64,000 bases of DNA from Mobula birostris (GCF_030028105.1 NC_092379.1:28947821-29011820); one strand, 5' to 3'; shown: positions 1 through 64,000, counted from the first letter of the stretch. Translations and numbers: made by a program. The notes: generated by a model from the sequence alone, not told the origin.

Positions 1-111
1 TAGTAATGGAATTTTTCGAAACGGTAAACGTACCACTAAATTGAGAGTTTCAGAAATTCGAAATATACCTTTGGAAACAGATGCAATAAATTTCTGTTCC
101 TTCTACAGTCA

Positions 112-1258
112 CAAGGAAATCTACAGATACTGGAAAATCAAGCAACACACACAAAAAATGCTGATGAAGACAGCAGGCCAGGCAGCATCTATAGGAAGAG
201 CTACAGTCGACGTTTCGGGCCGGGACCCTTCGGCAGGACTAACTGCAAGAAGTGATAGTAAGGGATTTGAAAGTGGAGAGGGAAGGAGAGATCCGAAATG
301 ATAGGAGAAGACAGGAGGGGAGGGGTGGATCTAAGAGCTGTAAAGTTGATTGCCAAAAGGGATACCAGACTGGAGAAGGGGGAGGATCATCGGACGGTAA
401 GCCTGGGGAGAAAGAGAGGGGGGGAAGGGGAGCCCAGAGGTTGGAGTGCAGGCAAGGAATTATAGTGAGGGGGACAGAGGGAGAAATAAGAGAGAGAGAA
501 AGATAAAAGGGGGGGGGGAAATAAAACATATATTAAATAAATAAATAAGGGTTGGGGTGTGAAGGCGATATGGGGCATTAACGGAAGTTGGAGAAGTCAA
601 TATCCATGCCATCAGTCTGGAGACTACCTAGACGGAATATAAGGTGTTGTTCCTCCAACCTGAGTGTGACTTCATCTTTACAGTAGATGACCCGTGGACA
701 GACATATCACAATGGGAATGGGATGAGGAATTAAAATGTTTGGCCACTGGGAGATCTTGCTTTCTCAAGTGCACAGAGCGTACGTGTTCAGCGAAAAGGT
801 CTCCCAGCTTGCGTCGAGTCTCGCCAATATATAGAAGGCCGCACCGGCAGCATCGGACGCAGTATATCGCGCCAGCCGAGTCACAGGCGAAGTGTCGCCT
901 CACCTGGAAGGACTGTCTGGGGCCCTGAATGGTGGTGAGGGGGAAATTGTAAGGGCAGGTGTAGCACATATTCCGCTTACAAGGATAAGTGTCGGGAGGG
1001 AGATCGGTGGGAAGGAATTGGAAGCGGGGGGTGGGTGCTAATGATCAAGGAAATGTGTAGGGAGCGATCCCTGCTGAAAGCAGAAAGGGGGAAGGGGAGG
1101 GAAAGATATGCTTGGTGGTGAGATCCCGTTGGAGGTGGCGGATGTTACGGAGAATTATATGTTGCACCCGGAGGCTGGTTTGGTGGTGAGTAAGAACAAG
1201 GGGAACCCTATTCCTAGTGGATTAGTGGAAGGATGTGGTAAGTGCACATGTGCGTGAA
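112..1258 (-). mobile_element. Penelope-like retroelement 3' fragment (GIY-YIG endonuclease region plus pLTR-like tail)
   Basis: ORF 628-969(-) has AIYCVRC..LLYIGET.R.L..LFAEH...PVA.HFN, a GIY-YIG signature. Tail has a hammerhead-like sequence at 204-241 with a mutated core (CTGCCGA). Paralogous copy at 60583-61710. Confidence 0.85.
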
Positions 1259-2306
1259 ACAGTAATCACCAGTAATCGGTTGTTCTCTCTATATGTCTCT
1301 TCCATCGGAGGGAAAACACTAAAGTGGAAAAGCAGTTTCTAGTTTGCACAAGTATACATTCTAACCGATTATAAGAGTATTGAACTGTGGAATGAAATAG
1401 AATCTCAATCCCAATCCACCAGGGTCTGATCATGTTCTTTATTTGATGGCTGCGCAGCTTTTATATACGTCTGTTACACTTTGTTTATATTGTTTTATTA
1501 TTTTACTTTGTACTACCGCGATAAGCAGTACAATGCATTCAACTGCAATAAATGAATCGATGCAATCCTGCAATAATAATGAGCACATTCCGTTCGCAAT
1601 CTAGATACGTATACCAAAATAATCCATGTGGTGATTATATCGGATCCGTTAAATCTAGTTGGGAAAACAGATTATACAAGATAACACTCTGTTGTGTTCC
1701 AATTCCCTCTCTTCCTCTCACCTCTTTCATACTGAATATGACGTCAAAATATGAGTCTTAGCGTAGTATGCGGTCGCCTGTATGTATTTTAACCATAAAA
1801 TTACTTTCAACACTGAACCTCTTTCACACAGCACGGGAATACACCGACGAACATAGTACCTGCATTCTCTGTCACGCTAAACATACACAGGTTCTGTCGG
1901 ATTATCTATATTCTCAGTATAAACCATGAGTAGCTGTTGTACCTTCGTTAATTTCAGTGGGCTTTAATGTCTGGGTTTCGGTAGCATGCCACTTTGAATT
2001 CTTTGTCATTCTGGAAAGCACCAATTTTGCAACCCTCTGTTTTCCATTGACCACTTTAAATATATCCCGGTTCTACTCCGTCCGTATTATTTTTCCTTGC
2101 AAATAAGCGAACAAAGTGGCCAAACACAACGTCAGTCGAGGCTATCCATCGTTATATACCCTTACAGTAAAAGAAGACGGGCGAATGTACATTGTGTTAT
2201 TCAGGAAATGAATTGCAAATTTCCACTTCGGTTGCGCCTTGTAATGAGTAACTGTTCCTTCAGTTTCGGTGCCTTGTGCTGCTGCTTACAGCGCTCTTCC
2301 GCAGGG

Positions 2307-2374
2307 CACGTGACCATAGATGATTTCCGGGTGCGCCCCTTCCAGATTCACCGCGAACAGGCGCCCTCCTGTGA
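2307..2374 (-). promoter_or_regulatory. RSS-distal module: CTCF-like motif (2361-2374, TCACAGGAGGGCGC on minus) plus E-box CACGTG (2307-2312)
   Basis: Similar to the CTCF core CCASYAGRKGGCRS; same spacing recurs after other V segments. Binding is not shown. Confidence 0.55.
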
Positions 2375-2398
2375 GAGCTTTTTGCATCATAAAGGACT

Positions 2399-2437
2399 GT
2401 TTTTTGTCAGGACCCGCCGTCTCCATACAACAGTGTG
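2399..2437 (-). other. 23-RSS of V segment A1
   Basis: Heptamer CACACTG (2431-2437), 23-bp spacer, nonamer ACAAAAAAC (2399-2407). Confidence 0.9.
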
Positions 2438-2857
2438 GTACTCACTGCACAGAGATACCTGCCAGAGTCCGACATCAGAGCTTCATAAATGTTCAATTGA
2501 GCCGTCCTGCTGTCTCTCTGCAACCTAACGGTAAACCGATTAATTCGATTCATTCCTACATAGCTGGTTACCTTCACCAAATACTTTGGAGGTTCTACAC
2601 TATGTTGAATGTACCAAAACATATAGTCAGCATCGTCAGTGTAATTACAGTTCAGTGTAATGTTCTGTCCTTCCTTGGCCGTTAAGTCGGGAGGATCCTG
2701 CGTCACTGAATCTTTCCCACTCGCTCCTGCAATAAAGGACAGAATACATCAACAACGCCGGCTTGTATTGAACGCCGGGATAATTCGCTGGCTACCTTCG
2801 CAAACACTCACCAGGCAGCACAAGCAGTCCAATCATTAATAAACAGAGGGAAATCAT
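2438..2857 (-). CDS. TRAV: TCR alpha/delta-type V segment A1, intact (leader 2812-2857, intron 2727-2811, V exon 2438-2726)
   Basis: Leader MISLCLLMIGLLVLP-G, GT-AG intron, in-frame GASGKDSVTQDPPDLTAKEGQNITLNC..FWYIQH..DSGRYLCAVST with Cys-Trp-Cys, followed by 23-RSS. Symbol is class-level only; alpha vs delta cannot be fixed from the window. Confidence 0.9.
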
Positions 2858-2925
2858 GGTGTCTAATTTCTGACTGAATCGAACGGCAGATGCCTTCCAA
2901 GACGTAGCTATCACTCAACAGATAT

Positions 2926-3035
2926 TGTGGTGTGAGGTCTTTTCAGCGATACCTTTCACCTTATGTAAGAGCGGATGCAATCTCCTTGTTAAACAATTGG
3001 CTGACACAATGAACCAAAAGTATCTGAGCACCAAT
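2926..3035 (-). promoter_or_regulatory. Conserved V promoter elements: RUNX-type TGTGGT (2926-2931) and two oppositely oriented CCAAT boxes (2996-3000, 3031-3035)
   Basis: The CCAAT pair (35-36 bp apart) recurs upstream of other family-A leaders and the divergent V at 48.6 kb; TGTGGT recurs in several family-A copies. Confidence 0.5.
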
Positions 3036-4139
3036 CAGAATCTGTTTCTCCATACGTCATTCTACCTGTTTCTCCGCTATTTCATAGTCCCGCGTTCCTC
3101 TCTCTCTCTCTCTCTCTCTGTCTCCTTCTGACTGTGTGCTACTGACTTTGTTACCCTGTTATCTGCATTATCACAACTTATTCAAAAATTTATCAATGTG
3201 TAATCATACCCAACTAGGCATTTTCCACATGGTCGTTTCTTCGACATCGACAGCATGCTGCTGGAAGCAGTTCATTTATTTATTTGTTTGTTTAGTTAGT
3301 TATTTGGTGATATATCCCACAATAGTCCCGTAGGTCAACATTTTTCAATCTTCCGGCATTGAACTAGTTATTCAATGTCAGCAAGTGTTCATCTAGTTTT
3401 TGTTTGCTGTTGCGGAGCCAATCTGCCATCCACGCCAATAGACTCCTGAAAGCACACTTTGTGCAGTCAGCAATTTCTTCGTTAAGAAAAATACTCACAT
3501 CTGCATGCCCCTTGTAATTATTTCAAATCAAATTAAAATATCGTAATAACGCATTCGCCATTTCCACCCATAGGTCAAAGCGCTGATTGTCCTCTCTGTC
3601 TATGCCTCTGGACATATTATGCACAGTTATTAAGTTACCTCTCATCTTCCTTCTTTACAGAAAGAAAGGGCCTTGTTCGCAGAAACTGAAATGACCTGTG
3701 GAAGAAACAGGCACTTGCCGATGTGTAACTGAAGTTGAGCATTACGATTCCTCTTCCTTTAATTGTCGATGCAGAGAGCCAGATCTTTCCCACACGCTTC
3801 TACAGAAGAAGGATAAAATAACTGAACATCAAGTGTTTCCATTGCACCTGCGAGACACCAATGACTATTTGCGAAAAGAATCGCCAGGCAGCGTAGACGA
3901 TATAATCAGTAAGGGTCAAGGACGCACATGGCGTCTGCTCTCACGCACGGTCCTAAGCAGATAACAAGAAGCTGATACCACAGATTTGCGAGAATTATGT
4001 CAGATACGCTGCACCCTTCACTTCGTGGAAAACCTCCGTAATTTGTTCTTCTAACTGGAAGTTGAACCTTGGAAGTCAGAGCTGAGATTATTTCACCACC
4101 GTCGTGAATGGAACCAATACACACTCGGTTTACTTATCA

Positions 4140-4850
4140 GTCATTCACTTTCATTCAGGTGCCTTGCCGATCGGCGTGGGCGATCAAGTGTCTCCATCCA
4201 TCACGGTCCCTGACCCTCCGAATTGTAATTGTTGCCTGCCCTGTTTCTAACCATGATGTTATTCCATCTATCATTTTCATTCTCTGTCTCGCTCTGTTAC
4301 TTTTCCTTCCAGTTTTCCAGTTGTAATTAAATGTTCTAATGTCTCTCTTCGGATGATGTATCCAAAGAATATTGATTGCTGTTTTCTGAGTTTTTAAGTC
4401 ATGTACGTTTTCTTTTCGTTCGCTGTAGCACTTCTTCGTCGGTTATTCTGCCCGTATATGATATGCATATCATTCTTCTGAGGAACCACATCTCTGCTGC
4501 ATCGATTCTATTTACCGTTGCAGTTGTGATTGTCCATGACTCGCAACCATACATCAAGTATAGGAAGAATTTAGCAGCTAAGTGCTCTAAGGCGGTTGTC
4601 AATTGCTGTTTTCTTGTTCGTTAGGATGTTTCTCATTTCTGTAAATGCTGTTCTTGCCATTGCTATTCTTGCTTTTATGTCTGTTTCGCATTTGCCATCA
4701 GATGTTACCCATGATCAAAGGTACCTGAAGTCGTGAACATGTTTCAGGATTTTATTTCCCAATACGATCCTACAGTTTGGGATATCAGTTTTATTTGCTA
4801 TTACCATTACTTCAGTTTTCTTTTTGTTTAAGGTTCGTCCAAGTCTTTCG
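4140..4850 (-). mobile_element. RTE-clade LINE, degenerate C-terminal fragment
   Basis: ORF 4399-4602(-) LMYGCESWTIT..AAEMWFLRRMICISYT.RITDEEVL matches the RTE ORF C-terminus pattern. Confidence 0.7.
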
Positions 4851-5567
4851 CTGTCTGTGTTGAAAGTAGATCATTCACTCTAACTATATTCTGTTTGTCA
4901 ATCTCACCTTTCCATTTTTGTTCGACTTTAATAAACACTTCATTTCTTGCAATGAATTCCTTCTGTCCCTATCTTGTTACTGTCTTATATTTCCGACGCT
5001 ATTTCACTCAATGGCACCCAGTCTGCCTCTGTATTCCAATTTTACTAATTCATCAATGTAGCTTTAAACTTGTTGTGGGAACTGCCTTTCATCCAACGCC
5101 AGTCCATTCGGTATTAATTTGCAATTCGTAAAATAGATATCAATTTATCTGTGCTTTTAGGACGCTAATGTCAATAGACACCACCTGCAATTTATCTTCA
5201 TTGGAAGCATTTAGTGTGACAGCATGTCGAATGCTATCTAGTTATATACAACCTCAGTATCTCTTGGTTGTACTCATCTTCACTGTTAATACCTCGAGGT
5301 AGTGAAAAATGAAGTCCAGCAAAAAATTAAACACAAGATATTCTTAGAGACAACAGAGCGACATGGACACCACCATATAGTAGAAATGCTTCGGAAAGCC
5401 ACCACAATAACCCTGGGTAAATCTAAATTCAAGCAGTGTTCCACAAGTTTAGTCACATTTTGTTGCTGAATGCGGCATTTCAAATCCACCACGTGATCTT
5501 CATGCTTTCTGCGTACAGCTGTTCCAGTTCCGCAGCAAAAGGCGCCCTCTAGTGACTACGCAACGCT

Positions 5568-6023
5568 GGAGTTTGTCCAGACCCGTTGTTTCCCTACAAC
5601 ACTGAGGGGTCCTTTGTACAGAAGTACTGGATACGCTTGAGTCTGGGACAACAATTCCACAGATACTTGAATGAGCTCACTCTGCGTATGTGCATTACAA
5701 CTGGAAACCTCGCCCGACATTCTGAGGCCGCTGCCGTTTTCCTCAGCCATAGAGCTTCAGCAGGTTTTAGGACATTCTCCGCGATGCGGAGTGTATCAAA
5801 TAGGTTTGTCTTAGTTCGTGTGTAACTGCATTTCAGTGTTATTATCTGACTTCCGTCAGCCGATAATTTTGGAGCATGCTGATGACAGATTTGAACTTTG
5901 AAATAAAGGACAGAATGCAGTGACTTCCCTGACTTGCACTGAACTACACTCTCGCTGGTCATGTGTGCAGCATCTTAGCTGTGAGGATGGAGAATGAAAC
6001 CTATAAGAAACTGAGGAACACAT
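5568..6023 (-). pseudogene. V pseudogene, family B (B1), with 23-RSS remnant
   Basis: Leader ATG 6023 with donor mutated to CT; frameshifted V (IITLKCSY..LLKLYG..QYFCTKD); heptamer CTCAGTG (5600-5606), 23-bp spacer, nonamer ACAAACTCC. Confidence 0.8.
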
Positions 6024-6219
6024 ATTCACTCGCTTCAGCCCCGATAGGATCGCAAATCACTTAGAAGAATATATCAACAGGACAGATAATGAAAAGTAAA
6101 ATGTATGAGAAGTAGATTGAATGGTGCAGTGCTCAACGATTGCAAGATAAAACCAGAACATAGGCTATATGAGAACTAGTCAGAATCCAGTTACGTTGAA
6201 ACCCCCATTTTGCCTTTTC

Positions 6220-6374
6220 NNNNNNNNNNNNNNNNNNNNNNNNNNNNNNNNNNNNNNNNNNNNNNNNNNNNNNNNNNNNNNNNNNNNNNNNNNNNNNNNN
6301 NNNNNNNNNNNNNNNNNNNNNNNNNNNNNNNNNNNNNNNNNNNNNNNNNNNNNNNNNNNNNNNNNNNNNNNNNN
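6220..6374. other. Assembly gap (155 N)
   Basis: Run of N at the position where the paralog (~54060-54130) has a CT-rich tract. Confidence 0.95.
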
Positions 6375-6859
6375 CCCCACTCTACCTCTCGCCATTTATC
6401 TCTCTTAACCTCCGTCTCTCTTTCTAACTCTCTTGTTCTATCCCTGCCTACTTCTCTCTCTCCTTCTCACTCCGGACATTGATTTCTCTTTCTCTGTTTA
6501 TCTACATGTTTCAACGCTCTAACAACTCACTCTCGCTGTCTTTGGCATTCTGCCCCTGCTCTATACTTTTTCACACATTGTTACTCCATGCTAACCAGTG
6601 TATTCGTGACGAATCCGAGGAGTCATCCGCAAAGTTATGACTTTCCACTGTTGCTGTTATGTAACTTATTATTACCATTTTAAGTTATTGACGGAATATT
6701 TTTCAATCTTCGAGGACCCCGTTGGCTATTTCTTTTCAATAGCACATCAAATATCTCGTCCCATGAACGAGCTGGGATTAGATGTTTAGCGGACATGCAA
6801 GGCTCTGCCTAGAGCAGGCAAACATTGCGAACACTGAGGTCTCCCAGATTTGTATCGCC

Positions 6860-7274
6860 GTGGAATGTTGGTGCTGACCTGCGCAAAGCTATTCAGTGGA
6901 TTCCGGCACGATTCCCCCGAACTTATTTAAGCAGAACATCTTTGCCCAGACACCCGTAATATTACTGGACTGTCTTCGCGTAGAACAATATCTCCTATCA
7001 GGAATATTTCCATCGATTTTCCGGAATATTGAACGCACGACAAATAGGTTATGCCAGATTCCATGAGACTGCAGCACAGTGACACGGTTTGCCCTTCCAT
7101 GGTCATTAAATCTCTCTTTCTGAGGTTCACAAAATCTGCCTCACTCGTCCCTGTATCAAACCCCGAAGGTGTGAGGGGCGCCTGAACGCAGTGACCTTGG
7201 AGGGCACGCTCTGACGGCTTCGTCAGGTCCACCAAGCAGAGTAGTAAGTACAAAGAACATCGCAGTGGGAACAT
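6860..7274 (-). pseudogene. Highly degenerate V relic, family C (C1)
   Basis: RDLMTMEGQTVSLCCS..TYLSCVQYSGKS resembles FR1-FR2 with the Trp lost; no recognisable RSS; paralogs at ~19.2, 36.6 and 54.8 kb. Confidence 0.6.
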
Positions 7275-9570
7275 GGTAATTTGAATAAAATAAACAGATG
7301 AAGATTTGAAGACGTTACTCCGATAAAACAGAAGTTACTCAAGTAAGTTCAAGAGACTTTCCGGGAGACTCGGCGCTTTCATTTCGAAGTATATTCGTCT
7401 TCCCTCTCTCTTCCTATGTTCCTGTTGGAGAGTTTATTGCCGATTGCTGTCAGGGATATTGGAATTAAAAGAATGCTTGACTGTAACATTGAAGCAGCGA
7501 CTGCTGTCTCCTATTCCGCTTTCGAACAAGCCATATCAGACTCTCCCTTGTTAGTGTGAGAGACAGAACGCCTGTGGGACAAAGAAATGATGCAGTAAAC
7601 AGCTGTTTTTTCCTGTACTGTAGGCCAAGCCTCTCCTTGTACCTTTGCGGTGACTTCGAGGGTGGCTGGTGGTGGAAAAGCTGATGCTTTATATTGCAAT
7701 GAGTGAGAGAAGTAGAAGCGAGTTAGGTTAATGCTGCCGGCCGCTGATTTTGCGAACGACGTGACAGTGGGCGTTCAGGTTCTTACCTTTTTTTCTGATA
7801 TTGATGCTTTGGGTTTTTGTTCTGTATTAAAGATATCTGTGGAGACTATATATTCAGGTCATGTATTATGTCCATTCTCTGATTTTAAACGTAACCGTTA
7901 AAGCATGCTGGGCATTCTTTTCACAGTACTCTGTTATATCTGCGAACAGCAAAATATATAATGAACGTAAACCAGTTTGGGTTATCTGTAAGCGTCTGTA
8001 AAGTGAAGGAATACATCAGTCTGTCGTTAATTAGTGCATAAAATATCGGTTGAGCGGGGAGGCGGAGGTAGTTGTGTACTGCAGACCGCCTATCGTTGCA
8101 CCCTGGCGATATCTGGCGTTATTTCACCATGGATCCGGTTGGATTCCGACAATTTCGATGCTGTCAACAAATACTTCTGTGCTCAATATCCACTTTTTGC
8201 GCGTTACCAAGTACTACACTGCCCGCAAAAGACGTCCTGGGTAGCATGTGCCCGTGATCGGAGGATCACTGAGTGTGGACGTTAAGAGGAATGTGCGACA
8301 ATTGGACCGATATATCAGTTGACCATAAGACCATAAGAATCGAGGAACTGAATTAGGCCACTTGACCTTTCGAGTCTGCTCCAACATTTCAGATGAGACA
8401 GTGTGGTTATGGAATTCTTCGACATAGTAAACATTTAACTAATATAAGAGGTTCAAAAAATCGAAATATACCTTTGGAAACAGAAGCTATCACTGTGTGC
8501 TCCCTCGGTAGTAATGTGACATTCCCTCTCTGTGTCTCTTCGATCGTGAGGTGATTCAAAGTTCTAAAAGCAGCAATAGATTATTTCCTTTGCAAGAGTA
8601 TTGAACGCTAGGATAAAATTGAATCTCAATCCCATCCACCTCGGTATGACCTTGCTCTTTAATTCCTGCCTGCGCTGCATTTTATACGGTTCTGCAATTT
8701 ATTTTCGCGCTATTTTATTGTTTAACTTTGTACTACCTCCGCAAGGGGTGTATTCAATTCATCTGTAAAAACCGAATCGAGGCAATCATATGACAATAAT
8801 AAACAAATTTCTATCCAATTTACATATGTAGCGAACATCACTTGGCGATAAAATTAGATCAGTTAAATCTGGTTGGGAAACTACATTATTCAAGCAATTA
8901 CCCTTTTGTTATCCCATTCCCTCTCTCCTCCCTCGCTCTCTTTTAGACTGCAAATGCCTTAAAAAAATATGAATCTCGGGGTAGTATGCGATCACGTATA
9001 TGTAGTTTAATCATAAATTCATTTTCAGTATTGAACCTCTTTCTCACAGCAACGACCAAAATAGTATCTGCATTCTCTGTCACGCTAAGCATCGCAGGCT
9101 GTGTCGCATCATCTAAATTCTCAAAATAATCAATAAGTAGTTTTTCCAACATCCTGACTTTCATTAGCGTGCCACTTGCAATTCTTCATCAATCGGAAAA
9201 CCAGGAATTTTCTCACCACCTGGTGTCCTTTAGTCAGCCATTGTGCCATTTAAGTATATCCCGAATCTACTCCGTTCTCATTATTTCTCACTGCAGACAT
9301 TCAAACAAAGGGCCGTAAGAAAATGTCAGACAAGGATCTCAATGGTGATATACCATTGCAGCAACAGAGCGTGGGTGAATGCACATTCCGATATCCCGGA
9401 AAGTTGTGTAGTTCCAGTTTGGGTCCGCGTTGTAATCAGCAACAGTTCCTTTAGATTCGGCGTCTTGTGCTCTTAAGTAGGATACGTGACCATGGCTGAT
9501 GAGTGCGCCCCTTCGAGTTTCGTCGCAAAATGACTCCCTCCAGAGAAAGCTTTTAGCATTATAGAGGACC

Positions 9571-10040
9571 AGTTTTTGTTTGCATCCGCCGTCGCCGTAC
9601 AACAGTGTGGTGCTCATTGCACAGACGTACATGCCAGAGTCTGACACAAGACTTCACTGATATTCTATTGAGCCATCTTGCTGGCTTTCTGCAAACTAGC
9701 GGTAAACCTCACTGGGCAATCTTGATGGCACTCCATTCCTCCTGTGCTATGTACCTTCAGCAAATCATTTGGACGTTTTACGCTATGTTGAACGTACCAA
9801 AAGATATTTGCACTAGCGTAAGTGTAATTGCAGTAAAGTGTTATGTTCTGTCCTTCCAGAGCCATTAAGTCGGGGGGCCCTGCGTCACCGAATCTATTCC
9901 GCTCGCTCCTGCAATAAAAGGACAGAATACATCAACTTCGCTTGCTTGTATTGACCGCCGGGGAAATTCGTTGGCCTGCTTCGCAGAGACTCACCATGCA
10001 GCGCAGCCAATCTAATCAGCATTAAACAGATGGAAATCAT
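9571..10040 (-). pseudogene. V pseudogene, family A (A2), with intact 23-RSS
   Basis: Leader 9995-10040, V exon 9610-9908; 1-nt deletion in FR1 (CAG GGC CCC CCG ACT TAA), TAG in FR3 and a second frameshift; RSS CACACTG-23-ACAAAAACT. Confidence 0.9.
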
Positions 10041-13000
10041 GGTGTCTAATTTCTGGCTGAATCGAACGGCAGGTTCCTTCCAAGACGTAATTATCACTTA
10101 ATAGATATTGTGGTGTGAGATCGTTTCATCAATACCTTTCAACTACTGTAAGCGCAAGGACGTTTCCCCGGTTAAAGGATTGGCCGACACAATGAACCGA
10201 GCCTTTCTGAGCACCAATCAGAATTTGCTTTGTTTCGATTCGACATTCTGCCTGTTTCTTCGCTCTTTCAACGTCCCGCGTTCTCCCACACTACTCTCTC
10301 TCTCTCTCTCTCTCTTTTTCTTGCTCTCTCTGTCGTCTCTCTCTCTTTCTCAGTGTGCTCTACTTCCTCTGCATATTCATTACACTTACTTATCAATGTG
10401 TAATCCATCACAAGCCCTTCAGGTTGTCGCTTCTTCAACATCAGCAAGTAGTTGACGTATTTATTTATTTGCTTTATTACTTCGTTGTATGAAGACCCTT
10501 AAGCAGGCCTTTAAGACAATATGTTTCAGTCTTCTGGCATTGAACTAGTTTTTCAATGTCTGCAAGTTATCTTTTCCCTAAGCTTTCTATGCTCTAAGGG
10601 AGGCATCTGCTAAACACGCCAATAGACTCCTGACAGTGCACTCTGTGTAGCCAAAATATTCTTCGTTGAAAACTCACATCTGGCATTCGCCTTGAGATGT
10701 TTTCCAATCGTCTTAAAACATCGTCCTCTTGCGTCCTCTTTGAAGCAACGAGATCAACTTGTCTTTGAAGTCTCCAACCTCAGCTACGGGAAACTCGGGT
10801 TCCAATTCGGTACTCTTACTACCACTGCACTCCTCTCTGTAGGTATGGGCCAGCTTCCCCCGGGACAACAATAACACTAGGCTGATCAACTACCGTCACA
10901 TCTTCCCTAGCCTGGACGAAACGAAATCTTAGCCCGCTGCTTGGTTAAACTATCGACGTCGCTGATCCACCTGTTTTAGCAACAAAGGACAAAACCTTTC
11001 AGCATCCCGGGAGGGTGCTTAACCCGGGAAATTTTGAGGTACTATGAGAAATTCACCAGACACAATTACTATGAGAATCAGAAGTAGGATCCTGATCAGG
11101 ATCAGCTGGGTTCCTATAAAATCGGGTTTACTACCAATTCTAGCCTGTCTGTTTGTAATTACCTCCGCCGAACTCTTTCTTACTCGCTTCCTTTGTTTCT
11201 CTTTTTTTTTCATTCGCCGCCCTTCCGTTACTTCCCTTGACTTCCTGTTTCTTTCATACTGCTCCGTCCTCTTTGCAACAGCTTTCGTTATGGCCATGCT
11301 ATTACAATCTCTCTCTCTCTCTCTCTATTTATCCATCTATCTCTTTCTCTCTCTCCCTCTTTCTGTTTTTCTTTTGCTCCTCTCAATTTAGCTTTTCTGG
11401 TTCTTTATCGTCCTACCTATTTCTTTTTCCGTGTACACCACTCGCTTCCTCTACTCCATCACTCCCAAATTCTTAGGAACTAGACGGTTGCTGAAGTGGA
11501 AAAGTGACATTCACCATGAGCGGGATAACTAGCCTGTGTGAATTACTGATACTAGTAAATTTCAATATTTCGAAGCATATCGTTGCACTGCAGCAGAGAA
11601 GGGAACATAATACAGATCATGATATATGGTATTATGTGGGCATTTCTTTTAGGTAATGCACTTCTAATCAACTGCATTTTGCACGAGCGAGTTTGAGTCC
11701 CACACTTGCTGTCTGAGGTAATTTCAAATAAGATTGGACGGTACGGTGTGATTTTATTAAGACTCAAATGAATGAAGGTTTGAATCAGAAAATCAAACGA
11801 TTCGTGAAAAGTGCAAATAACAACGTATTACTGAAACAGTTACTGGACATAACTAGAAATACTCAGTCTGCCTGGAAACGACTATAGAGATTAACGGTTC
11901 AGACCTTTCATGAGACTGTCAACTAATTTGGACAGTGTCATCAAAGGGATTGTTTCATGCATAAAACGATTAAAATAATGGTGGTAAAATATCAAGTTAG
12001 AAGTTTGAAAACAGATGCTTTCATTCTGTTTACCTTACTTCGACAATAAACTGAACTTTATGTGTGTTCTCTCTTCCAGTCGTGCTGGTAATACATTATG
12101 GACAGGGATAGTTTCTGTTCTGCGTACATCAGAGTAATGGGCTGCAGGATGAGACAGTCTGTTAACCCCCAATGCACTTGTTCTGGCCTTACTCTTAGCT
12201 GCCATTCATTATTTGGTTATTTTGGCTGTTACTTTCTTCTGAATTTCAAAAGTCTTATACTATCTCCTACTATCTCATCACACAGTGCAATGAATTGATC
12301 TGTATGATCGGAACCAATTCAACATTTCACAGTGTGTTGGCACATTTCGCTATTTTATAAATGCAACTCTAACTTCGATATTTAACAAGTCATTGGAAGG
12401 ACGCCGTTGTCATTGACATAACTATTCTGGATACATTAACCAATCTTGTTTTGTCCTACCTTGTCACTTCTATTCCTTCCTCACAGATTGTGAACGCATC
12501 TATCACAATTGTATCCGCTATATGTATCATACTATAGATCCATCGGTCGTGTGACTTATGTAAATAATCGATAAAATGAAAAGTATTTGTCACAGCATCC
12601 TATCTTTCAGCGGCATACCACTTGTTATGTATAGTCAAACCGAGGAACACCGATTTTTCCCCACCCTCTGATTTTCGTTTTTGAATCAATGTCAATAGAT
12701 TCCAAATGAGCATTCACCTTGACCTGTAGCATTTCATGTTGCACCTCATTCAATGTTTTCTATTTCCAAGTTCGACGATAACCTCACTGTTGCTCCCTCA
12801 AGGATCCCTAACAAACTGGCAAAAAACAACGTTGAATATAGTTGATAACCGTGATATGGCATCCCAAGCAAAAGAGGATATTTAGATACCGTAGATATAC
12901 AAGAAATGCAATGTAATGCTTTCATTTGAGTTGAATGCAAGAATAGTACTCAAACTTGACAGCTTTTGCGAACACGCGACGCCCCTTTAAGTCGACCACG

Positions 13001-13559
13001 TAACCTTACTAATATCTGTATCCGCCCCTTGCATTTAAATGGCAAAGGCCAAACAGGCCCTCCGCTGACATTTGTTGAATTACCCAGAACTGTTTTATTT
13101 TTGTTTTTGTCCGTACCTGAGGTTTCCCTGCAAGAGCGTGGTTCCTCATAACACAGAGGAACATGGTGCAGTTGCAACAAAGAGCTCCAAGATATTCTTG
13201 GCGTTAACACTAACCGGACATTATGGAGAGCGCTCGAAATTTTCCTGAAATTATTTGAGAGATTCCCCGTAATACTGATTGTACTAAAAGTAGTTACGCC
13301 AGAGCTAGTGTTGTGTTCTCTCTTTCTCAAACTTTAATTGAAGGGAACCCTACATCACTATGTTTTTCACTCAGTAAAAGATAGAATATTGGACGATCCC
13401 TGGCATGCACTAATCTTACTAGAAATGAGTTGGACGCCACTTCCCGACACTCGCTGGGCAAAATGCCAGTGCAAACTATAAGGTACAAAGGAATGGCCCA
13501 TGGCGTAGGGCTTCTGACTCTGTCGAAAGGCAGTCTAGTTTCCAAGTAGTTACTTTTAA

Positions 13560-13796
13560 TTGACAGATACTTGAAATCGCTAGTATAAGTAAAATTCAGT
13601 GTTATGGTCAGTCCTTATTCGAGCGTTAATTCAGGAGGGTCCTGTTTCACTAAATCTTCCCTCTCGCTTCTGCAAGAAAGAACACGTGTATGAGCATCCC
13701 TGGTTTGCAATACAACCACGGGGCACTGATTGTCCATCACAGAGACTCACGGTACAGAACAGATAATGTAATTAGTGAGGAACGGAAGGGACGCAT
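13560..13796 (-). pseudogene. 5' remnant of a divergent V segment (leader, intron, FR1)
   Basis: 46-nt leader MRPFRSSLITLSVLY (13751-13796), GTGAG donor, TTTCTTGCAG acceptor (13670), then DLVKQDPPELTLE*GLTITLNFTY; 3' part not recognisable. Confidence 0.7.
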
Positions 13797-14589
13797 AGTG
13801 TCAGCACAGGCGATAGACCAGAAGCGAAATTGTAGGGTGAGAATGGATCAGCGACATAGTTCTCCGTGGGTAAGACTTGGGGCGTTTTCCTGCTAAAGTA
13901 TTAGATGATAAAGCGGAATCGGGCTTATTTAGACAGAAAGCGGCATCTATTTTAGTTCTCTTCTTCTATGCTATTTTTACCGCTCCGTCAATCATCGAAG
14001 TCATCAGGGAATCTGATAACTATCGCTGCCCTACAGTCTCCCTACACCCTACATGCCTACCTTTCCACAAGTGTTTATTTTTGTCGTTCCCTCTCTACCG
14101 ATTGTGATCTTCCTCTCATGGCCCCTGCTCGGTTGCAGTCGCTGTAGCATTGAGTTATTGAGGCTCCAAGACAAATGGGTGACATGGCCGAGTGCTGAAG
14201 ATGGAATAAATTTCCATTGCCTCTACATGCGGGGGTTCAAATCCCACCCTGGTCTATTGAAGTCATTTCTGCTTCTGTTTATCGGTGTCGATGCATTGAC
14301 TTTTTTTTTTGAATGGAAAGAATGGACATTGAAATCCGAAATGAAGCCTAACGGCAACCCCTTTCCTTACAACTTGGGAAACAGCTCTATTCCCATCTTG
14401 AATATCTCTATTTTCCCCTTTTAGGGTTCTTTTGAAGAGCCTGACCCGCAGCTGCATGCTGACTTCAGTTCTTTGCGGAAATGGGGTCGTTCCCGGGGTT
14501 CCACGACTGGCCGTTATTCGATATCAAGGATGCGGCCTAAGAAATTAGTGGCTCTGGAGACTGGCGAACCGAAGGTCAGTGTCTGCAGG

Positions 14590-15105
14590 AATCCGGTGTG
14601 TCGACTGCACCGCAAAACGAAAGTAACGAGCTGGCTGCTGGCTGTGTGCCCCTAGACCCTCTATATTTGGGCACAGAGCTCAGAAATCGGACTTTTGACA
14701 TCGCAAATCGCCGATGTTTGTTTTGTCTCCCCTCTGAATGTGAAACAGAGCCATCTCTTTCTCCCTTAGAAAGACCTGTAGTATGTCGAATAACGGGTGA
14801 ACAAATAGTCTTTCGAGTAGTGCAAGTCTGTGTCTCTACTGATGCTTTGCTGCACACTTAAGTGCACGGTGGTGGGTGCCGATGCTTTTTACTGGTGGGG
14901 GAGAGAGGATTGTTGATTTGCTGCCGTTTATGCGTTTGACGGAGGAGCTGGGGGAGGTCTTTGGGGTTCTAACATTTAAGTGTCGTTCATTCTTTGGGGG
15001 CACTCCTCTGTTTTTCCTGGATGGTTGCGAAGAAAAAGGATTTTAGGATGCATGTGGTATCTATTTCTCTCACATTAATTGTACCTTTGAAGCCTTTGAA
15101 ATCTA
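14590..15105 (+). mobile_element. Probable non-LTR retroelement 3' end / SINE-like repeat
   Basis: Ends in a short repeated tail (CCTTTGAAGCCTTTGAA); no coding homology seen; assignment is by general appearance only. Confidence 0.4.
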
Positions 15106-15429
15106 ATCAGTGTTGACAAAAGGGACACATGACTTGAAATATTGGGCTAGTCTAAAAAGGTCTGAGGGGAGAGGACGTTCAGGCTTTACATCAACAGGTT
15201 CTCCTGAAAATGTCAAAGGACATTAGCGCGCAAAAAAATAAATTTCATATATTTTATATTTATCAGGATGGCCATTGCTGATCCATGGTGATAGGGTTAA
15301 CGTGATTAGGGCCCTCCTTAGATCAATTTATCGTAAAATGCAACTCGTTGAAGTCAACGTGAAAGAGCACAGCCTTTCCAAATTAGCTTGAAGTATTCTA
15401 TATGCGTTTTGAACAGAAGAGAGCAGCTA

Positions 15430-15840
15430 CGTTACGATCCACACAGAGATCTTCCAATGCACCTGAAGCCACATTCAGCGCCGTAGATGTAAGTTCCATC
15501 ATCAGCAGAGTGAACCCGTGGAAAATACCAGGACTGGGTGGTGTCTAAGGCATTGTGGTTAGTTGCTGCACAACTCAGTTCACGGGGCTACATGCAGAAC
15601 ATTTTCACCTCGTCCCACTTCAATATGAGGCTTCTACCTGGCTTAGAAGATCACTATTAAGTTTGTATCTCAGAAAAAAAAAGTAACGTGCCTTATTGAC
15701 CACCGGCCAATGACTCTGAATCTCTGAATCCATCATCATTACGTGATCATGGCACAGATTAACTCCAGCTATCCAGCCAAACTCGACCCACTGCTGTTCA
15801 CTACTGCCAAAGCAATTCAACAGTGGACGCCTGCTTCCTA
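15430..15840 (+). mobile_element. Degenerate Rex/L2-like RT fragment
   Basis: AGAGTGAACCCGTGGAAAATACCAGGACTGGGTGGTGTC resembles the RVNP.KA.GPDG motif, followed by C..QL. Confidence 0.45.
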
Positions 15841-16096
15841 GTCTTACATGCATCTACAGGTGGACGTTAAGCGAACCCACATTCGCTAGACAGCTGTTAT
15901 CGATCGCGCCATGTAAAGTCCCAGTTTGGGTGCGCGTTGTATCAGGAAAAGTTCCTTTAGCTGCGGCGCCCTGTGCTGCTGATTGCAGCTCTCTTAAGAA
16001 GGGCAGGAAACCATGGCTGATTTCCGGGTGCGCCCCTCCCACTTTCTGGGCAAAAAGACGCCCTCAACTGAGAGCATTTTGCATTATTCAGGACCG

Positions 16097-16560
16097 GTTT
16101 CTTGTCCGGACCGCCATCTGCATTCAACTTTATGATACTCATTGCACAAAGATGCATACTGGATTCTGAAGCATGAGCTTAAACGATCTGCAATTGAGCT
16201 GTCTTGCTGTCTTCCTGCAGACTAGCGGTGAATCCCGCTGGGAAATCTGGATGCCGCTGTATTCTTCCTGTGCTATATACGGTCAGCAAATAATTTGGAG
16301 GTTTTCCACAATGCTGACTCCACCAAAATATATCTGCATCTTCGTGTTATGGTTCAGTGTTATGGTCTGTCCTTTTTCAGCCGTTATGTAGGGAGGATCC
16401 TGCGTCTCTGAGTCATTAAACTACTCGTTTCTGCAATAAAGGGCAGAATACATCAACATCGCTACTTGTATTGAACGCCGGAGAAATTCGCTGGCCACCT
16501 TCGCAGAGACACACCAGGCAGCACAGCCAATTCAAATTCGATTGAACACAGAGAAATCAT
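16097..16560 (-). pseudogene. V pseudogene, family A (A3)
   Basis: Leader 16515-16560; frameshift at the V exon start, deletion removing the first Cys, degenerate RSS (CATAAAG, ~22-bp spacer, ACAAGAAAC). Confidence 0.85.
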
Positions 16561-17889
16561 GATGTCTAATTTCCTGCTGGATCGACCGGCTGACGCCTTC
16601 CAGGTCGCAAATATCACTTAGCAGTTAGTGTTGTGTGGGATCGCTGAAGCGGTACCTTTTACTATGTGTAACCCCGGGGACGTTTCCCTGGTTAAAAAAT
16701 TCGCTAACACTAAGAACCGAGCCTTTCTGAGCGCTATTCAGAATCCGCTTTGTTTCCACTCGTCCTTCTGGGTTTTTCTCCTCTCATTTATGGTCCCGCG
16801 TCTACCCCCCACACTATCCCGTCTCTCTGTGTCTCTTTATCTCTGTCTCACGCTCTCTCTTTCTTAGTATGCCCAACTGCCTATTCCCCCTGTTCTCTGC
16901 ATAATCACAGCATATTCACGTATTTCTCGATGTGTAATCAAAATCAGTTATGAATGTTCACGTGGTCGCTTCGTCATATTCGTCAATATTACGCCTGAAG
17001 TATTTATTTATTTATTTAGTTAGTTAGTTAGTTAGTTATTTAGAGATATATCCAGAATTGTCCCTTAAATCAACATTTATCAGTCTTCCGGCATTGAACT
17101 AGTTATTCAATGTCAGCAAAAGCTCATCTGGTTGTTCCCTAATCTTTGTTTGCTGTTAGGGAGCCAATCTCCTATCCACGCCAATAGACTCCTGACAGCA
17201 TCCTTTATGCAGCCACCACTCCTTTCGTTAAAAAAAAACTCACATATGGCAGTCCCCGAATCTTTGTTTTCTGTTAGTGAACAAAAGACTGAACATTCTT
17301 CAAAAGAAGGACAAAATGACTGAACATCCATTTCTCCTGCTGCACCCGCAAGACACACACTGTATAAATCATCAATGTAGGTTTCAGCTGGTGGTGGGAT
17401 AATCGTTTAGTAAAAAGGCCAGTCCACTTGGGATTCATTTTCAATGCGAAAGATGAACATCTATTTATCTCCACTTTGAAGAAGCTAATGTTAATAGACG
17501 CCGCATGAAATTTATCTTCATCTAAGCATTTAGTGTTACAGCTAATAGGATGCTGTCTGGTCATATACACCCTCAGTATTTCCAGATTGCACTCATCTTC
17601 ATTGCTAATCCCTCAAGGTGGTGCAAAATTAAGTCCACAAAAAAATATAGCCACAAGATATTGTTATAGGCAATAAAGAGAGAGATGGTCACCGAGATGT
17701 AGTGGAATTGTTCCGGAAAACCGTCACGATATCTCTAGGTAAAGCTAAACTTAAGAAGTGTTCCACAAAGTTGGGCGCATTTTGCTGCTGAAAGCAGCGT
17801 TTTAAGTTGACCACGTGATCCTCATGCTCTGTGCGTGCAGCTGTTCCAGTTTCCCAGCAAAAGTCGCCCTCTAGTGATCACACAAGGCT

Positions 17890-18338
17890 GGATGTTGCCC
17901 GTAACCGCTGTCTCCCTGCAACACTGAGTGGTCCATTGCACAGAGGTATACGCCAGAGTCCGGGACAAGAATTCCAGAGATATTTAAATGAGCTTATTCT
18001 GCTTTTGTGCACATCAGCTGCAAACCTCGTTGAATATTCTGGAGCCCGCTCTAGTGTTCCTGAGCCATATAGCTTCAGCAGTATTTTTACGAAATTTTCC
18101 GCAATGCTGAGTATATCAAAAATACTTTCATCAGTACGTGTATAATTTCAGTGTTATGATCTGATTTTCCTCGGCCATTAATTTTGGAGCATCCTAGATC
18201 ATTCAATTGTTCCCTTTCGTTCCTGCAATGAAGGGAAGAATGCAGTAATATCCCTGACTTGCTCTGAACTAACGTGGCACTCCCTGGTTGTGTATGCTGA
18301 ATGACGAATGTAATCAATGATAAACGGAGGGAACACAT
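17890..18338 (-). pseudogene. V pseudogene, family B (B2), with 23-RSS remnant
   Basis: Leader ATG 18338 with donor deleted; ends DSGVYLCAMD; CTCAGTG (17922-17928)-23-GCAACATCC (17890-17898). Confidence 0.8.
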
Positions 18339-18541
18339 ACTCCCTGGCTTCAGCCTCGACAGAAAGGCAACTTACTTCTGACAATTTATCACTATGGCAA
18401 GTATTGAAGAGTAAAACTGTATCAAAATAGACTTCACGGTGCCCTGCTCAACGATGGCAGATAAAACAAACTGAGACTACATGAGGACGAATCAGAATCC
18501 GCTTTCTTTGAATTCCCATTTTTGCCTTTTTCCCAACAATA

Positions 18542-18545
<4 letters not shown>

Positions 18546-18610
<65 letters not shown>

Positions 18611-18640
18611 CTATCTCTATCTCTATCTATCTATCTCTCT
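18546..18640. repeat. Compound microsatellite (CT)n(CTAT)n
   Basis: Directly visible; similar tracts at ~3100, 10290, 20040, 37970, 40905, 52105, 59700 and 63550. Confidence 0.95.
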
Positions 18641-18939
18641 CGCTCTACCAGCTCACTCTTGCTTACATTGCGATTCTGCCCTGCTCTCTCGCTTCTTACA
18701 CCATGTGACACCATGCGAAGCAGCGTATTATTGATTCATTCGCAAAATTTTTACTTGCAGTTGTTTCTGTTATCTAATATCATCAGCCCTTTAAGTCATT
18801 GACGAATTCCTTTCAATTTTTCAGCATTCCGCTGGATATTCCTTGTCAACAGCACACCAAATATTTATTGCCGTGGATCAGCTGGGCTTGGATGCTGAGG
18901 GGATACCGAAGGCTTCCGTTAGAGCAAGAAAACACTGCG

Positions 18940-19400
18940 AACACTGAGGTGTCAGGATCCTGTATCGCTGTGGAAATTTGAGTGCTGATCTGCGAACGCT
19001 ATTCAGTGGTGTCCGACACAACGCTCACGAAGATATTTAAGCCTTTGTTGCCCAGAGACCAGAAAAACTGAACGGACTGTCCTCGAGTAGACCAAAATCT
19101 CCAGTCTTGAATATTTTCATCGGTTTTCCAGAATATTCATCGCACAACATATAGGCTCTGCCAGATACCAAGCCACTGCAACTCAGTGACACGGTCTGCC
19201 CTTCCACGTTCATTAAATCCCTCCTATAGGTACACAAAATCTGCCCCACTTCTCCCTGTCAGAAGTCTCGAATGTGTGAGGGGCGCTGGAACGCAGTGAC
19301 CCTGCAGGACACATTCTGACCGATTAAAAAGATTCAACAGACAAAGTAGTCGATACAGAGAAATTCCAAGGGGTGCTTGTAGCGGGAACATGGTGCATTG
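18940..19400 (-). pseudogene. Degenerate V relic, family C (C2)
   Basis: RDLMNVEGQTVSLSCSG..AYMLCDEYSGKP; paralog of C1. Confidence 0.6.
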
Positions 19401-19639
19401 CATAATATAAACTGAGGTTGATTTCTCCAATAAAAGAGAAGTAATTCAGGTAAAGGTAAGCAGAAAGTTTCCGAGAGAATCTGCGCTTCCGTTTCGAAGC
19501 ATATGCAGATTTTATTTCTAAATTAGGGCACTATAGCAATCCTAAAACTGCAGTGGAGTAACTCGACTCACCCCCGCCCCACCCACCCCGCCATGCATTT
19601 TGCCTCCGCCTATCTCCGTCATGCTCCTGTTCGTGCATC

Positions 19640-19820
19640 AACAAAGCTGGCTTGTATTGAACGCCCGGGAGATTCGCTGGCCAGCTTCGCAGGCTACCTA
19701 GGCAACACAGCCAATGCAATCAGTCTAAATCAGAGATTAGATTAGATTCAACTTTATTGTCATTGTGCCGAGTACAGATACAAAGCCAATGAAATTCATT
19801 TATTAAGTGAGGGAAAGCAT
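19640..19820 (-). pseudogene. Family A leader/intron fragment with a short insertion in the leader
   Basis: Promoter and ATG (19820) match family A; leader interrupted by an AGATTAGATTAGATTCAACTTTATTGTC.. insert; V exon missing. Confidence 0.75.
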
Positions 19821-20034
19821 GGTGTCTAATCTTTGTCTTGATCGAACGGCAGATTTATTCCAGGACGTAATTAACAATCAATAGATATTGTGGTGTGAGA
19901 TCGTTTCAGCACTACCTTCACTGACTGGAAGAACCGAAACCTTTCCGAGCACCGAACAGAATCAGCTTCGTTTCCCTTCGTCATTCTGCTCGTTTCTCCG
20001 TTCGTTCAAGGGCGCATGCACACCACACCACCCA

Positions 20035-20079
<45 letters not shown>

Positions 20080-20253
20080 CTCTCTCTCTCCCTCTCTCTC
20101 TCGATGCCAATGGGAGAGATGGAGAGATTACTGCCGATTCCCAGTTAGGAATACCGGTATAAAAGGAATGCTTCATGCTGACTGCAACATCGAAATAGTG
20201 ACTGCTGATTCCTCTCTCGCTTTTGAACGAGCCATATCAGTCTCTCATTTATT

Positions 20254-20287
<34 letters not shown>

Positions 20288-22319
20288 CCTGTGAAACGAT
20301 GAAATGTTGCAGTAAACAGCTACCTTTTGTTGCACTGTAGACCAAGCTCCTCTTTGTGTTTGCGGTTGTTTCGATGGTGGTTGGTGGTGGAACTGCTGAT
20401 ACTATATGCTAGAATAAGTGAGAGATGCAGAAGCTGGTCAGGTTAATTCTGCTTGTCGCTGATTGAGCGACTGATATGGCAGGGGACTTTTTAGGTTCTT
20501 ATCTTTTTTCTGATATTGATGCTTGTGTTTTTGCTCTTTTTTAAGGATGTCTGTGGAGACAGTAAATTTTAGGTTGTGTATTTTGTACCTCTCTGATTTT
20601 AAGCGGAACTGTTGAAACAAGCTGGGCATTCGTTTCGCTGTACCCTGGTACAACTGACAACAACAAATATATAATATACATAAACCAGTTTGATGTAACT
20701 GTCAGCGTCTGCAAAGTGAAGGAATATATCAGGCTGTCCTTCATTAGTTCACAGAACATGGGCTGAGCAGGAAAGTGGCGGTGGTGGTGGACTGCAGAGT
20801 GCCTATCATGACACCCTGGCGATATCTGGTGTCATGAAACAGAGATTCGGTTCGATTCTGACCTTCCGATGCTGTCAGCGGATACTTACGTGCTCAGCTT
20901 CCACAATTCCCGAGTTGCTATGTTTTCCACTGCCCGAAAAAGACGCTCTTGGTAGCACGTGCTCATAATCGGAGGATCAGTGAATGTACATGTTAAGAGG
21001 AATTTGCGAAAATGGACAGATAAATCAGTTGACAATAAGACCATTAGATATAGGAACTCAAGTAGGCCATTTGGCTTGTCGAATCACCTCCGCCATTTCA
21101 GAGGAAAAGATGTCGTGATGGAAATATTTGATACACTAAACATAATTAAAATGAGATTTTCAAAAAGACGAAATATACCTTTGGAAACAGATGTCATCAG
21201 TTTGTGCTCCTTCGACAGTAACCGGGCGTTCTCAGTGTTTGTCTCTTCCATCGGTGGGAAAACACAAATTTCTCAAACCAAGTTCCCACGAAACAAGAAT
21301 AGACTATTCCCACTTGCAAGAGTATTAAACTGTAGCATGACATTGAATCATAATCTTGGTATGACCTATCTCTTTATTTCCTGCCTGCGCTGCATTTTGC
21401 GACGTCTGTTACGGTTTATTTTTGCATCCTTTTATAGTTTTTCTTTGTACTGCCTCGATAAGCTGTGTAGTGAATTCATCTGTATAAACAGAATCAATGC
21501 AATAGGCGACAATAATTTAAAAATTCCGTTTTCAATTTAGATATGTAGCAAAATGTTACACGTGGTGATAACATCGAAACTGTTAAATCCGTTTGGCAAA
21601 CCAGATTATACAAGCAATCAATCTGTTGTGATCCCATTCCCTCTCTCTTCCTTCGTTCGCTTTTATACTGAAAATGCCTTCAAAAATATGAATCTCGGGG
21701 TAGTATGCGGTCACGTATATGTACTTTAATCATAAAATTAATTCAAACATTGAACGTTTTTCTCACAGCTTGAGAATGTAACGACCAAAATAGTATCTGA
21801 ATTCTCCAACACGCGAAGCATCCGCAGGTTCTGTCGAATTATCTAAATACTCAGTATAAATCATAAGTAGCTGCTGCAACATCCTTAATTTTAGTAGCAT
21901 GTCACTTGCAATTATTTGTCAATTCGAAAACGACCAATTTTCACACCCTCTGTTTTCCTTTATGTCAGCCATTGTGCCATTTAAATAACTCCCGGTTCCA
22001 CTCCGTCCTCATTATTTCACACTGCAGATACTTGAACAAAGTGGCCAAAGACGATGTCAAACAAGGCTGTCAATCGTGATAAGCCGTCGCTGCAAAAGAT
22101 GGTGGGTGATTGCACATTGCGGTATCCCAGAAAGTTATGAAGCTCAGTTTGTGTCCGCGTTGTAATCAGGAACTGCTCCTTTAGCTTCGGAGCCTTCTGC
22201 TGCTGAATGCAGCGGTCTGAAGAAGGGCACGTGACTGTGACTGATTTCTGGGTGCGCCCTCTGCAGATTCCGCGGAATAAGGCGCCCTCCAGTGAGACCT
22301 TTTTGCAATATACAGAACG

Positions 22320-22358
22320 AGATTTTGCACGGACTCGCCGTCCGCATATAACAGCGTG
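22320..22358 (-). other. 23-RSS of V segment A4
   Basis: Heptamer CACGCTG (22352-22358), 23-bp spacer, nonamer GCAAAATCT (22320-22328). Confidence 0.85.
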
Positions 22359-22781
22359 GTACTCATTGCGCAGAGATACATGGCAGAGTCCGACACAAGA
22401 GCTTCACGGATATTCAATTGAGACATCTTGCTGCCTTTCTCTAAAGTAGCAGTAATCCTCTCTGAATACCGCTGCGTTCCTCCTGTGCTATATAACTTCA
22501 GCAAATAATTTGGAGGTCCTCCACTATGTTGAATGTACCAAAAGATATATGCATTAGCATCGGTGTAACTACAGTTCAGTGTTACGTTCTGTCCTTCCTC
22601 AGTCGTTACATCGGGAGGAGCCTGCGTCACTGAATATTGCCCACTCGTTCCTGCAAGAAAGGACAGAATATAACAACAACGCTGGCTTGTATTGAATGCC
22701 GGGCAAACTTGCTAGCCAGCTTCGCTGAGACTCACCAGGCAGCGCAGCCAATGCAATCAGCAATGAACAGAGGGAAATCAT
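22359..22781 (-). CDS. TRAV: TCR alpha/delta-type V segment A4, intact (leader 22736-22781, V exon 22359-22650)
   Basis: MISLCSLLIALAALP-G, GT-AG intron, GTSGQYSVTQAPPDVTTEEGQNVTLNC..FWYIQH..DSAMYLCAMST, open frame, RSS. Confidence 0.9.
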
Positions 22782-22999
22782 GGTGTCTAATCTCTGGCTG
22801 AATCGAACGGCAGATTCCTTCCAGGGCGTTATTATCACAACAGATATTGTGGTAGTAGACTGTTTCAGCAATGCCTTTCACCTTGTGTAAAACCGGAGAT
22901 GTTTCTCTGGTTAAAAGATTGGCTGACAGAAAAAACCGAGCCTTCCTGAGCACCAATCAGAAGCTGTTTTGTATCTATACGTCATTCTGCCTGTTTCTC

Positions 23000-23129
23000 N
23001 NNNNNNNNNNNNNNNNNNNNNNNNNNNNNNNNNNNNNNNNNNNNNNNNNNNNNNNNNNNNNNNNNNNNNNNNNNNNNNNNNNNNNNNNNNNNNNNNNNNN
23101 NNNNNNNNNNNNNNNNNNNNNNNNNNNNN
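23000..23129. other. Assembly gap (130 N)
   Basis: Run of N where paralogs carry a (CT)n tract upstream of the V promoter. Confidence 0.95.
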
Positions 23130-24414
23130 ATTCACATACCTATCAATGTTGAATGAACATAAGTAAGACTTTTTAGGAGTTCGCTCAAAATTGACAATAT
23201 CCCGCTGGAAGTAGTTGATTACTGTATTTATTTTGTTGGTTAGTCATTTGAAGATATATCCTACAGTAGACCCTTAAGTCAATATGTTTCAATCTTCCTG
23301 CATTGAACTACTTATTCAGAGGTCATCAATAGTTGATCCAGATATTTCCTAAACTTTGTTTGCTGCGAGGGTGCTAATTTATTATCTACGCCAATAGACT
23401 CCTGACAGTACTTTCTGTGTAGCCACCACCGTTTTCGTAAAACAAAAAACCTCACATCTGGCAAATTCCTTGTAATTTCTTCCATTCGCCTCAAGATATC
23501 ATCCTCTCGCATGAGCCATTTCCACCCTGAGGTCAAAGCGCTAGTGGTCCACTTTATTTATGCCCCTTATCATATCATACACAGCTATAAAGTGACCCCT
23601 TACCTTCCGTCGTTCCAAAAAAAAGGTCCTTGCTCCCGGAAACTGAAACGTCCCGCGGATGTGTAACTCAATTTCAACATTACGATTCGTTCTCCTTCCA
23701 TCGTCGATGGAGAGAGATAAATCTTTCCCAGACGATTCTGCAAAAGAGGGGCAAAATGACTGAACACTCAATGCCCCCATTGCACATGCGAGACACCTGC
23801 TGACTAGTTGTGCAACGGTACGCCAAGCAGCATACCCATATTATCGGTAAGGATCTGGAATCACATAGAGTCGACTTTCAGGCGAGATCTAAGCCAGTTT
23901 ACATTCAAGAAACTAATGCCACAGACTGGTGAAAATTATGTCAAATACGCTGCACCCTTCACTTCGTGAGAAACCTCCGTTGTTGCAAGGGGGCGTTTAA
24001 GGAGCCGACCCAAATGCAAGACACAGGCACCGAAGTACTAGGAACTGGACTAAGTTCATCAAGAATGCAAGGGAAGTCGGGAAACAGGGATTGATCAGAG
24101 GGTAATCCAGGAAAGAGCAAAGCGTAAGCGGGAAGAAGCGTACCTGGACACGGACACAGGCCCTGGACTAGACTAGAACTAGGAGCACGGGGTCCGGACG
24201 TGGAACTTGGAACAAGGAGCCTGTACTAGGAACACGGAACTCCGGAACCAGCGTCTGCACAGGGACTCCGATCCGAAGTCTTAACTGGGACTCGGAACCT
24301 CGGTCTTTACTCGGACGCAAGACCCGGGCCTAGGCTAGTACTCCGGAGGAGGATTTGGATCGGACTTGAAACTCGACTGGGACTTGGATCGGAATTGACA
24401 CTCGACTGGGACTT

Positions 24415-24590
24415 AGAACACGAGTTCTTGACTTGGACTGGACTGGAACATGAAGCCTTGACGTGGACTGGACTAGAACACGAATCCTTGACCTTGACTG
24501 GACTGGAATGCGAAGCCTTAACTTGGACTAGACTGTAACACGAAGCCTTGACTTGGACTAGACTGTAACACGAAGCCTTGGCTTGGACTG
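24415..24590 (+). repeat. 30-bp tandem repeat, about 6 copies
   Basis: Unit ~CTTGACTTGGACTGGACTAGAACACGAAGC; minus strand reads (QVKASCSSPV)n. Confidence 0.9.
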
Positions 24591-24599
24591 TAAACACAA

Positions 24600-25030
24600 A
24601 ATAATATGCAGATTATTTTGCAGATTATCTGCAGATTGGAGGAGCAGCACCTCATATACCGTCTAGGTAGTCTCCAGCCCCTTGGTATGAGCATAGAATT
24701 TTCCAACTATCGGTAGTTCACTCTCCGTCCCTTCCTCTATCCCTATGTCACTCCGCCCCTTCCCCCAGCTGCCTATCACCTCCCTCATGGTTGCACCTCC
24801 TTCTACTATCCACTGTGTTTTCCCCTGTTCCTTCTTCACCTTTCCTGCCTATCATCTCCCTGCTTCCCCTCCCCCCCCCCTTCATCTTTCCCCTTACTGG
24901 TTTTCTTACCTGGAACCTACCAGCCTTCTCCTTCCCACACTCCCCCCACCTTCTTCATAGGGCCTCTGCCCCTTCCCCCTACAGTCCTGACGAAGGGTTC
25001 CGGCCCGCCCGAAACGTTGACTGATCGTTT
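24600..25030 (+). mobile_element. Penelope-like element 3' end
   Basis: Encodes LEEQHLIYRLGSLQPLGMSIEFSNYR*, matching the minus-strand C-terminus of the PLE at 112-1258, followed by a pyrimidine-rich tail and a hammerhead motif. Confidence 0.8.
24982..25023 (+). ncRNA. Minimal type I hammerhead ribozyme motif (PLE-associated)
   Basis: CAGTC-CTGACGA-stem II (GGG/CCC)-GAAAC-GTT-GACTG: stem I CAGTC/GACTG, intact core, palindromic ACGT stem III. Confidence 0.7.
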
Positions 25031-25039
25031 CCATGGATG

Positions 25040-25475
25040 ACAATAGATAATAGACAATAGGTGCAGGAGTAGACCATTCGGCCCTTCGAGCCAGCACCGC
25101 CATTCACTGTGATCATGACTGACCATCCACTATCAGTATCCAGTTCCTGCCCTATCCCCATAACATTTGATTCCACTATATTTTTAAGAGCTCTATCCAT
25201 CTCTTTTCTGAAAGCATTCAGAGACTTGGCCTCCACAGCCTTCTGGGGCAGAGCATTCCATATATTCACCACTCTCTGGGTGAATAAGTTTTTCCTCAAC
25301 TCCGTTCTAAATGGCCTACCCCTAATTCTTAAACGGTGGCCTCTGGTTCTGGATTCACCCATCAGCGGGAACATGCTTCCTGCCTGCAGCGTGTCAAATC
25401 CCTTAATAATCTTATATGTTTCAATAAGATCCCCCCTCAGCCTTCTAAATTCCAGAGTATACAAGCCCAGTCGCT
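25040..25475 (-). mobile_element. CR1 LINE 3' fragment nested in the PLE
   Basis: ORF 24979-25464(-) LEFRRLRGDLIETYKII..SRTRGH.LRIRG..FTQRVVNIWNALP is a CR1 ORF2 C-terminus. Confidence 0.85.
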
Positions 25476-26859
25476 ACATGATGATGCCCGACCTGCTGAG
25501 TCCCCCAGCGTGTTGTGAGTCATGGCTTCGACTGGACTGGAACACGAAACACAGAGCCGGGACTCCTCCTTGGAAACAGGACATGGGGCCGGGACTCTAC
25601 CTAGACACGGAACACAGAGCCAGGACCGTTCTTGTGTGCAGGACGTAGGGCCAGGACTCCTCTTATACACGGAACGCTGAACACCAAGAGACAGATCTCC
25701 ACTCAAGGTAGCGGCAAACCGCCGGACCTACCTAGCGAAGGCGAGGACACGATTAGACAGGACCACACAACAATAGACTGTTCCTTCTATTGACGCGACA
25801 AGGCTCCAGTCTCACTCCGGCAGGTTAACTTGACGGAGATTCTGCCGAAGTCAGAGATGAGGTATAGACGAGGTAGAGACGAGGTAACTCACGGGGTTCT
25901 GGCGGGGACGGTCCAGCCACTATCGCGGGGACGGTCCAGCCACTATCACTGGACCCCAGAGCTATTTATGTTGCCAGCCCGAGACGAGAAACAGTTGCCT
26001 TCATTAAGGCTCCCAAGGGAACAAAGGAAAAACAGAATTTCTGGAGTACGGAATCCACGGACCGGACCGTAACATCCGTAAATTCCTCTGCTAAATGGGA
26101 GCGGAACTGGGGAAGTCAGAGCTGAGCCTATTTAGCCAGCGATCTGAATGGAACTACGACACTGTCGGTTTCTTAATAATTTGCTCTAATTCTAATGTAT
26201 TTGTCGATCTCACACCTGTGTCCTTCGTTGCACTTTAAATGGCACTTATTTCTAGCAATGGATCTCAGTCCTTGGTCCGTCTTTCCTTACTCTTTTAAAT
26301 TTACGTCGCCATGTCACTCTGTGTCTGTCTCTGTATTTCAATTTAGTCTTTTATTTGTCTACCTCATCTCTCTCTCTCTCTCTCTCTGGGTACATCCTTT
26401 TACAAGCTGCCAGTTTTCTGCAAAAAAAATCAATTGTTCTCCCCTTTTAAGAAGCTAATGTTAATAGAGCGAACCTGAAATTTATCTTCATTAGAAGGAT
26501 TTACATGACAGCTTAGCTGATGCTGTCTAGTGACATGCACCCTCAGTATTTACAGGTTGCACTCATCTTCACTGTTAATCGCTCAAGATAGTCAAAAATT
26601 ATGTCCATCCAAATGTTAACCGCACAATGTTGTTATAGGCAGCAGACATACAATATCGTTATGGACGCTGAGGTATAGTGAAAATGTTTCGGAAAGATGC
26701 CACAGTAATCCGAGGTAAAGCTGAATTCAAAAAGTGTTCCTCAACGTTTGGCGTATGTTGCGGCTGAATGCAGCATTTTAAGTAGACCACGTGATCCTTA
26801 TGCTTTGTGCGTGCGGCTCTTCCAGTCTCCCAGCTAAGGCGCCCTCTAGTGATCACGAG

Positions 26860-27317
26860 CACGGACCCGCTGTATCCCTGCAGTTCTGTAGGGTGCTTTG
26901 CACAGTGCTATACACCAGAGTCTGGGGCCAGAACTCCAGATATAAATAAATGAGTGGACTCTGCCTCTGTGCATATCAGCTGAAAATCTCGCCGAACATT
27001 CTTGAGGTTGCACCAGTATTCCTGAGCCATATACCTTCAGCATTTATTTTTCGAGATATTCCGCGATGCTGAGTGTAAAATACTTGCATTAGTTCTTGTG
27101 TAATTGCAGTTTTAGGGTTATGAGCTGACTTTCATCAGCCGTTAATTTGGCAGCATCCTAGATCACTGAATCTTTCTCTCTCGCTCTTGCATTAAAGGAC
27201 AAAATGCACTAATATCCCTGACTTGCACTGAACTCACGTGGCACTCTCTGGTCATATGTGCAGCGTCTTACCTGTCAGGATGACGAATTTAATGAATACG
27301 AAACAAAGGGAGCACAT
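26860..27317 (-). pseudogene. V pseudogene, family B (B3)
   Basis: 46-nt leader MCSLCFVFIKFVILT-G with GTAAG donor (27272-27317), mutated acceptor, stops (DSVI*, DSGV*HCAK), heptamer decayed to TACAGAA. Confidence 0.85.
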
Positions 27318-28676
27318 TCTTCTGACTTCCGCCTCGATAGGACGGCAGATATCTTCCAAGAAATTATCACTATGGCAGATATTAGGGAGTAAATTCGGAT
27401 AAAAAATAGATTTCACAGTGCCCTGCTCAAAGATTGGTAGATAAAACGAAGCCGAGGCTCTATGAACATGAAAAAGAATCTGATTTCGTTGATTTCCGCC
27501 CTCTTCCATTTTCCCCACACTATAAATCATTCTCCCCATCTCTCTCTCCATTCCCTATCTCTCTCCATCTATTTATTTATCTATCTTTCTCTTTCTCGCT
27601 CTTTCTCTCTGTATCTCTTTCAAACTCTCTTGCTCTCTCCCCACCTTCTTCTTCTCTCCCGTTCTCCTTCTGAACATTAATTTCTATTTATCCACCTCTT
27701 TTGCTCGCTCCGTGAATTCATTCTTGCTTCTTTTGCCTCTGCTCTCTCCCTTCTCAGAGCATGTCACTCTATGCTAACCAGCGTATTACTGAGTCATTCA
27801 CCATGTTATGACTTTCTATTGCTCCTGCTATCTATCTTATCAATAGCCTTTTAAGTTATTGACGAAATACCTTTCAATCTATCAACATTCCGCTAGATAT
27901 TCCTTGTCAATAGCACACCAAATATTTACTCCCTAATATTTTTCCATAAGCGAGCCGATCTCCTATCCACGGCAATAGACTCAATTGAGAATTTATTTCC
28001 TGCAGTTGCCTTCGGCCTCACATCTTAATAGCTCCTTTCTCAGAATGTGAAGACCCTCGAAGTCCAGTTCACCGTGTACCATGAAGGAAATCTTATGAAG
28101 AGATCAAAGTCTTGACACTGTATTGTAGACAACAAGGGGAAATGGATATTAAGATGTCTCGAACATCTTTTAACTTCTTATTTGTACCTACCAACTGAAT
28201 TCAGGCCTGGGTGCCTGCGATCCTGAGAGCTCCCAGATTAAGGCGAACGAGTGACCCTCCTTCGTCTTTGCGTCTATTCTTGATTCGCTCTGTACACCAG
28301 TTATCGACTGTATTTCCGTGTCTATTATTCCCCTTTAACGGTGCGTGCTGCATGGCAGAAAGATACAAAGAAGAGTCCGACATAAGAGCCTCGGTGATGC
28401 ATCATTGAACTATCTTCGTTCATTTTGCAAACAGCAAAGCATCAATTATCAACAAGTTGGGGTGCAGAAAAGAGACAGAGATGATGCGATGAATACAGTC
28501 TCATCAGTGTCAGAAAAACAAATGAACTGTTCATTGACTTCAGAAAGGGAGAGGGCGAGCGAACACAACCGATAACTTTTTCAGTTTCAGCATGTAGGCA
28601 CCATAACCAAGGAAGCTCAAAAATACCCTCAAGACCTCAGTAGGCAAACTAAAATTCGCATGTCCCCATTGACCCA

Positions 28677-31600
28677 ACATAGAATATAAAGATAGAATAG
28701 TACAGCACATTACAGGCCCTTCGGCCCACAAGGTTATGCCGACCTTCAAACGCTGCCTCCCATATAACCCCCACCTTGAATTCTTCCATATATCTCTATA
28801 GTAGTCTCTAAAACTTCACTAGTGTATCTACCTCTACCACTGACTCAGGCAGTGCATTCCACGCACCAGCCACTCTCTCAGTAAAAAACCTTCCTCTAAT
28901 ATCCTTCTTCAACATCCCACTCCTTATCTAAAGCCATGTCCTCTTGTATTGAGAAGTGGTGCCCTGGGGAAGAGGTGCTGGCTATCCGCTCTATCTATTC
29001 CTCTTAATATCTTGTATACCTCTGTCATGTCTCCTCTCATCCTCCTTCCCTCCAAAGAGTAAAGCCCTAGCTCACTTAATTTCTGATCATAATCCATACT
29101 CTCTAAACCAGGCAGCATCCTGGTAAATCTCCTCTCTACCCTTTCCAATGCTTCCACATTCTTCCTATAGTGAGGCAACTAGAACTGGACACAATACTCC
29201 AAGTGTGGCCTAACCAGAGTTTTATCGAGCTTCATCATTACATCGCGACTCTTAAAGTCCATTCCTCGACTTATGAAAGTTAACACCCCATAAGCTTTTT
29301 TAACTACCCTATCTACCTGTGAGGCAACTTTCAGGGATCTGTGGACATGTACCCCGAGATCCCTCTGCTCCTCCACACTACCAAGTATCCTGCCATTTAC
29401 TTTGTACTCTACCATGGAGTTTGTCCTTTCAAAGTGTACCACGTCACACTTCTCCGGGTTGAACTCCATCTGCCTCTTTTCAACCCACTTCTGCATCCTA
29501 TCAATGTCTCCCTGCAATCTTCGACAATCCTCTACACTATCTACAACATCACCAACATTTGTGTCTTCTGCAAACTTGCCAACCCACTCTTCTACCCCCA
29601 CATCCAGGTCGTTAATAAAAATCATGAAGAGTAGTCCTCCCGGAACAGATCCTTGTGGACACCACTAGTCACAACCCTCCAATATGAATGTACTCCCTGC
29701 ACCACGACCCTCTGCCTTCAGCAAGCAAGCCAATTCTGAATCCAACTGTCCAAACCTCCCTGGATGTCATGTCTTCTGACTTTCTGATTAAGCCTACTGT
29801 GTGCAACCTTGTCAAATTCCTTACTAAAATCCATGTAGATCACATCCACTGCACTACTCTCATCTATATGCCTGGTCACCTCCTCAAAGAACTCTATCAG
29901 GTTTGTCAGAAACGATCTGCCCTTCACAAAGCCATGCTGACTCTCCCTGATCAGACCATGATTCTCTAAATGCCTATAGATCCTATCTCTAAGAATCTTT
30001 TCCAACAGCTTTCCCACCACAGACGTAAGGCTCACTGGTCTATAATTACCCGGACTATCCCTACTACCTTTTTTGAACAAGAAGACAACATTCGCCTCTC
30101 TCCAATCCTCTGGTACCATTCCCGTGGGCAACGAGGACATAAAGATCATAGCCAGAGGCTCAGCAATCTCTTCCCTCGCCACGTAGAGCATCCTGGGGAA
30201 TATTCCGTCAGGCCCCGGGGACTTATCCGTACTAATATATTTTAATAACTCCAAAAACTCCTCTCTCTTAATTTCTACATGCTCCAGACATCAACCTCTC
30301 TCATATTGTCCTCACCATCATCAAGTTCCCTCGCATTGGTGAATACCGAAGACAAGTATTCATTGAGGACCTCGCTCACTTCCACAGCCTCCAGACACAT
30401 CTTCCCACCTTTATCTCTAATCGGCCCTACCTTCACTCCTGTCATCCTTTTGTTCTTCACATAATTTAAGAATTCCTTGGGGTTTTCCTTTACCCTACTC
30501 ACCAAGGCCTTTTCATGCCCTCTTCTTGCTCGTCTTAGCCCCTTTTTAAGCTCCTTTCTTGCTACCCTACATTCCTCGGTAGACCCATCTCATCCTTGCT
30601 TCCTAAAACTCATGTATGCTGCCTTCTTCCACCTGACTAGAATTTGCACCTCACTTGTCACCCATGGTTCCTTCACCCTACATTTCTTTGTCTTCCTCAC
30701 CGGGACAAATTTATCTCTAACATCCTGCAAGAGATCTCTAAACATCGACCACGTGTCCATAGTACATGTCTCTGCAAAATCATTACCCCAATTCACACCC
30801 GCAAGTTCTAGCCTCATAGCCTCATAATTTGCCCTTCCCCAGTTCAAAATTTTCCTGTCCTCTCTGATTCTATCCTTTTCCATGATAATGCTAAAGGCCA
30901 GGGAGCGGTGGTCACTGTCCCCCAGATGCTCACCCAATGAGAGATCTGTGACCTGACCCGCTTCTGTACCTAATACTAGATCTAGTATGGCATTCCCCCT
31001 AGTCGGCCTGTCAACATACAGTGGCAGAAATCCGTCCTGGACACATTTAACAAAATCTGCCCCATCTGAAGCGTTGGAACCAATCAGGTGCCAATCAATA
31101 TTAGGGAAGTTAAAGTCACCCATGATAACAACCCTGCTATTTTTGCACCTTTCCAAAATCTGCCTCCCAATCTACTCCTTGGTATCTCTGCTGCTACCAG
31201 GGGGCCTATAGAATACTCTCAACAGAGTAGCTTCCTATTCCTGACTTCCACCCATACTGACTCAAAAGAGGATCCTGCTACATTGCCCGCCCTTTCTGTA
31301 GCTGTAATAGTATCCCCGACCAGTAATACCACCCCTCCCCCACCCCTTTTCCCCCCTATATCCCTTTTAAAGCACTGAAATCCAGGAATATTGAGAATCC
31401 ATTCCTGCCCTGGTGCCAGCCAAGTCTTTGTAATGACCACTGCATCATAATTCCATGTATGTATCCAAGCTCTCAGTTCATTCTCTTTGTTCCTGATGCT
31501 TCTTGCATTGAAGTCCGCACACTTTAGCCCTTCTACCTGACTACCTTTACACCCTTCTGGTTCTCTTTCCTCAAAGCCTCTTTATATGTTAGATCTGCCT

Positions 31601-32584
31601 TTACGCCATGCACTTAGAAACATAGAAACATAGAAAATAGGTGCAGGAGTAGGCCATTCGGCCCTTCGAGCCTGCATCGCCATTTATTATGATCATGGCT
31701 GATCATCCAACTCAGAACCCTGCCCCAGCCTTCCCTCCATACTACCTGATCCCCGTAGCCACAAGGGCCATATCTAACTCCCTCTTAAATATAACCAATG
31801 TACTGGCCTCAACTGCTTCCTGTGGCAGAGCATTCCACAGATTCACCACTCTCTGAGTGAAGAAGTTTTTCCTAATCTCGGTCCTAAAAGGCTTCCCCTT
31901 TATCCTCAAACTGTGACCCCTTGTTCTGGACTTCCCCAACATCGAGAACAATCTTCCTGCATCTAGCCTGTCCAATCCCTTTAGGATTTTATACGTTTCA
32001 ATCAGATCCCCCCTCAATCTTCTAAATTCCAACGAGTACAAGCCCAGTTCATCCAGTCTTTCTTCATATGAAAGTCCTGCCATCCCAGGAATCAATCTGG
32101 TGAACCTTCTTTGTATTCCCTCTATGGCAAGGATGTCTTTCCTCAGATTAGGGGACCAAAACTGCACGCAATACTCCAGGTGTGGTCTCACCAAGGCCTT
32201 CTTTCACTGCTCTATCGCTCTGGGTCCCATCCCCCTTGCAAATTAGTTTAAACCCTCCCGAACCATGCTCGCAAACCCACTTGCAAAGATATTGCTCCCC
32301 CTCGAGTTCAGGTGCAACCCATCCAATCTGTACAGGTCCCACCTTCCCCAGGAGAGATCCCGATGCTCCAAAAATCTAAAACCCTGCTCCCTGCACCAAC
32401 TCCTCAGCCACGCATTCAACTGCCATCTCCTCCAATTCTTACTATCACTATCACGTAGCACTGGCGTCAATCCTGACAACGTCACCCTTGACGTCCTGTT
32501 CTTCAGCCTGCTGCCTGGTCCCGAAACTCACACTTCAGGAACTCATCCCTCTTCCTACCTATGTCGTTGGTACCAACATATATC
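28677..32584 (-). mobile_element. 5'-truncated CR1 LINE: end of SGNH-esterase ORF1 plus near-complete, disrupted ORF2 (endonuclease-RT)
   Basis: ORF1 motifs VGTNDIGRK and LYRLDGLHLN..G; ORF2 EN (ITKTWL, MGDFNFPNIDW, SDH) and RT (KSPGPDG, NYRPVSLTS, QHGF, IFINDL, KFAEDT, RPHLEYCVQF). Absent from the paralogous site at ~45165. Confidence 0.9.
31617..32197 (-). mobile_element. Second CR1 3' fragment nested between ORF1 and ORF2 of the host CR1
   Basis: ORF 31742-32194 MVRPHLEYCVQFWSP..WNALP plus its own (GAAACATA)n tail. Confidence 0.85.
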
Positions 32585-33364
32585 GGGACTAATTTTTGAG
32601 GAACCCTATAGAAAGCATCATTTCCAGGTGCACCATGGCTTGAATAGCAAATGTTCTGCCCGTGACTGCAAGAAACTCGGCCGAGTTATAGACACAAACT
32701 AGCACATTACTGATAGAACATGAATTCTGCCTGCACTCTTGCTGAATCAGTAAAATACCCAGCATGATCAAAATCTTATGCATTCCAGACATTCGTTCAT
32801 TTCTCGCCTCCAATCGGGCAACAGATATAGAAACATCAGAGTCAACCTCTAAAATTCTATTAAAAGACAACTGCATAGTTCCCCTGTAAGAGAAGTTGAA
32901 CACGTGACCTCACAAACTAAATCAAACGAAAGTCACCATTTCGTCAACTTGCTCAACACTTTCTTTGCAGCTGCTTAACTGTATTGCCAATTCTGTTGTT
33001 GACTCCAGCAGCTTTCACACCGTCAATGCACAATGCAATGATCTGATGCCTGTAAAGATATGCAAGGCAGTATTTTCACTGTACCTCGGTGGATAAGTCA
33101 CTATCTAACCAAAGCCTAAACCAGCTGGTCAGTCTGTGTGAGTAAACAGGGTGAGGAAAGAAATTAAGCCGGCATTATTTAAAGTATAGGATATAGGGTT
33201 AGCGAGTAAACGTGGCGGTGGTCGTGTTCGCAAGTATGTTTTACTTGTCAACGTGCTAAATGCTGCTCCCTGATATCTCCAGGAACCCTGTTTTAGTTCG
33301 ACCACTGAATTTGTCTGAAGGTATGCCTTGAGGTGCCCATGTGTCTCGCTCCTCCGGAATACCA

Positions 33365-34980
33365 AAGACCATAAGACCATAAGATATAGAGACAGAAGTA
33401 CGTCATTCAGCCCATCGGGTCTGCCCTGCCATTCAATCATGGGCTGATCCAATTCTTCCAGTCATCGCCACTCCTCTGCCTTCTCTCCATACCCTTTGAT
33501 GTTCAGGCTAATCAAGAACCTACCTATCTCTGCTTTAAATGCACCCAATCACTTGGCCTCCACAGCCCCTGGTGGCAACTAATTCCAGATTTACTGCCCT
33601 CTGACTAACGTAATTTCCCTTCTGTTCTAAATGGACGTCCTTCAATCCTGAAGTCGTGCCCTCTCCTCTTAGACTCCCTTGCCATGGGAACTAACTTTGT
33701 CATATCTAATCATATCAAGCCTTCTAACATTCGGAATGTTTCTATGAGAGCATTCGTCATTCTGAACTCCAGGGAATACAGCCCAGGAGCTGCCAGGCGT
33801 TCTTCATACGGTATTCCTTTCATTCCTGTAATCATTCTCGTGAATCTTCTCTGAACCATCTCTAAAGTCAGTATATCCTCCCTAAAATAAGAAGCTCAAA
33901 ATTGGACGCAATGCTCCAAATGTGGTCTCACAGTGCCTTATGAAGCCTCAACATCACGTCCCTGCTCTTATATTCTACAAAAATGAATGCCAAAATTGCA
34001 CTCACCTTCTGCGGAACCGAAGCAACCTGGAGGTTAACCTTTAGGATATAGTGCACAAGGACTCTGAAGTCCCTTCGCGTCTCTGCATTTTGAATTCTCT
34101 CCCCATCTAAATAATAATCTGCCCGTTGATTACTTCCACCAAAGTGCATGACCATTTACTTTGCAACACTGTATTTCATTTGCCACTTCTTTGTCCCTTT
34201 CGCTAAACTATCCAAGTCTCTCTACAGGCTCTCTGTATCCTCAACACTACCGGCTCCTCCACCTAGCTTTGTATCATCAGCAAATTTAACCATAAATCCA
34301 TTAACCGCATAGTACAAATCATTGATATACATCGTATAAAGCAGCAGTCCCAAAACCCACCCCTGTGGAACACTACTGGTAAGTGGCAGCCAGCGAGAAC
34401 AAGATCCCTTTATTCCCATTCTCTGCTTTCTGCTGATCAGCCAATGCTCCGTCCATGTTAGTAACTTCCCTGTAATTCCATGGACTCTTATGTTCCTGAG
34501 CAGCCTCATATGCTGTACCTTGTCAAAGGCCTTCTGAAGATCTAGGTACACCAGATCTACTGCAGCTCCTTTGCCACCCCTGCCTGTAATTTCCACTAAA
34601 AATTGCAGTAGGTTAGTCTTGCAGGATTTTCCTTTCAGGAAACCATGCTAAATTTGTCCTATCTTGTCATGTGCCTCTAGCTATTTGGTAATCTCAATCT
34701 TAACAATCGTTTCCAACAACTTCCCAATCACTGATGTCGGCTAACATGTCTATCGTTTGCTTTCTGCTGCCTTCCACCCTTCTTAATTAGCGCAGTAACA
34801 TTTGCAATTTTCCCGTCATTTGGGACAATGCCAGGATCTATCAATTCTTGAATGAACATTGTCAATGCCGCTGCAATTTCTTCAGCAACTTCCTTCAGAT
34901 CGCGAGGGTGCATTCCATCAGGTTCAGGAGTTTTATCCACCCTCTGACCGTTAAGCTTCCTGAGCACCTTCGCAATCGTA
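33365..34980 (-). mobile_element. Older degenerate CR1 ORF2 3' half
   Basis: DKTPEPDGMHPRDLKEVAEEI, VDLVYLDLQKAFDKV, VPQGWVLG, KFADDTK, VMHFG..; many stops. Confidence 0.85.
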
Positions 34981-35989
34981 ATTAACTCTGCAAGATATTC
35001 CTACTGGTTGATAGGTGGCCACGATTAGAAGAGAGATCTAGATGAACACGCGGAAAAAATCGTGTTCGGGAAACAGATTGGGTGGTTTGAATAATGACAA
35101 ACACAAAATGAAAATGAAGATTGTTGAAAAATATAGAGAAACTTTTGGCAACCGATGCTTTCAATCTCTGCAACTCTTCGGCATTAAACCGGGCATATAC
35201 GTTGGTCCGTCTCCCATCAATCAGAAGATCAGCCTAAAGAATATATTCTATCATGTTGGTATAACACTATTGAGCGGTGCGAGGGATTAAATATTGACCC
35301 AAGCCACAGTCCCCCGTCTTATTGCGTTCTGACTTATTGACTCCCTGCTCTTTATTTTCTGGAAGGATGTTGCACTTTATTCTGATCCTGGTATTGTTTA
35401 GCTTTCAATACCACGTTGCACTGTGCAATTAATCGATCGGTATGAACAAGACATGTCAAGACATTTTTTCCTTGTATCTCAGTGTACGTGGCAATAATAA
35501 AACCATTCCAAATCCATCTGGAGACAAACTTTGGCCCGTTATTCCTAGTTGTTAGATTAAGTTACAAGTTGTCACTCTTTTTATAACCTGTTTCTTTCGA
35601 GCCTTCTCTCTCCCTATCCCTCCCTGTCCCTGTCACTCGCTTTACCGCTCGTTCCCTTTCTTTATCTTTCTCTCTATTCCATTCCTTCCTCATAGCTTGC
35701 CAACGCATCTACCACAATATCATCTTCAAATCATATAGAATTTCACAGTTGTCAAAGACGAGTCCAGAAAAGTTGCCAACCGCAACGTGGCGTTGAGGGA
35801 AAAATGTTAATGACAAGAACATCAAATTGCACGTTACGTTCTTTATGAAGTTAACATTTCTATCTCTCAGTACGCATTGATTTCGAGAATTGTTCATCAA
35901 TCTTGAGCACATGTCGCTCTTGAATGTGGCTCCGTAAAGTCTCCAAAGACCACTTTCCTTCTCATCGCTGTGGGTAGCAGACACCAACA

Positions 35990-36430
35990 GAATCAACAAT
36001 CTTATTCGTAAGACCAGTGATGTTGTGGGGATGGAACTGGACTCTCTCACGGTGGTGTCTGAAAAGAGGATGCTGTCTAAGTTGCATGCCATCTTGGTCA
36101 ATGTCTCTCATCCACTACATAATGTACTGGATGGGCACAGGAGTACATTCAGCCAGAGACTCATTCCTCAGAGATGCAGCACAAAGCGTCATAGGATGTG
36201 ATTCCTGCCTGTGGCCATCAAACTTTGCAACTCCTCCCTTGGAGAGTCAGACACCCTGTGCCGATAGGCTGGTCCTGGACTTATTTCATAATTTACTGGC
36301 ATAATTTACATATTACTATTTAACTATTTATGATTCTATGACTATTTATTATTTATGGTGTAACTGTAAGGAAAACCAATTTCCCCCTGGAATTAATAAA
36401 GTATGACTATGACTATGACTATGACTATGA
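35990..36430 (+). mobile_element. Rex1/Babar-like LINE 3' end with (GACTAT)n tail
   Basis: Reads VVGMELDSLTVVSEKRMLSKL..HPLH..SQRL..RC.T.R.R..FLPVAIKL.N; terminal GACTAT repeats truncate relic C3. Confidence 0.65.
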
Positions 36431-36740
36431 AGTAGAACATTTTCTCCACTCATGAATATTTTCTTCGGTCTTGCAGAATACTGAATGCACAGCAAATTGG
36501 CTCTGCCAGTTTCCTTGTAATTGCAGTTCAGTGGCACGGTCTGCTCTTCCACGATCACTAAATCCCTCCTATTGGGGTCACAAGATCTGCCCCACACGTC
36601 CCTGTAACAAACCCCGAATATGTGTGCGGCACTGGAACGCACTGACACTGCAGGACAAGCTCCCACCGATGAGACTGATTCATATATAGTGTAGTCTATC
36701 AAAAAAATCCTCCGTGGATGGTTGTAATGGGAACATGGTA
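36430..36740 (-). pseudogene. Degenerate V relic, family C (C3), 3'-truncated
   Basis: TTTGTTACAG acceptor then GTCGADLVT, RDLVIVEEQTVPLNCNYKETGRANLLCIQYS. Confidence 0.65.
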
Positions 36741-37019
36741 CATTAAATAAAGAAAAGAGAGTGTCATTTGAAAATGTTATTCCAATAAAGCAGAAGTGAT
36801 TCAAGTTAGAACAAGCAGAGACTCTTGAATCCTGCTCGCCAATGCTTTCTCGTGGCCCCTTCCAGCTGTCCGAATTTCTTTATTGAGCACCTTCCTGGCA
36901 CCCTTGCAATATTCTAGAGCTCTAACTGTACCTAGTTTCTTGAACCATTCTTAATCGTTTCTTTTCTTTCTGACTAGATATGCCGCACCCTTTGAAGACC
37001 ATAAGTTTCCCTCTTTGCC

Positions 37020-37400
37020 TACCTGCTCATTGACTTCTGGTTTAGTGAGGAGGCTCCTGTCTCCATACAGGTTGCTGGGATCACAGCTTCAGAGCTTCAA
37101 GGTCCTTGGAAGGAACATCATCCGTAGTCTGTCCTCTGCAACGAAGTTGACGCCACAAGCAAGAAAGGTCGCGAGTACCGCTACTTCCTTAGGAGGCTAA
37201 AATAATGGGTTTTCGAGCTTTCCCCATTTTTGTCTACACACCACAGAAAGCATTCTATCTACATGCATTGCGGCTTGATACAAGAAAGGCTGTGCAATTG
37301 ACCACAAGAAACTGCAACCCAGAGCTTGGGCAAAGCTCAGAGCTTCGCGGAAAACAAACTCTCCCCCGTGGACTCCACAATCTATCTGCCTCAGCGTAAG
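37020..37400 (+). mobile_element. Rex-like RT fragment truncating a family A V
   Basis: Frameshifted SFKVLG.NI..YFLRRLK..F..TTESILSTCIAAWY..LQ pattern. Confidence 0.6.
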
Positions 37401-37692
37401 TGTAATCACAATTGAGTGTTATGGTCTATCCCTTCTCAGCTGTTCAGTCGGGAGGATCCGGCGTCACTGAATCTTTCCCACTCGTTTCTGCAATAAAGGA
37501 CACAATGCATCAACATAGCTGGCTTGTACTGAACGCCGGGGAAATTCGCTGGCCAACTTTGCAGGCTACCCAGGCAACATAGCCAATGCAATCAGTCTAA
37601 AACAGAGATTAGATTAGATTCAACTTTATTGTCGTTATGCCGAGTACAGGTACAAAGGTAATGAAATGCATTTATTAAGAGAAGGAAAGCAT
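37400..37692 (-). pseudogene. Family A V fragment (leader with insertion, intron, FR1 only)
   Basis: Same leader insertion as 19640-19820; V exon start ETSGKDSVTPDPPD..GIDHNTQ, cut off by the Rex-like fragment. Confidence 0.8.
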
Positions 37693-40246
37693 GGTGTCTA
37701 ATCTTTGTCTCGATCGAACGGCAGAGTTATTCCAGGACGTAATTAACACTCAACAGATATAGTGGTGTGAGATCATTTCAGCACTAACTTCACTTTGTAC
37801 AAGGCCCGGAGCGTTTCCCTGGTTAAAGATTCACTGACATGAAGAACCGAAACCTTTCCGAGCACCGAACAGAATCAGCTTCGTTTCCACTCGCCATTCT
37901 GCTCGTTTCTCCGTTCGTTCAAGGGCTCATGCGCACCACCCCACCTCCCCTCTCGCGCGGGCGCGTGCTTTCTCTCTCTCTCTTCCCCTCCCTCTCTCTC
38001 TCCCCCTCCCCCCCTCTCTCTCCCTCTCTCTCTCTCTCTCGATACCAATGGGAGAGATGGAGACATTACTGCCGATTCCCAGTTGGGCATATCGGTATAA
38101 AAAGAATGCTTAATACTGACTGTAACATCGAAATAGTGAGAGCTGATTCCTCTCTCGCTTTTGAACGAGCCATATCAGTTTCTCATTTATTAGTGAGCGA
38201 GAGAGAGAGAATGCCTGTGAAACGATGAAATGTTGCAGTAAACAGCCAGCTTTTGTTGTACTGTAGACCAAGCCACTCTTTGTGTTTGCGGTTGTTTCGA
38301 TGGTGGTTGGTGATGGAAATGCTGATGCTATATGCTAGAATAAGTGAGAGATGCAGAAGCTGGTCAGGTTAATGCTGCTTGTCGCTGATTGTGCGAGGGA
38401 TGTGGCAGGGGACTTTTAAGTTCTTATCTTTTTTCTGATATTGATGCTTCGTGTTTTTGTTCTGTTTTAAGGATGTCTGTGGAGATTGTAAATTTCAGGC
38501 TGTGTATTTTGTACCTCTCTGATTTTAAGCGAAACCATTGAAACAAGCTGGGCATTCGTTTCGCTGTACCCTGGTACATCTGACAACAACAAATATATAA
38601 AATACATAAACTAGTTTGATGTAACTGCGAGAGTCTGCAAAGTGAAGGAATATATCAGGCTGTCTTTCATTAGTTCATTAAACATGGGTTGATCAGGAAA
38701 GTGGCGGTAGGGGTGGACTGCAGAGTGCCTATCATGACACCCTGGCGATATCTGGTGTCATGTCCCAGAGATTCGGTTCAATTCCGACCTTCCGATGCTG
38801 TCAGCGGATACTTACGTGCTTAGTTTCCACGATTCCCGAGTTGCTATGTTTTCCACTGCCCGAAAAAGGCGCTTTGGGTTGCACGTGCTCGTGGTCGGGG
38901 ATCAGTGAATGTACATGTTAAGAGGAATTTGCGAAATTGGACAGATAAATCAGTTGACAATAAGACCATTAGATATAGGAACTGAAGTAGGCCATTTGGC
39001 TTGTCGAGTCAGCTCCGCCATTTCAAAGGAGAAGATGTCGTGATGGAATTATTGATACACTAAGCATATAATTAAAAAGAGATTTTCAAAAAGTCGAAAT
39101 ATACCTTTGGAAACAGATGCTATCAGTTTGTGCTCCTTCGACAGTAACCGGACGTTCTCAGTGTTTGTCTCTTCCATCGGTGGGAAAACACAAATTTCTC
39201 AAAACGAGTTCCCATGAAACAACAATAGACTATTCCCACTTGCAAGAGTATTAAACTGTAGCATGAAATTGAATCATATCTTGGTATGACCTATCTCTTT
39301 ATTTCCTGCCTGTGCTGCATTTTGATACGTCTGTTACAGTTTATTTTTTTATCCTTTTATTGTTTTACTTTGTACTACCTCGATAAGATGTGCAGTGAAT
39401 TCACCTGTATAAACAGAATCAATGCAATAAAGCGACAATCATCAACAAATTCAGTTTTCAATTTAGATATGTAGCAAAATGCTACACGTGGAGATAACAT
39501 CGGATCCGTTAAATCGGATTGGGAAACCAGATTATACAAGCAATCAATCTGTTGTAATCCCATTCCCTCTCTCTTCCTTCGCTCGCTTTTATACTGAAAA
39601 TGCCTTGAAAAATATGAATCTCGGGGTAGTATGCGGTCACGTATATGTACTTTAATCATGAATTTAATTCAAACATTGAACCTTTTTTCTCACAGCTTGG
39701 GAATGCAACGACCAAAATAGTATCTGCATTCTCCAACACGCTAAGCATCCGCAGGTTCTGCCGAATTATCTAAATACTCAGTATAGATCATAAGAGGCTG
39801 CTGCAACATCCTTAATTTTAGTAGCATGTCACTTGCAATTATTTGTCAATTCAAAAACGACCAATTTTCACACCCTCTGTTTTCCTTTAGTCAGCCATTG
39901 TGCTATTTAAATAAATCCCGGTTCCACCCCGTCCTCATTATTTCACACTGCAGATACTTGAACAAGGTGACCAAAGACGATGTCAAACAAGGCTGTCAAT
40001 CGTGATATGCCGTTGCTGCAAAAGATGGTGGGTCATTGCACATTCCGGTATCCCAGAAAGTTATAAAGCTCAGTTTGTATCCGCGTTGTAAACAGGAACT
40101 GCTCCTTTAGCCTCGGCGCCTTCTGCTGCTGAATGCAGCGCTCTTAATTAGGGCACGTGACTGTGACTGATTTCTGGGTGCGCCCTCTGCAGATTCCTCG
40201 GAAAAAGGTGCCCTCCACTGAGACCTTTTTGCAATATACAGAACCA

Positions 40247-40285
40247 GTTTTTTGCACGGACCCGCCGTCCCCATATAACAGTGTG
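40247..40285 (-). other. 23-RSS of V segment A6
   Basis: CACACTG (40279-40285), 23-bp spacer, GCAAAAAAC (40247-40255). Confidence 0.9.
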
Positions 40286-40687
40286 GCACTCGTTGCACAG
40301 AGATACATGGCAGAGTCCGACACAAGAGCTTCACGGATATTCAATTGAGACGTCTTGCTGCCTTTCTCTGAAGTAGCGGTAATCCTCTCTGAATACCGCT
40401 GCGTTCCTCCTGTGCTATATAACTTCAGCAAATAATATGGAGGTCCTCCACTATGTTGAATGTACCAAAAGATATAATCATCAGCATTGGTGTAACTACA
40501 GTTCAGTGTTATGTTCCGTCCTTCCTCAATCGTCACTGAATCTTTCCCACTCGTTCCTGCAAAAAAGGACAGAACACATCAACAACGCTGGTTTGTATTG
40601 AATGCCGGACAAACTCGCTAGCCAGCTTCGCTGAGACTCACCAGGCAGCACAGCCAATACAATCAGCAATGAACAGAGGGAAATCAT
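40286..40687 (-). CDS. TRAV: TCR alpha/delta-type V segment A6, open frame with in-frame 21-nt FR1 deletion (leader 40642-40687, V exon 40286-40556)
   Basis: MISLCSLLIVLAVLP-G; GTSGKDSVT^IEEGRNITLNC..FWYIQH..DSAMYLCATSA; lacks QAPPDVT relative to A4. Confidence 0.8.
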
Positions 40688-41369
40688 GGTGTCTAATTTC
40701 TGGCTGAATCGAACGGCAGATACCTTCCAGGGCGTTATTATCACAACAGATATTGTGGTAGTAGATTGCGTCAGCGATGCCTTTCACCTTGTGTAAAACC
40801 GGAGATGTTTCTCTGGTTAAAAAATTGGCTGACGGAAATAAACGAGCCTTCCTGAGCACCAATCAGAAGCCGCTTTGTATCCATTCGTTAGTTTGCGTGA
40901 TACTCTCTCTCTCTGTCTCTCTCTCTCTCTCTGTCTCTCTCTCTCTCTCAATATGTTTCAATCGTCCTGTATTGAACTACTTATTCAAATGTCAGCAAGA
41001 GTTCATCTAGATATTTCCTAATCTTTATTTGCTGCCGGAGTGCCAATTTCTTATTTACACCAATAGACTCCTGACAGCACTTTCTGTGTAGCCATCACTT
41101 TCTTCGTAAAAAATATCTCACCTCTGGCATTTCCCTTGTAATGTCTTCCATTCGCCTCAAGATATCATCCTCTCGCATGAGTAATTTCCACCCTCTGGTC
41201 AAAGCGCTAGTTGTCCACTTTATTATGCCCCTTATCATATCATACACAGCTATTAAGTTACCCCTTACCTTCCGTCGTTCCAAAAAGAAACGTCGTTGCT
41301 CCCAGAAACTAAAATGTCCCATGTAACATCAATGCTTTTGCGGATGTGTAACTCAATTTCAACATTACG

Positions 41370-41519
41370 AAAACACGAGGAATTCTGCAGATGCTGGAAA
41401 TTCAAGCAACACACATCAAAGTTGCTGGTGAACACAGCAGGCCAGGCAGCAGGACTATACCTCTTCCTAGAGATGCTGCCTGGCCTGCTGCGTTCACCAG
41501 CAACTTTGATGTGTGTTGC
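41370..41519. mobile_element. 150-bp PLE-derived palindromic insertion with 12-bp TSD
   Basis: 48-bp inverted arms 41404-41451 and 41474-41521 (1 mismatch); TSD TTCAACATTAYG at 41358-41369 and 41520-41531; empty site in the paralog at ~23675. Confidence 0.85.
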
Positions 41520-41959
41520 TTCAACATTATGATTCGTTCTCCTTTAAACGTCGATGAAGAGAGATAAATCTTTCCCAGACGATTCTGAAAAAGAGGGAAA
41601 AAATGACTGAACACTCAATGCCCCCATTGCACATGCGAGACACCAGCTGACTATTTGTGCAAAGATACGCCGGGCAGCATAACCCATATTGTCGGCAAGG
41701 ATCTGGAATCACATAGTGTCTACTTTCCGGCGAGATCTCAGCCAGGTTACATTCAAGAACCTAATACCACAGACTGGCGAAAATTATGTCAGATACGCCA
41801 CACACTTCACTTCGTGAGAAACCTCCGTTGTTGCAAGGGGGCGTTTAAGCAGCCGACCCAAATGCAAGACACAGACACCGAAGTATTAGGAACTGGACTA
41901 AGATTATCAACAATGCAAGGGAAGTCGGGAAGCAGGATTGATGGGAGGGTAATCCAGAA

Positions 41960-42560
41960 AAGAGCAGAGCGTAAGCGGGAATAAGCGTAGCTGGACACGG
42001 ACACAGGCCCTGGACTAGACTAGGACTCAGGGCCTGGGATAAGACTTGGACTAGGAGCACAGGACCCGTACGTGGAACTTGGAACAAGGAGCCCGGTCTA
42101 GGAACTTGGAACTCCGGAACCAGAGTCTGGATAGGGACTCGGAAATGGGTCTCGACTGAACACGAAGAGACAGAACTCGACTCACGGTAGCGGCAGACAG
42201 CTGGACCTACCGAGCGAAGGCGAGGACACGAAGAGAAAAGACCGCACAACAATAGACTGTTCCTTATATTGACAAGACAAGGCTCCAGTGTCACTCCGGC
42301 AGGTTAACTTGACGGGGATTCTGACAAAGACACAGACGAGGTTACAGACGAGGTTACAGACGAAGTCACGGACGAAGGTTGCTGACAACGTTTCAGTGCA
42401 GGTTTCACATGAGGTTACAGACGAGTTTACAGAGGAGGTACATACGAGGTTACAGACGAGGTAACTCACGGGGTTCTGAAGGGAACAGTCCAGCCACTAT
42501 CACGGGACTAAAGAGCTATTTATGTTGTCAGCCAGAGACGAGAATCGGGTGTCTCAGTTA
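41960..42560. mobile_element. Paralog of the 24150-25900 repeat-rich element without nested insertions
   Basis: Shared flanks and internal motifs; contains short ACGAGGTTACAG-like repeats at ~42335-42465. Confidence 0.5.
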
Positions 42561-43304
42561 AGGCCCCCGACGGAACAAGGGAAAAACGGAATAATTGCAG
42601 TACTGAATCCATGAACCGGACCGTGAACCGGAATGTGCACTTCACGGACTGGACCGTGACATCCATAAATTGCTCTGCAAAATGGGAGCTGAACCGGGGA
42701 AGTGAGAACTGAGCCTATTTAGCCAGCGATCTGAATGGCACCACGAAACTGTCAGTTTCTTAATAATTTACTCTAATTCTAATGCATTTGGCGATCTCAC
42801 ACCTCCGTCCTTAGTTGTACTTTAAATGACACTTCATTTCTAGCAATGGATCTCCGTCCTTGGTTCGTCTTTTGTGACTCTCTTAAATTTTCGTCGCCGT
42901 GGCTGTTAATAGTGTCAACCTGAAATTTATCTCCATCAGAAGGATTTACATGACAGCTTAGCCTATGCTGTCTACTCACATGCACCCTCAGTATCTCCAG
43001 GTTGCACTCATCTTTACTGTTAATCGCGCAATCTGTCAAAAATTATGTCCAGCTAAATGCTAACCACACCGTATTGTTATAGGCAACAGACACACAATAT
43101 TGTTATGGACACTGAGATATAGTGAAAAATGTTTCGGAAAAATGCCACATTAATCCGAGGTAAAACTGAACTCAAGAAGTGTTCCTCAATGTTTTGCGCA
43201 TTTTGCTGCTGAATGCAGCATTTTAAATCGACTATGAGATCCTTATGCTTTGTGCGTGCGGCTGTTCCCGTCTCCCAGCTAAGGCGCCCTCTAGTGATCA
43301 CGAG

Positions 43305-43764
43305 TCCGGTCCCGCTGTATCCCTGCAATTCTGCAGAGTGCGTTGCACAGTGCTATACACCGGAGTCTGGGACCAGAACTCCAGATATATATAAATGAAC
43401 TCACTCTGCCACTGTGTATATCAGCTGAAAATCTCACCGAACATTCGGGAGGTTGTTCCAGTGTTCCTGAGCCATATACCTTCAGCATTTATTTTTCGAG
43501 ATATTCCGCGATGCTGAGCGTATCAAAAATATTTGCATTAGTTCTTGAGTAATTGCGGTTTAGTGTTCTGAGCTGACTTCCGTCAGCGTTAATTTGGTAG
43601 CATGCTAGATCACTGAACCTTTCTCTCTCGTTTCCGCATTAAAGGACAAAATGCACTAATATCCCTGACTTGCACTGAACTCACGTGGCACTCTCTGGTC
43701 ATATGTGCAGCGTCCTGCCTGTCAGGATGACGAATGTAATGAATACGAAACAAAGGGAGCACAT
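43305..43764 (-). pseudogene. V pseudogene, family B (B4)
   Basis: Leader 43719-43764 with donor GC and acceptor GG; DSGV*HCAT; heptamer decayed to TGCAGAA; paralog of B3. Confidence 0.85.
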
Positions 43765-45296
43765 TCTTCTGACCTCCGCCTCGATAGGACGGCAGATATC
43801 TTCCAAGAAATTATCACTATGGTAGATGTTAGGGAGTACAATCGTATCAAAATTAGATTTCACAGTATCCTGCTCAATGATTCGTAGATAAAACGGAGCC
43901 GAGGCTCTATGAACACGAAAAAGAAAATCCGATTTCGTTGATTTCCGCCCTCTTCCTTTTTCCCCCCGCACTATAAATATTTCTCCCCATCTCTCTCTCT
44001 TTTCCCTCCTCTCTCTTAACTTCCTGTCTCTCCATCTATCTATTTATCTATCTTTCTCTCTTTCTCGCTCTTTCTCTCTATCTCTCTTTCTCACTCTCTT
44101 GCTCTCTCCCCACCTTCTTCTCTCTCTCGCTCTCCTTCCGAACATTAATTTCTATTTATCCAACTCTTTTGCTTGCTCCGTGAATTCACTCTCTCCTCCT
44201 TTGCCTCTGCTCTCTCCCTTCTCACACTATGTCACCCCACGCTAACCAGCGTATTACTGAGTCATCCACCATGTCATGACTTTCTACTGGCCCTGCGATC
44301 TATCTTATCGATAACCTTTTAAGTCATTGACGAAATACCTTTCAATCTATCAGCATCCCGCTAGATATTCCTTGTCAATGGCACAACAAATATTTACTCC
44401 CTAATATTTTTCCCTAAGTGAGCCAATTCCCTATCGATAGCAATAAACTCAATTGAGAATTTATTTTCTGCAGTTGCCTTCGGCCGCATATCTTAATGAC
44501 TCCTTTCTCAGAATGTAAACATCCTATAAGTCCTGGTCACCGTATACCATGAAGGAAATCTTGCGAAGAGTTCAATATCGTGACCGCGTATTGTAGGCAA
44601 CAAGGGGAAATGAATTTTCAGATGTCTCAAAATATTTTAATTTCTTATTTGTACCTACAAACTGAATTCAGGCCTGGACGCCTGCGATCCTGAGAGCTGC
44701 CAGATTAAGGCGAACGAGTGACCCTCCTTCGTCTTTGCGTAAACTCTTGATTCGCTCTCTAGTCAGCGCTCTGTACACCAGATAGCGACTGTATTTTCGT
44801 GTCGATTTTTCCCCTTTAACGGTGCGTGCTGCATGGCAGAAAGATACAAAGCAGAGTCCGACGCAAGAGCCTCGGTGATGTATCACTGAACCAGCTTCGA
44901 TCATTTCGCAAAGCAGTGGTAAACAGCAAAACATCATTCAACAATATGTTGGAGTGCGGAAAAGAGACAGAGTTCATGCTATGAATACAAGCTTATCATC
45001 AGCAAAACAAATGAACGTGTCATTGACTTCAGAATGAGAGAGGGCGAGCGAAAATAACCAATAACATTTTCAGTTTCAGCACGTAGGCGCCATGCCCAAG
45101 GAAGCTCAAAAATGTCATCAAGGCCTCAGTAGGCAAAATAAAATTCGTATGTCCCCATTGACCCGGACTAAGCTTTTGATGAGCCCTATAGAATGCATCA
45201 TTTCCAGGCGCATCATGGCTTGAATGGCAAATGTTCTGCACGTGACTGCAAGAAATTCGGCCGAGTTATAGACACAAACTAGCATATTACTTATAG

Positions 45297-45453
45297 ACGC
45301 AAACAACAGGAATTCTGCAGATGCTGGAAATTCAAGCAACACACATAAAAGTTGCTGGTGAACGCAGCAGGCCAGGCAGCATCTCTAGGAAGAGGTGCAG
45401 TCGACGTTTCAGGCCGAGACCCTTCGTCAGGACTAACCAGCAACTTTTATGAG
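45297..45453 (-). mobile_element. Short PLE pLTR insertion with 11-bp TSD
   Basis: TSD ATTACTTATAG at 45286-45296 and 45454-45464; empty site in the paralog at ~32705; short inverted end CCAGCAACTTTTATG. Confidence 0.85.
45398..45435 (-). ncRNA. Minimal type I hammerhead ribozyme motif (PLE-associated)
   Basis: TAGTC-CTGACGA-AGG GTCTCGG CCT-GAAAC-GTC-GACTG: intact core, GUC cleavage triplet, palindromic ACGT stem III. Confidence 0.75.
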
Positions 45454-46279
45454 ATTACTTATAGCACATGAATTCTGCCTGCACTCTTGCTGAATCAGTG
45501 AAACACCAGGCCCATTCAAAATATTACCCATTCTGGACATTCGTTCATTTCTCCCCTCCGATCCAGCAACAGATATAGAAACATCAGAGTCAACCTCTAA
45601 AATTCTATTAAAAGACAACTGCATAGTTCCCTTGTAAGAAAAGTTGAACACTTAACGTCACAAACTAAATCAAAGGAAATTCACCATTTCGTTACCTTGC
45701 ACAGCATTTTCTTTGCAGTTGCTTAACTGTATTGCCAATTCTGTTGTTGACTCAGTTTGCACAGATTCAATGCAAAATGCAATGATTTGATGTCTGTAAA
45801 GATATGCAAGGCAGTAGTTTCACTGTACCTCGGTGGATTAGTCACTCTCTAAGCAAAGCCTAAACCAGTTGATCAGTCTATTTGAGTAAGCACGGTGAGT
45901 CAAGAAATTAAGCCGGCATTATTTACAGTACAAGATGCAGGGTCAGCGAGTAAACGTGATGGTGGCCGTGTTCGGAACTGTGTTTTATTTGTCGCCGTGC
46001 TAAATGCTGCCCCTGATATCTCCAGGAACCCTGCCTCAGTTCGACCACTGAAGCTGTCTGAAGGTATGTCTTGACGTGCCCATTTATCTCGCTTCCTCCG
46101 GCATCCGAAAGAGCATAAGATATAGGGACGGAAATACGTCATTCAGCCCATCGAGTCTACTCTGTCATTCAATCATGGGCTGATCCAATTCATCCATTCA
46201 TCGCCATTCCTCTGCATTCTCTCCATACCCTTTGATGTCCAGGCTAATCAATAACCTATCTATCTCTGCCTAAACCCAA

Positions 46280-47930
46280 AGCTTGTGAGAGGCGCCGGAT
46301 CCTTATGGGTTGAGTTAAGAAACTGCAAGTGTTAAGGAACCCTGCTGGCAGCTATATACAAGCCTCCCGACAGTATGTGGAATGTGGAGCACAGATTACA
46401 AGAGGAAATAGAAAAGGTGTTCCAAAAGGGTAATGTTATGATAGTCATGGGAGATGTCAACATGCAGGTTGATTGGGAAAGTCAGGTTAGATATGGATCT
46501 CAAGACAGTGAGTTTGTTGATTCCCTATGGAACGACATTTTAGACCAGATTTTCCATCACCCTACAGTGCGATGAGTTGTACAGGATTGGGTATTGTGCA
46601 ATAAACTGGAGATAATTAGTGACCCTAGGATGAAAGACCAATTTCAAGGCTGTGATCCAAATATGATTGAGTTAACTTAAAATTTGCCAGTGAGAAAGTA
46701 AGCTATTTTCAGCACAGTAAAGGAAATTTCAGTAGTATGAGTGGGGAGTTGGCCAACGAATTCAGAATGCAGGAATTGAAAGGACAGGATGAAAGGAAGG
46801 ACAACAGACCAGTAAGGGCGTGAACTTTTGGGGAAAATGAGAAAGGTGCCCGATAGCAGTATCCAAAAAATGAGGAAATACGCAGATGGAAAAGTAGTTA
46901 AACCGTAGCTGACAAGGGGAGTCAAAGCTAATGTAAAAACAGAAGAGCGAGTATACAACTAAGCAAAAATTAGTAGCAAGACAGAGGATTAAGAACCTTT
47001 CAAAACTCTATATAAAAACAAGAATCACGAGGAGGAAAAAGATGGTATATGAGCGCAAGCTGGCAAACAATATCAAAGTGGATTTTTTTGCAAGAATGTA
47101 AAAAAATATATAAAAGAGAGATGAGAGTGCATATCGAAAGCAAGAAAATGTAGCCGATGAAATAATGCTGGGGGACAAGTTGATGGCAGAGGAACGATAT
47201 GAGAATTTCGCATCAGGATTCACTGTGGAAGATCCGCGCAGCGGGTCGGACATCGAAGGTTGCAAGGGAAGACATGTTGGTGCAATTACAGTTACAAGAG
47301 TGAAGGTCCTGAAAACACTGAAGGACAGAAGAGTATATAAGTCATCCGATCCACGTGAAATGCACCCTTACGCCCTGAAAGTGGAAGCGGTAGAGATTGC
47401 GGAGGCATTAGTAATGATTTTTCAAAGTCATTGTCAATGATATAGATGATGGACTAGATGGCTGTGTTGCCAAGTTTGTAGATGATACAAAGATTGATGG
47501 AAGGATAAGTCGTTTTGAAGAAACATGCAGGCTGAAGAAGGACAGAAAGATGAGGAGAATGGCAAGAGAGTGGCAGACGAAGTACAATGCACCAAACCGC
47601 ATGCCATGCACATTGGTATAAGAAATAAATGTGCAAATTATTTTGTAAGCGGGGAAAAAATCCAAAAATCTACGATGCAAAGAGACTTGGAGTATCCAAG
47701 TGCCGAACACCCTGACGGTTAACTTGCAGATAGAGTCGGTGGTGAGGAAGGAAAATACAATGTTAGCATTCATTTCAAGATGTCCGGGATACAGGGGCAG
47801 AGACGTAATGCAAAGGATTTAGAAAATACGGGAGGCCTCACATTGAGCATTCCGAACGGTTTTGGGTCCCTATTCTAAGAAAGATGTACTGGCATTTGAA
47901 AGGGTTCAGAGGACATTCACATGGATGACA
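46280..47930 (+). mobile_element. Degenerate, internally deleted CR1 ORF2
   Basis: VMIVMGDVNMQVDW (EN), KSSDPREMHP.ALK..AVEIAEAL, VAKFVDDTKI (RT), HIEHSERFW.PILRKDVLA. Confidence 0.75.
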
Positions 47931-48116
47931 CAGCCATTCCTGCAAGCAAAGCAGCTGTCCAACTAACTAAACAATGTAGTCAGTAATTTCTCCCCTTTCC
48001 CCTGTAGTTCCGCCTTCTTAAGTCAATCACGTGACAGCGGTGGATCTGTGTTTGCGCCCCGGCTGTTTTCCGTCAAAGGGCTCCCTCCAGCGAGCGCTCA
48101 CTGCATCACGGAGGTC

Positions 48117-48155
48117 GGATTTTATCCAGAGCCGTCATCGCCTTGCAACACTGTG
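48117..48155 (-). other. 23-RSS of divergent V segment
   Basis: Canonical heptamer CACAGTG (48149-48155), 23-bp spacer, nonamer ATAAAATCC (48117-48125). Confidence 0.9.
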
Positions 48156-48578
48156 AGAATCATGGCACAAAAATAAACGGCGGAGTCCGACGAAACAGCA
48201 CCAGTGATGTTCAAATGGGCTGCCTTGATGCCACGCTGCCAACCAGCTGTAAACCTCGCTGGATTCCGTTCCATCGTGCCAGTACTATATACCGTCAGCA
48301 AATATCTTGGAGATTCCACGCGATACTGAACGTACCAAACGATAGAGTTAGGATTGCCAGTGTAATTACAGTTCAGTGTTACAATTTGTTCTTCAGCAAT
48401 CGTTAATTCAAGAGGCCATTGCGTCACCGCATCTTTCCCATTTGTTCCTGCAATAAAAGGACAGAATGCATGAACAGATCGGGCTTTCACGCACATACGG
48501 AACAAATATAGGCCGTTACCGCGGAGGCTCGCCGGGCATCATAGTCAATATAATCATTAGATAGTACAGAGAATTCAT
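48156..48578 (-). CDS. TRAV: Divergent TCR alpha/delta-type V segment, open V exon, non-canonical GC donor (leader 48533-48578, V exon 48156-48447)
   Basis: MNSLYYLMIILTMMP-G|GCGAGC; GTNGKDAVTQWPLELTIAEEQIVTLNC..IVWYVQY..DSAVYFCAMIL; functionality depends on GC-AG splicing. Confidence 0.75.
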
Positions 48579-49329
48579 GGCGTCTGGATTCAACTCGATC
48601 GAAAGAGAGCTTACTTTCAACAAGCTAATATATTTGTTCGATATTGAAGAGTAAAATTAGATCTGCAGCATATTTCAGCAGGCGTAAATCTGGGGGCGTT
48701 GCCTTTCCAGTGGATTGATTGGCTGTTGGCATCGATCTGCCCCTGTCCGAGCACCAATCACAGATCGGTTTGTTTCAGTTCCTCGATATGCTTTTATAAA
48801 TCCGACGCTTGGAGCTGTAAATAGCGTCGCGCTAACCACTAGGCAAAAGTGATTTTACTTCACATTCTCTCCTGCATTCTTCCTTCAGTCAGGGTCCCAT
48901 CCCTATTTCTTTCTCCTCCCGATGTTTATCTCTCTACTCTCTGTTCTAACGATCACCATCTCTCGTTCTCTTACTTCTTCATTTCTCTTACGGCTCCCCG
49001 GGTTATCCACTTTGTCATTCCATCATACCAAACCGCCCACATTCTCCCCCCATTTTGCTCACCATATCAACCGCCCACCGCTTTCCCTGGATATCACTTC
49101 TTCTGCCCACTCGCAAACCCCAATTCACACTCAGACGCATTTATTGTCACATTTCTCCCCTCCGGCACGTGGGCGAAATAAGGCAGACAATAAGAAAAAA
49201 CGTCTTCTCTCGGAGGAAGGGAGATGTGCTTAGTGTGCTAGCCTCTTGGCTCTCTACGCTTCAGCCTTCTCTCTCCAGGAATGTTCTTGTCGCTTGAATC
49301 TTGTGGACGGATGTGAGTTCGATTAAGAA

Positions 49330-49450
49330 TTTGCAGATGCTGAAAATCCAACGCAACTCAAAAAACACTGGATGAAGTCAGCAGGTCAGGCAGAACCTGG
49401 AGAAAATGGAAATAGTCGACGTTTCGGGCCGAGACCTTCTTTAGGACTAA
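49330..49450 (-). mobile_element. PLE pLTR remnant with degenerate hammerhead (49413-49449)
   Basis: TAGTC-CTAAAGA-..-GAAACGTC-GACTA; core G mutated. Confidence 0.65.
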
Positions 49451-49899
49451 GTGTAAGGATGGAGTTGCATAAATTAAAATGTGAAGAAACATTAAAGAAA
49501 CTGACTGAAAGGCGATAGGGGAAACCAGGTAACTGGGAAAAGGCCAAGGGCTACAGAAAAAAGAAATTGTTGATCTTATTAAGGCATGATCTTATTTAAT
49601 TGCGGAGTAGATATGACGGGTCAAATGGCATACTCCTAGTCTTATTTCTTATGGTCTTACTTTCTGCCCTTCCACGGTCATTAATTTGCTCACATCCTGA
49701 GTTATCGAAATTACCCTACTCGTATCTGTAACAATCGGAGAGCGTGACTGGTGCCGAATCATAATGACGGTGTAGAACACGCGCAAACTGATGAAGAAGA
49801 AATTAACCAGGCAGAGCAGCCATTAAAATCAGCAACAACCACGGGGATGATAGGGTGTGGGCATTAACATCAAAAATAGGATTTTATCAAATTGTCAGC

Positions 49900-51850
49900 C
49901 AGTTGAAGGCAATTACGTCACGGCAGGAGCATCAGAGGCTCGGGGGAGTCACGTGCCCGTCCTCTCGAACCAGATTGGTATATCGCCTATGATGTGCCTT
50001 CGACTCGACAGGCGTGTTGGGTCCAGGTCAGCTTCTTAGGGCTTCATTTTTCCCCTCTTACTTTACATAGTGTAGTAGATGACTGTTGTGTTTTCTTCAT
50101 GGCAGATGTTGGAGACCTGAGAGAACCAGAGTCGCCCAGGGAACTACATCTGCAAGGAATGCATCTGGCTGAAGCTCCTTGAAGACCATGGTAGGGATCT
50201 GGAATGACCAGCTCAATGACCTTCGGCTTGTACGGCAGAGCGAGAAGATAATCGATCGGTGTCATAGGGAAGCAGCCACCGCGAAGCTGCAGGAGGCAAG
50301 TGGCTATTGGACTATCAGGGGAAATGGAAATGTGAATAGACAGTTAGCGCAGCGCACCCCTGTCGTCATTCCTGTCAATAGTAAGAATATTTTTCTGCAT
50401 ACCGATATGGGGGATAAAATCCCAGCGGAATGCTAGGGAGACAGGGCTACTGCAACGCAACATTGGTCCGTGCTGCAGATGGGAAAGAGGAGGAAGAAGG
50501 CAGCGGTAGCGATAGGGGATTCAGCAATCATGGGAACAGACAGGAGATTCTGTGGACGTGAGCACAGCACCCTGATGGTATGCTGCCTCCCACATGTCAG
50601 TTTCCAAACGCGTCAACGACATTTTAGAGAGGGAGGAGCAGCATCCAGATGTCATGGTACACATTGGCAACAAACGAAAGAACAGAAAAGAGATCCTGAA
50701 AAGTGTATTTGCAAAGCAAGGAAGAAGACACTAGCAGATGTTGACGGTTACGCGGGATGTGCAGTTATTATTACAAGGCTCAAACAGCCGAAAGAGCTAA
50801 GTCACCTGTACAAGATGAACTGCAACCTCAGGTTCTGAAAGAAGTAGTGGTAGAGATTCTGGCGATATTATGAATGATCTTTCAAAATTATTGGTCTGTG
50901 GCATGGTGCCAGAGGAATGTAAAATTGGAAACAACACTCTACTCTTTAAGAAAAGAAGAAATTACAGACCTGTTAGCCTGATCTCAGTGGTTGGGAATAT
51001 GTTGGGTTCAATTGTTAAGGCTGAAGTTTCGGTCTATTTGGTGACACAGGACCAGACAGGAGAAAGGCAGCTTGGTTTCCTTATGGAAAATATTGCCTGA
51101 CAATCATGTTGGAATTATTTGAAGAGACTACACTTAAGTCAGATAAAGCGGGTGCAATGGATGTTGTCTGTGAGCAGTTTCATAAGGACTTTGCCAAGGT
51201 GCCAAATATGAGGATGCTTACCAAGTTAAGAACCTATAATTTTACAGGAACGTTACTGGTATGGTGTCAGGGGGTCGAGAATACAAGAGTAGGGATGTCA
51301 TGCTGACGCTTAAAGGCACTGGTGAGGCCTCACTTTCAGTATTGTGAACAGTTTTGGGCTCCTCATTGAAAAAAAATCTGTCCTCATGGATGATTCCAGT
51401 AATGCAAGTGTTATATATTTATGAGTCTGTGTCCGTTGGAATTTTGAAGGATGACCGGGATCTCACTGAATCCTTTCGAATGTTGACAGTCCTAGACAGA
51501 GTAGATGTGTGAAGGATGTTTCATATGGTGGGGTAGTCCAGGACAAGAGGGCAAAGCCGCAGGCGAGACGGGCGTCAATTTAATACAGAGCTGCGGAGAA
51601 ATTCCATCAGCGAGAGTGTGGTGAATCGGTTGCATTTATTAGCACGGACAAATGTGGAGGTCAGGTGGTTGGGTATACTTTAAGCAGAGCGTGATATGTT
51701 TTCAACTGGCCACGATATCAAAGTTCCGAAGTGAAGGCCGGTAGTGGGGCTGAGGAAGGGTCAATCGATCGGCCGTGATTTAAGGACGGAGCATATTCGA
51801 TGGGCCAAACGCCCTAATTCTTCTGCTAAGTTTTATGGTCTTATGGTCTT
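49900..51850 (+). mobile_element. Degenerate CR1 (ORF1 zinc-finger/esterase part joined by deletion to RT and 3' end)
   Basis: YICKEC..L.LLEDHGRDLE; AVAIGDSAIMGTDRRFCGRE..MVCCLP; NYRPVSLIS; KDFAKVP; ALVRPHFQYCEQFW. Confidence 0.75.
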
Positions 51851-52100
51851 TCGCTCTCTTTCCAAATGGGCAAGGCTTAGCAGACTTTTAATTCTTCGCT
51901 CTCGACCATTCTCGCGCGTCTTGTTCTTACTGTATCCTTACCAGGAGATGTCTCCTTTCCCTCTTTGTCTCTCTTAATCACTCTTATCACCTGTTTCTTC
52001 TCCTTTCTGACCATTCTCTGTACCCTGCCCTTTCCATTTCTCTTTTTTTTGTCCTACACTTTTCTCTCTGACTTTCGTTCACTCACTTTCCCTTCCTCTT

Positions 52101-52131
<31 letters not shown>

Positions 52132-52133
52132 AC

Positions 52134-52173
<40 letters not shown>

Positions 52174-52692
52174 ACTCTATCTATCTCCTCCCTCTTTTGC
52201 ACGGATTCCCTGTGGAAGTTCCTAAATGGCAAACATTTATGCACGCATCGGTATATTCCTCCTTAAATGAAACTGCTACTGGGGTTTCTGGGTGTATTGT
52301 AGCTCTTGTCGCCCTGCCCCTTCGCCCCCTTGTAGCCTCTGAGCAGGGAGGTTGTGTTGTCTCCTCGCACCTCAAGACAGGGAGTTATTCGATGTTGAGT
52401 AGGATGCAGTGAGCCACGGGCACTCTTCTTTCCATGCGCCCATTGTACGCAGGGATCTGGTCTGTCCAGATCGGCTAGCGCACCGTATTAGGGAGGGCTG
52501 ATCATGCAAATATGCATAGCGGAACCCGGCACAAAACCACTGATGATATTTGAATCCAAGCAGTGGCCATTTCATGTCCAAACGAAATGAAATCTTCACC
52601 GATGTAGTTTGCTACTGAATTTCACTCTCGTAAGTTAACCGCGTGATTCTTGCAAATATTTGGGTGCGCCACTTCGAATTTTCTAGCAGGAC

Positions 52693-52706
52693 CCGCCCTC
52701 TAGCGA
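52693..52706 (-). promoter_or_regulatory. Isolated strong CTCF-like motif TCGCTAGAGGGCGG
   Basis: Close match to the CTCF core; same orientation as the RSS-linked motifs. Confidence 0.45.
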
Positions 52707-53334
52707 CGGTTCAGTGCATCACACCTCGCACAGACTGTCTTTTAAACATAAATTCACTTTGAAAAATGACCATTACTCACAGCCCGGGAATGCAATGACC
52801 AAAATACTATTTGCATTCTCTATCACGCTAAACATCTGCAGGATCTGCCGCATTATCTGAACACTCAGTTTAAATCATAAGTAGACACTGCAATAGCCTC
52901 AATTTCAGCAGCGTGGCGCGTGCTGTTCTTTGTCAAACTAAAAACAACGAATTTGCCCACGCTCTGTTTTCCCTTAGCGAACCACTGACCAACTTAAATA
53001 TATTACAGTTCCACTCCATCCTATTGCTTCTCCATGCAGAACCTCAAAAAATGTGGCCGAAGGCGACGTCATACTAGGTTGCCAATCGCGATATGCTGTT
53101 GCAGCAAAGAGGGTGGGTGAATGCGCATTGCCGTATCCCGGAAATACATTATAAAGATCCAGTTTCGGTTTGCGTTGTAGTCATGAACTGTTCCTTTACC
53201 TTCGCCGCCTTGTGTTGGTGATTGCAGCGCTCTTAGGTAGGGCACGTGACCACGGCTGTTTTCAGTGTGCGCTCTCCCAATTCACCGGCAAAAGACGATC
53301 TCCAATGAGAGAATTTTTTGCTTTATACAGAACC

Positions 53335-53846
53335 AATTTTTGTTCGAGACCCGCCGTCTTCATGCAACGGGTAGTACTCATTGCACAGAGATAGATGCCA
53401 GAGTCCGACACAAGAGCTTTAACGATATTCAATTGAGCGGTCTTGCTGTCTTTGTACAGAGATATACTCCAGAGTCCGGGACAAGAATTCCAGAGATACT
53501 AAAATGAGCTGACTCTGAGTTTGTGCATAACAGCTGTCAACCTCGCCGGACATTCAGAGTCCACGCCACTTTTCCTCATCATAGAGCTTCAGCAGTTTTT
53601 AGGAGATTATCCGCGATGTTTGTCTTAGTTCGTGTGTAACTGCATTTCAGTGCTATCATCTAACTTCCGTCACCCGATAATTCAGTAGCATCCTGATCAC
53701 AGAATTGTACTTTCTCATTCCTGCAATAAAGGACAGAATGCAGTGACTTCCCTGACTTGCACCGAACTGCGCTCTCGCTGGTCATGTGCGCAGCGTCTTA
53801 GCTGTCAGGATGGCGAATAAAACCTATAAGAAACTGAGGGACACAT
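53335..53846 (-). pseudogene. Chimeric V pseudogene: family B leader+V fused at its coding end to the FR3+RSS of a family A V
   Basis: Minus strand reads ..GAC TCT GGA GTA TAT CTC TGT ACA AAG|ACAGCAAGACCGCTCAATTG..; junction ~53450; out of frame; heptamer decayed, nonamer ACAAAAATT. Confidence 0.8.
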
Positions 53847-54569
53847 GCTCCCTCGCTTCAGCCACGCTGGGATCGCAAATCACTTACAACAATTTATCAA
53901 CATGACAGATAACGGAGAGTATAACGTATCAGAAGTATACTGAATGGTGCAAAGCTCAACGGTTGCAAGATAAAACCAGAACAAAGGCTATATGAGCATT
54001 AAGCGGAATCCAGTTACGTTGAAAGACCCTATTTTGCCTTTTCCCACACTATAAATCCCTCTCTCTCTCTCCGTCTCCCTCTGTCTCTTGCCCTCTCTCT
54101 CATTCGTTCACTTTCCTCCCCCCCCCAACTCTACCTCTCTCCATCTACCTATTTAATCTATCTTTCTCTCTATATCTCCGTCTCTCATTCTCTCTCTTTT
54201 GCTCTATCCCTACCGACTTCTCTCTCTGGTTCTCACTCCCGACATTGATTACTCTTTTTCTATTTATCTACATTTTTGAACGCTCGAACAACTCACTCTC
54301 GCTTTCTTTGCCATTCTACCCCTGCTCTATCCTTTTTCACACTATGTCACTCCATACCAACCAGCGTATCCGCGACGATTCCAACGAGTCATCCGCAAAG
54401 TTAGGACTTCCCGCTGTTATCTAACTTATGATTAGCCTTTTAAGTTATTGACTGAATACCTTTCAATCTTCCAGGACCCCGTTGGATATTTCTTTTCAAT
54501 AGCACATTAAATATTTATTCCCATAGACGAAATGGGATTAAATGTTTACCGGACATGGAAGGCACCGGT

Positions 54570-54965
54570 TAGAGCAGGCACACATTGCAAGCACTGAGGT
54601 GTCCAGATCCTGTATCGCTGTGGAACGTTGGTGCTGAACTGCGCAAAGCTATTCAGTGGAGTCCGGCACGATGCCCCCGAACTTACTTGAGCGCAACATC
54701 TTTCCCCAGAGACCCGAAATATTATTGGACTTGTCTTCGCGTCGAACAATACAGTGACACGGTCTGCTCTTCCACGGTCTTTCAATCTCTCCTTTTGGGG
54801 TTCACAACATCTTCCAACTCGTCCCTTTAACAGGCCCCGACTGTAGAGGGGCGACAGAACGCACTGACCCTGCAGGACGCGCTCCGACCGATTAGATGGA
54901 TTCACCAAGCAGAGTAGTCGATACAAAGACCATCCAGGGGTGGTTGTAGCGGGAACATCATACAT
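54570..54965 (-). pseudogene. Degenerate V relic, family C (C4)
   Basis: Paralog of C1/C2 with an internal deletion; ends DTSVLAMCA. Confidence 0.55.
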
Positions 54966-55493
54966 TGAATAAAGTAAACAGAGAATGATTTGAAGATGTT
55001 TCTCCGATAAAAGAGAAGTTATTCAAGTGAGGACAATCAGAAATTTGGGGCACTCGGCGCTTTCATTTCAAAGTATATGTGGATTTTATTTCTAAATGCA
55101 GGGTTGATACTAACCACAGGACGGTGTGGCGTTAATTGACTCACCTGTCCCCCCACCGCTCCCCACCCCCTTCGTCTCTGTCACTGTCTGATCTCTCTCT
55201 CTGTCTCTTTGTCTCAGTCCATCACTTCTGACTCCGCAACTCCGATTATCCTCCGAATCGTCTCCGTCCGTATCTCCCTCACTCACTGTCACTGTCAAGT
55301 GGATGTGAAGGTGTTTATTCTTTGCATTCTTTTAGTGTTTCACTTTCTACTACCTCGATAAGCTGTTTAATTAATGCATCTGTTAAATCCCAGTCAATAC
55401 AATCATCCGACAAGAATAAACAAACATATGTAGCAAAATGCCCCACGTGGTGATAACATCAGATCTGTCAAATCTGTTTGGGAAACCAGATGA

Positions 55494-58365
55494 CATAGAA
55501 CATAGAATTGTACAGCACAGTACAGGCCCTTCGGCCCACAATGTTGTGCCAACCCTCAAACCCTGTCTCCCATATGCGCCCCCACCTTAAATTCCTCCTT
55601 ATACCTGTCTAGCAGTCTCTTAAACTTCACTAGTGTATCTGCCTCCACCACTGACTCAGGCAGTGCATTCCACGCACCAACCACTCTCTGAGTAAAAAAC
55701 CTTCCTCTAATATCCCCCTTGAATTTCCCAGACCTTACCTTAAAGCCATGTCCTCTTGTATTGAGCAGTGGTGCCCTGGGGAAGAGGCGCTGGCTATCCA
55801 CTCTATCTATTCCTCTTATTATCTTGTACATCTCTATCATGTCTCCACTCATCCTCCTTCTCTCCAAAGAGTAAAGCCCTAGCTCCATTAATCTTTGATC
55901 ATAATGCATACATTCTAAACCAGGCAGCATCCTGGTCAATCTCCTCTGTACCCTTTCCAGTGCTTCCACATCCTTCCTATAGTGAGGGGACCAGAACTGG
56001 ACACAGTACTCCAAGTGTGGCCTAACCAGAGTTTTATAGAGCTGCATCATTACATCGCGATTCTTAAACTCTATCCCTCGACTTATGAAATTTAACAACC
56101 CATAAGCTTTCTTAACTACCCTATCCACCTGATGAGGCAACTTTCAGGGATCTGTCGACATGTACTCCGAGATCCCTCTGCTCGTCTACGCTACCAAGTA
56201 TCCTGCCATTTACTTTCTACTCTGCCTTGGAGGTTTGTCCTTCCAAAGTGTACCGCCTCACACTTCTCGGGGTTGGACTCCATCTGCCACTTTTCAGCCC
56301 ACTTCTGCATCGTATTAGTGTCTCTCTGCAAACTTTGACAATCCTCTACACTATCTATAACTCCACCAACCTTTGTATCGTCTGCATACTTGCCAACCCA
56401 CCCTTCTACCCCCACATCCAGGTCGTTAATAAAAGTCACGAAAAGTAGAGGTCCCAGAACAGATCCTTGTTGGACACCACTAGTCACCATCCTCCAATCT
56501 GAATGTACTCCCTCCACCACCACCCTCTGCCTTCTGCAGGCAAGCCAATTTTGAATCCACCTGGCCAAACTTCCCAGTATCCCATGCCTTCTGATTTTCT
56601 GAATAAGCCTACCGTGTGGAACCTTGTCAAATGCCTTACTAAAACCCATATGGATCACATCCACTGCACTACCCTCATCTATATGTCTGGTCACCTCCTT
56701 AAAGAACTCTATCAGGCTTGTTAGACACGATCTGCCCTTCACAAAGCCATGCTGACGTGTTGCTGATCAGACCATGTTTCTCTAAATGCCTATAGATCCT
56801 ATCTCTAAGAATTTTTTCCAACAACTTTCCCACCACAGACCTAAGGCTCACTGGTCTATAATTACCCGGACTATCCCTACTACCTTTTTTGAACAAGGGG
56901 ACAACATCCACCTCCCTCCAATCCTCCAGTACCATTCCCGTAGACAACGAGGGCATAAGGATCCTAGCCAGAGGCTCAGCAATCTCTTATTTCGCCTCGT
57001 GGAGCAGCCTGGGGAATATTCCGTCAGGCCCCGGGGACTTATCCGTCCTAATGTATTTTAACAACTCCAACACCTCCTCACCCTTAATATCAACATGCTC
57101 CAGAACATCAACCTCACTCATTTTGTCCTCAACATCATCAAGTTCCCTCTCATTGGCGAATACCGAAGATAAGTATTCATTGAGGACCTCGCTCACTTCC
57201 ACAGCCTCCAGGCACATCTTCTCACCTTTATCTCTAATCGGTCCTACCTTCACTCCTGCCATTCTTTTTTTCTTCATGTAATTGAAGAATGCCTTGGGAT
57301 TTTCCTTTACCATACTCGCCAAGACCTTCTCATGCCCCTTCTTGCTCTTCTCCGCCCCTTTTAATCCTCTTTCTTGCTTCCCTATATTCCTCAATAGACC
57401 CAGCTGATCCTTGCTTCCTAAACCTCATGTATGCTGCCTTCTTCCACCTGACTAGATTTTCCACCTCACTTGTCACCCATGGTTTATTCACCCTACCATT
57501 CTTTATCTTCCCCACCCGGACAAATTTATCCCTAACATCCCGCAGGAGATCTCTAAACATAGACCACATGTCCATAGTACATTTCCCTGCAAAAACATCA
57601 TCCCAATTCACACCCGCAAGTTCTAGCCTTGTAGCCTCATAATTTGCCTTTCCCCAACTAAAAATTTTCCTGTCCTCTTTGATTCTATCCTTTTCCATGA
57701 TAATGCTAAAGGCCAGGGAGCGGTGGTCACTGTCCCCCAGATGCTCACCCACTGAGACATCCGTGACCCGACCCGGTTCATTCCCTAGTACTAGATCTAG
57801 TATGGCATTCCCCCTAGTCGGCCTGTCAACCTACTGTGACAGAAATCCGTCCTGGACACACTTAACAAACTCTGCCCCATCTAACCCCTTGGAACTAATC
57901 AGGTGCCAATCAATATAAGGGAAGTTAAAGTCACCCATGATAACAACCCTGTTATTTTTGCATCTTTCCAAAATCTGCCTCCCAATCTGCTCCTCTGTAT
58001 CTCTGCTGCTACCAGGGGGCCTTTCGAATACCCCCAATAGAGTAAGTGCTCCCTTCCTGTTCCTGATTTCCACACATATTGACTCAAAAGAGGATCCTGC
58101 TACATTACTCATCCTTTCTGTAGCTGTAATATTATCCCTGACCAGTAATGCCACCCCTCCTCTCCTTTTTTCGCCCTCTCTATCCCTTTTAAAGCACGGA
58201 AATCCCGGAATATTGAGAATCCATTCCTGCCCTGGGACCAGCCAAGTCTCTGTAATGGCCACTACATCATAATTCCATGTATGTATCCAAGCTCTCAGTT
58301 CATTACCTTTGTTCCTGATGCTTCTTGCATTGAGGTACACACATTTCAGCCCTTCTACTAGAGTG
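55494..58365 (-). mobile_element. CR1 LINE, 5'-truncated at the ORF2 start, near-complete disrupted ORF2
   Basis: GLKCVYLNARSIRNK..DVVAITETW (APE EN), KSPGPDG, NYRPVSL, VQQGSVLGPLLF, YADDTK, RPHLEYCVQFWSP; same subfamily as 28677-31600. Confidence 0.92.
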
Positions 58366-59029
58366 ATACAAGCTATCACTCTATTGTGCTCCCATTCCCT
58401 CTCTCCCTCTCTCGCTCTCTTTTCTGCTGAAAATGGCTTCAGAATATAAGTGTATGGGCCGTATACGGTCAAGTATATGTACTTTAATTATAAAGTTATT
58501 TTGAACAGTGAACCTCTTACGCTATCACGCTAAACATTGGCAGGTTCTGTCGCATTATCTAAATACTCAGTATAAATCAATGTAGCTGTTGCAGCATCCT
58601 TCGTGTCAGTAGCATGTCATTACAAATCTTTGTCAATCCGAAGACCACTATTTTCCTACCTGCGTTTTCCTTTTGTCTGCAATTGTCCAAATTAAAAATA
58701 TCCCGCTTCCATTCTCATTATTTCTCGCTGCAGTCATTAGAACAAAGTGTCCATAGACAATGTCAGGCTGTGTTGTCAATCGTGGTATGCAATTGCAGCA
58801 AAAGAGGTTGCGTGAAAGAACATTGCAGTACCCCGGAAATGCATTTCAAAGTTCCAGTTTAGTTGCGCATTGCAATCAGGAACTGCTCCTTTAGATTCGG
58901 CGCCTTGTGCTGCTGATTTCAGCGCTCTTAGGTAGTGCACGTGACCATGGCTGAGTTCTATGTGCGCCCCTTCCAATTTCCCGGAAAAAAGGCGCTCTCC
59001 AGTGATAGCCTTTCTGCATTATACAGAGC

Positions 59030-59456
59030 CAGTTTTATACAGATACAGATTCATGCCAGTATTCGACACAAGGTCTTCAACAAAATGTAATTAAGCCGCC
59101 TAGTTGTCCTTCTGCAACTAGCAATCACTGGGCAATCTAGATACCGCTCTATTATTGCTATGCGATATAACTACAGCAAGCAATTTGGAGATTATCCACA
59201 GTGTTGAATATACAAAAAGATATTTGCATCAGCTTAAGTGTAATTACATTTCAGTGTTATGTTCTGTCCTTTCTCAGCCGTTACGTCGGGAGGATCCTAC
59301 ATCACTGAGTCTTTCCCGTGCGTTCCTGGAATAAAGCTCACAGTAAGTAAACATCGCTGTCATGTATTGACCGCAGGGGAAATTCGCTGTCCACCTTCAC
59401 AGAGACTCACCAGGCAGCACAGTCAATGCAATCCGTAATGAACAGAGGGAAAGCAT
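59030..59456 (-). pseudogene. V pseudogene, family A (A9), RSS heptamer and spacer deleted
   Basis: Leader 59411-59456; TAG at FR1 Gln; 3' end reads GGC ATG AAT CTG TAT CTG TAT AAAACTGG, running straight into the nonamer remnant. Confidence 0.85.
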
Positions 59457-59699
59457 GGTCTCTAATTTCTGTCTGGATCGAACGGCAAATTCCTTCCAGG
59501 ACGTAATTATTACTCAACAGACATTGTGTTGTGCGGTCGTTTTAGGGATAGCTTTCAACTTGTGTAAAACTAGAGGCTTTTCCTGCTCTTCGTATTCGCT
59601 GACATAAAGAACCAAAATCTTTCTGAGCAATAATCAGACTCTACTTCATTTCTATTCATCTTTCTACCCGTTTCTCCCTTCTTTGAAAATCGCACGTGA

Positions 59700-59800
59700 G
59701 CCTCTCTCTCACCCCCACCTTCTTCCTTTCTCTCTCTCCTTCTCTGTCTTTCTCTCTCTCTCTCTACTCTCTCTCTCTCCCCCTTCTTTCTTTCCTCCCT

Positions 59801-59874
<74 letters not shown>

Positions 59875-59878
59875 CCAT
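59700..59878. repeat. Long (CT)n / polypyrimidine tract
   Basis: Directly visible; source of the spurious RERE/SLSL ORFs. Confidence 0.95.
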
Positions 59879-60582
59879 GCTGCTTTGTTTTTTTTTACTG
59901 TTTGGAGGATGTCTGTGGAGGGTATGAATTTCGTGATGTGTATTGTGCACATTCTCTGATTTTAAATGGAACCATTGAAGCATGCTGGATAGGTTTTTCG
60001 CTGTACCCTGGTACATCAGAAAAAGAAACAAAAACATAATGAACATTAATCAGTTTGGGGAAATTGTGAGGGTCTGCAAAGTGAAGGAACATATCAGGCT
60101 GTCCCACAGCTCATAGAATATCGATTGAGCGGAAAAATAGAGTTGATGGAATGCACAATACCCACCTTTCAGTGCGGTGATATCTGGTGGCATGTCACCA
60201 GGGATCCTGTTCGGTTCCGACATTCGATTCGATCAGCAGATACCTGTGTGCTCAGTTTCCACATTTCCCGTATTATCATGTTGTCTACGTCCCGCAAAAG
60301 ATGCTCTGGGTAGCATTTCTCCTGATCGAAGTGTCACTGAGGTACGTGTAAAGAGGAATTTGCGAAAGTTGGAAAGGTAAATCTGTGAACCATTCGAACA
60401 TAATATATAGGAACAGAATTAGGTGATTTGTCCGTTCGAGTCTGCTCCGCCATTTCAGATGAGACAGTGTGGTAATGGCATTTTTCGAAACGGTAAACGT
60501 ACCATTAAACGGAGAGTTTCGGAAATTCGATATATAGCTTTGGAAACAGATGCAATAAATGTCTGTTCCTTTGACAGTCACT

Positions 60583-61710
60583 GGGAAATCTGCAGATATT
60601 GGAAATTCAAGCAACACACACAAAAAATGCTGGTGAACACAGCAGGCCAGGCAGCATCTATAGGAAGAGGTACAGTCGACGTTTCGGGCCGGTAACCTAC
60701 GGCATATTAACTGAAAGAAGTGATAGCAAGAGATTTGAAAGTGGAGAGGGAGGGAGAGATCCGAAAGGATAGGAGGAGAAGAGGGGGGCGGCGTGGATCT
60801 AAGAGCTGGAAAGTTGATTAGCAAAGGGACACCAGACTGGAGATAGGAGAGGATCATGGGACGGTAACCCTGGGGAGAGAGAGAAGGGGGAAGGGGAGCC
60901 GGAGGGTGGAGTGCAGGCAAGGAATTATAGTGAGAGGGACAGAGGGAGAAAAAAGAGAGAGGGAAAGAAAAAAGGAGAGGAATCAAACAGGTATTAAATA
61001 AATAAATAAGGTCTGGTGTGTTAAGGGGATAGGGGGCATTAACGGAAGTTGGAGAAGTCAATATTCATGCCATCAGGTTGGAGGCTACCCAGACGGAATA
61101 TAAGGTGTTGTTCCTCCAACCTGAGTGTGGCTGCATCTTAACAGTGGAGGACCGTTGACAGACATATCGCAATGGGAATGGGACGAGGAATTAAAATGTG
61201 TGTCCACTGGGAGATTCTGCTTTCTCTGGTGGACAGAGCGTAGGTGTTCAGCGCAGCGGTCTCTCAGCCTGCGTCGTGTCTCGCCAATATATAGAAGGGG
61301 CAGCACCGGACGCAGTATATCACGCCAGCCGAATCACAGGTGAAGTGTCGACTCATCTCAAAGGACTGTCTAGGGCCCTGAATGGTGGTAAGGCGGGGAG
61401 TGGAAAGGCATGTGTAGCACAGGTTCCGCTAACAAGGATGAGTGCCGGGAAGGAGATCGGTGGGAAGGAATTGGGGGCCGGGGAAACTAATGATCAAAGG
61501 AGTTGCGTAGGGAGCGATCCCCGCGAAAGCAGAAAGGTGGAGGGTGGGGGAGGGAAAGATATGCTTGGTAGTGCGATACCGTTGGAGGTGGCAGAAGTTA
61601 CGGAGAATTATATGTTGCACCTGGAGGCTGGTGGGCTGGTGGGTAAGGACAAGGGGAACCCTATTCCTAGTGGGTTGGAGGGAAGATGGGGTAAGTGCAG
61701 GTGTGCGTGA
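60583..61710 (-). mobile_element. Penelope-like element fragment, paralog of 112-1258
   Basis: ORF 61085-61306(-) LLYIGETRRRLRDRCAEHLRSVH..PVDTHFNS (GIY-YIG); flanked by ACAGTCA direct repeats. Confidence 0.85.
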
Positions 61711-62849
61711 AACAGTCATCAACAGTAATAGGTTGTTCTCTCTATGTGTCTCTTCCATCGGAGGGAAAACACTAAAGTGGAAAAGCAGGTTCCAGTGTGC
61801 ACAAGTATACATTCTAACCGATTATAAGAGTATTAACTGTGGATTGAAATTGAATCTCAATCCCAATCCACCAGGGTCTGATCATGTTCTTTATTTGATG
61901 GCTGCGCAGCGTTTATATACGTCTGTTACACTTTGTTTATATTGTTTTATTATTTTACTTTGTACTACCGCGAAAGGCAGTGCAGCTAATTCTTCTGCAA
62001 TAACTGAATCGATGCAATTATAGGACAATAATAAACACATTCCGTTCGCAATCAAGGTACATACACCAAAATACTCCATGTGGTGATTACATCGGATCCG
62101 TTAAATCTGGTTGGGAAACCAGATTATACAAGTTATCACTCTGTTGTGATCCCATTTCCTCTCTTCCTTTCTCGCTCTTTCATTCTGAATATGACTTCAA
62201 AATATGAGTCTTAGCGTAGTATGCGGTCGCCTATATGTATTTTAACCAAAAGTTAATTTCAACACTGAACCTCTTGCACACAGCACGGGAATACACCGAC
62301 GAACATAGTATCTGCATCTCTATCACGCTAAACATCTGCAGGTTCTGTCGGATTATCTAAGCACTCCGTATAAACCATGGATAGCTGTTGTATCTTCCTT
62401 AATTTCAGTGGGTTGTTAATTTCTGGGTTTCGTCAGCATGCCGCTTTCAATTCTTTGTCATTCTGGAAAACACAGTTTTGCCACCCTCTGTTTTCCATTG
62501 ACCACTTTAAATATATTCCGGTGCCACTCTGTCCGTATTATTTTTCCTTGCAAACAAACGAACAAACTGGCCAAAGACAATGTCAGACAAGGCTGTCAAT
62601 CGTTCTATACCCTTACAGGAAAAGAAGATGGGCGAATGCACATTGCGTTATTCAGGAAATGAATTGTAAATTTCCAGTTCGGTTGCGCCTTGCAATCAGA
62701 AATTGTTCCTTTAGATTCGGTGCCTTGTGCTGCTGCTTACAGAGCTCTTAGGCATGGCACGTGACCATGGACGATTTCCGGGTGCGCCCCTTCCAGATTC
62801 GCCGCGAACAGGCGCCCTCCTGTGAGAGCTTTGTGCATCATACAGGACT

Positions 62850-62888
62850 AGTTTTTGTCCGGACCCGCCGTCTCCATACAACAATGTG
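62850..62888 (-). other. 23-RSS of V segment A10
   Basis: CACATTG (62882-62888), 23-bp spacer, ACAAAAACT (62850-62858). Confidence 0.9.
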
Positions 62889-63308
62889 GTACTCATTGCA
62901 CAGAGATACCTGCCCGAGTCCGACACGAGAACTTCACTAATGTTCAATTGAGCCGTCTTGCTGACTCTCTGCAAACTAGCGGTAAACCGATTATTTCGAT
63001 GCATTCCTCCAGTGCTAGATACCTTCAGCAAATACTTTGGCGGTTCTCCACTATGTTGAATGTACCAAAAGCTATATGCAGCATCGTCAGTGTAATTACA
63101 GTTCAGTGTAATGTTCTGTCCTTCCTTGGCCGTTAAGTCGGGAGGATCCTGCGTTACTGAATCTTTCCCACTCGCTCCTGCAATAAAGGACAGAATACAT
63201 CAACAACGCCGGCTTGTATTGAACGCCGGGGAAATTCGCTGGCCATCTTCGCAGAAACTCACCAGGCAGCACAGCCAATGCGATCATTAATAAACAGAGG
63301 GAAATCAT
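62889..63308 (-). CDS. TRAV: TCR alpha/delta-type V segment A10, intact (leader 63263-63308, V exon 62889-63177)
   Basis: MISLCLLMIALAVLP-G; GASGKDSVTQDPPDLTAKEGQNITLNCNYTDDAAYSFWYIQHSGEPPKYLLKVSSTGGMHRNNRFTASLQRVSKTAQLNISEVLVSDSGRYLCAMST; RSS. Confidence 0.92.
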
Positions 63309-64000
63309 GGTGCCTAATTTCTGGCTGAATCCAACGGCAGATGCCTTCCAGGACGTGATTATCACTCAATAGATATTGGGGTGTGAGGCCTTTTCAGCGA
63401 TACCTTTCACCTTATGTAATAGCAGGAGCGTTTTCCTGGTTAAAGGACTTGGCTGACACGATAAACCGAGACTTTGTGAGCACCAATCAGAATCTGTTTT
63501 TCTCATACGTCATTCTGCCTGTTTCTCCGCTATTTCAATGCCCCGCGTTCCTCTCTCTCTCTCACTCTCTCGCTCGCTCGCTCTCTCTCTCTCTCGTTCT
63601 TTCTCTGTCTGCCCTACTGCCTTTGTTACCCGGTTATCTGCAGAATCGCAACATATTCAAACACTTATCAAAGTGTAATCATACTCAATTAGGCACTTTC
63701 CACATGGTCGTTTCTTCGACATCGACAGTATCCCGCTAGAAGTAGCTCATTTATTTATTTGTTTGTTTAGTTAGTTATTCGGTGATATATCCCACAATAA
63801 TCCCTTAGTTCAACATTTTTCAATCTTCCGGCATTGAACTAGTTATTCAATGCCAGCAAGTGTTCATCTAGTTTTCGTTTGCTGTTGCGGAGCCAATCTG
63901 CTATCCACGCCAATAGACTCCTGAAAGCACACTTTGCGTCGCCAGCGCTCTCTTCGTTCAAAAAAAAATAGTCACATTTGCATGCCCCTTGTAATTATTT

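What the first reader, a model, noticed from the sequence alone, without database searches (positions are those of the whole stretch)
2307..62858. Conserved RSS - CTCF motif - E-box module 3' of nearly every V segment
Seen: a co-oriented CTCF-like 14-mer sits 23-25 bp past the nonamer in family A and the divergent V (2361, 9533, 16058, 22282, 40208, 48080, 62812; also 58992, whose RSS is deleted) and ~12 bp past it in family B (5542, 17864, 26839, 43284). A CACGTG(AC/AT) E-box lies ~46-49 bp beyond it (2307, 5490, 17812, 22228, 26788, 40154, 48028, 58938, 62758; also 53243, where the CTCF-like motif has decayed). The geometry holds across V lineages whose coding sequences differ strongly. Established: in mouse Igh, CTCF elements just 3' of D-proximal VH RSSs promote their use during loop-extrusion RAG scanning, whereas mouse Tcra/d CTCF sites are largely at V promoters. 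Inference: a VH-like RSS-adjacent CTCF architecture, plus a USF/TFE-class site, in a probable chondrichthyan TCR V array. I do not know this to have been described.
Basis: partly seen in the sequence, partly recalled or inferred. Interest (0 to 1): 0.8.

Follow-up and report, generated by a model that had tools for sequence, protein, structure and literature searches.

The report
CTCF sites behind ray TCR V genes
In this ray T-cell-receptor V-gene array, each V gene is followed by a conserved ~170-base flank built around a binding motif for the genome-folding protein CTCF, a layout known from mouse antibody heavy-chain genes. The motif is intact only behind four dead V genes and is weakened behind the working ones.

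Summary
All 12 CTCF-like 15-mers and all 10 CACGTG boxes sit where stated, on the V-sense (minus) strand. The fixed geometry exists because the ~170 bp after the RSS is one homologous module carried by every duplicated V unit.

- only the four family-B sites are canonical, at 14.5-17.4 bits, and all four follow pseudogenes. Family-A sites, including the intact V segments, score 2.7-7.5 bits because G replaces a near-invariant A.
- **Selection on the CTCF core:** it is the best-conserved 15-column window between the deep manta lineages (1 of 634). Against little skate only 2 of 400 windows match it. In family B it took 1 step against 6.5 expected. Within family A it evolves neutrally.
- **Skate:** three V segments carry 16.9-17.4-bit sites at +24/+31, in the same orientation.
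- **E-box:** it is conserved across manta lineages but absent in skate and neutral within family B.
- **Other taxa:** a toothfish V array has the same layout. Bamboo shark, gar, Danionella and a probable amphibian mostly lack it.

The most likely reading is an old RSS-adjacent CTCF element, partly decayed in this window. The scan has already noted the same layout on other DNA of this genome: TCR-beta (s1-145128, s1-145130) and a window 72 kb away (s1-145455). No occupancy or function was tested.

The parts
2240..2398 (-). Flank module of V A1 (intact V). It holds the CTCF-like core at 2360-2374 (TCACAGGAGGGCGCC, 7.5 bits), GGGGCGCAC at about 2331-2339, and the E-box at 2307-2312.
2399..2437 (-). 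23-bp-spacer RSS of A1 (CACACTG ... ACAAAAAAC). The V exon spans 2438-2726.
5541..5555 (-). Canonical CTCF core behind pseudogene B1 (TCACTAGAGGGCGCC). The 19-mer at 5540-5558 scores 16.8 bits. E-box at 5490-5495.
9532..9546 (-). Decayed core behind pseudogene A2 (TCTCTGGAGGGAGTC, 2.7 bits). The E-box has decayed to CACGTA.
16057..16071 (-). Decayed core behind pseudogene A3 (TCAGTTGAGGGCGTC, 3.2 bits). The E-box is lost.
17863..17877 (-). Canonical CTCF core behind pseudogene B2 (TCACTAGAGGGCGAC, 14.5 bits). E-box at 17812-17817. B2 shows no RNA contig coverage.
22281..22295 (-). G-variant core behind the expressed V A4 (TCACTGGAGGGCGCC, 7.1 bits). E-box at 22228-22233.
22188..22270 (-). Two extra CTCF-like motifs specific to the A4/A5 lineage: 22252-22270 (10.7 bits, about +50 from the nonamer) and 22188-22206 (9.3 bits).
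22359..22822 (-). V A4. The V exon runs to 22649, the leader intron is spliced at 22649/22735, and the leader exon begins at 22735. RNA contigs leave the V at 22362 into J-like sequence (...GSGYGKL, ...NAGANTKLI).
   Evidence: translation
26838..26852 (-). Canonical CTCF core behind pseudogene B3 (17.4 bits). E-box at 26788-26793.
40114..40221 (-). A5, a duplicate of A4 with a 7-residue in-frame deletion in the V. Core at 40207-40221 (5.7 bits), second site at 40178-40196 (10.7 bits), third site at 40114-40132 (14.5 bits). E-box at 40154-40159.
43283..43297 (-). Canonical CTCF core behind pseudogene B4 (17.4 bits). The E-box has decayed to CTCATA.
48079..48093 (-). Decayed core behind the intact divergent V A6 (TCGCTGGAGGGAGCC, 6.2 bits). 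The likely skate counterpart is canonical. E-box at 48028-48033.
52692..52760 (-). Orphan copy of the module (TCGCTAGAGGGCGGG, 10.6 bits, followed by ...GTGGCGCACCC) with no recognisable V.
53243..53311 (-). Module behind the chimeric pseudo-V A7. The core is destroyed (-11.2 bits) and the E-box at 53243-53248 is kept.
58938..59005 (-). Module of the truncated A8, whose RSS is deleted. Core at 58991-59005 (TCACTGGAGAGCGCC, 4.7 bits). E-box at 58938-58943.
62758..62825 (-). Module of the intact V A9, a duplicate of A1. Core at 62811-62825 (7.5 bits). E-box at 62758-62763.
6220..6374 (.). Assembly gap upstream of the B1 unit. Its flanks are collinear with the paralogue at 53743-54434. It lies 665 bp from the nearest module and was not filled.
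23000..23129 (.). Assembly gap upstream of the A4 promoter region. Its flanks are collinear with the A3, A1 and A2 units, which imply about 110-135 bp missing. It lies more than 700 bp from the A4 module and was not filled.

Best explanation
The ~170 bp after each V RSS descends from one old regulatory flank whose core is a CTCF-binding element (CBE). The motif lies on the V-sense strand, so it points toward the J/C side.

**Shown.**
- The element predates the skate-ray split.
- It has been kept by selection in some lineages: skate V segments and manta family B.
- In manta family A it carries an A-to-G change at a near-invariant motif position, and since then it has drifted at the neutral rate, fastest in pseudogenes.

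**Inferred mechanism**, by analogy with mouse Igh proximal VH CBEs.
- CTCF bound next to the RSS stalls cohesin-driven loop extrusion coming from the J-side recombination centre.
- This holds that RSS near RAG and blocks scanning further upstream.
- In this window the four canonical sites would act as loop anchors or barriers between V units even though their own V segments are dead.
- The intact family-A V segments have at best weak sites. The A4/A5 lineage has gained two better motifs 28 and 93 bp further on, which may be turnover.

**E-box.** The TCACGTG box (the T-flanked form preferred by USF/TFE-class factors, from general knowledge), together with the conserved GGGGCGCAC, may be an accessory that keeps chromatin open, added in the ray lineage. 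This is the least secure part of the explanation.
For: **Motif strength and placement in the window.**
- Family B scores 14.5-17.4 bits. These are four of the six hits of 12 bits or more in the window, and all six lie on the V-sense strand.
- 20 of 22 hits of 8 bits or more lie on the V-sense strand.

**Constraint.**
- In family B the core took 1 parsimony step against 6.5 expected, and only 9 of 981 windows are as conserved. The best 60-column window of the whole ~1-kb unit starts exactly at the core, although the V segments are pseudogenes.
- Between the A, B and A6 lineages the core is 78-84% identical, against 18-64% for neighbouring flank and 56-66% for the V exon. It is the top window of 634.

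**Skate.**
- Three V segments on contig L001 each have a forward site of 16.9-17.4 bits at +24 or +31. These are the only strong sites in 13.5 kb.
- In manta-versus-skate comparisons the core is 0.79 identical against a median of 0.59, and 2 of 400 windows reach it.
- GAGGG is the only run of invariant columns in the 12-sequence alignment A1.

**Other evidence.**
- An independent parallel exists in toothfish: RSS plus 60 bp of flank with a 16.8-bit forward site are 88-94% identical among V segments whose exons are 56-63% identical.
- The mechanism has a mouse precedent (PMC5859386; Ba et al. preprint).
Against: - Family-A sites, which stand behind all the intact V segments, are sub-threshold at 2.7-7.5 bits. 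Within the family they evolve neutrally: 6 steps against 6.5 expected, and the whole module 71 against 69.
- A4 is rearranged and expressed with only a weak primary site.
- The canonical sites follow pseudogenes with CTC heptamers, so no link between motif strength and V use is visible here.
- The deep-lineage tests rest on only 3 manta and 2 skate lineages, and gene conversion could inflate them.
- The whole V unit, intron included, is alignable between skate and manta at 50-65%. Slow neutral evolution therefore explains part of the similarity.
- Bamboo-shark V flanks (5 V segments), a probable amphibian (0 of 12), gar (0 of 8 adjacent) and Danionella (1 of 13) lack the layout.
- No binding, chromatin or Hi-C data exist, and the J/C side is outside the window, so convergence of orientation could not be checked.
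Confidence: 0.62

Rival explanations
1. The module is only inherited baggage. Its motifs ride along with tandemly duplicated V units in a slowly evolving genome, perhaps homogenised by gene conversion. The CTCF and E-box matches have no function in this locus today.
For: - The whole flank is homologous in all copies.
- In the A1/A4/A2 group the module is as diverged as the far flank (0.66-0.77 against 0.64-0.78; 71 steps against 69 expected).
- The family-A core is neutral.
- The skate and manta V units are alignable throughout.
- The best motifs sit behind dead V segments.
Against: - The core is the top-ranked window in deep manta comparisons and near the top in manta-skate comparisons.
- In family B the core is far below the neutral expectation even though the V exon and RSS decay.
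- In the 13-copy set, RSS heptamers and nonamers changed more than the flank.
- Toothfish shows a sharply bounded RSS-plus-CTCF block.
Confidence: 0.2
2. The conserved flank is functional but is not, or not only, a CTCF element. Another factor may recognise TCAC(T)GGAGGGCGCC, GGGGCGCAC or TCACGTG. The flank could be a small promoter- or enhancer-like or barrier element that opens chromatin at the RSS, in the manner of the chicken HS4 core, which combines CTCF, USF and VEZF1 sites.
For: - In family A the most conserved pieces are GGGGCGCAC (1-2 steps against 3.9-8.5 expected) and TCACGTG (1 against 4.4; 21 of 587 windows), not the CTCF-like core.
- TCACGTG is the top 7-column window between deep manta lineages.
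- The G-variant keeps 14 of 15 core bases in the expressed A4.
- The HS4 core combines CTCF, USF and G-string VEZF1 sites within 275 bp (PMC2795164).
Against: - Neither skate flank has CACGTG at the homologous place.
- The E-box is neutral in family B, where B4 lost it.
- No transcripts cover the module in four RNA runs.
- No RNA family matches it.
- GGGGCGCAC is not shared by family B or skate.
Confidence: 0.13
3. The CTCF motif was spread by a transposable element (SINE-borne CTCF sites, as in mammals) that happened to land behind V segments.
For: Elasmobranch SINE-like repeats are present in the window (19734-19802) and in the skate flank.
Against: - The motif sits at a fixed distance from the RSS, inside a flank that is continuous with the V unit.
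- It occurs only behind V segments or V relics in the window.
- No RNA or SINE family match was found.
- The skate SINE insertion lies after the site, not around it.
Confidence: 0.03

Closest known systems
RSS-adjacent CTCF-binding elements of D-proximal mouse Igh VH segments (for example the VH81X-CBE)
   Same: The CTCF motif lies within tens of bp 3' of a V 23-RSS. All sites share one orientation relative to V transcription, pointing toward the (D)J side, and they are repeated behind many V segments, pseudogenes included (PMC5859386 Table 2; Ba et al. preprint; here).
   Different: The locus is TCR-alpha(/delta), not Igh, and the animal is a ray. In mouse the TCR-alpha/delta sites lie mostly at V promoters. 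Here the canonical motif survives only behind pseudogenes, and the intact V segments carry a G-variant of doubtful affinity. No occupancy or usage data exist.
Chicken beta-globin HS4 insulator core (CTCF FII + USF FIV + VEZF1 G-strings)
   Same: It is a compact element of under 275 bp that combines a CTCF site, a USF-type box and G-rich strings (PMC2795164). The manta module holds the CTCF core, GGGGCGCAC and TCACGTG within about 70 bp.
   Different: The resemblance is in composition only. Order, spacing and sequence are unrelated, the E-box is absent in skate, and no barrier or enhancer-blocking activity has been tested.
CTCF motifs about 40 bp behind TCR-beta V RSSs in this same genome (earlier scan findings s1-145128 and s1-145130)
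   Same: The same layout in the same animal: a co-oriented CTCF motif a few tens of bp past the V RSS.
   Different: It is a different locus with a different spacing (about 40 bp, against 12-31 bp). Those notes report well-preserved motifs at 15 of 17 V segments, whereas here only 4 of 15 are canonical. I did not re-test those findings.

Membership tests
V-RSS-adjacent CTCF-binding element (Igh proximal-VH type) | Significant match to the CTCF core motif | tested here: inconclusive
   Family B is met at 14.5-17.4 bits (p of 2e-6 or less). Family A and A6 are not met at the usual thresholds, at 2.7-7.5 bits (p about 1e-4 to 5e-4).
V-RSS-adjacent CTCF-binding element (Igh proximal-VH type) | Lies within about 100 bp 3' of the V RSS | tested here: met
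   The core starts 12 nt (family B) or 24 nt (family A) after the nonamer, and at +24/+31 in skate.
V-RSS-adjacent CTCF-binding element (Igh proximal-VH type) | Uniform orientation relative to the V segments | tested here: met
   All 13 sites, all 6 hits of 12 bits or more, and 20 of 22 hits of 8 bits or more are on the V-sense strand. The skate sites are also forward.
V-RSS-adjacent CTCF-binding element (Igh proximal-VH type) | Convergent with CTCF sites on the (D)J/C side | not testable with these tools
   The J/C region is outside the window.
V-RSS-adjacent CTCF-binding element (Igh proximal-VH type) | CTCF and cohesin occupancy in developing lymphocytes, and an effect on V usage | not testable with these tools
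   No ChIP, ATAC or Hi-C data were available. RNA contigs show only that A4 (weak site) is used and that B2 (strong site, pseudogene) is silent.
V-RSS-adjacent CTCF-binding element (Igh proximal-VH type) | Sequence constraint on the motif beyond its surroundings | tested here: inconclusive
   Met in family B (1 step against 6.5 expected; 9 of 981 windows), between deep manta lineages (1 of 634) and between manta and skate (2 of 400). Not met within family A (6 against 6.5; 14 against 15.9).
USF/TFE-class E-box element | CACGTG core with a 5' T flank | tested here: met
   TCACGTG is present in 10 of 13 module copies. The T-flank preference comes from general knowledge and was not tested.
USF/TFE-class E-box element | Conserved beyond neighbouring bases and across species | tested here: inconclusive
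   It is the top window between manta lineages (1 of 642). It shows a weak signal in family A (21 of 587) and is neutral in family B (3 steps against 3.0 expected). It is absent at the homologous place in both skate flanks (AAGTGG and CAAGTC).
HS4-like compound insulator | CTCF, USF and VEZF1-type G-string sites that together give enhancer-blocking and barrier activity | not testable with these tools
   Only the motif composition resembles it. No activity can be assayed here.

The most novel reading that the evidence does not exclude
RSS-adjacent, J-ward-oriented CTCF elements may be an ancient, or a repeatedly evolved, part of jawed-vertebrate TCR V arrays. They appear in batoid TCR-alpha, reportedly in TCR-beta of the same ray, and in a notothenioid teleost. 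That would make loop-extrusion control of V choice far older and more widespread than the mouse Igh paradigm.

In this reading the sites turn over. The old site in family A is weakened, and the expressed A4/A5 lineage has gained replacement motifs 28 and 93 bp downstream. In rays the element has also been extended into a small CTCF + E-box + G-string cassette that keeps each RSS accessible.
Probability: 0.25. Interest if true: 0.7.

Novelty: new member of a known kind. Interest (0 to 1): 0.5.

Why it matters
Control of V-gene choice by CTCF sites placed directly behind the RSS has been worked out almost entirely in mouse Igh. Mouse TCR-alpha/delta uses promoter-side sites instead.

A constrained, same-orientation CTCF element behind TCR-alpha V RSSs in skates and rays, with a parallel in a teleost, suggests the arrangement is either very old or easy to evolve. 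That gives a testable handle on how early loop extrusion was recruited to V(D)J recombination.

The window also offers a natural experiment: canonical sites behind dead V segments next to weakened sites behind working ones. I found no paper describing this in cartilaginous fish, but that library is incomplete.

Tried and rejected
**Searches that gave little or nothing.**
- A word-index protein search with V A1 found nothing. The same search with the skate protein found only itself plus two remote hits.
- The exhaustive representative search gave mostly bony-vertebrate V chimeras. Only one skate and two bamboo-shark loci could be fetched.
P0068 and P0089 are not on record.
- L003 is a 1.1-kb metagenome contig whose flank is too short to use.

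**Tests without useful signal.**
- CpG observed/expected gives no useful signal, because the genome-wide value is already 0.68.
- I laid DNA contigs of four relatives on 17600-22700 to count substitutions in the cores. Only 40 of 821 differences were printed, so no test was possible. The higher contig depth over both modules is only suggestive.
- The Rfam scan found nothing in the modules.

**Ideas dropped.**
- I considered a CTCF 'upstream motif' reading of the conserved TGCAGTGAG just 5' of the core in A6 and skate. The spacing I recall for that motif does not fit, and I could not verify it.
- E2F and other readings of GGCGCC were dismissed on sequence.
- The SINE-borne origin was rejected (see rivals).
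- The strong hit at 56525-56543 is a chance site inside a repeat, because its paralogue scores 0.

Full report
**What the window is.** All V-like segments lie on the minus strand and carry 23-bp-spacer RSSs. I distinguish three groups.
- Family A has nine copies. A1, A4, A6 and A9 have intact V exons and usable RSSs. A5 has a 7-residue in-frame deletion. A2, A3, A7 and A8 are pseudogenes or truncated.
- Family B has four copies, B1-B4. All have stops or frameshifts and CTC/CTA in place of the CAC of the heptamer.
- Family C has two pseudogenes, at 28351 and 44832.

Large parts of the window are recent segmental duplicates: A1/A9, A4/A5 and B3/B4, at 88-94% identity. Earlier scan notes call the genome a manta or devil ray. 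I did not verify the species, but the flanks align with little skate and not with bamboo shark. In RNA contigs, V A4 has its leader intron spliced (22649/22735) and leaves the genome at 22362 into J-like sequence (CAMRLHEGSGYGKL..., CAMRSNAGANTKLI...). This is direct V-J joining, so the array is TCR-alpha. B2 and the flank module have no RNA coverage.

**Assembly gaps.** The gaps at 6220-6374 and 23000-23129 lie upstream of the B1 and A4 units, more than 600 bp from any module. The sequences on both sides are collinear with paralogous units, which imply roughly 100 bp and 110-135 bp missing. I did not fill them, and nothing below depends on them.

**Checking the observation.**
- The 15-mer TCACTRGAGGGCGCC with up to 3 mismatches occurs 13 times, all on the minus strand, against 1.4 expected. 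These matches cover all 12 reported places plus an orphan at 52692.
- CACGTG occurs 26 times against 8.2 expected, including the 10 reported places.
- The spacings are as stated: 24 nt (family A) or 12 nt (family B) from nonamer to core, and about 47 nt from core to CACGTG.
- The constant geometry has a simple cause. The ~170 bp after the RSS is one homologous module in families A and B and in A6. Family B has a 14-nt deletion between nonamer and core. Family C keeps a relic (CTGACTAGAGAGCG) at the same place.

Its consensus and its behaviour on other loci look right.
- Family B scores 14.5-17.4 bits.
- Family A and A6 score 2.7-7.5 bits, because G replaces the A that is present in about 93% of sites in that matrix, and the pseudogene copies add further changes.
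- On random sequence of the window's composition, P(score at least 7.5) is about 9e-5 and P(score at least 14.5) is about 2e-6.
- The A4/A5 lineage has two additional motifs further on: 10.7 bits at about +50, and 9.3 or 14.5 bits at about +117.
- All six hits of 12 bits or more, and 20 of 22 hits of 8 bits or more, are on the V-sense strand. None lies at a V promoter.

**Is there selection?** The evidence runs in two directions.

Within families:
- Among A1, A4 and A2 the module is no better conserved than the far flank (0.66-0.77 against 0.64-0.78).
- Parsimony counts on family-A trees give 6 steps against 6.5 expected for the core and 71 against 69 for the module.
- In family A only GGGGCGCAC and, weakly, TCACGTG stand out.
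- In family B the core took 1 step against 6.5 expected, and 9 of 981 windows are as conserved. The best 60-column window of the whole ~1-kb unit starts at the core, although the V exons and RSSs are decaying. The E-box there is neutral, at 3 steps against 3.0 expected.

Between the deep lineages A, B and A6:
- The core is 78-84% identical and TCACGTG 95-100% identical.
- Adjacent flank is 18-64% identical and the V exon 56-66%.
- Each motif is the single best window of its size (1 of 634 and 1 of 642).
- In the 13-copy alignment, RSS heptamers and nonamers changed more than the flank.

**Other species.**
- **Little skate** (Leucoraja erinacea protein P0003, locus L001). The locus holds three V segments, two of them near-identical. 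Each has a forward CTCF motif of 16.9-17.4 bits at +24 or +31, and these are the only strong sites in 13.5 kb.
  - One skate flank matches manta A6 almost base for base around the core, but it is canonical where A6 has three changes. The other aligns with the manta module for about 200 bp.
  - In manta-versus-skate comparisons the core is 0.79 identical against a median of 0.59 (2 of 400 windows).
  - GAGGG is the only run of invariant columns in alignment A1.
  - Neither skate flank has CACGTG at the homologous place.
  - As a caution, the whole V unit aligns at 50-65% between the two orders.
- **Bamboo shark.** Five V flanks (L004, L005) have no CTCF motif within 250 bp.
- **Probable amphibian.** The array L002 has 12 V segments with none adjacent, and its strong sites are intergenic.
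- **Gar.** Forward sites lie 350-1100 bp after V RSSs.
- **Danionella.** 1 of 13 V segments has an adjacent site.
- **Patagonian toothfish** (L007). This array has the layout in clear form. Eleven V segments whose exons are 56-63% identical share the RSS and the first 60 bp of flank at 88-94%, with a forward 16.8-bit site at +34. Identity falls to 33-40% beyond +60.

**Reading.** The best-supported account is an old RSS-adjacent CTCF element. It is selected in skate V segments and in manta family B, and weakened and drifting in manta family A. Its function is inferred from mouse Igh, where proximal VH CBEs directly downstream of the RSS promote use of their V and impede further RAG scanning. 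In mouse Igh all V-region CBEs share one orientation, convergent with IGCR1 and the 3' CBEs. Mouse TCR-alpha/delta CTCF sites lie mostly upstream of V promoters.

The E-box is a conserved island within the manta lineage only. A role like that of the USF site in the chicken HS4 core is possible but unsupported. The rivals remain open: pure inheritance with gene conversion, or a different factor. SINE-borne spread is unlikely.

**Novelty and prior notes.** I found no paper on CTCF at RSSs in cartilaginous fish. The scan itself has already reported the layout on other DNA of this genome: TCR-beta (s1-145128, s1-145130), other V pairs, and a window 72 kb before this one (s1-145455). I did not re-test those.

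**Limits.**
- Few independent lineages were available.
- Gene conversion was not modelled.
- The J/C side was not seen.
- No occupancy or usage data exist.
- The relatives' read data were truncated.

Noticed in passing
window 53373-53530 (-), with upstream part 53743-54434: A7 is a chimeric pseudo-V. A family-B-type V 3' end (...SGILVPDSGVYLC) runs directly into family-A FR3 (KDSKTAQLN...YLCAMS). Its upstream region is 84-87% like the B1 unit. This resembles the V-to-V fusion noted 3.6 kb before the window (s1-145910).
   Followed up: partly
L007 (Dissostichus eleginoides contig JAOVFM010000367.1), V ends 5328-23714: Eleven diverged V segments share a sharply bounded block of RSS plus 60 bp (88-94% identity) that contains a forward 16.8-bit CTCF motif at +34. 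The V exons are 56-63% identical, and the flank beyond +60 is unalignable.
   Followed up: partly
window 22188-22270 and 40114-40196 (-): The A4/A5 lineage alone has changed TGGAAGGGGCGC to TGCAGAGGGCGC and CAGCACAAGGC to CAGCAGAAGGC. This creates CTCF-like motifs of 10.7 and 9.3/14.5 bits downstream of the weakened primary site, which may be motif turnover.
   Followed up: partly
window 52692-52760 (-): An orphan copy of the flank module has the canonical A (TCGCTAGAGGGCGGG, 10.6 bits) followed by ...GTGGCGCACCC. There is no recognisable V in front of it.
   Followed up: partly
window, whole: 20 of 22 CTCF-PWM hits of 8 bits or more lie on the minus (V-sense) strand. None sits at a V promoter.
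   Followed up: partly
window 19734-19802: A short repeat shows very high contig depth in the RNA and DNA runs of several related species, with many different flanking sequences. It is probably a SINE-type element.
   Followed up: no
L001 about 3545-3690: A SINE-like insertion in the skate flank lies immediately after the CTCF site and is bounded by a duplicated CAACTTAAGTAAAC. A similar repeat (CCCGAAACGT...TATTTCC) occurs in the window near 49400-49480.
   Followed up: no
window 28290 versus 44770 (-): The family-C pseudogenes differ by a 14-nt piece (CTGACTAGAGAGCG) lying between AGAGCG direct repeats. The piece is the relic of the CTCF core, present in C2 and absent in C1.
   Followed up: no
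L006 (Lepisosteus oculatus): Forward CTCF hits of 14-20 bits lie 350-1100 bp downstream of V RSSs rather than adjacent to them. They have the same orientation as the V segments.
   Followed up: no
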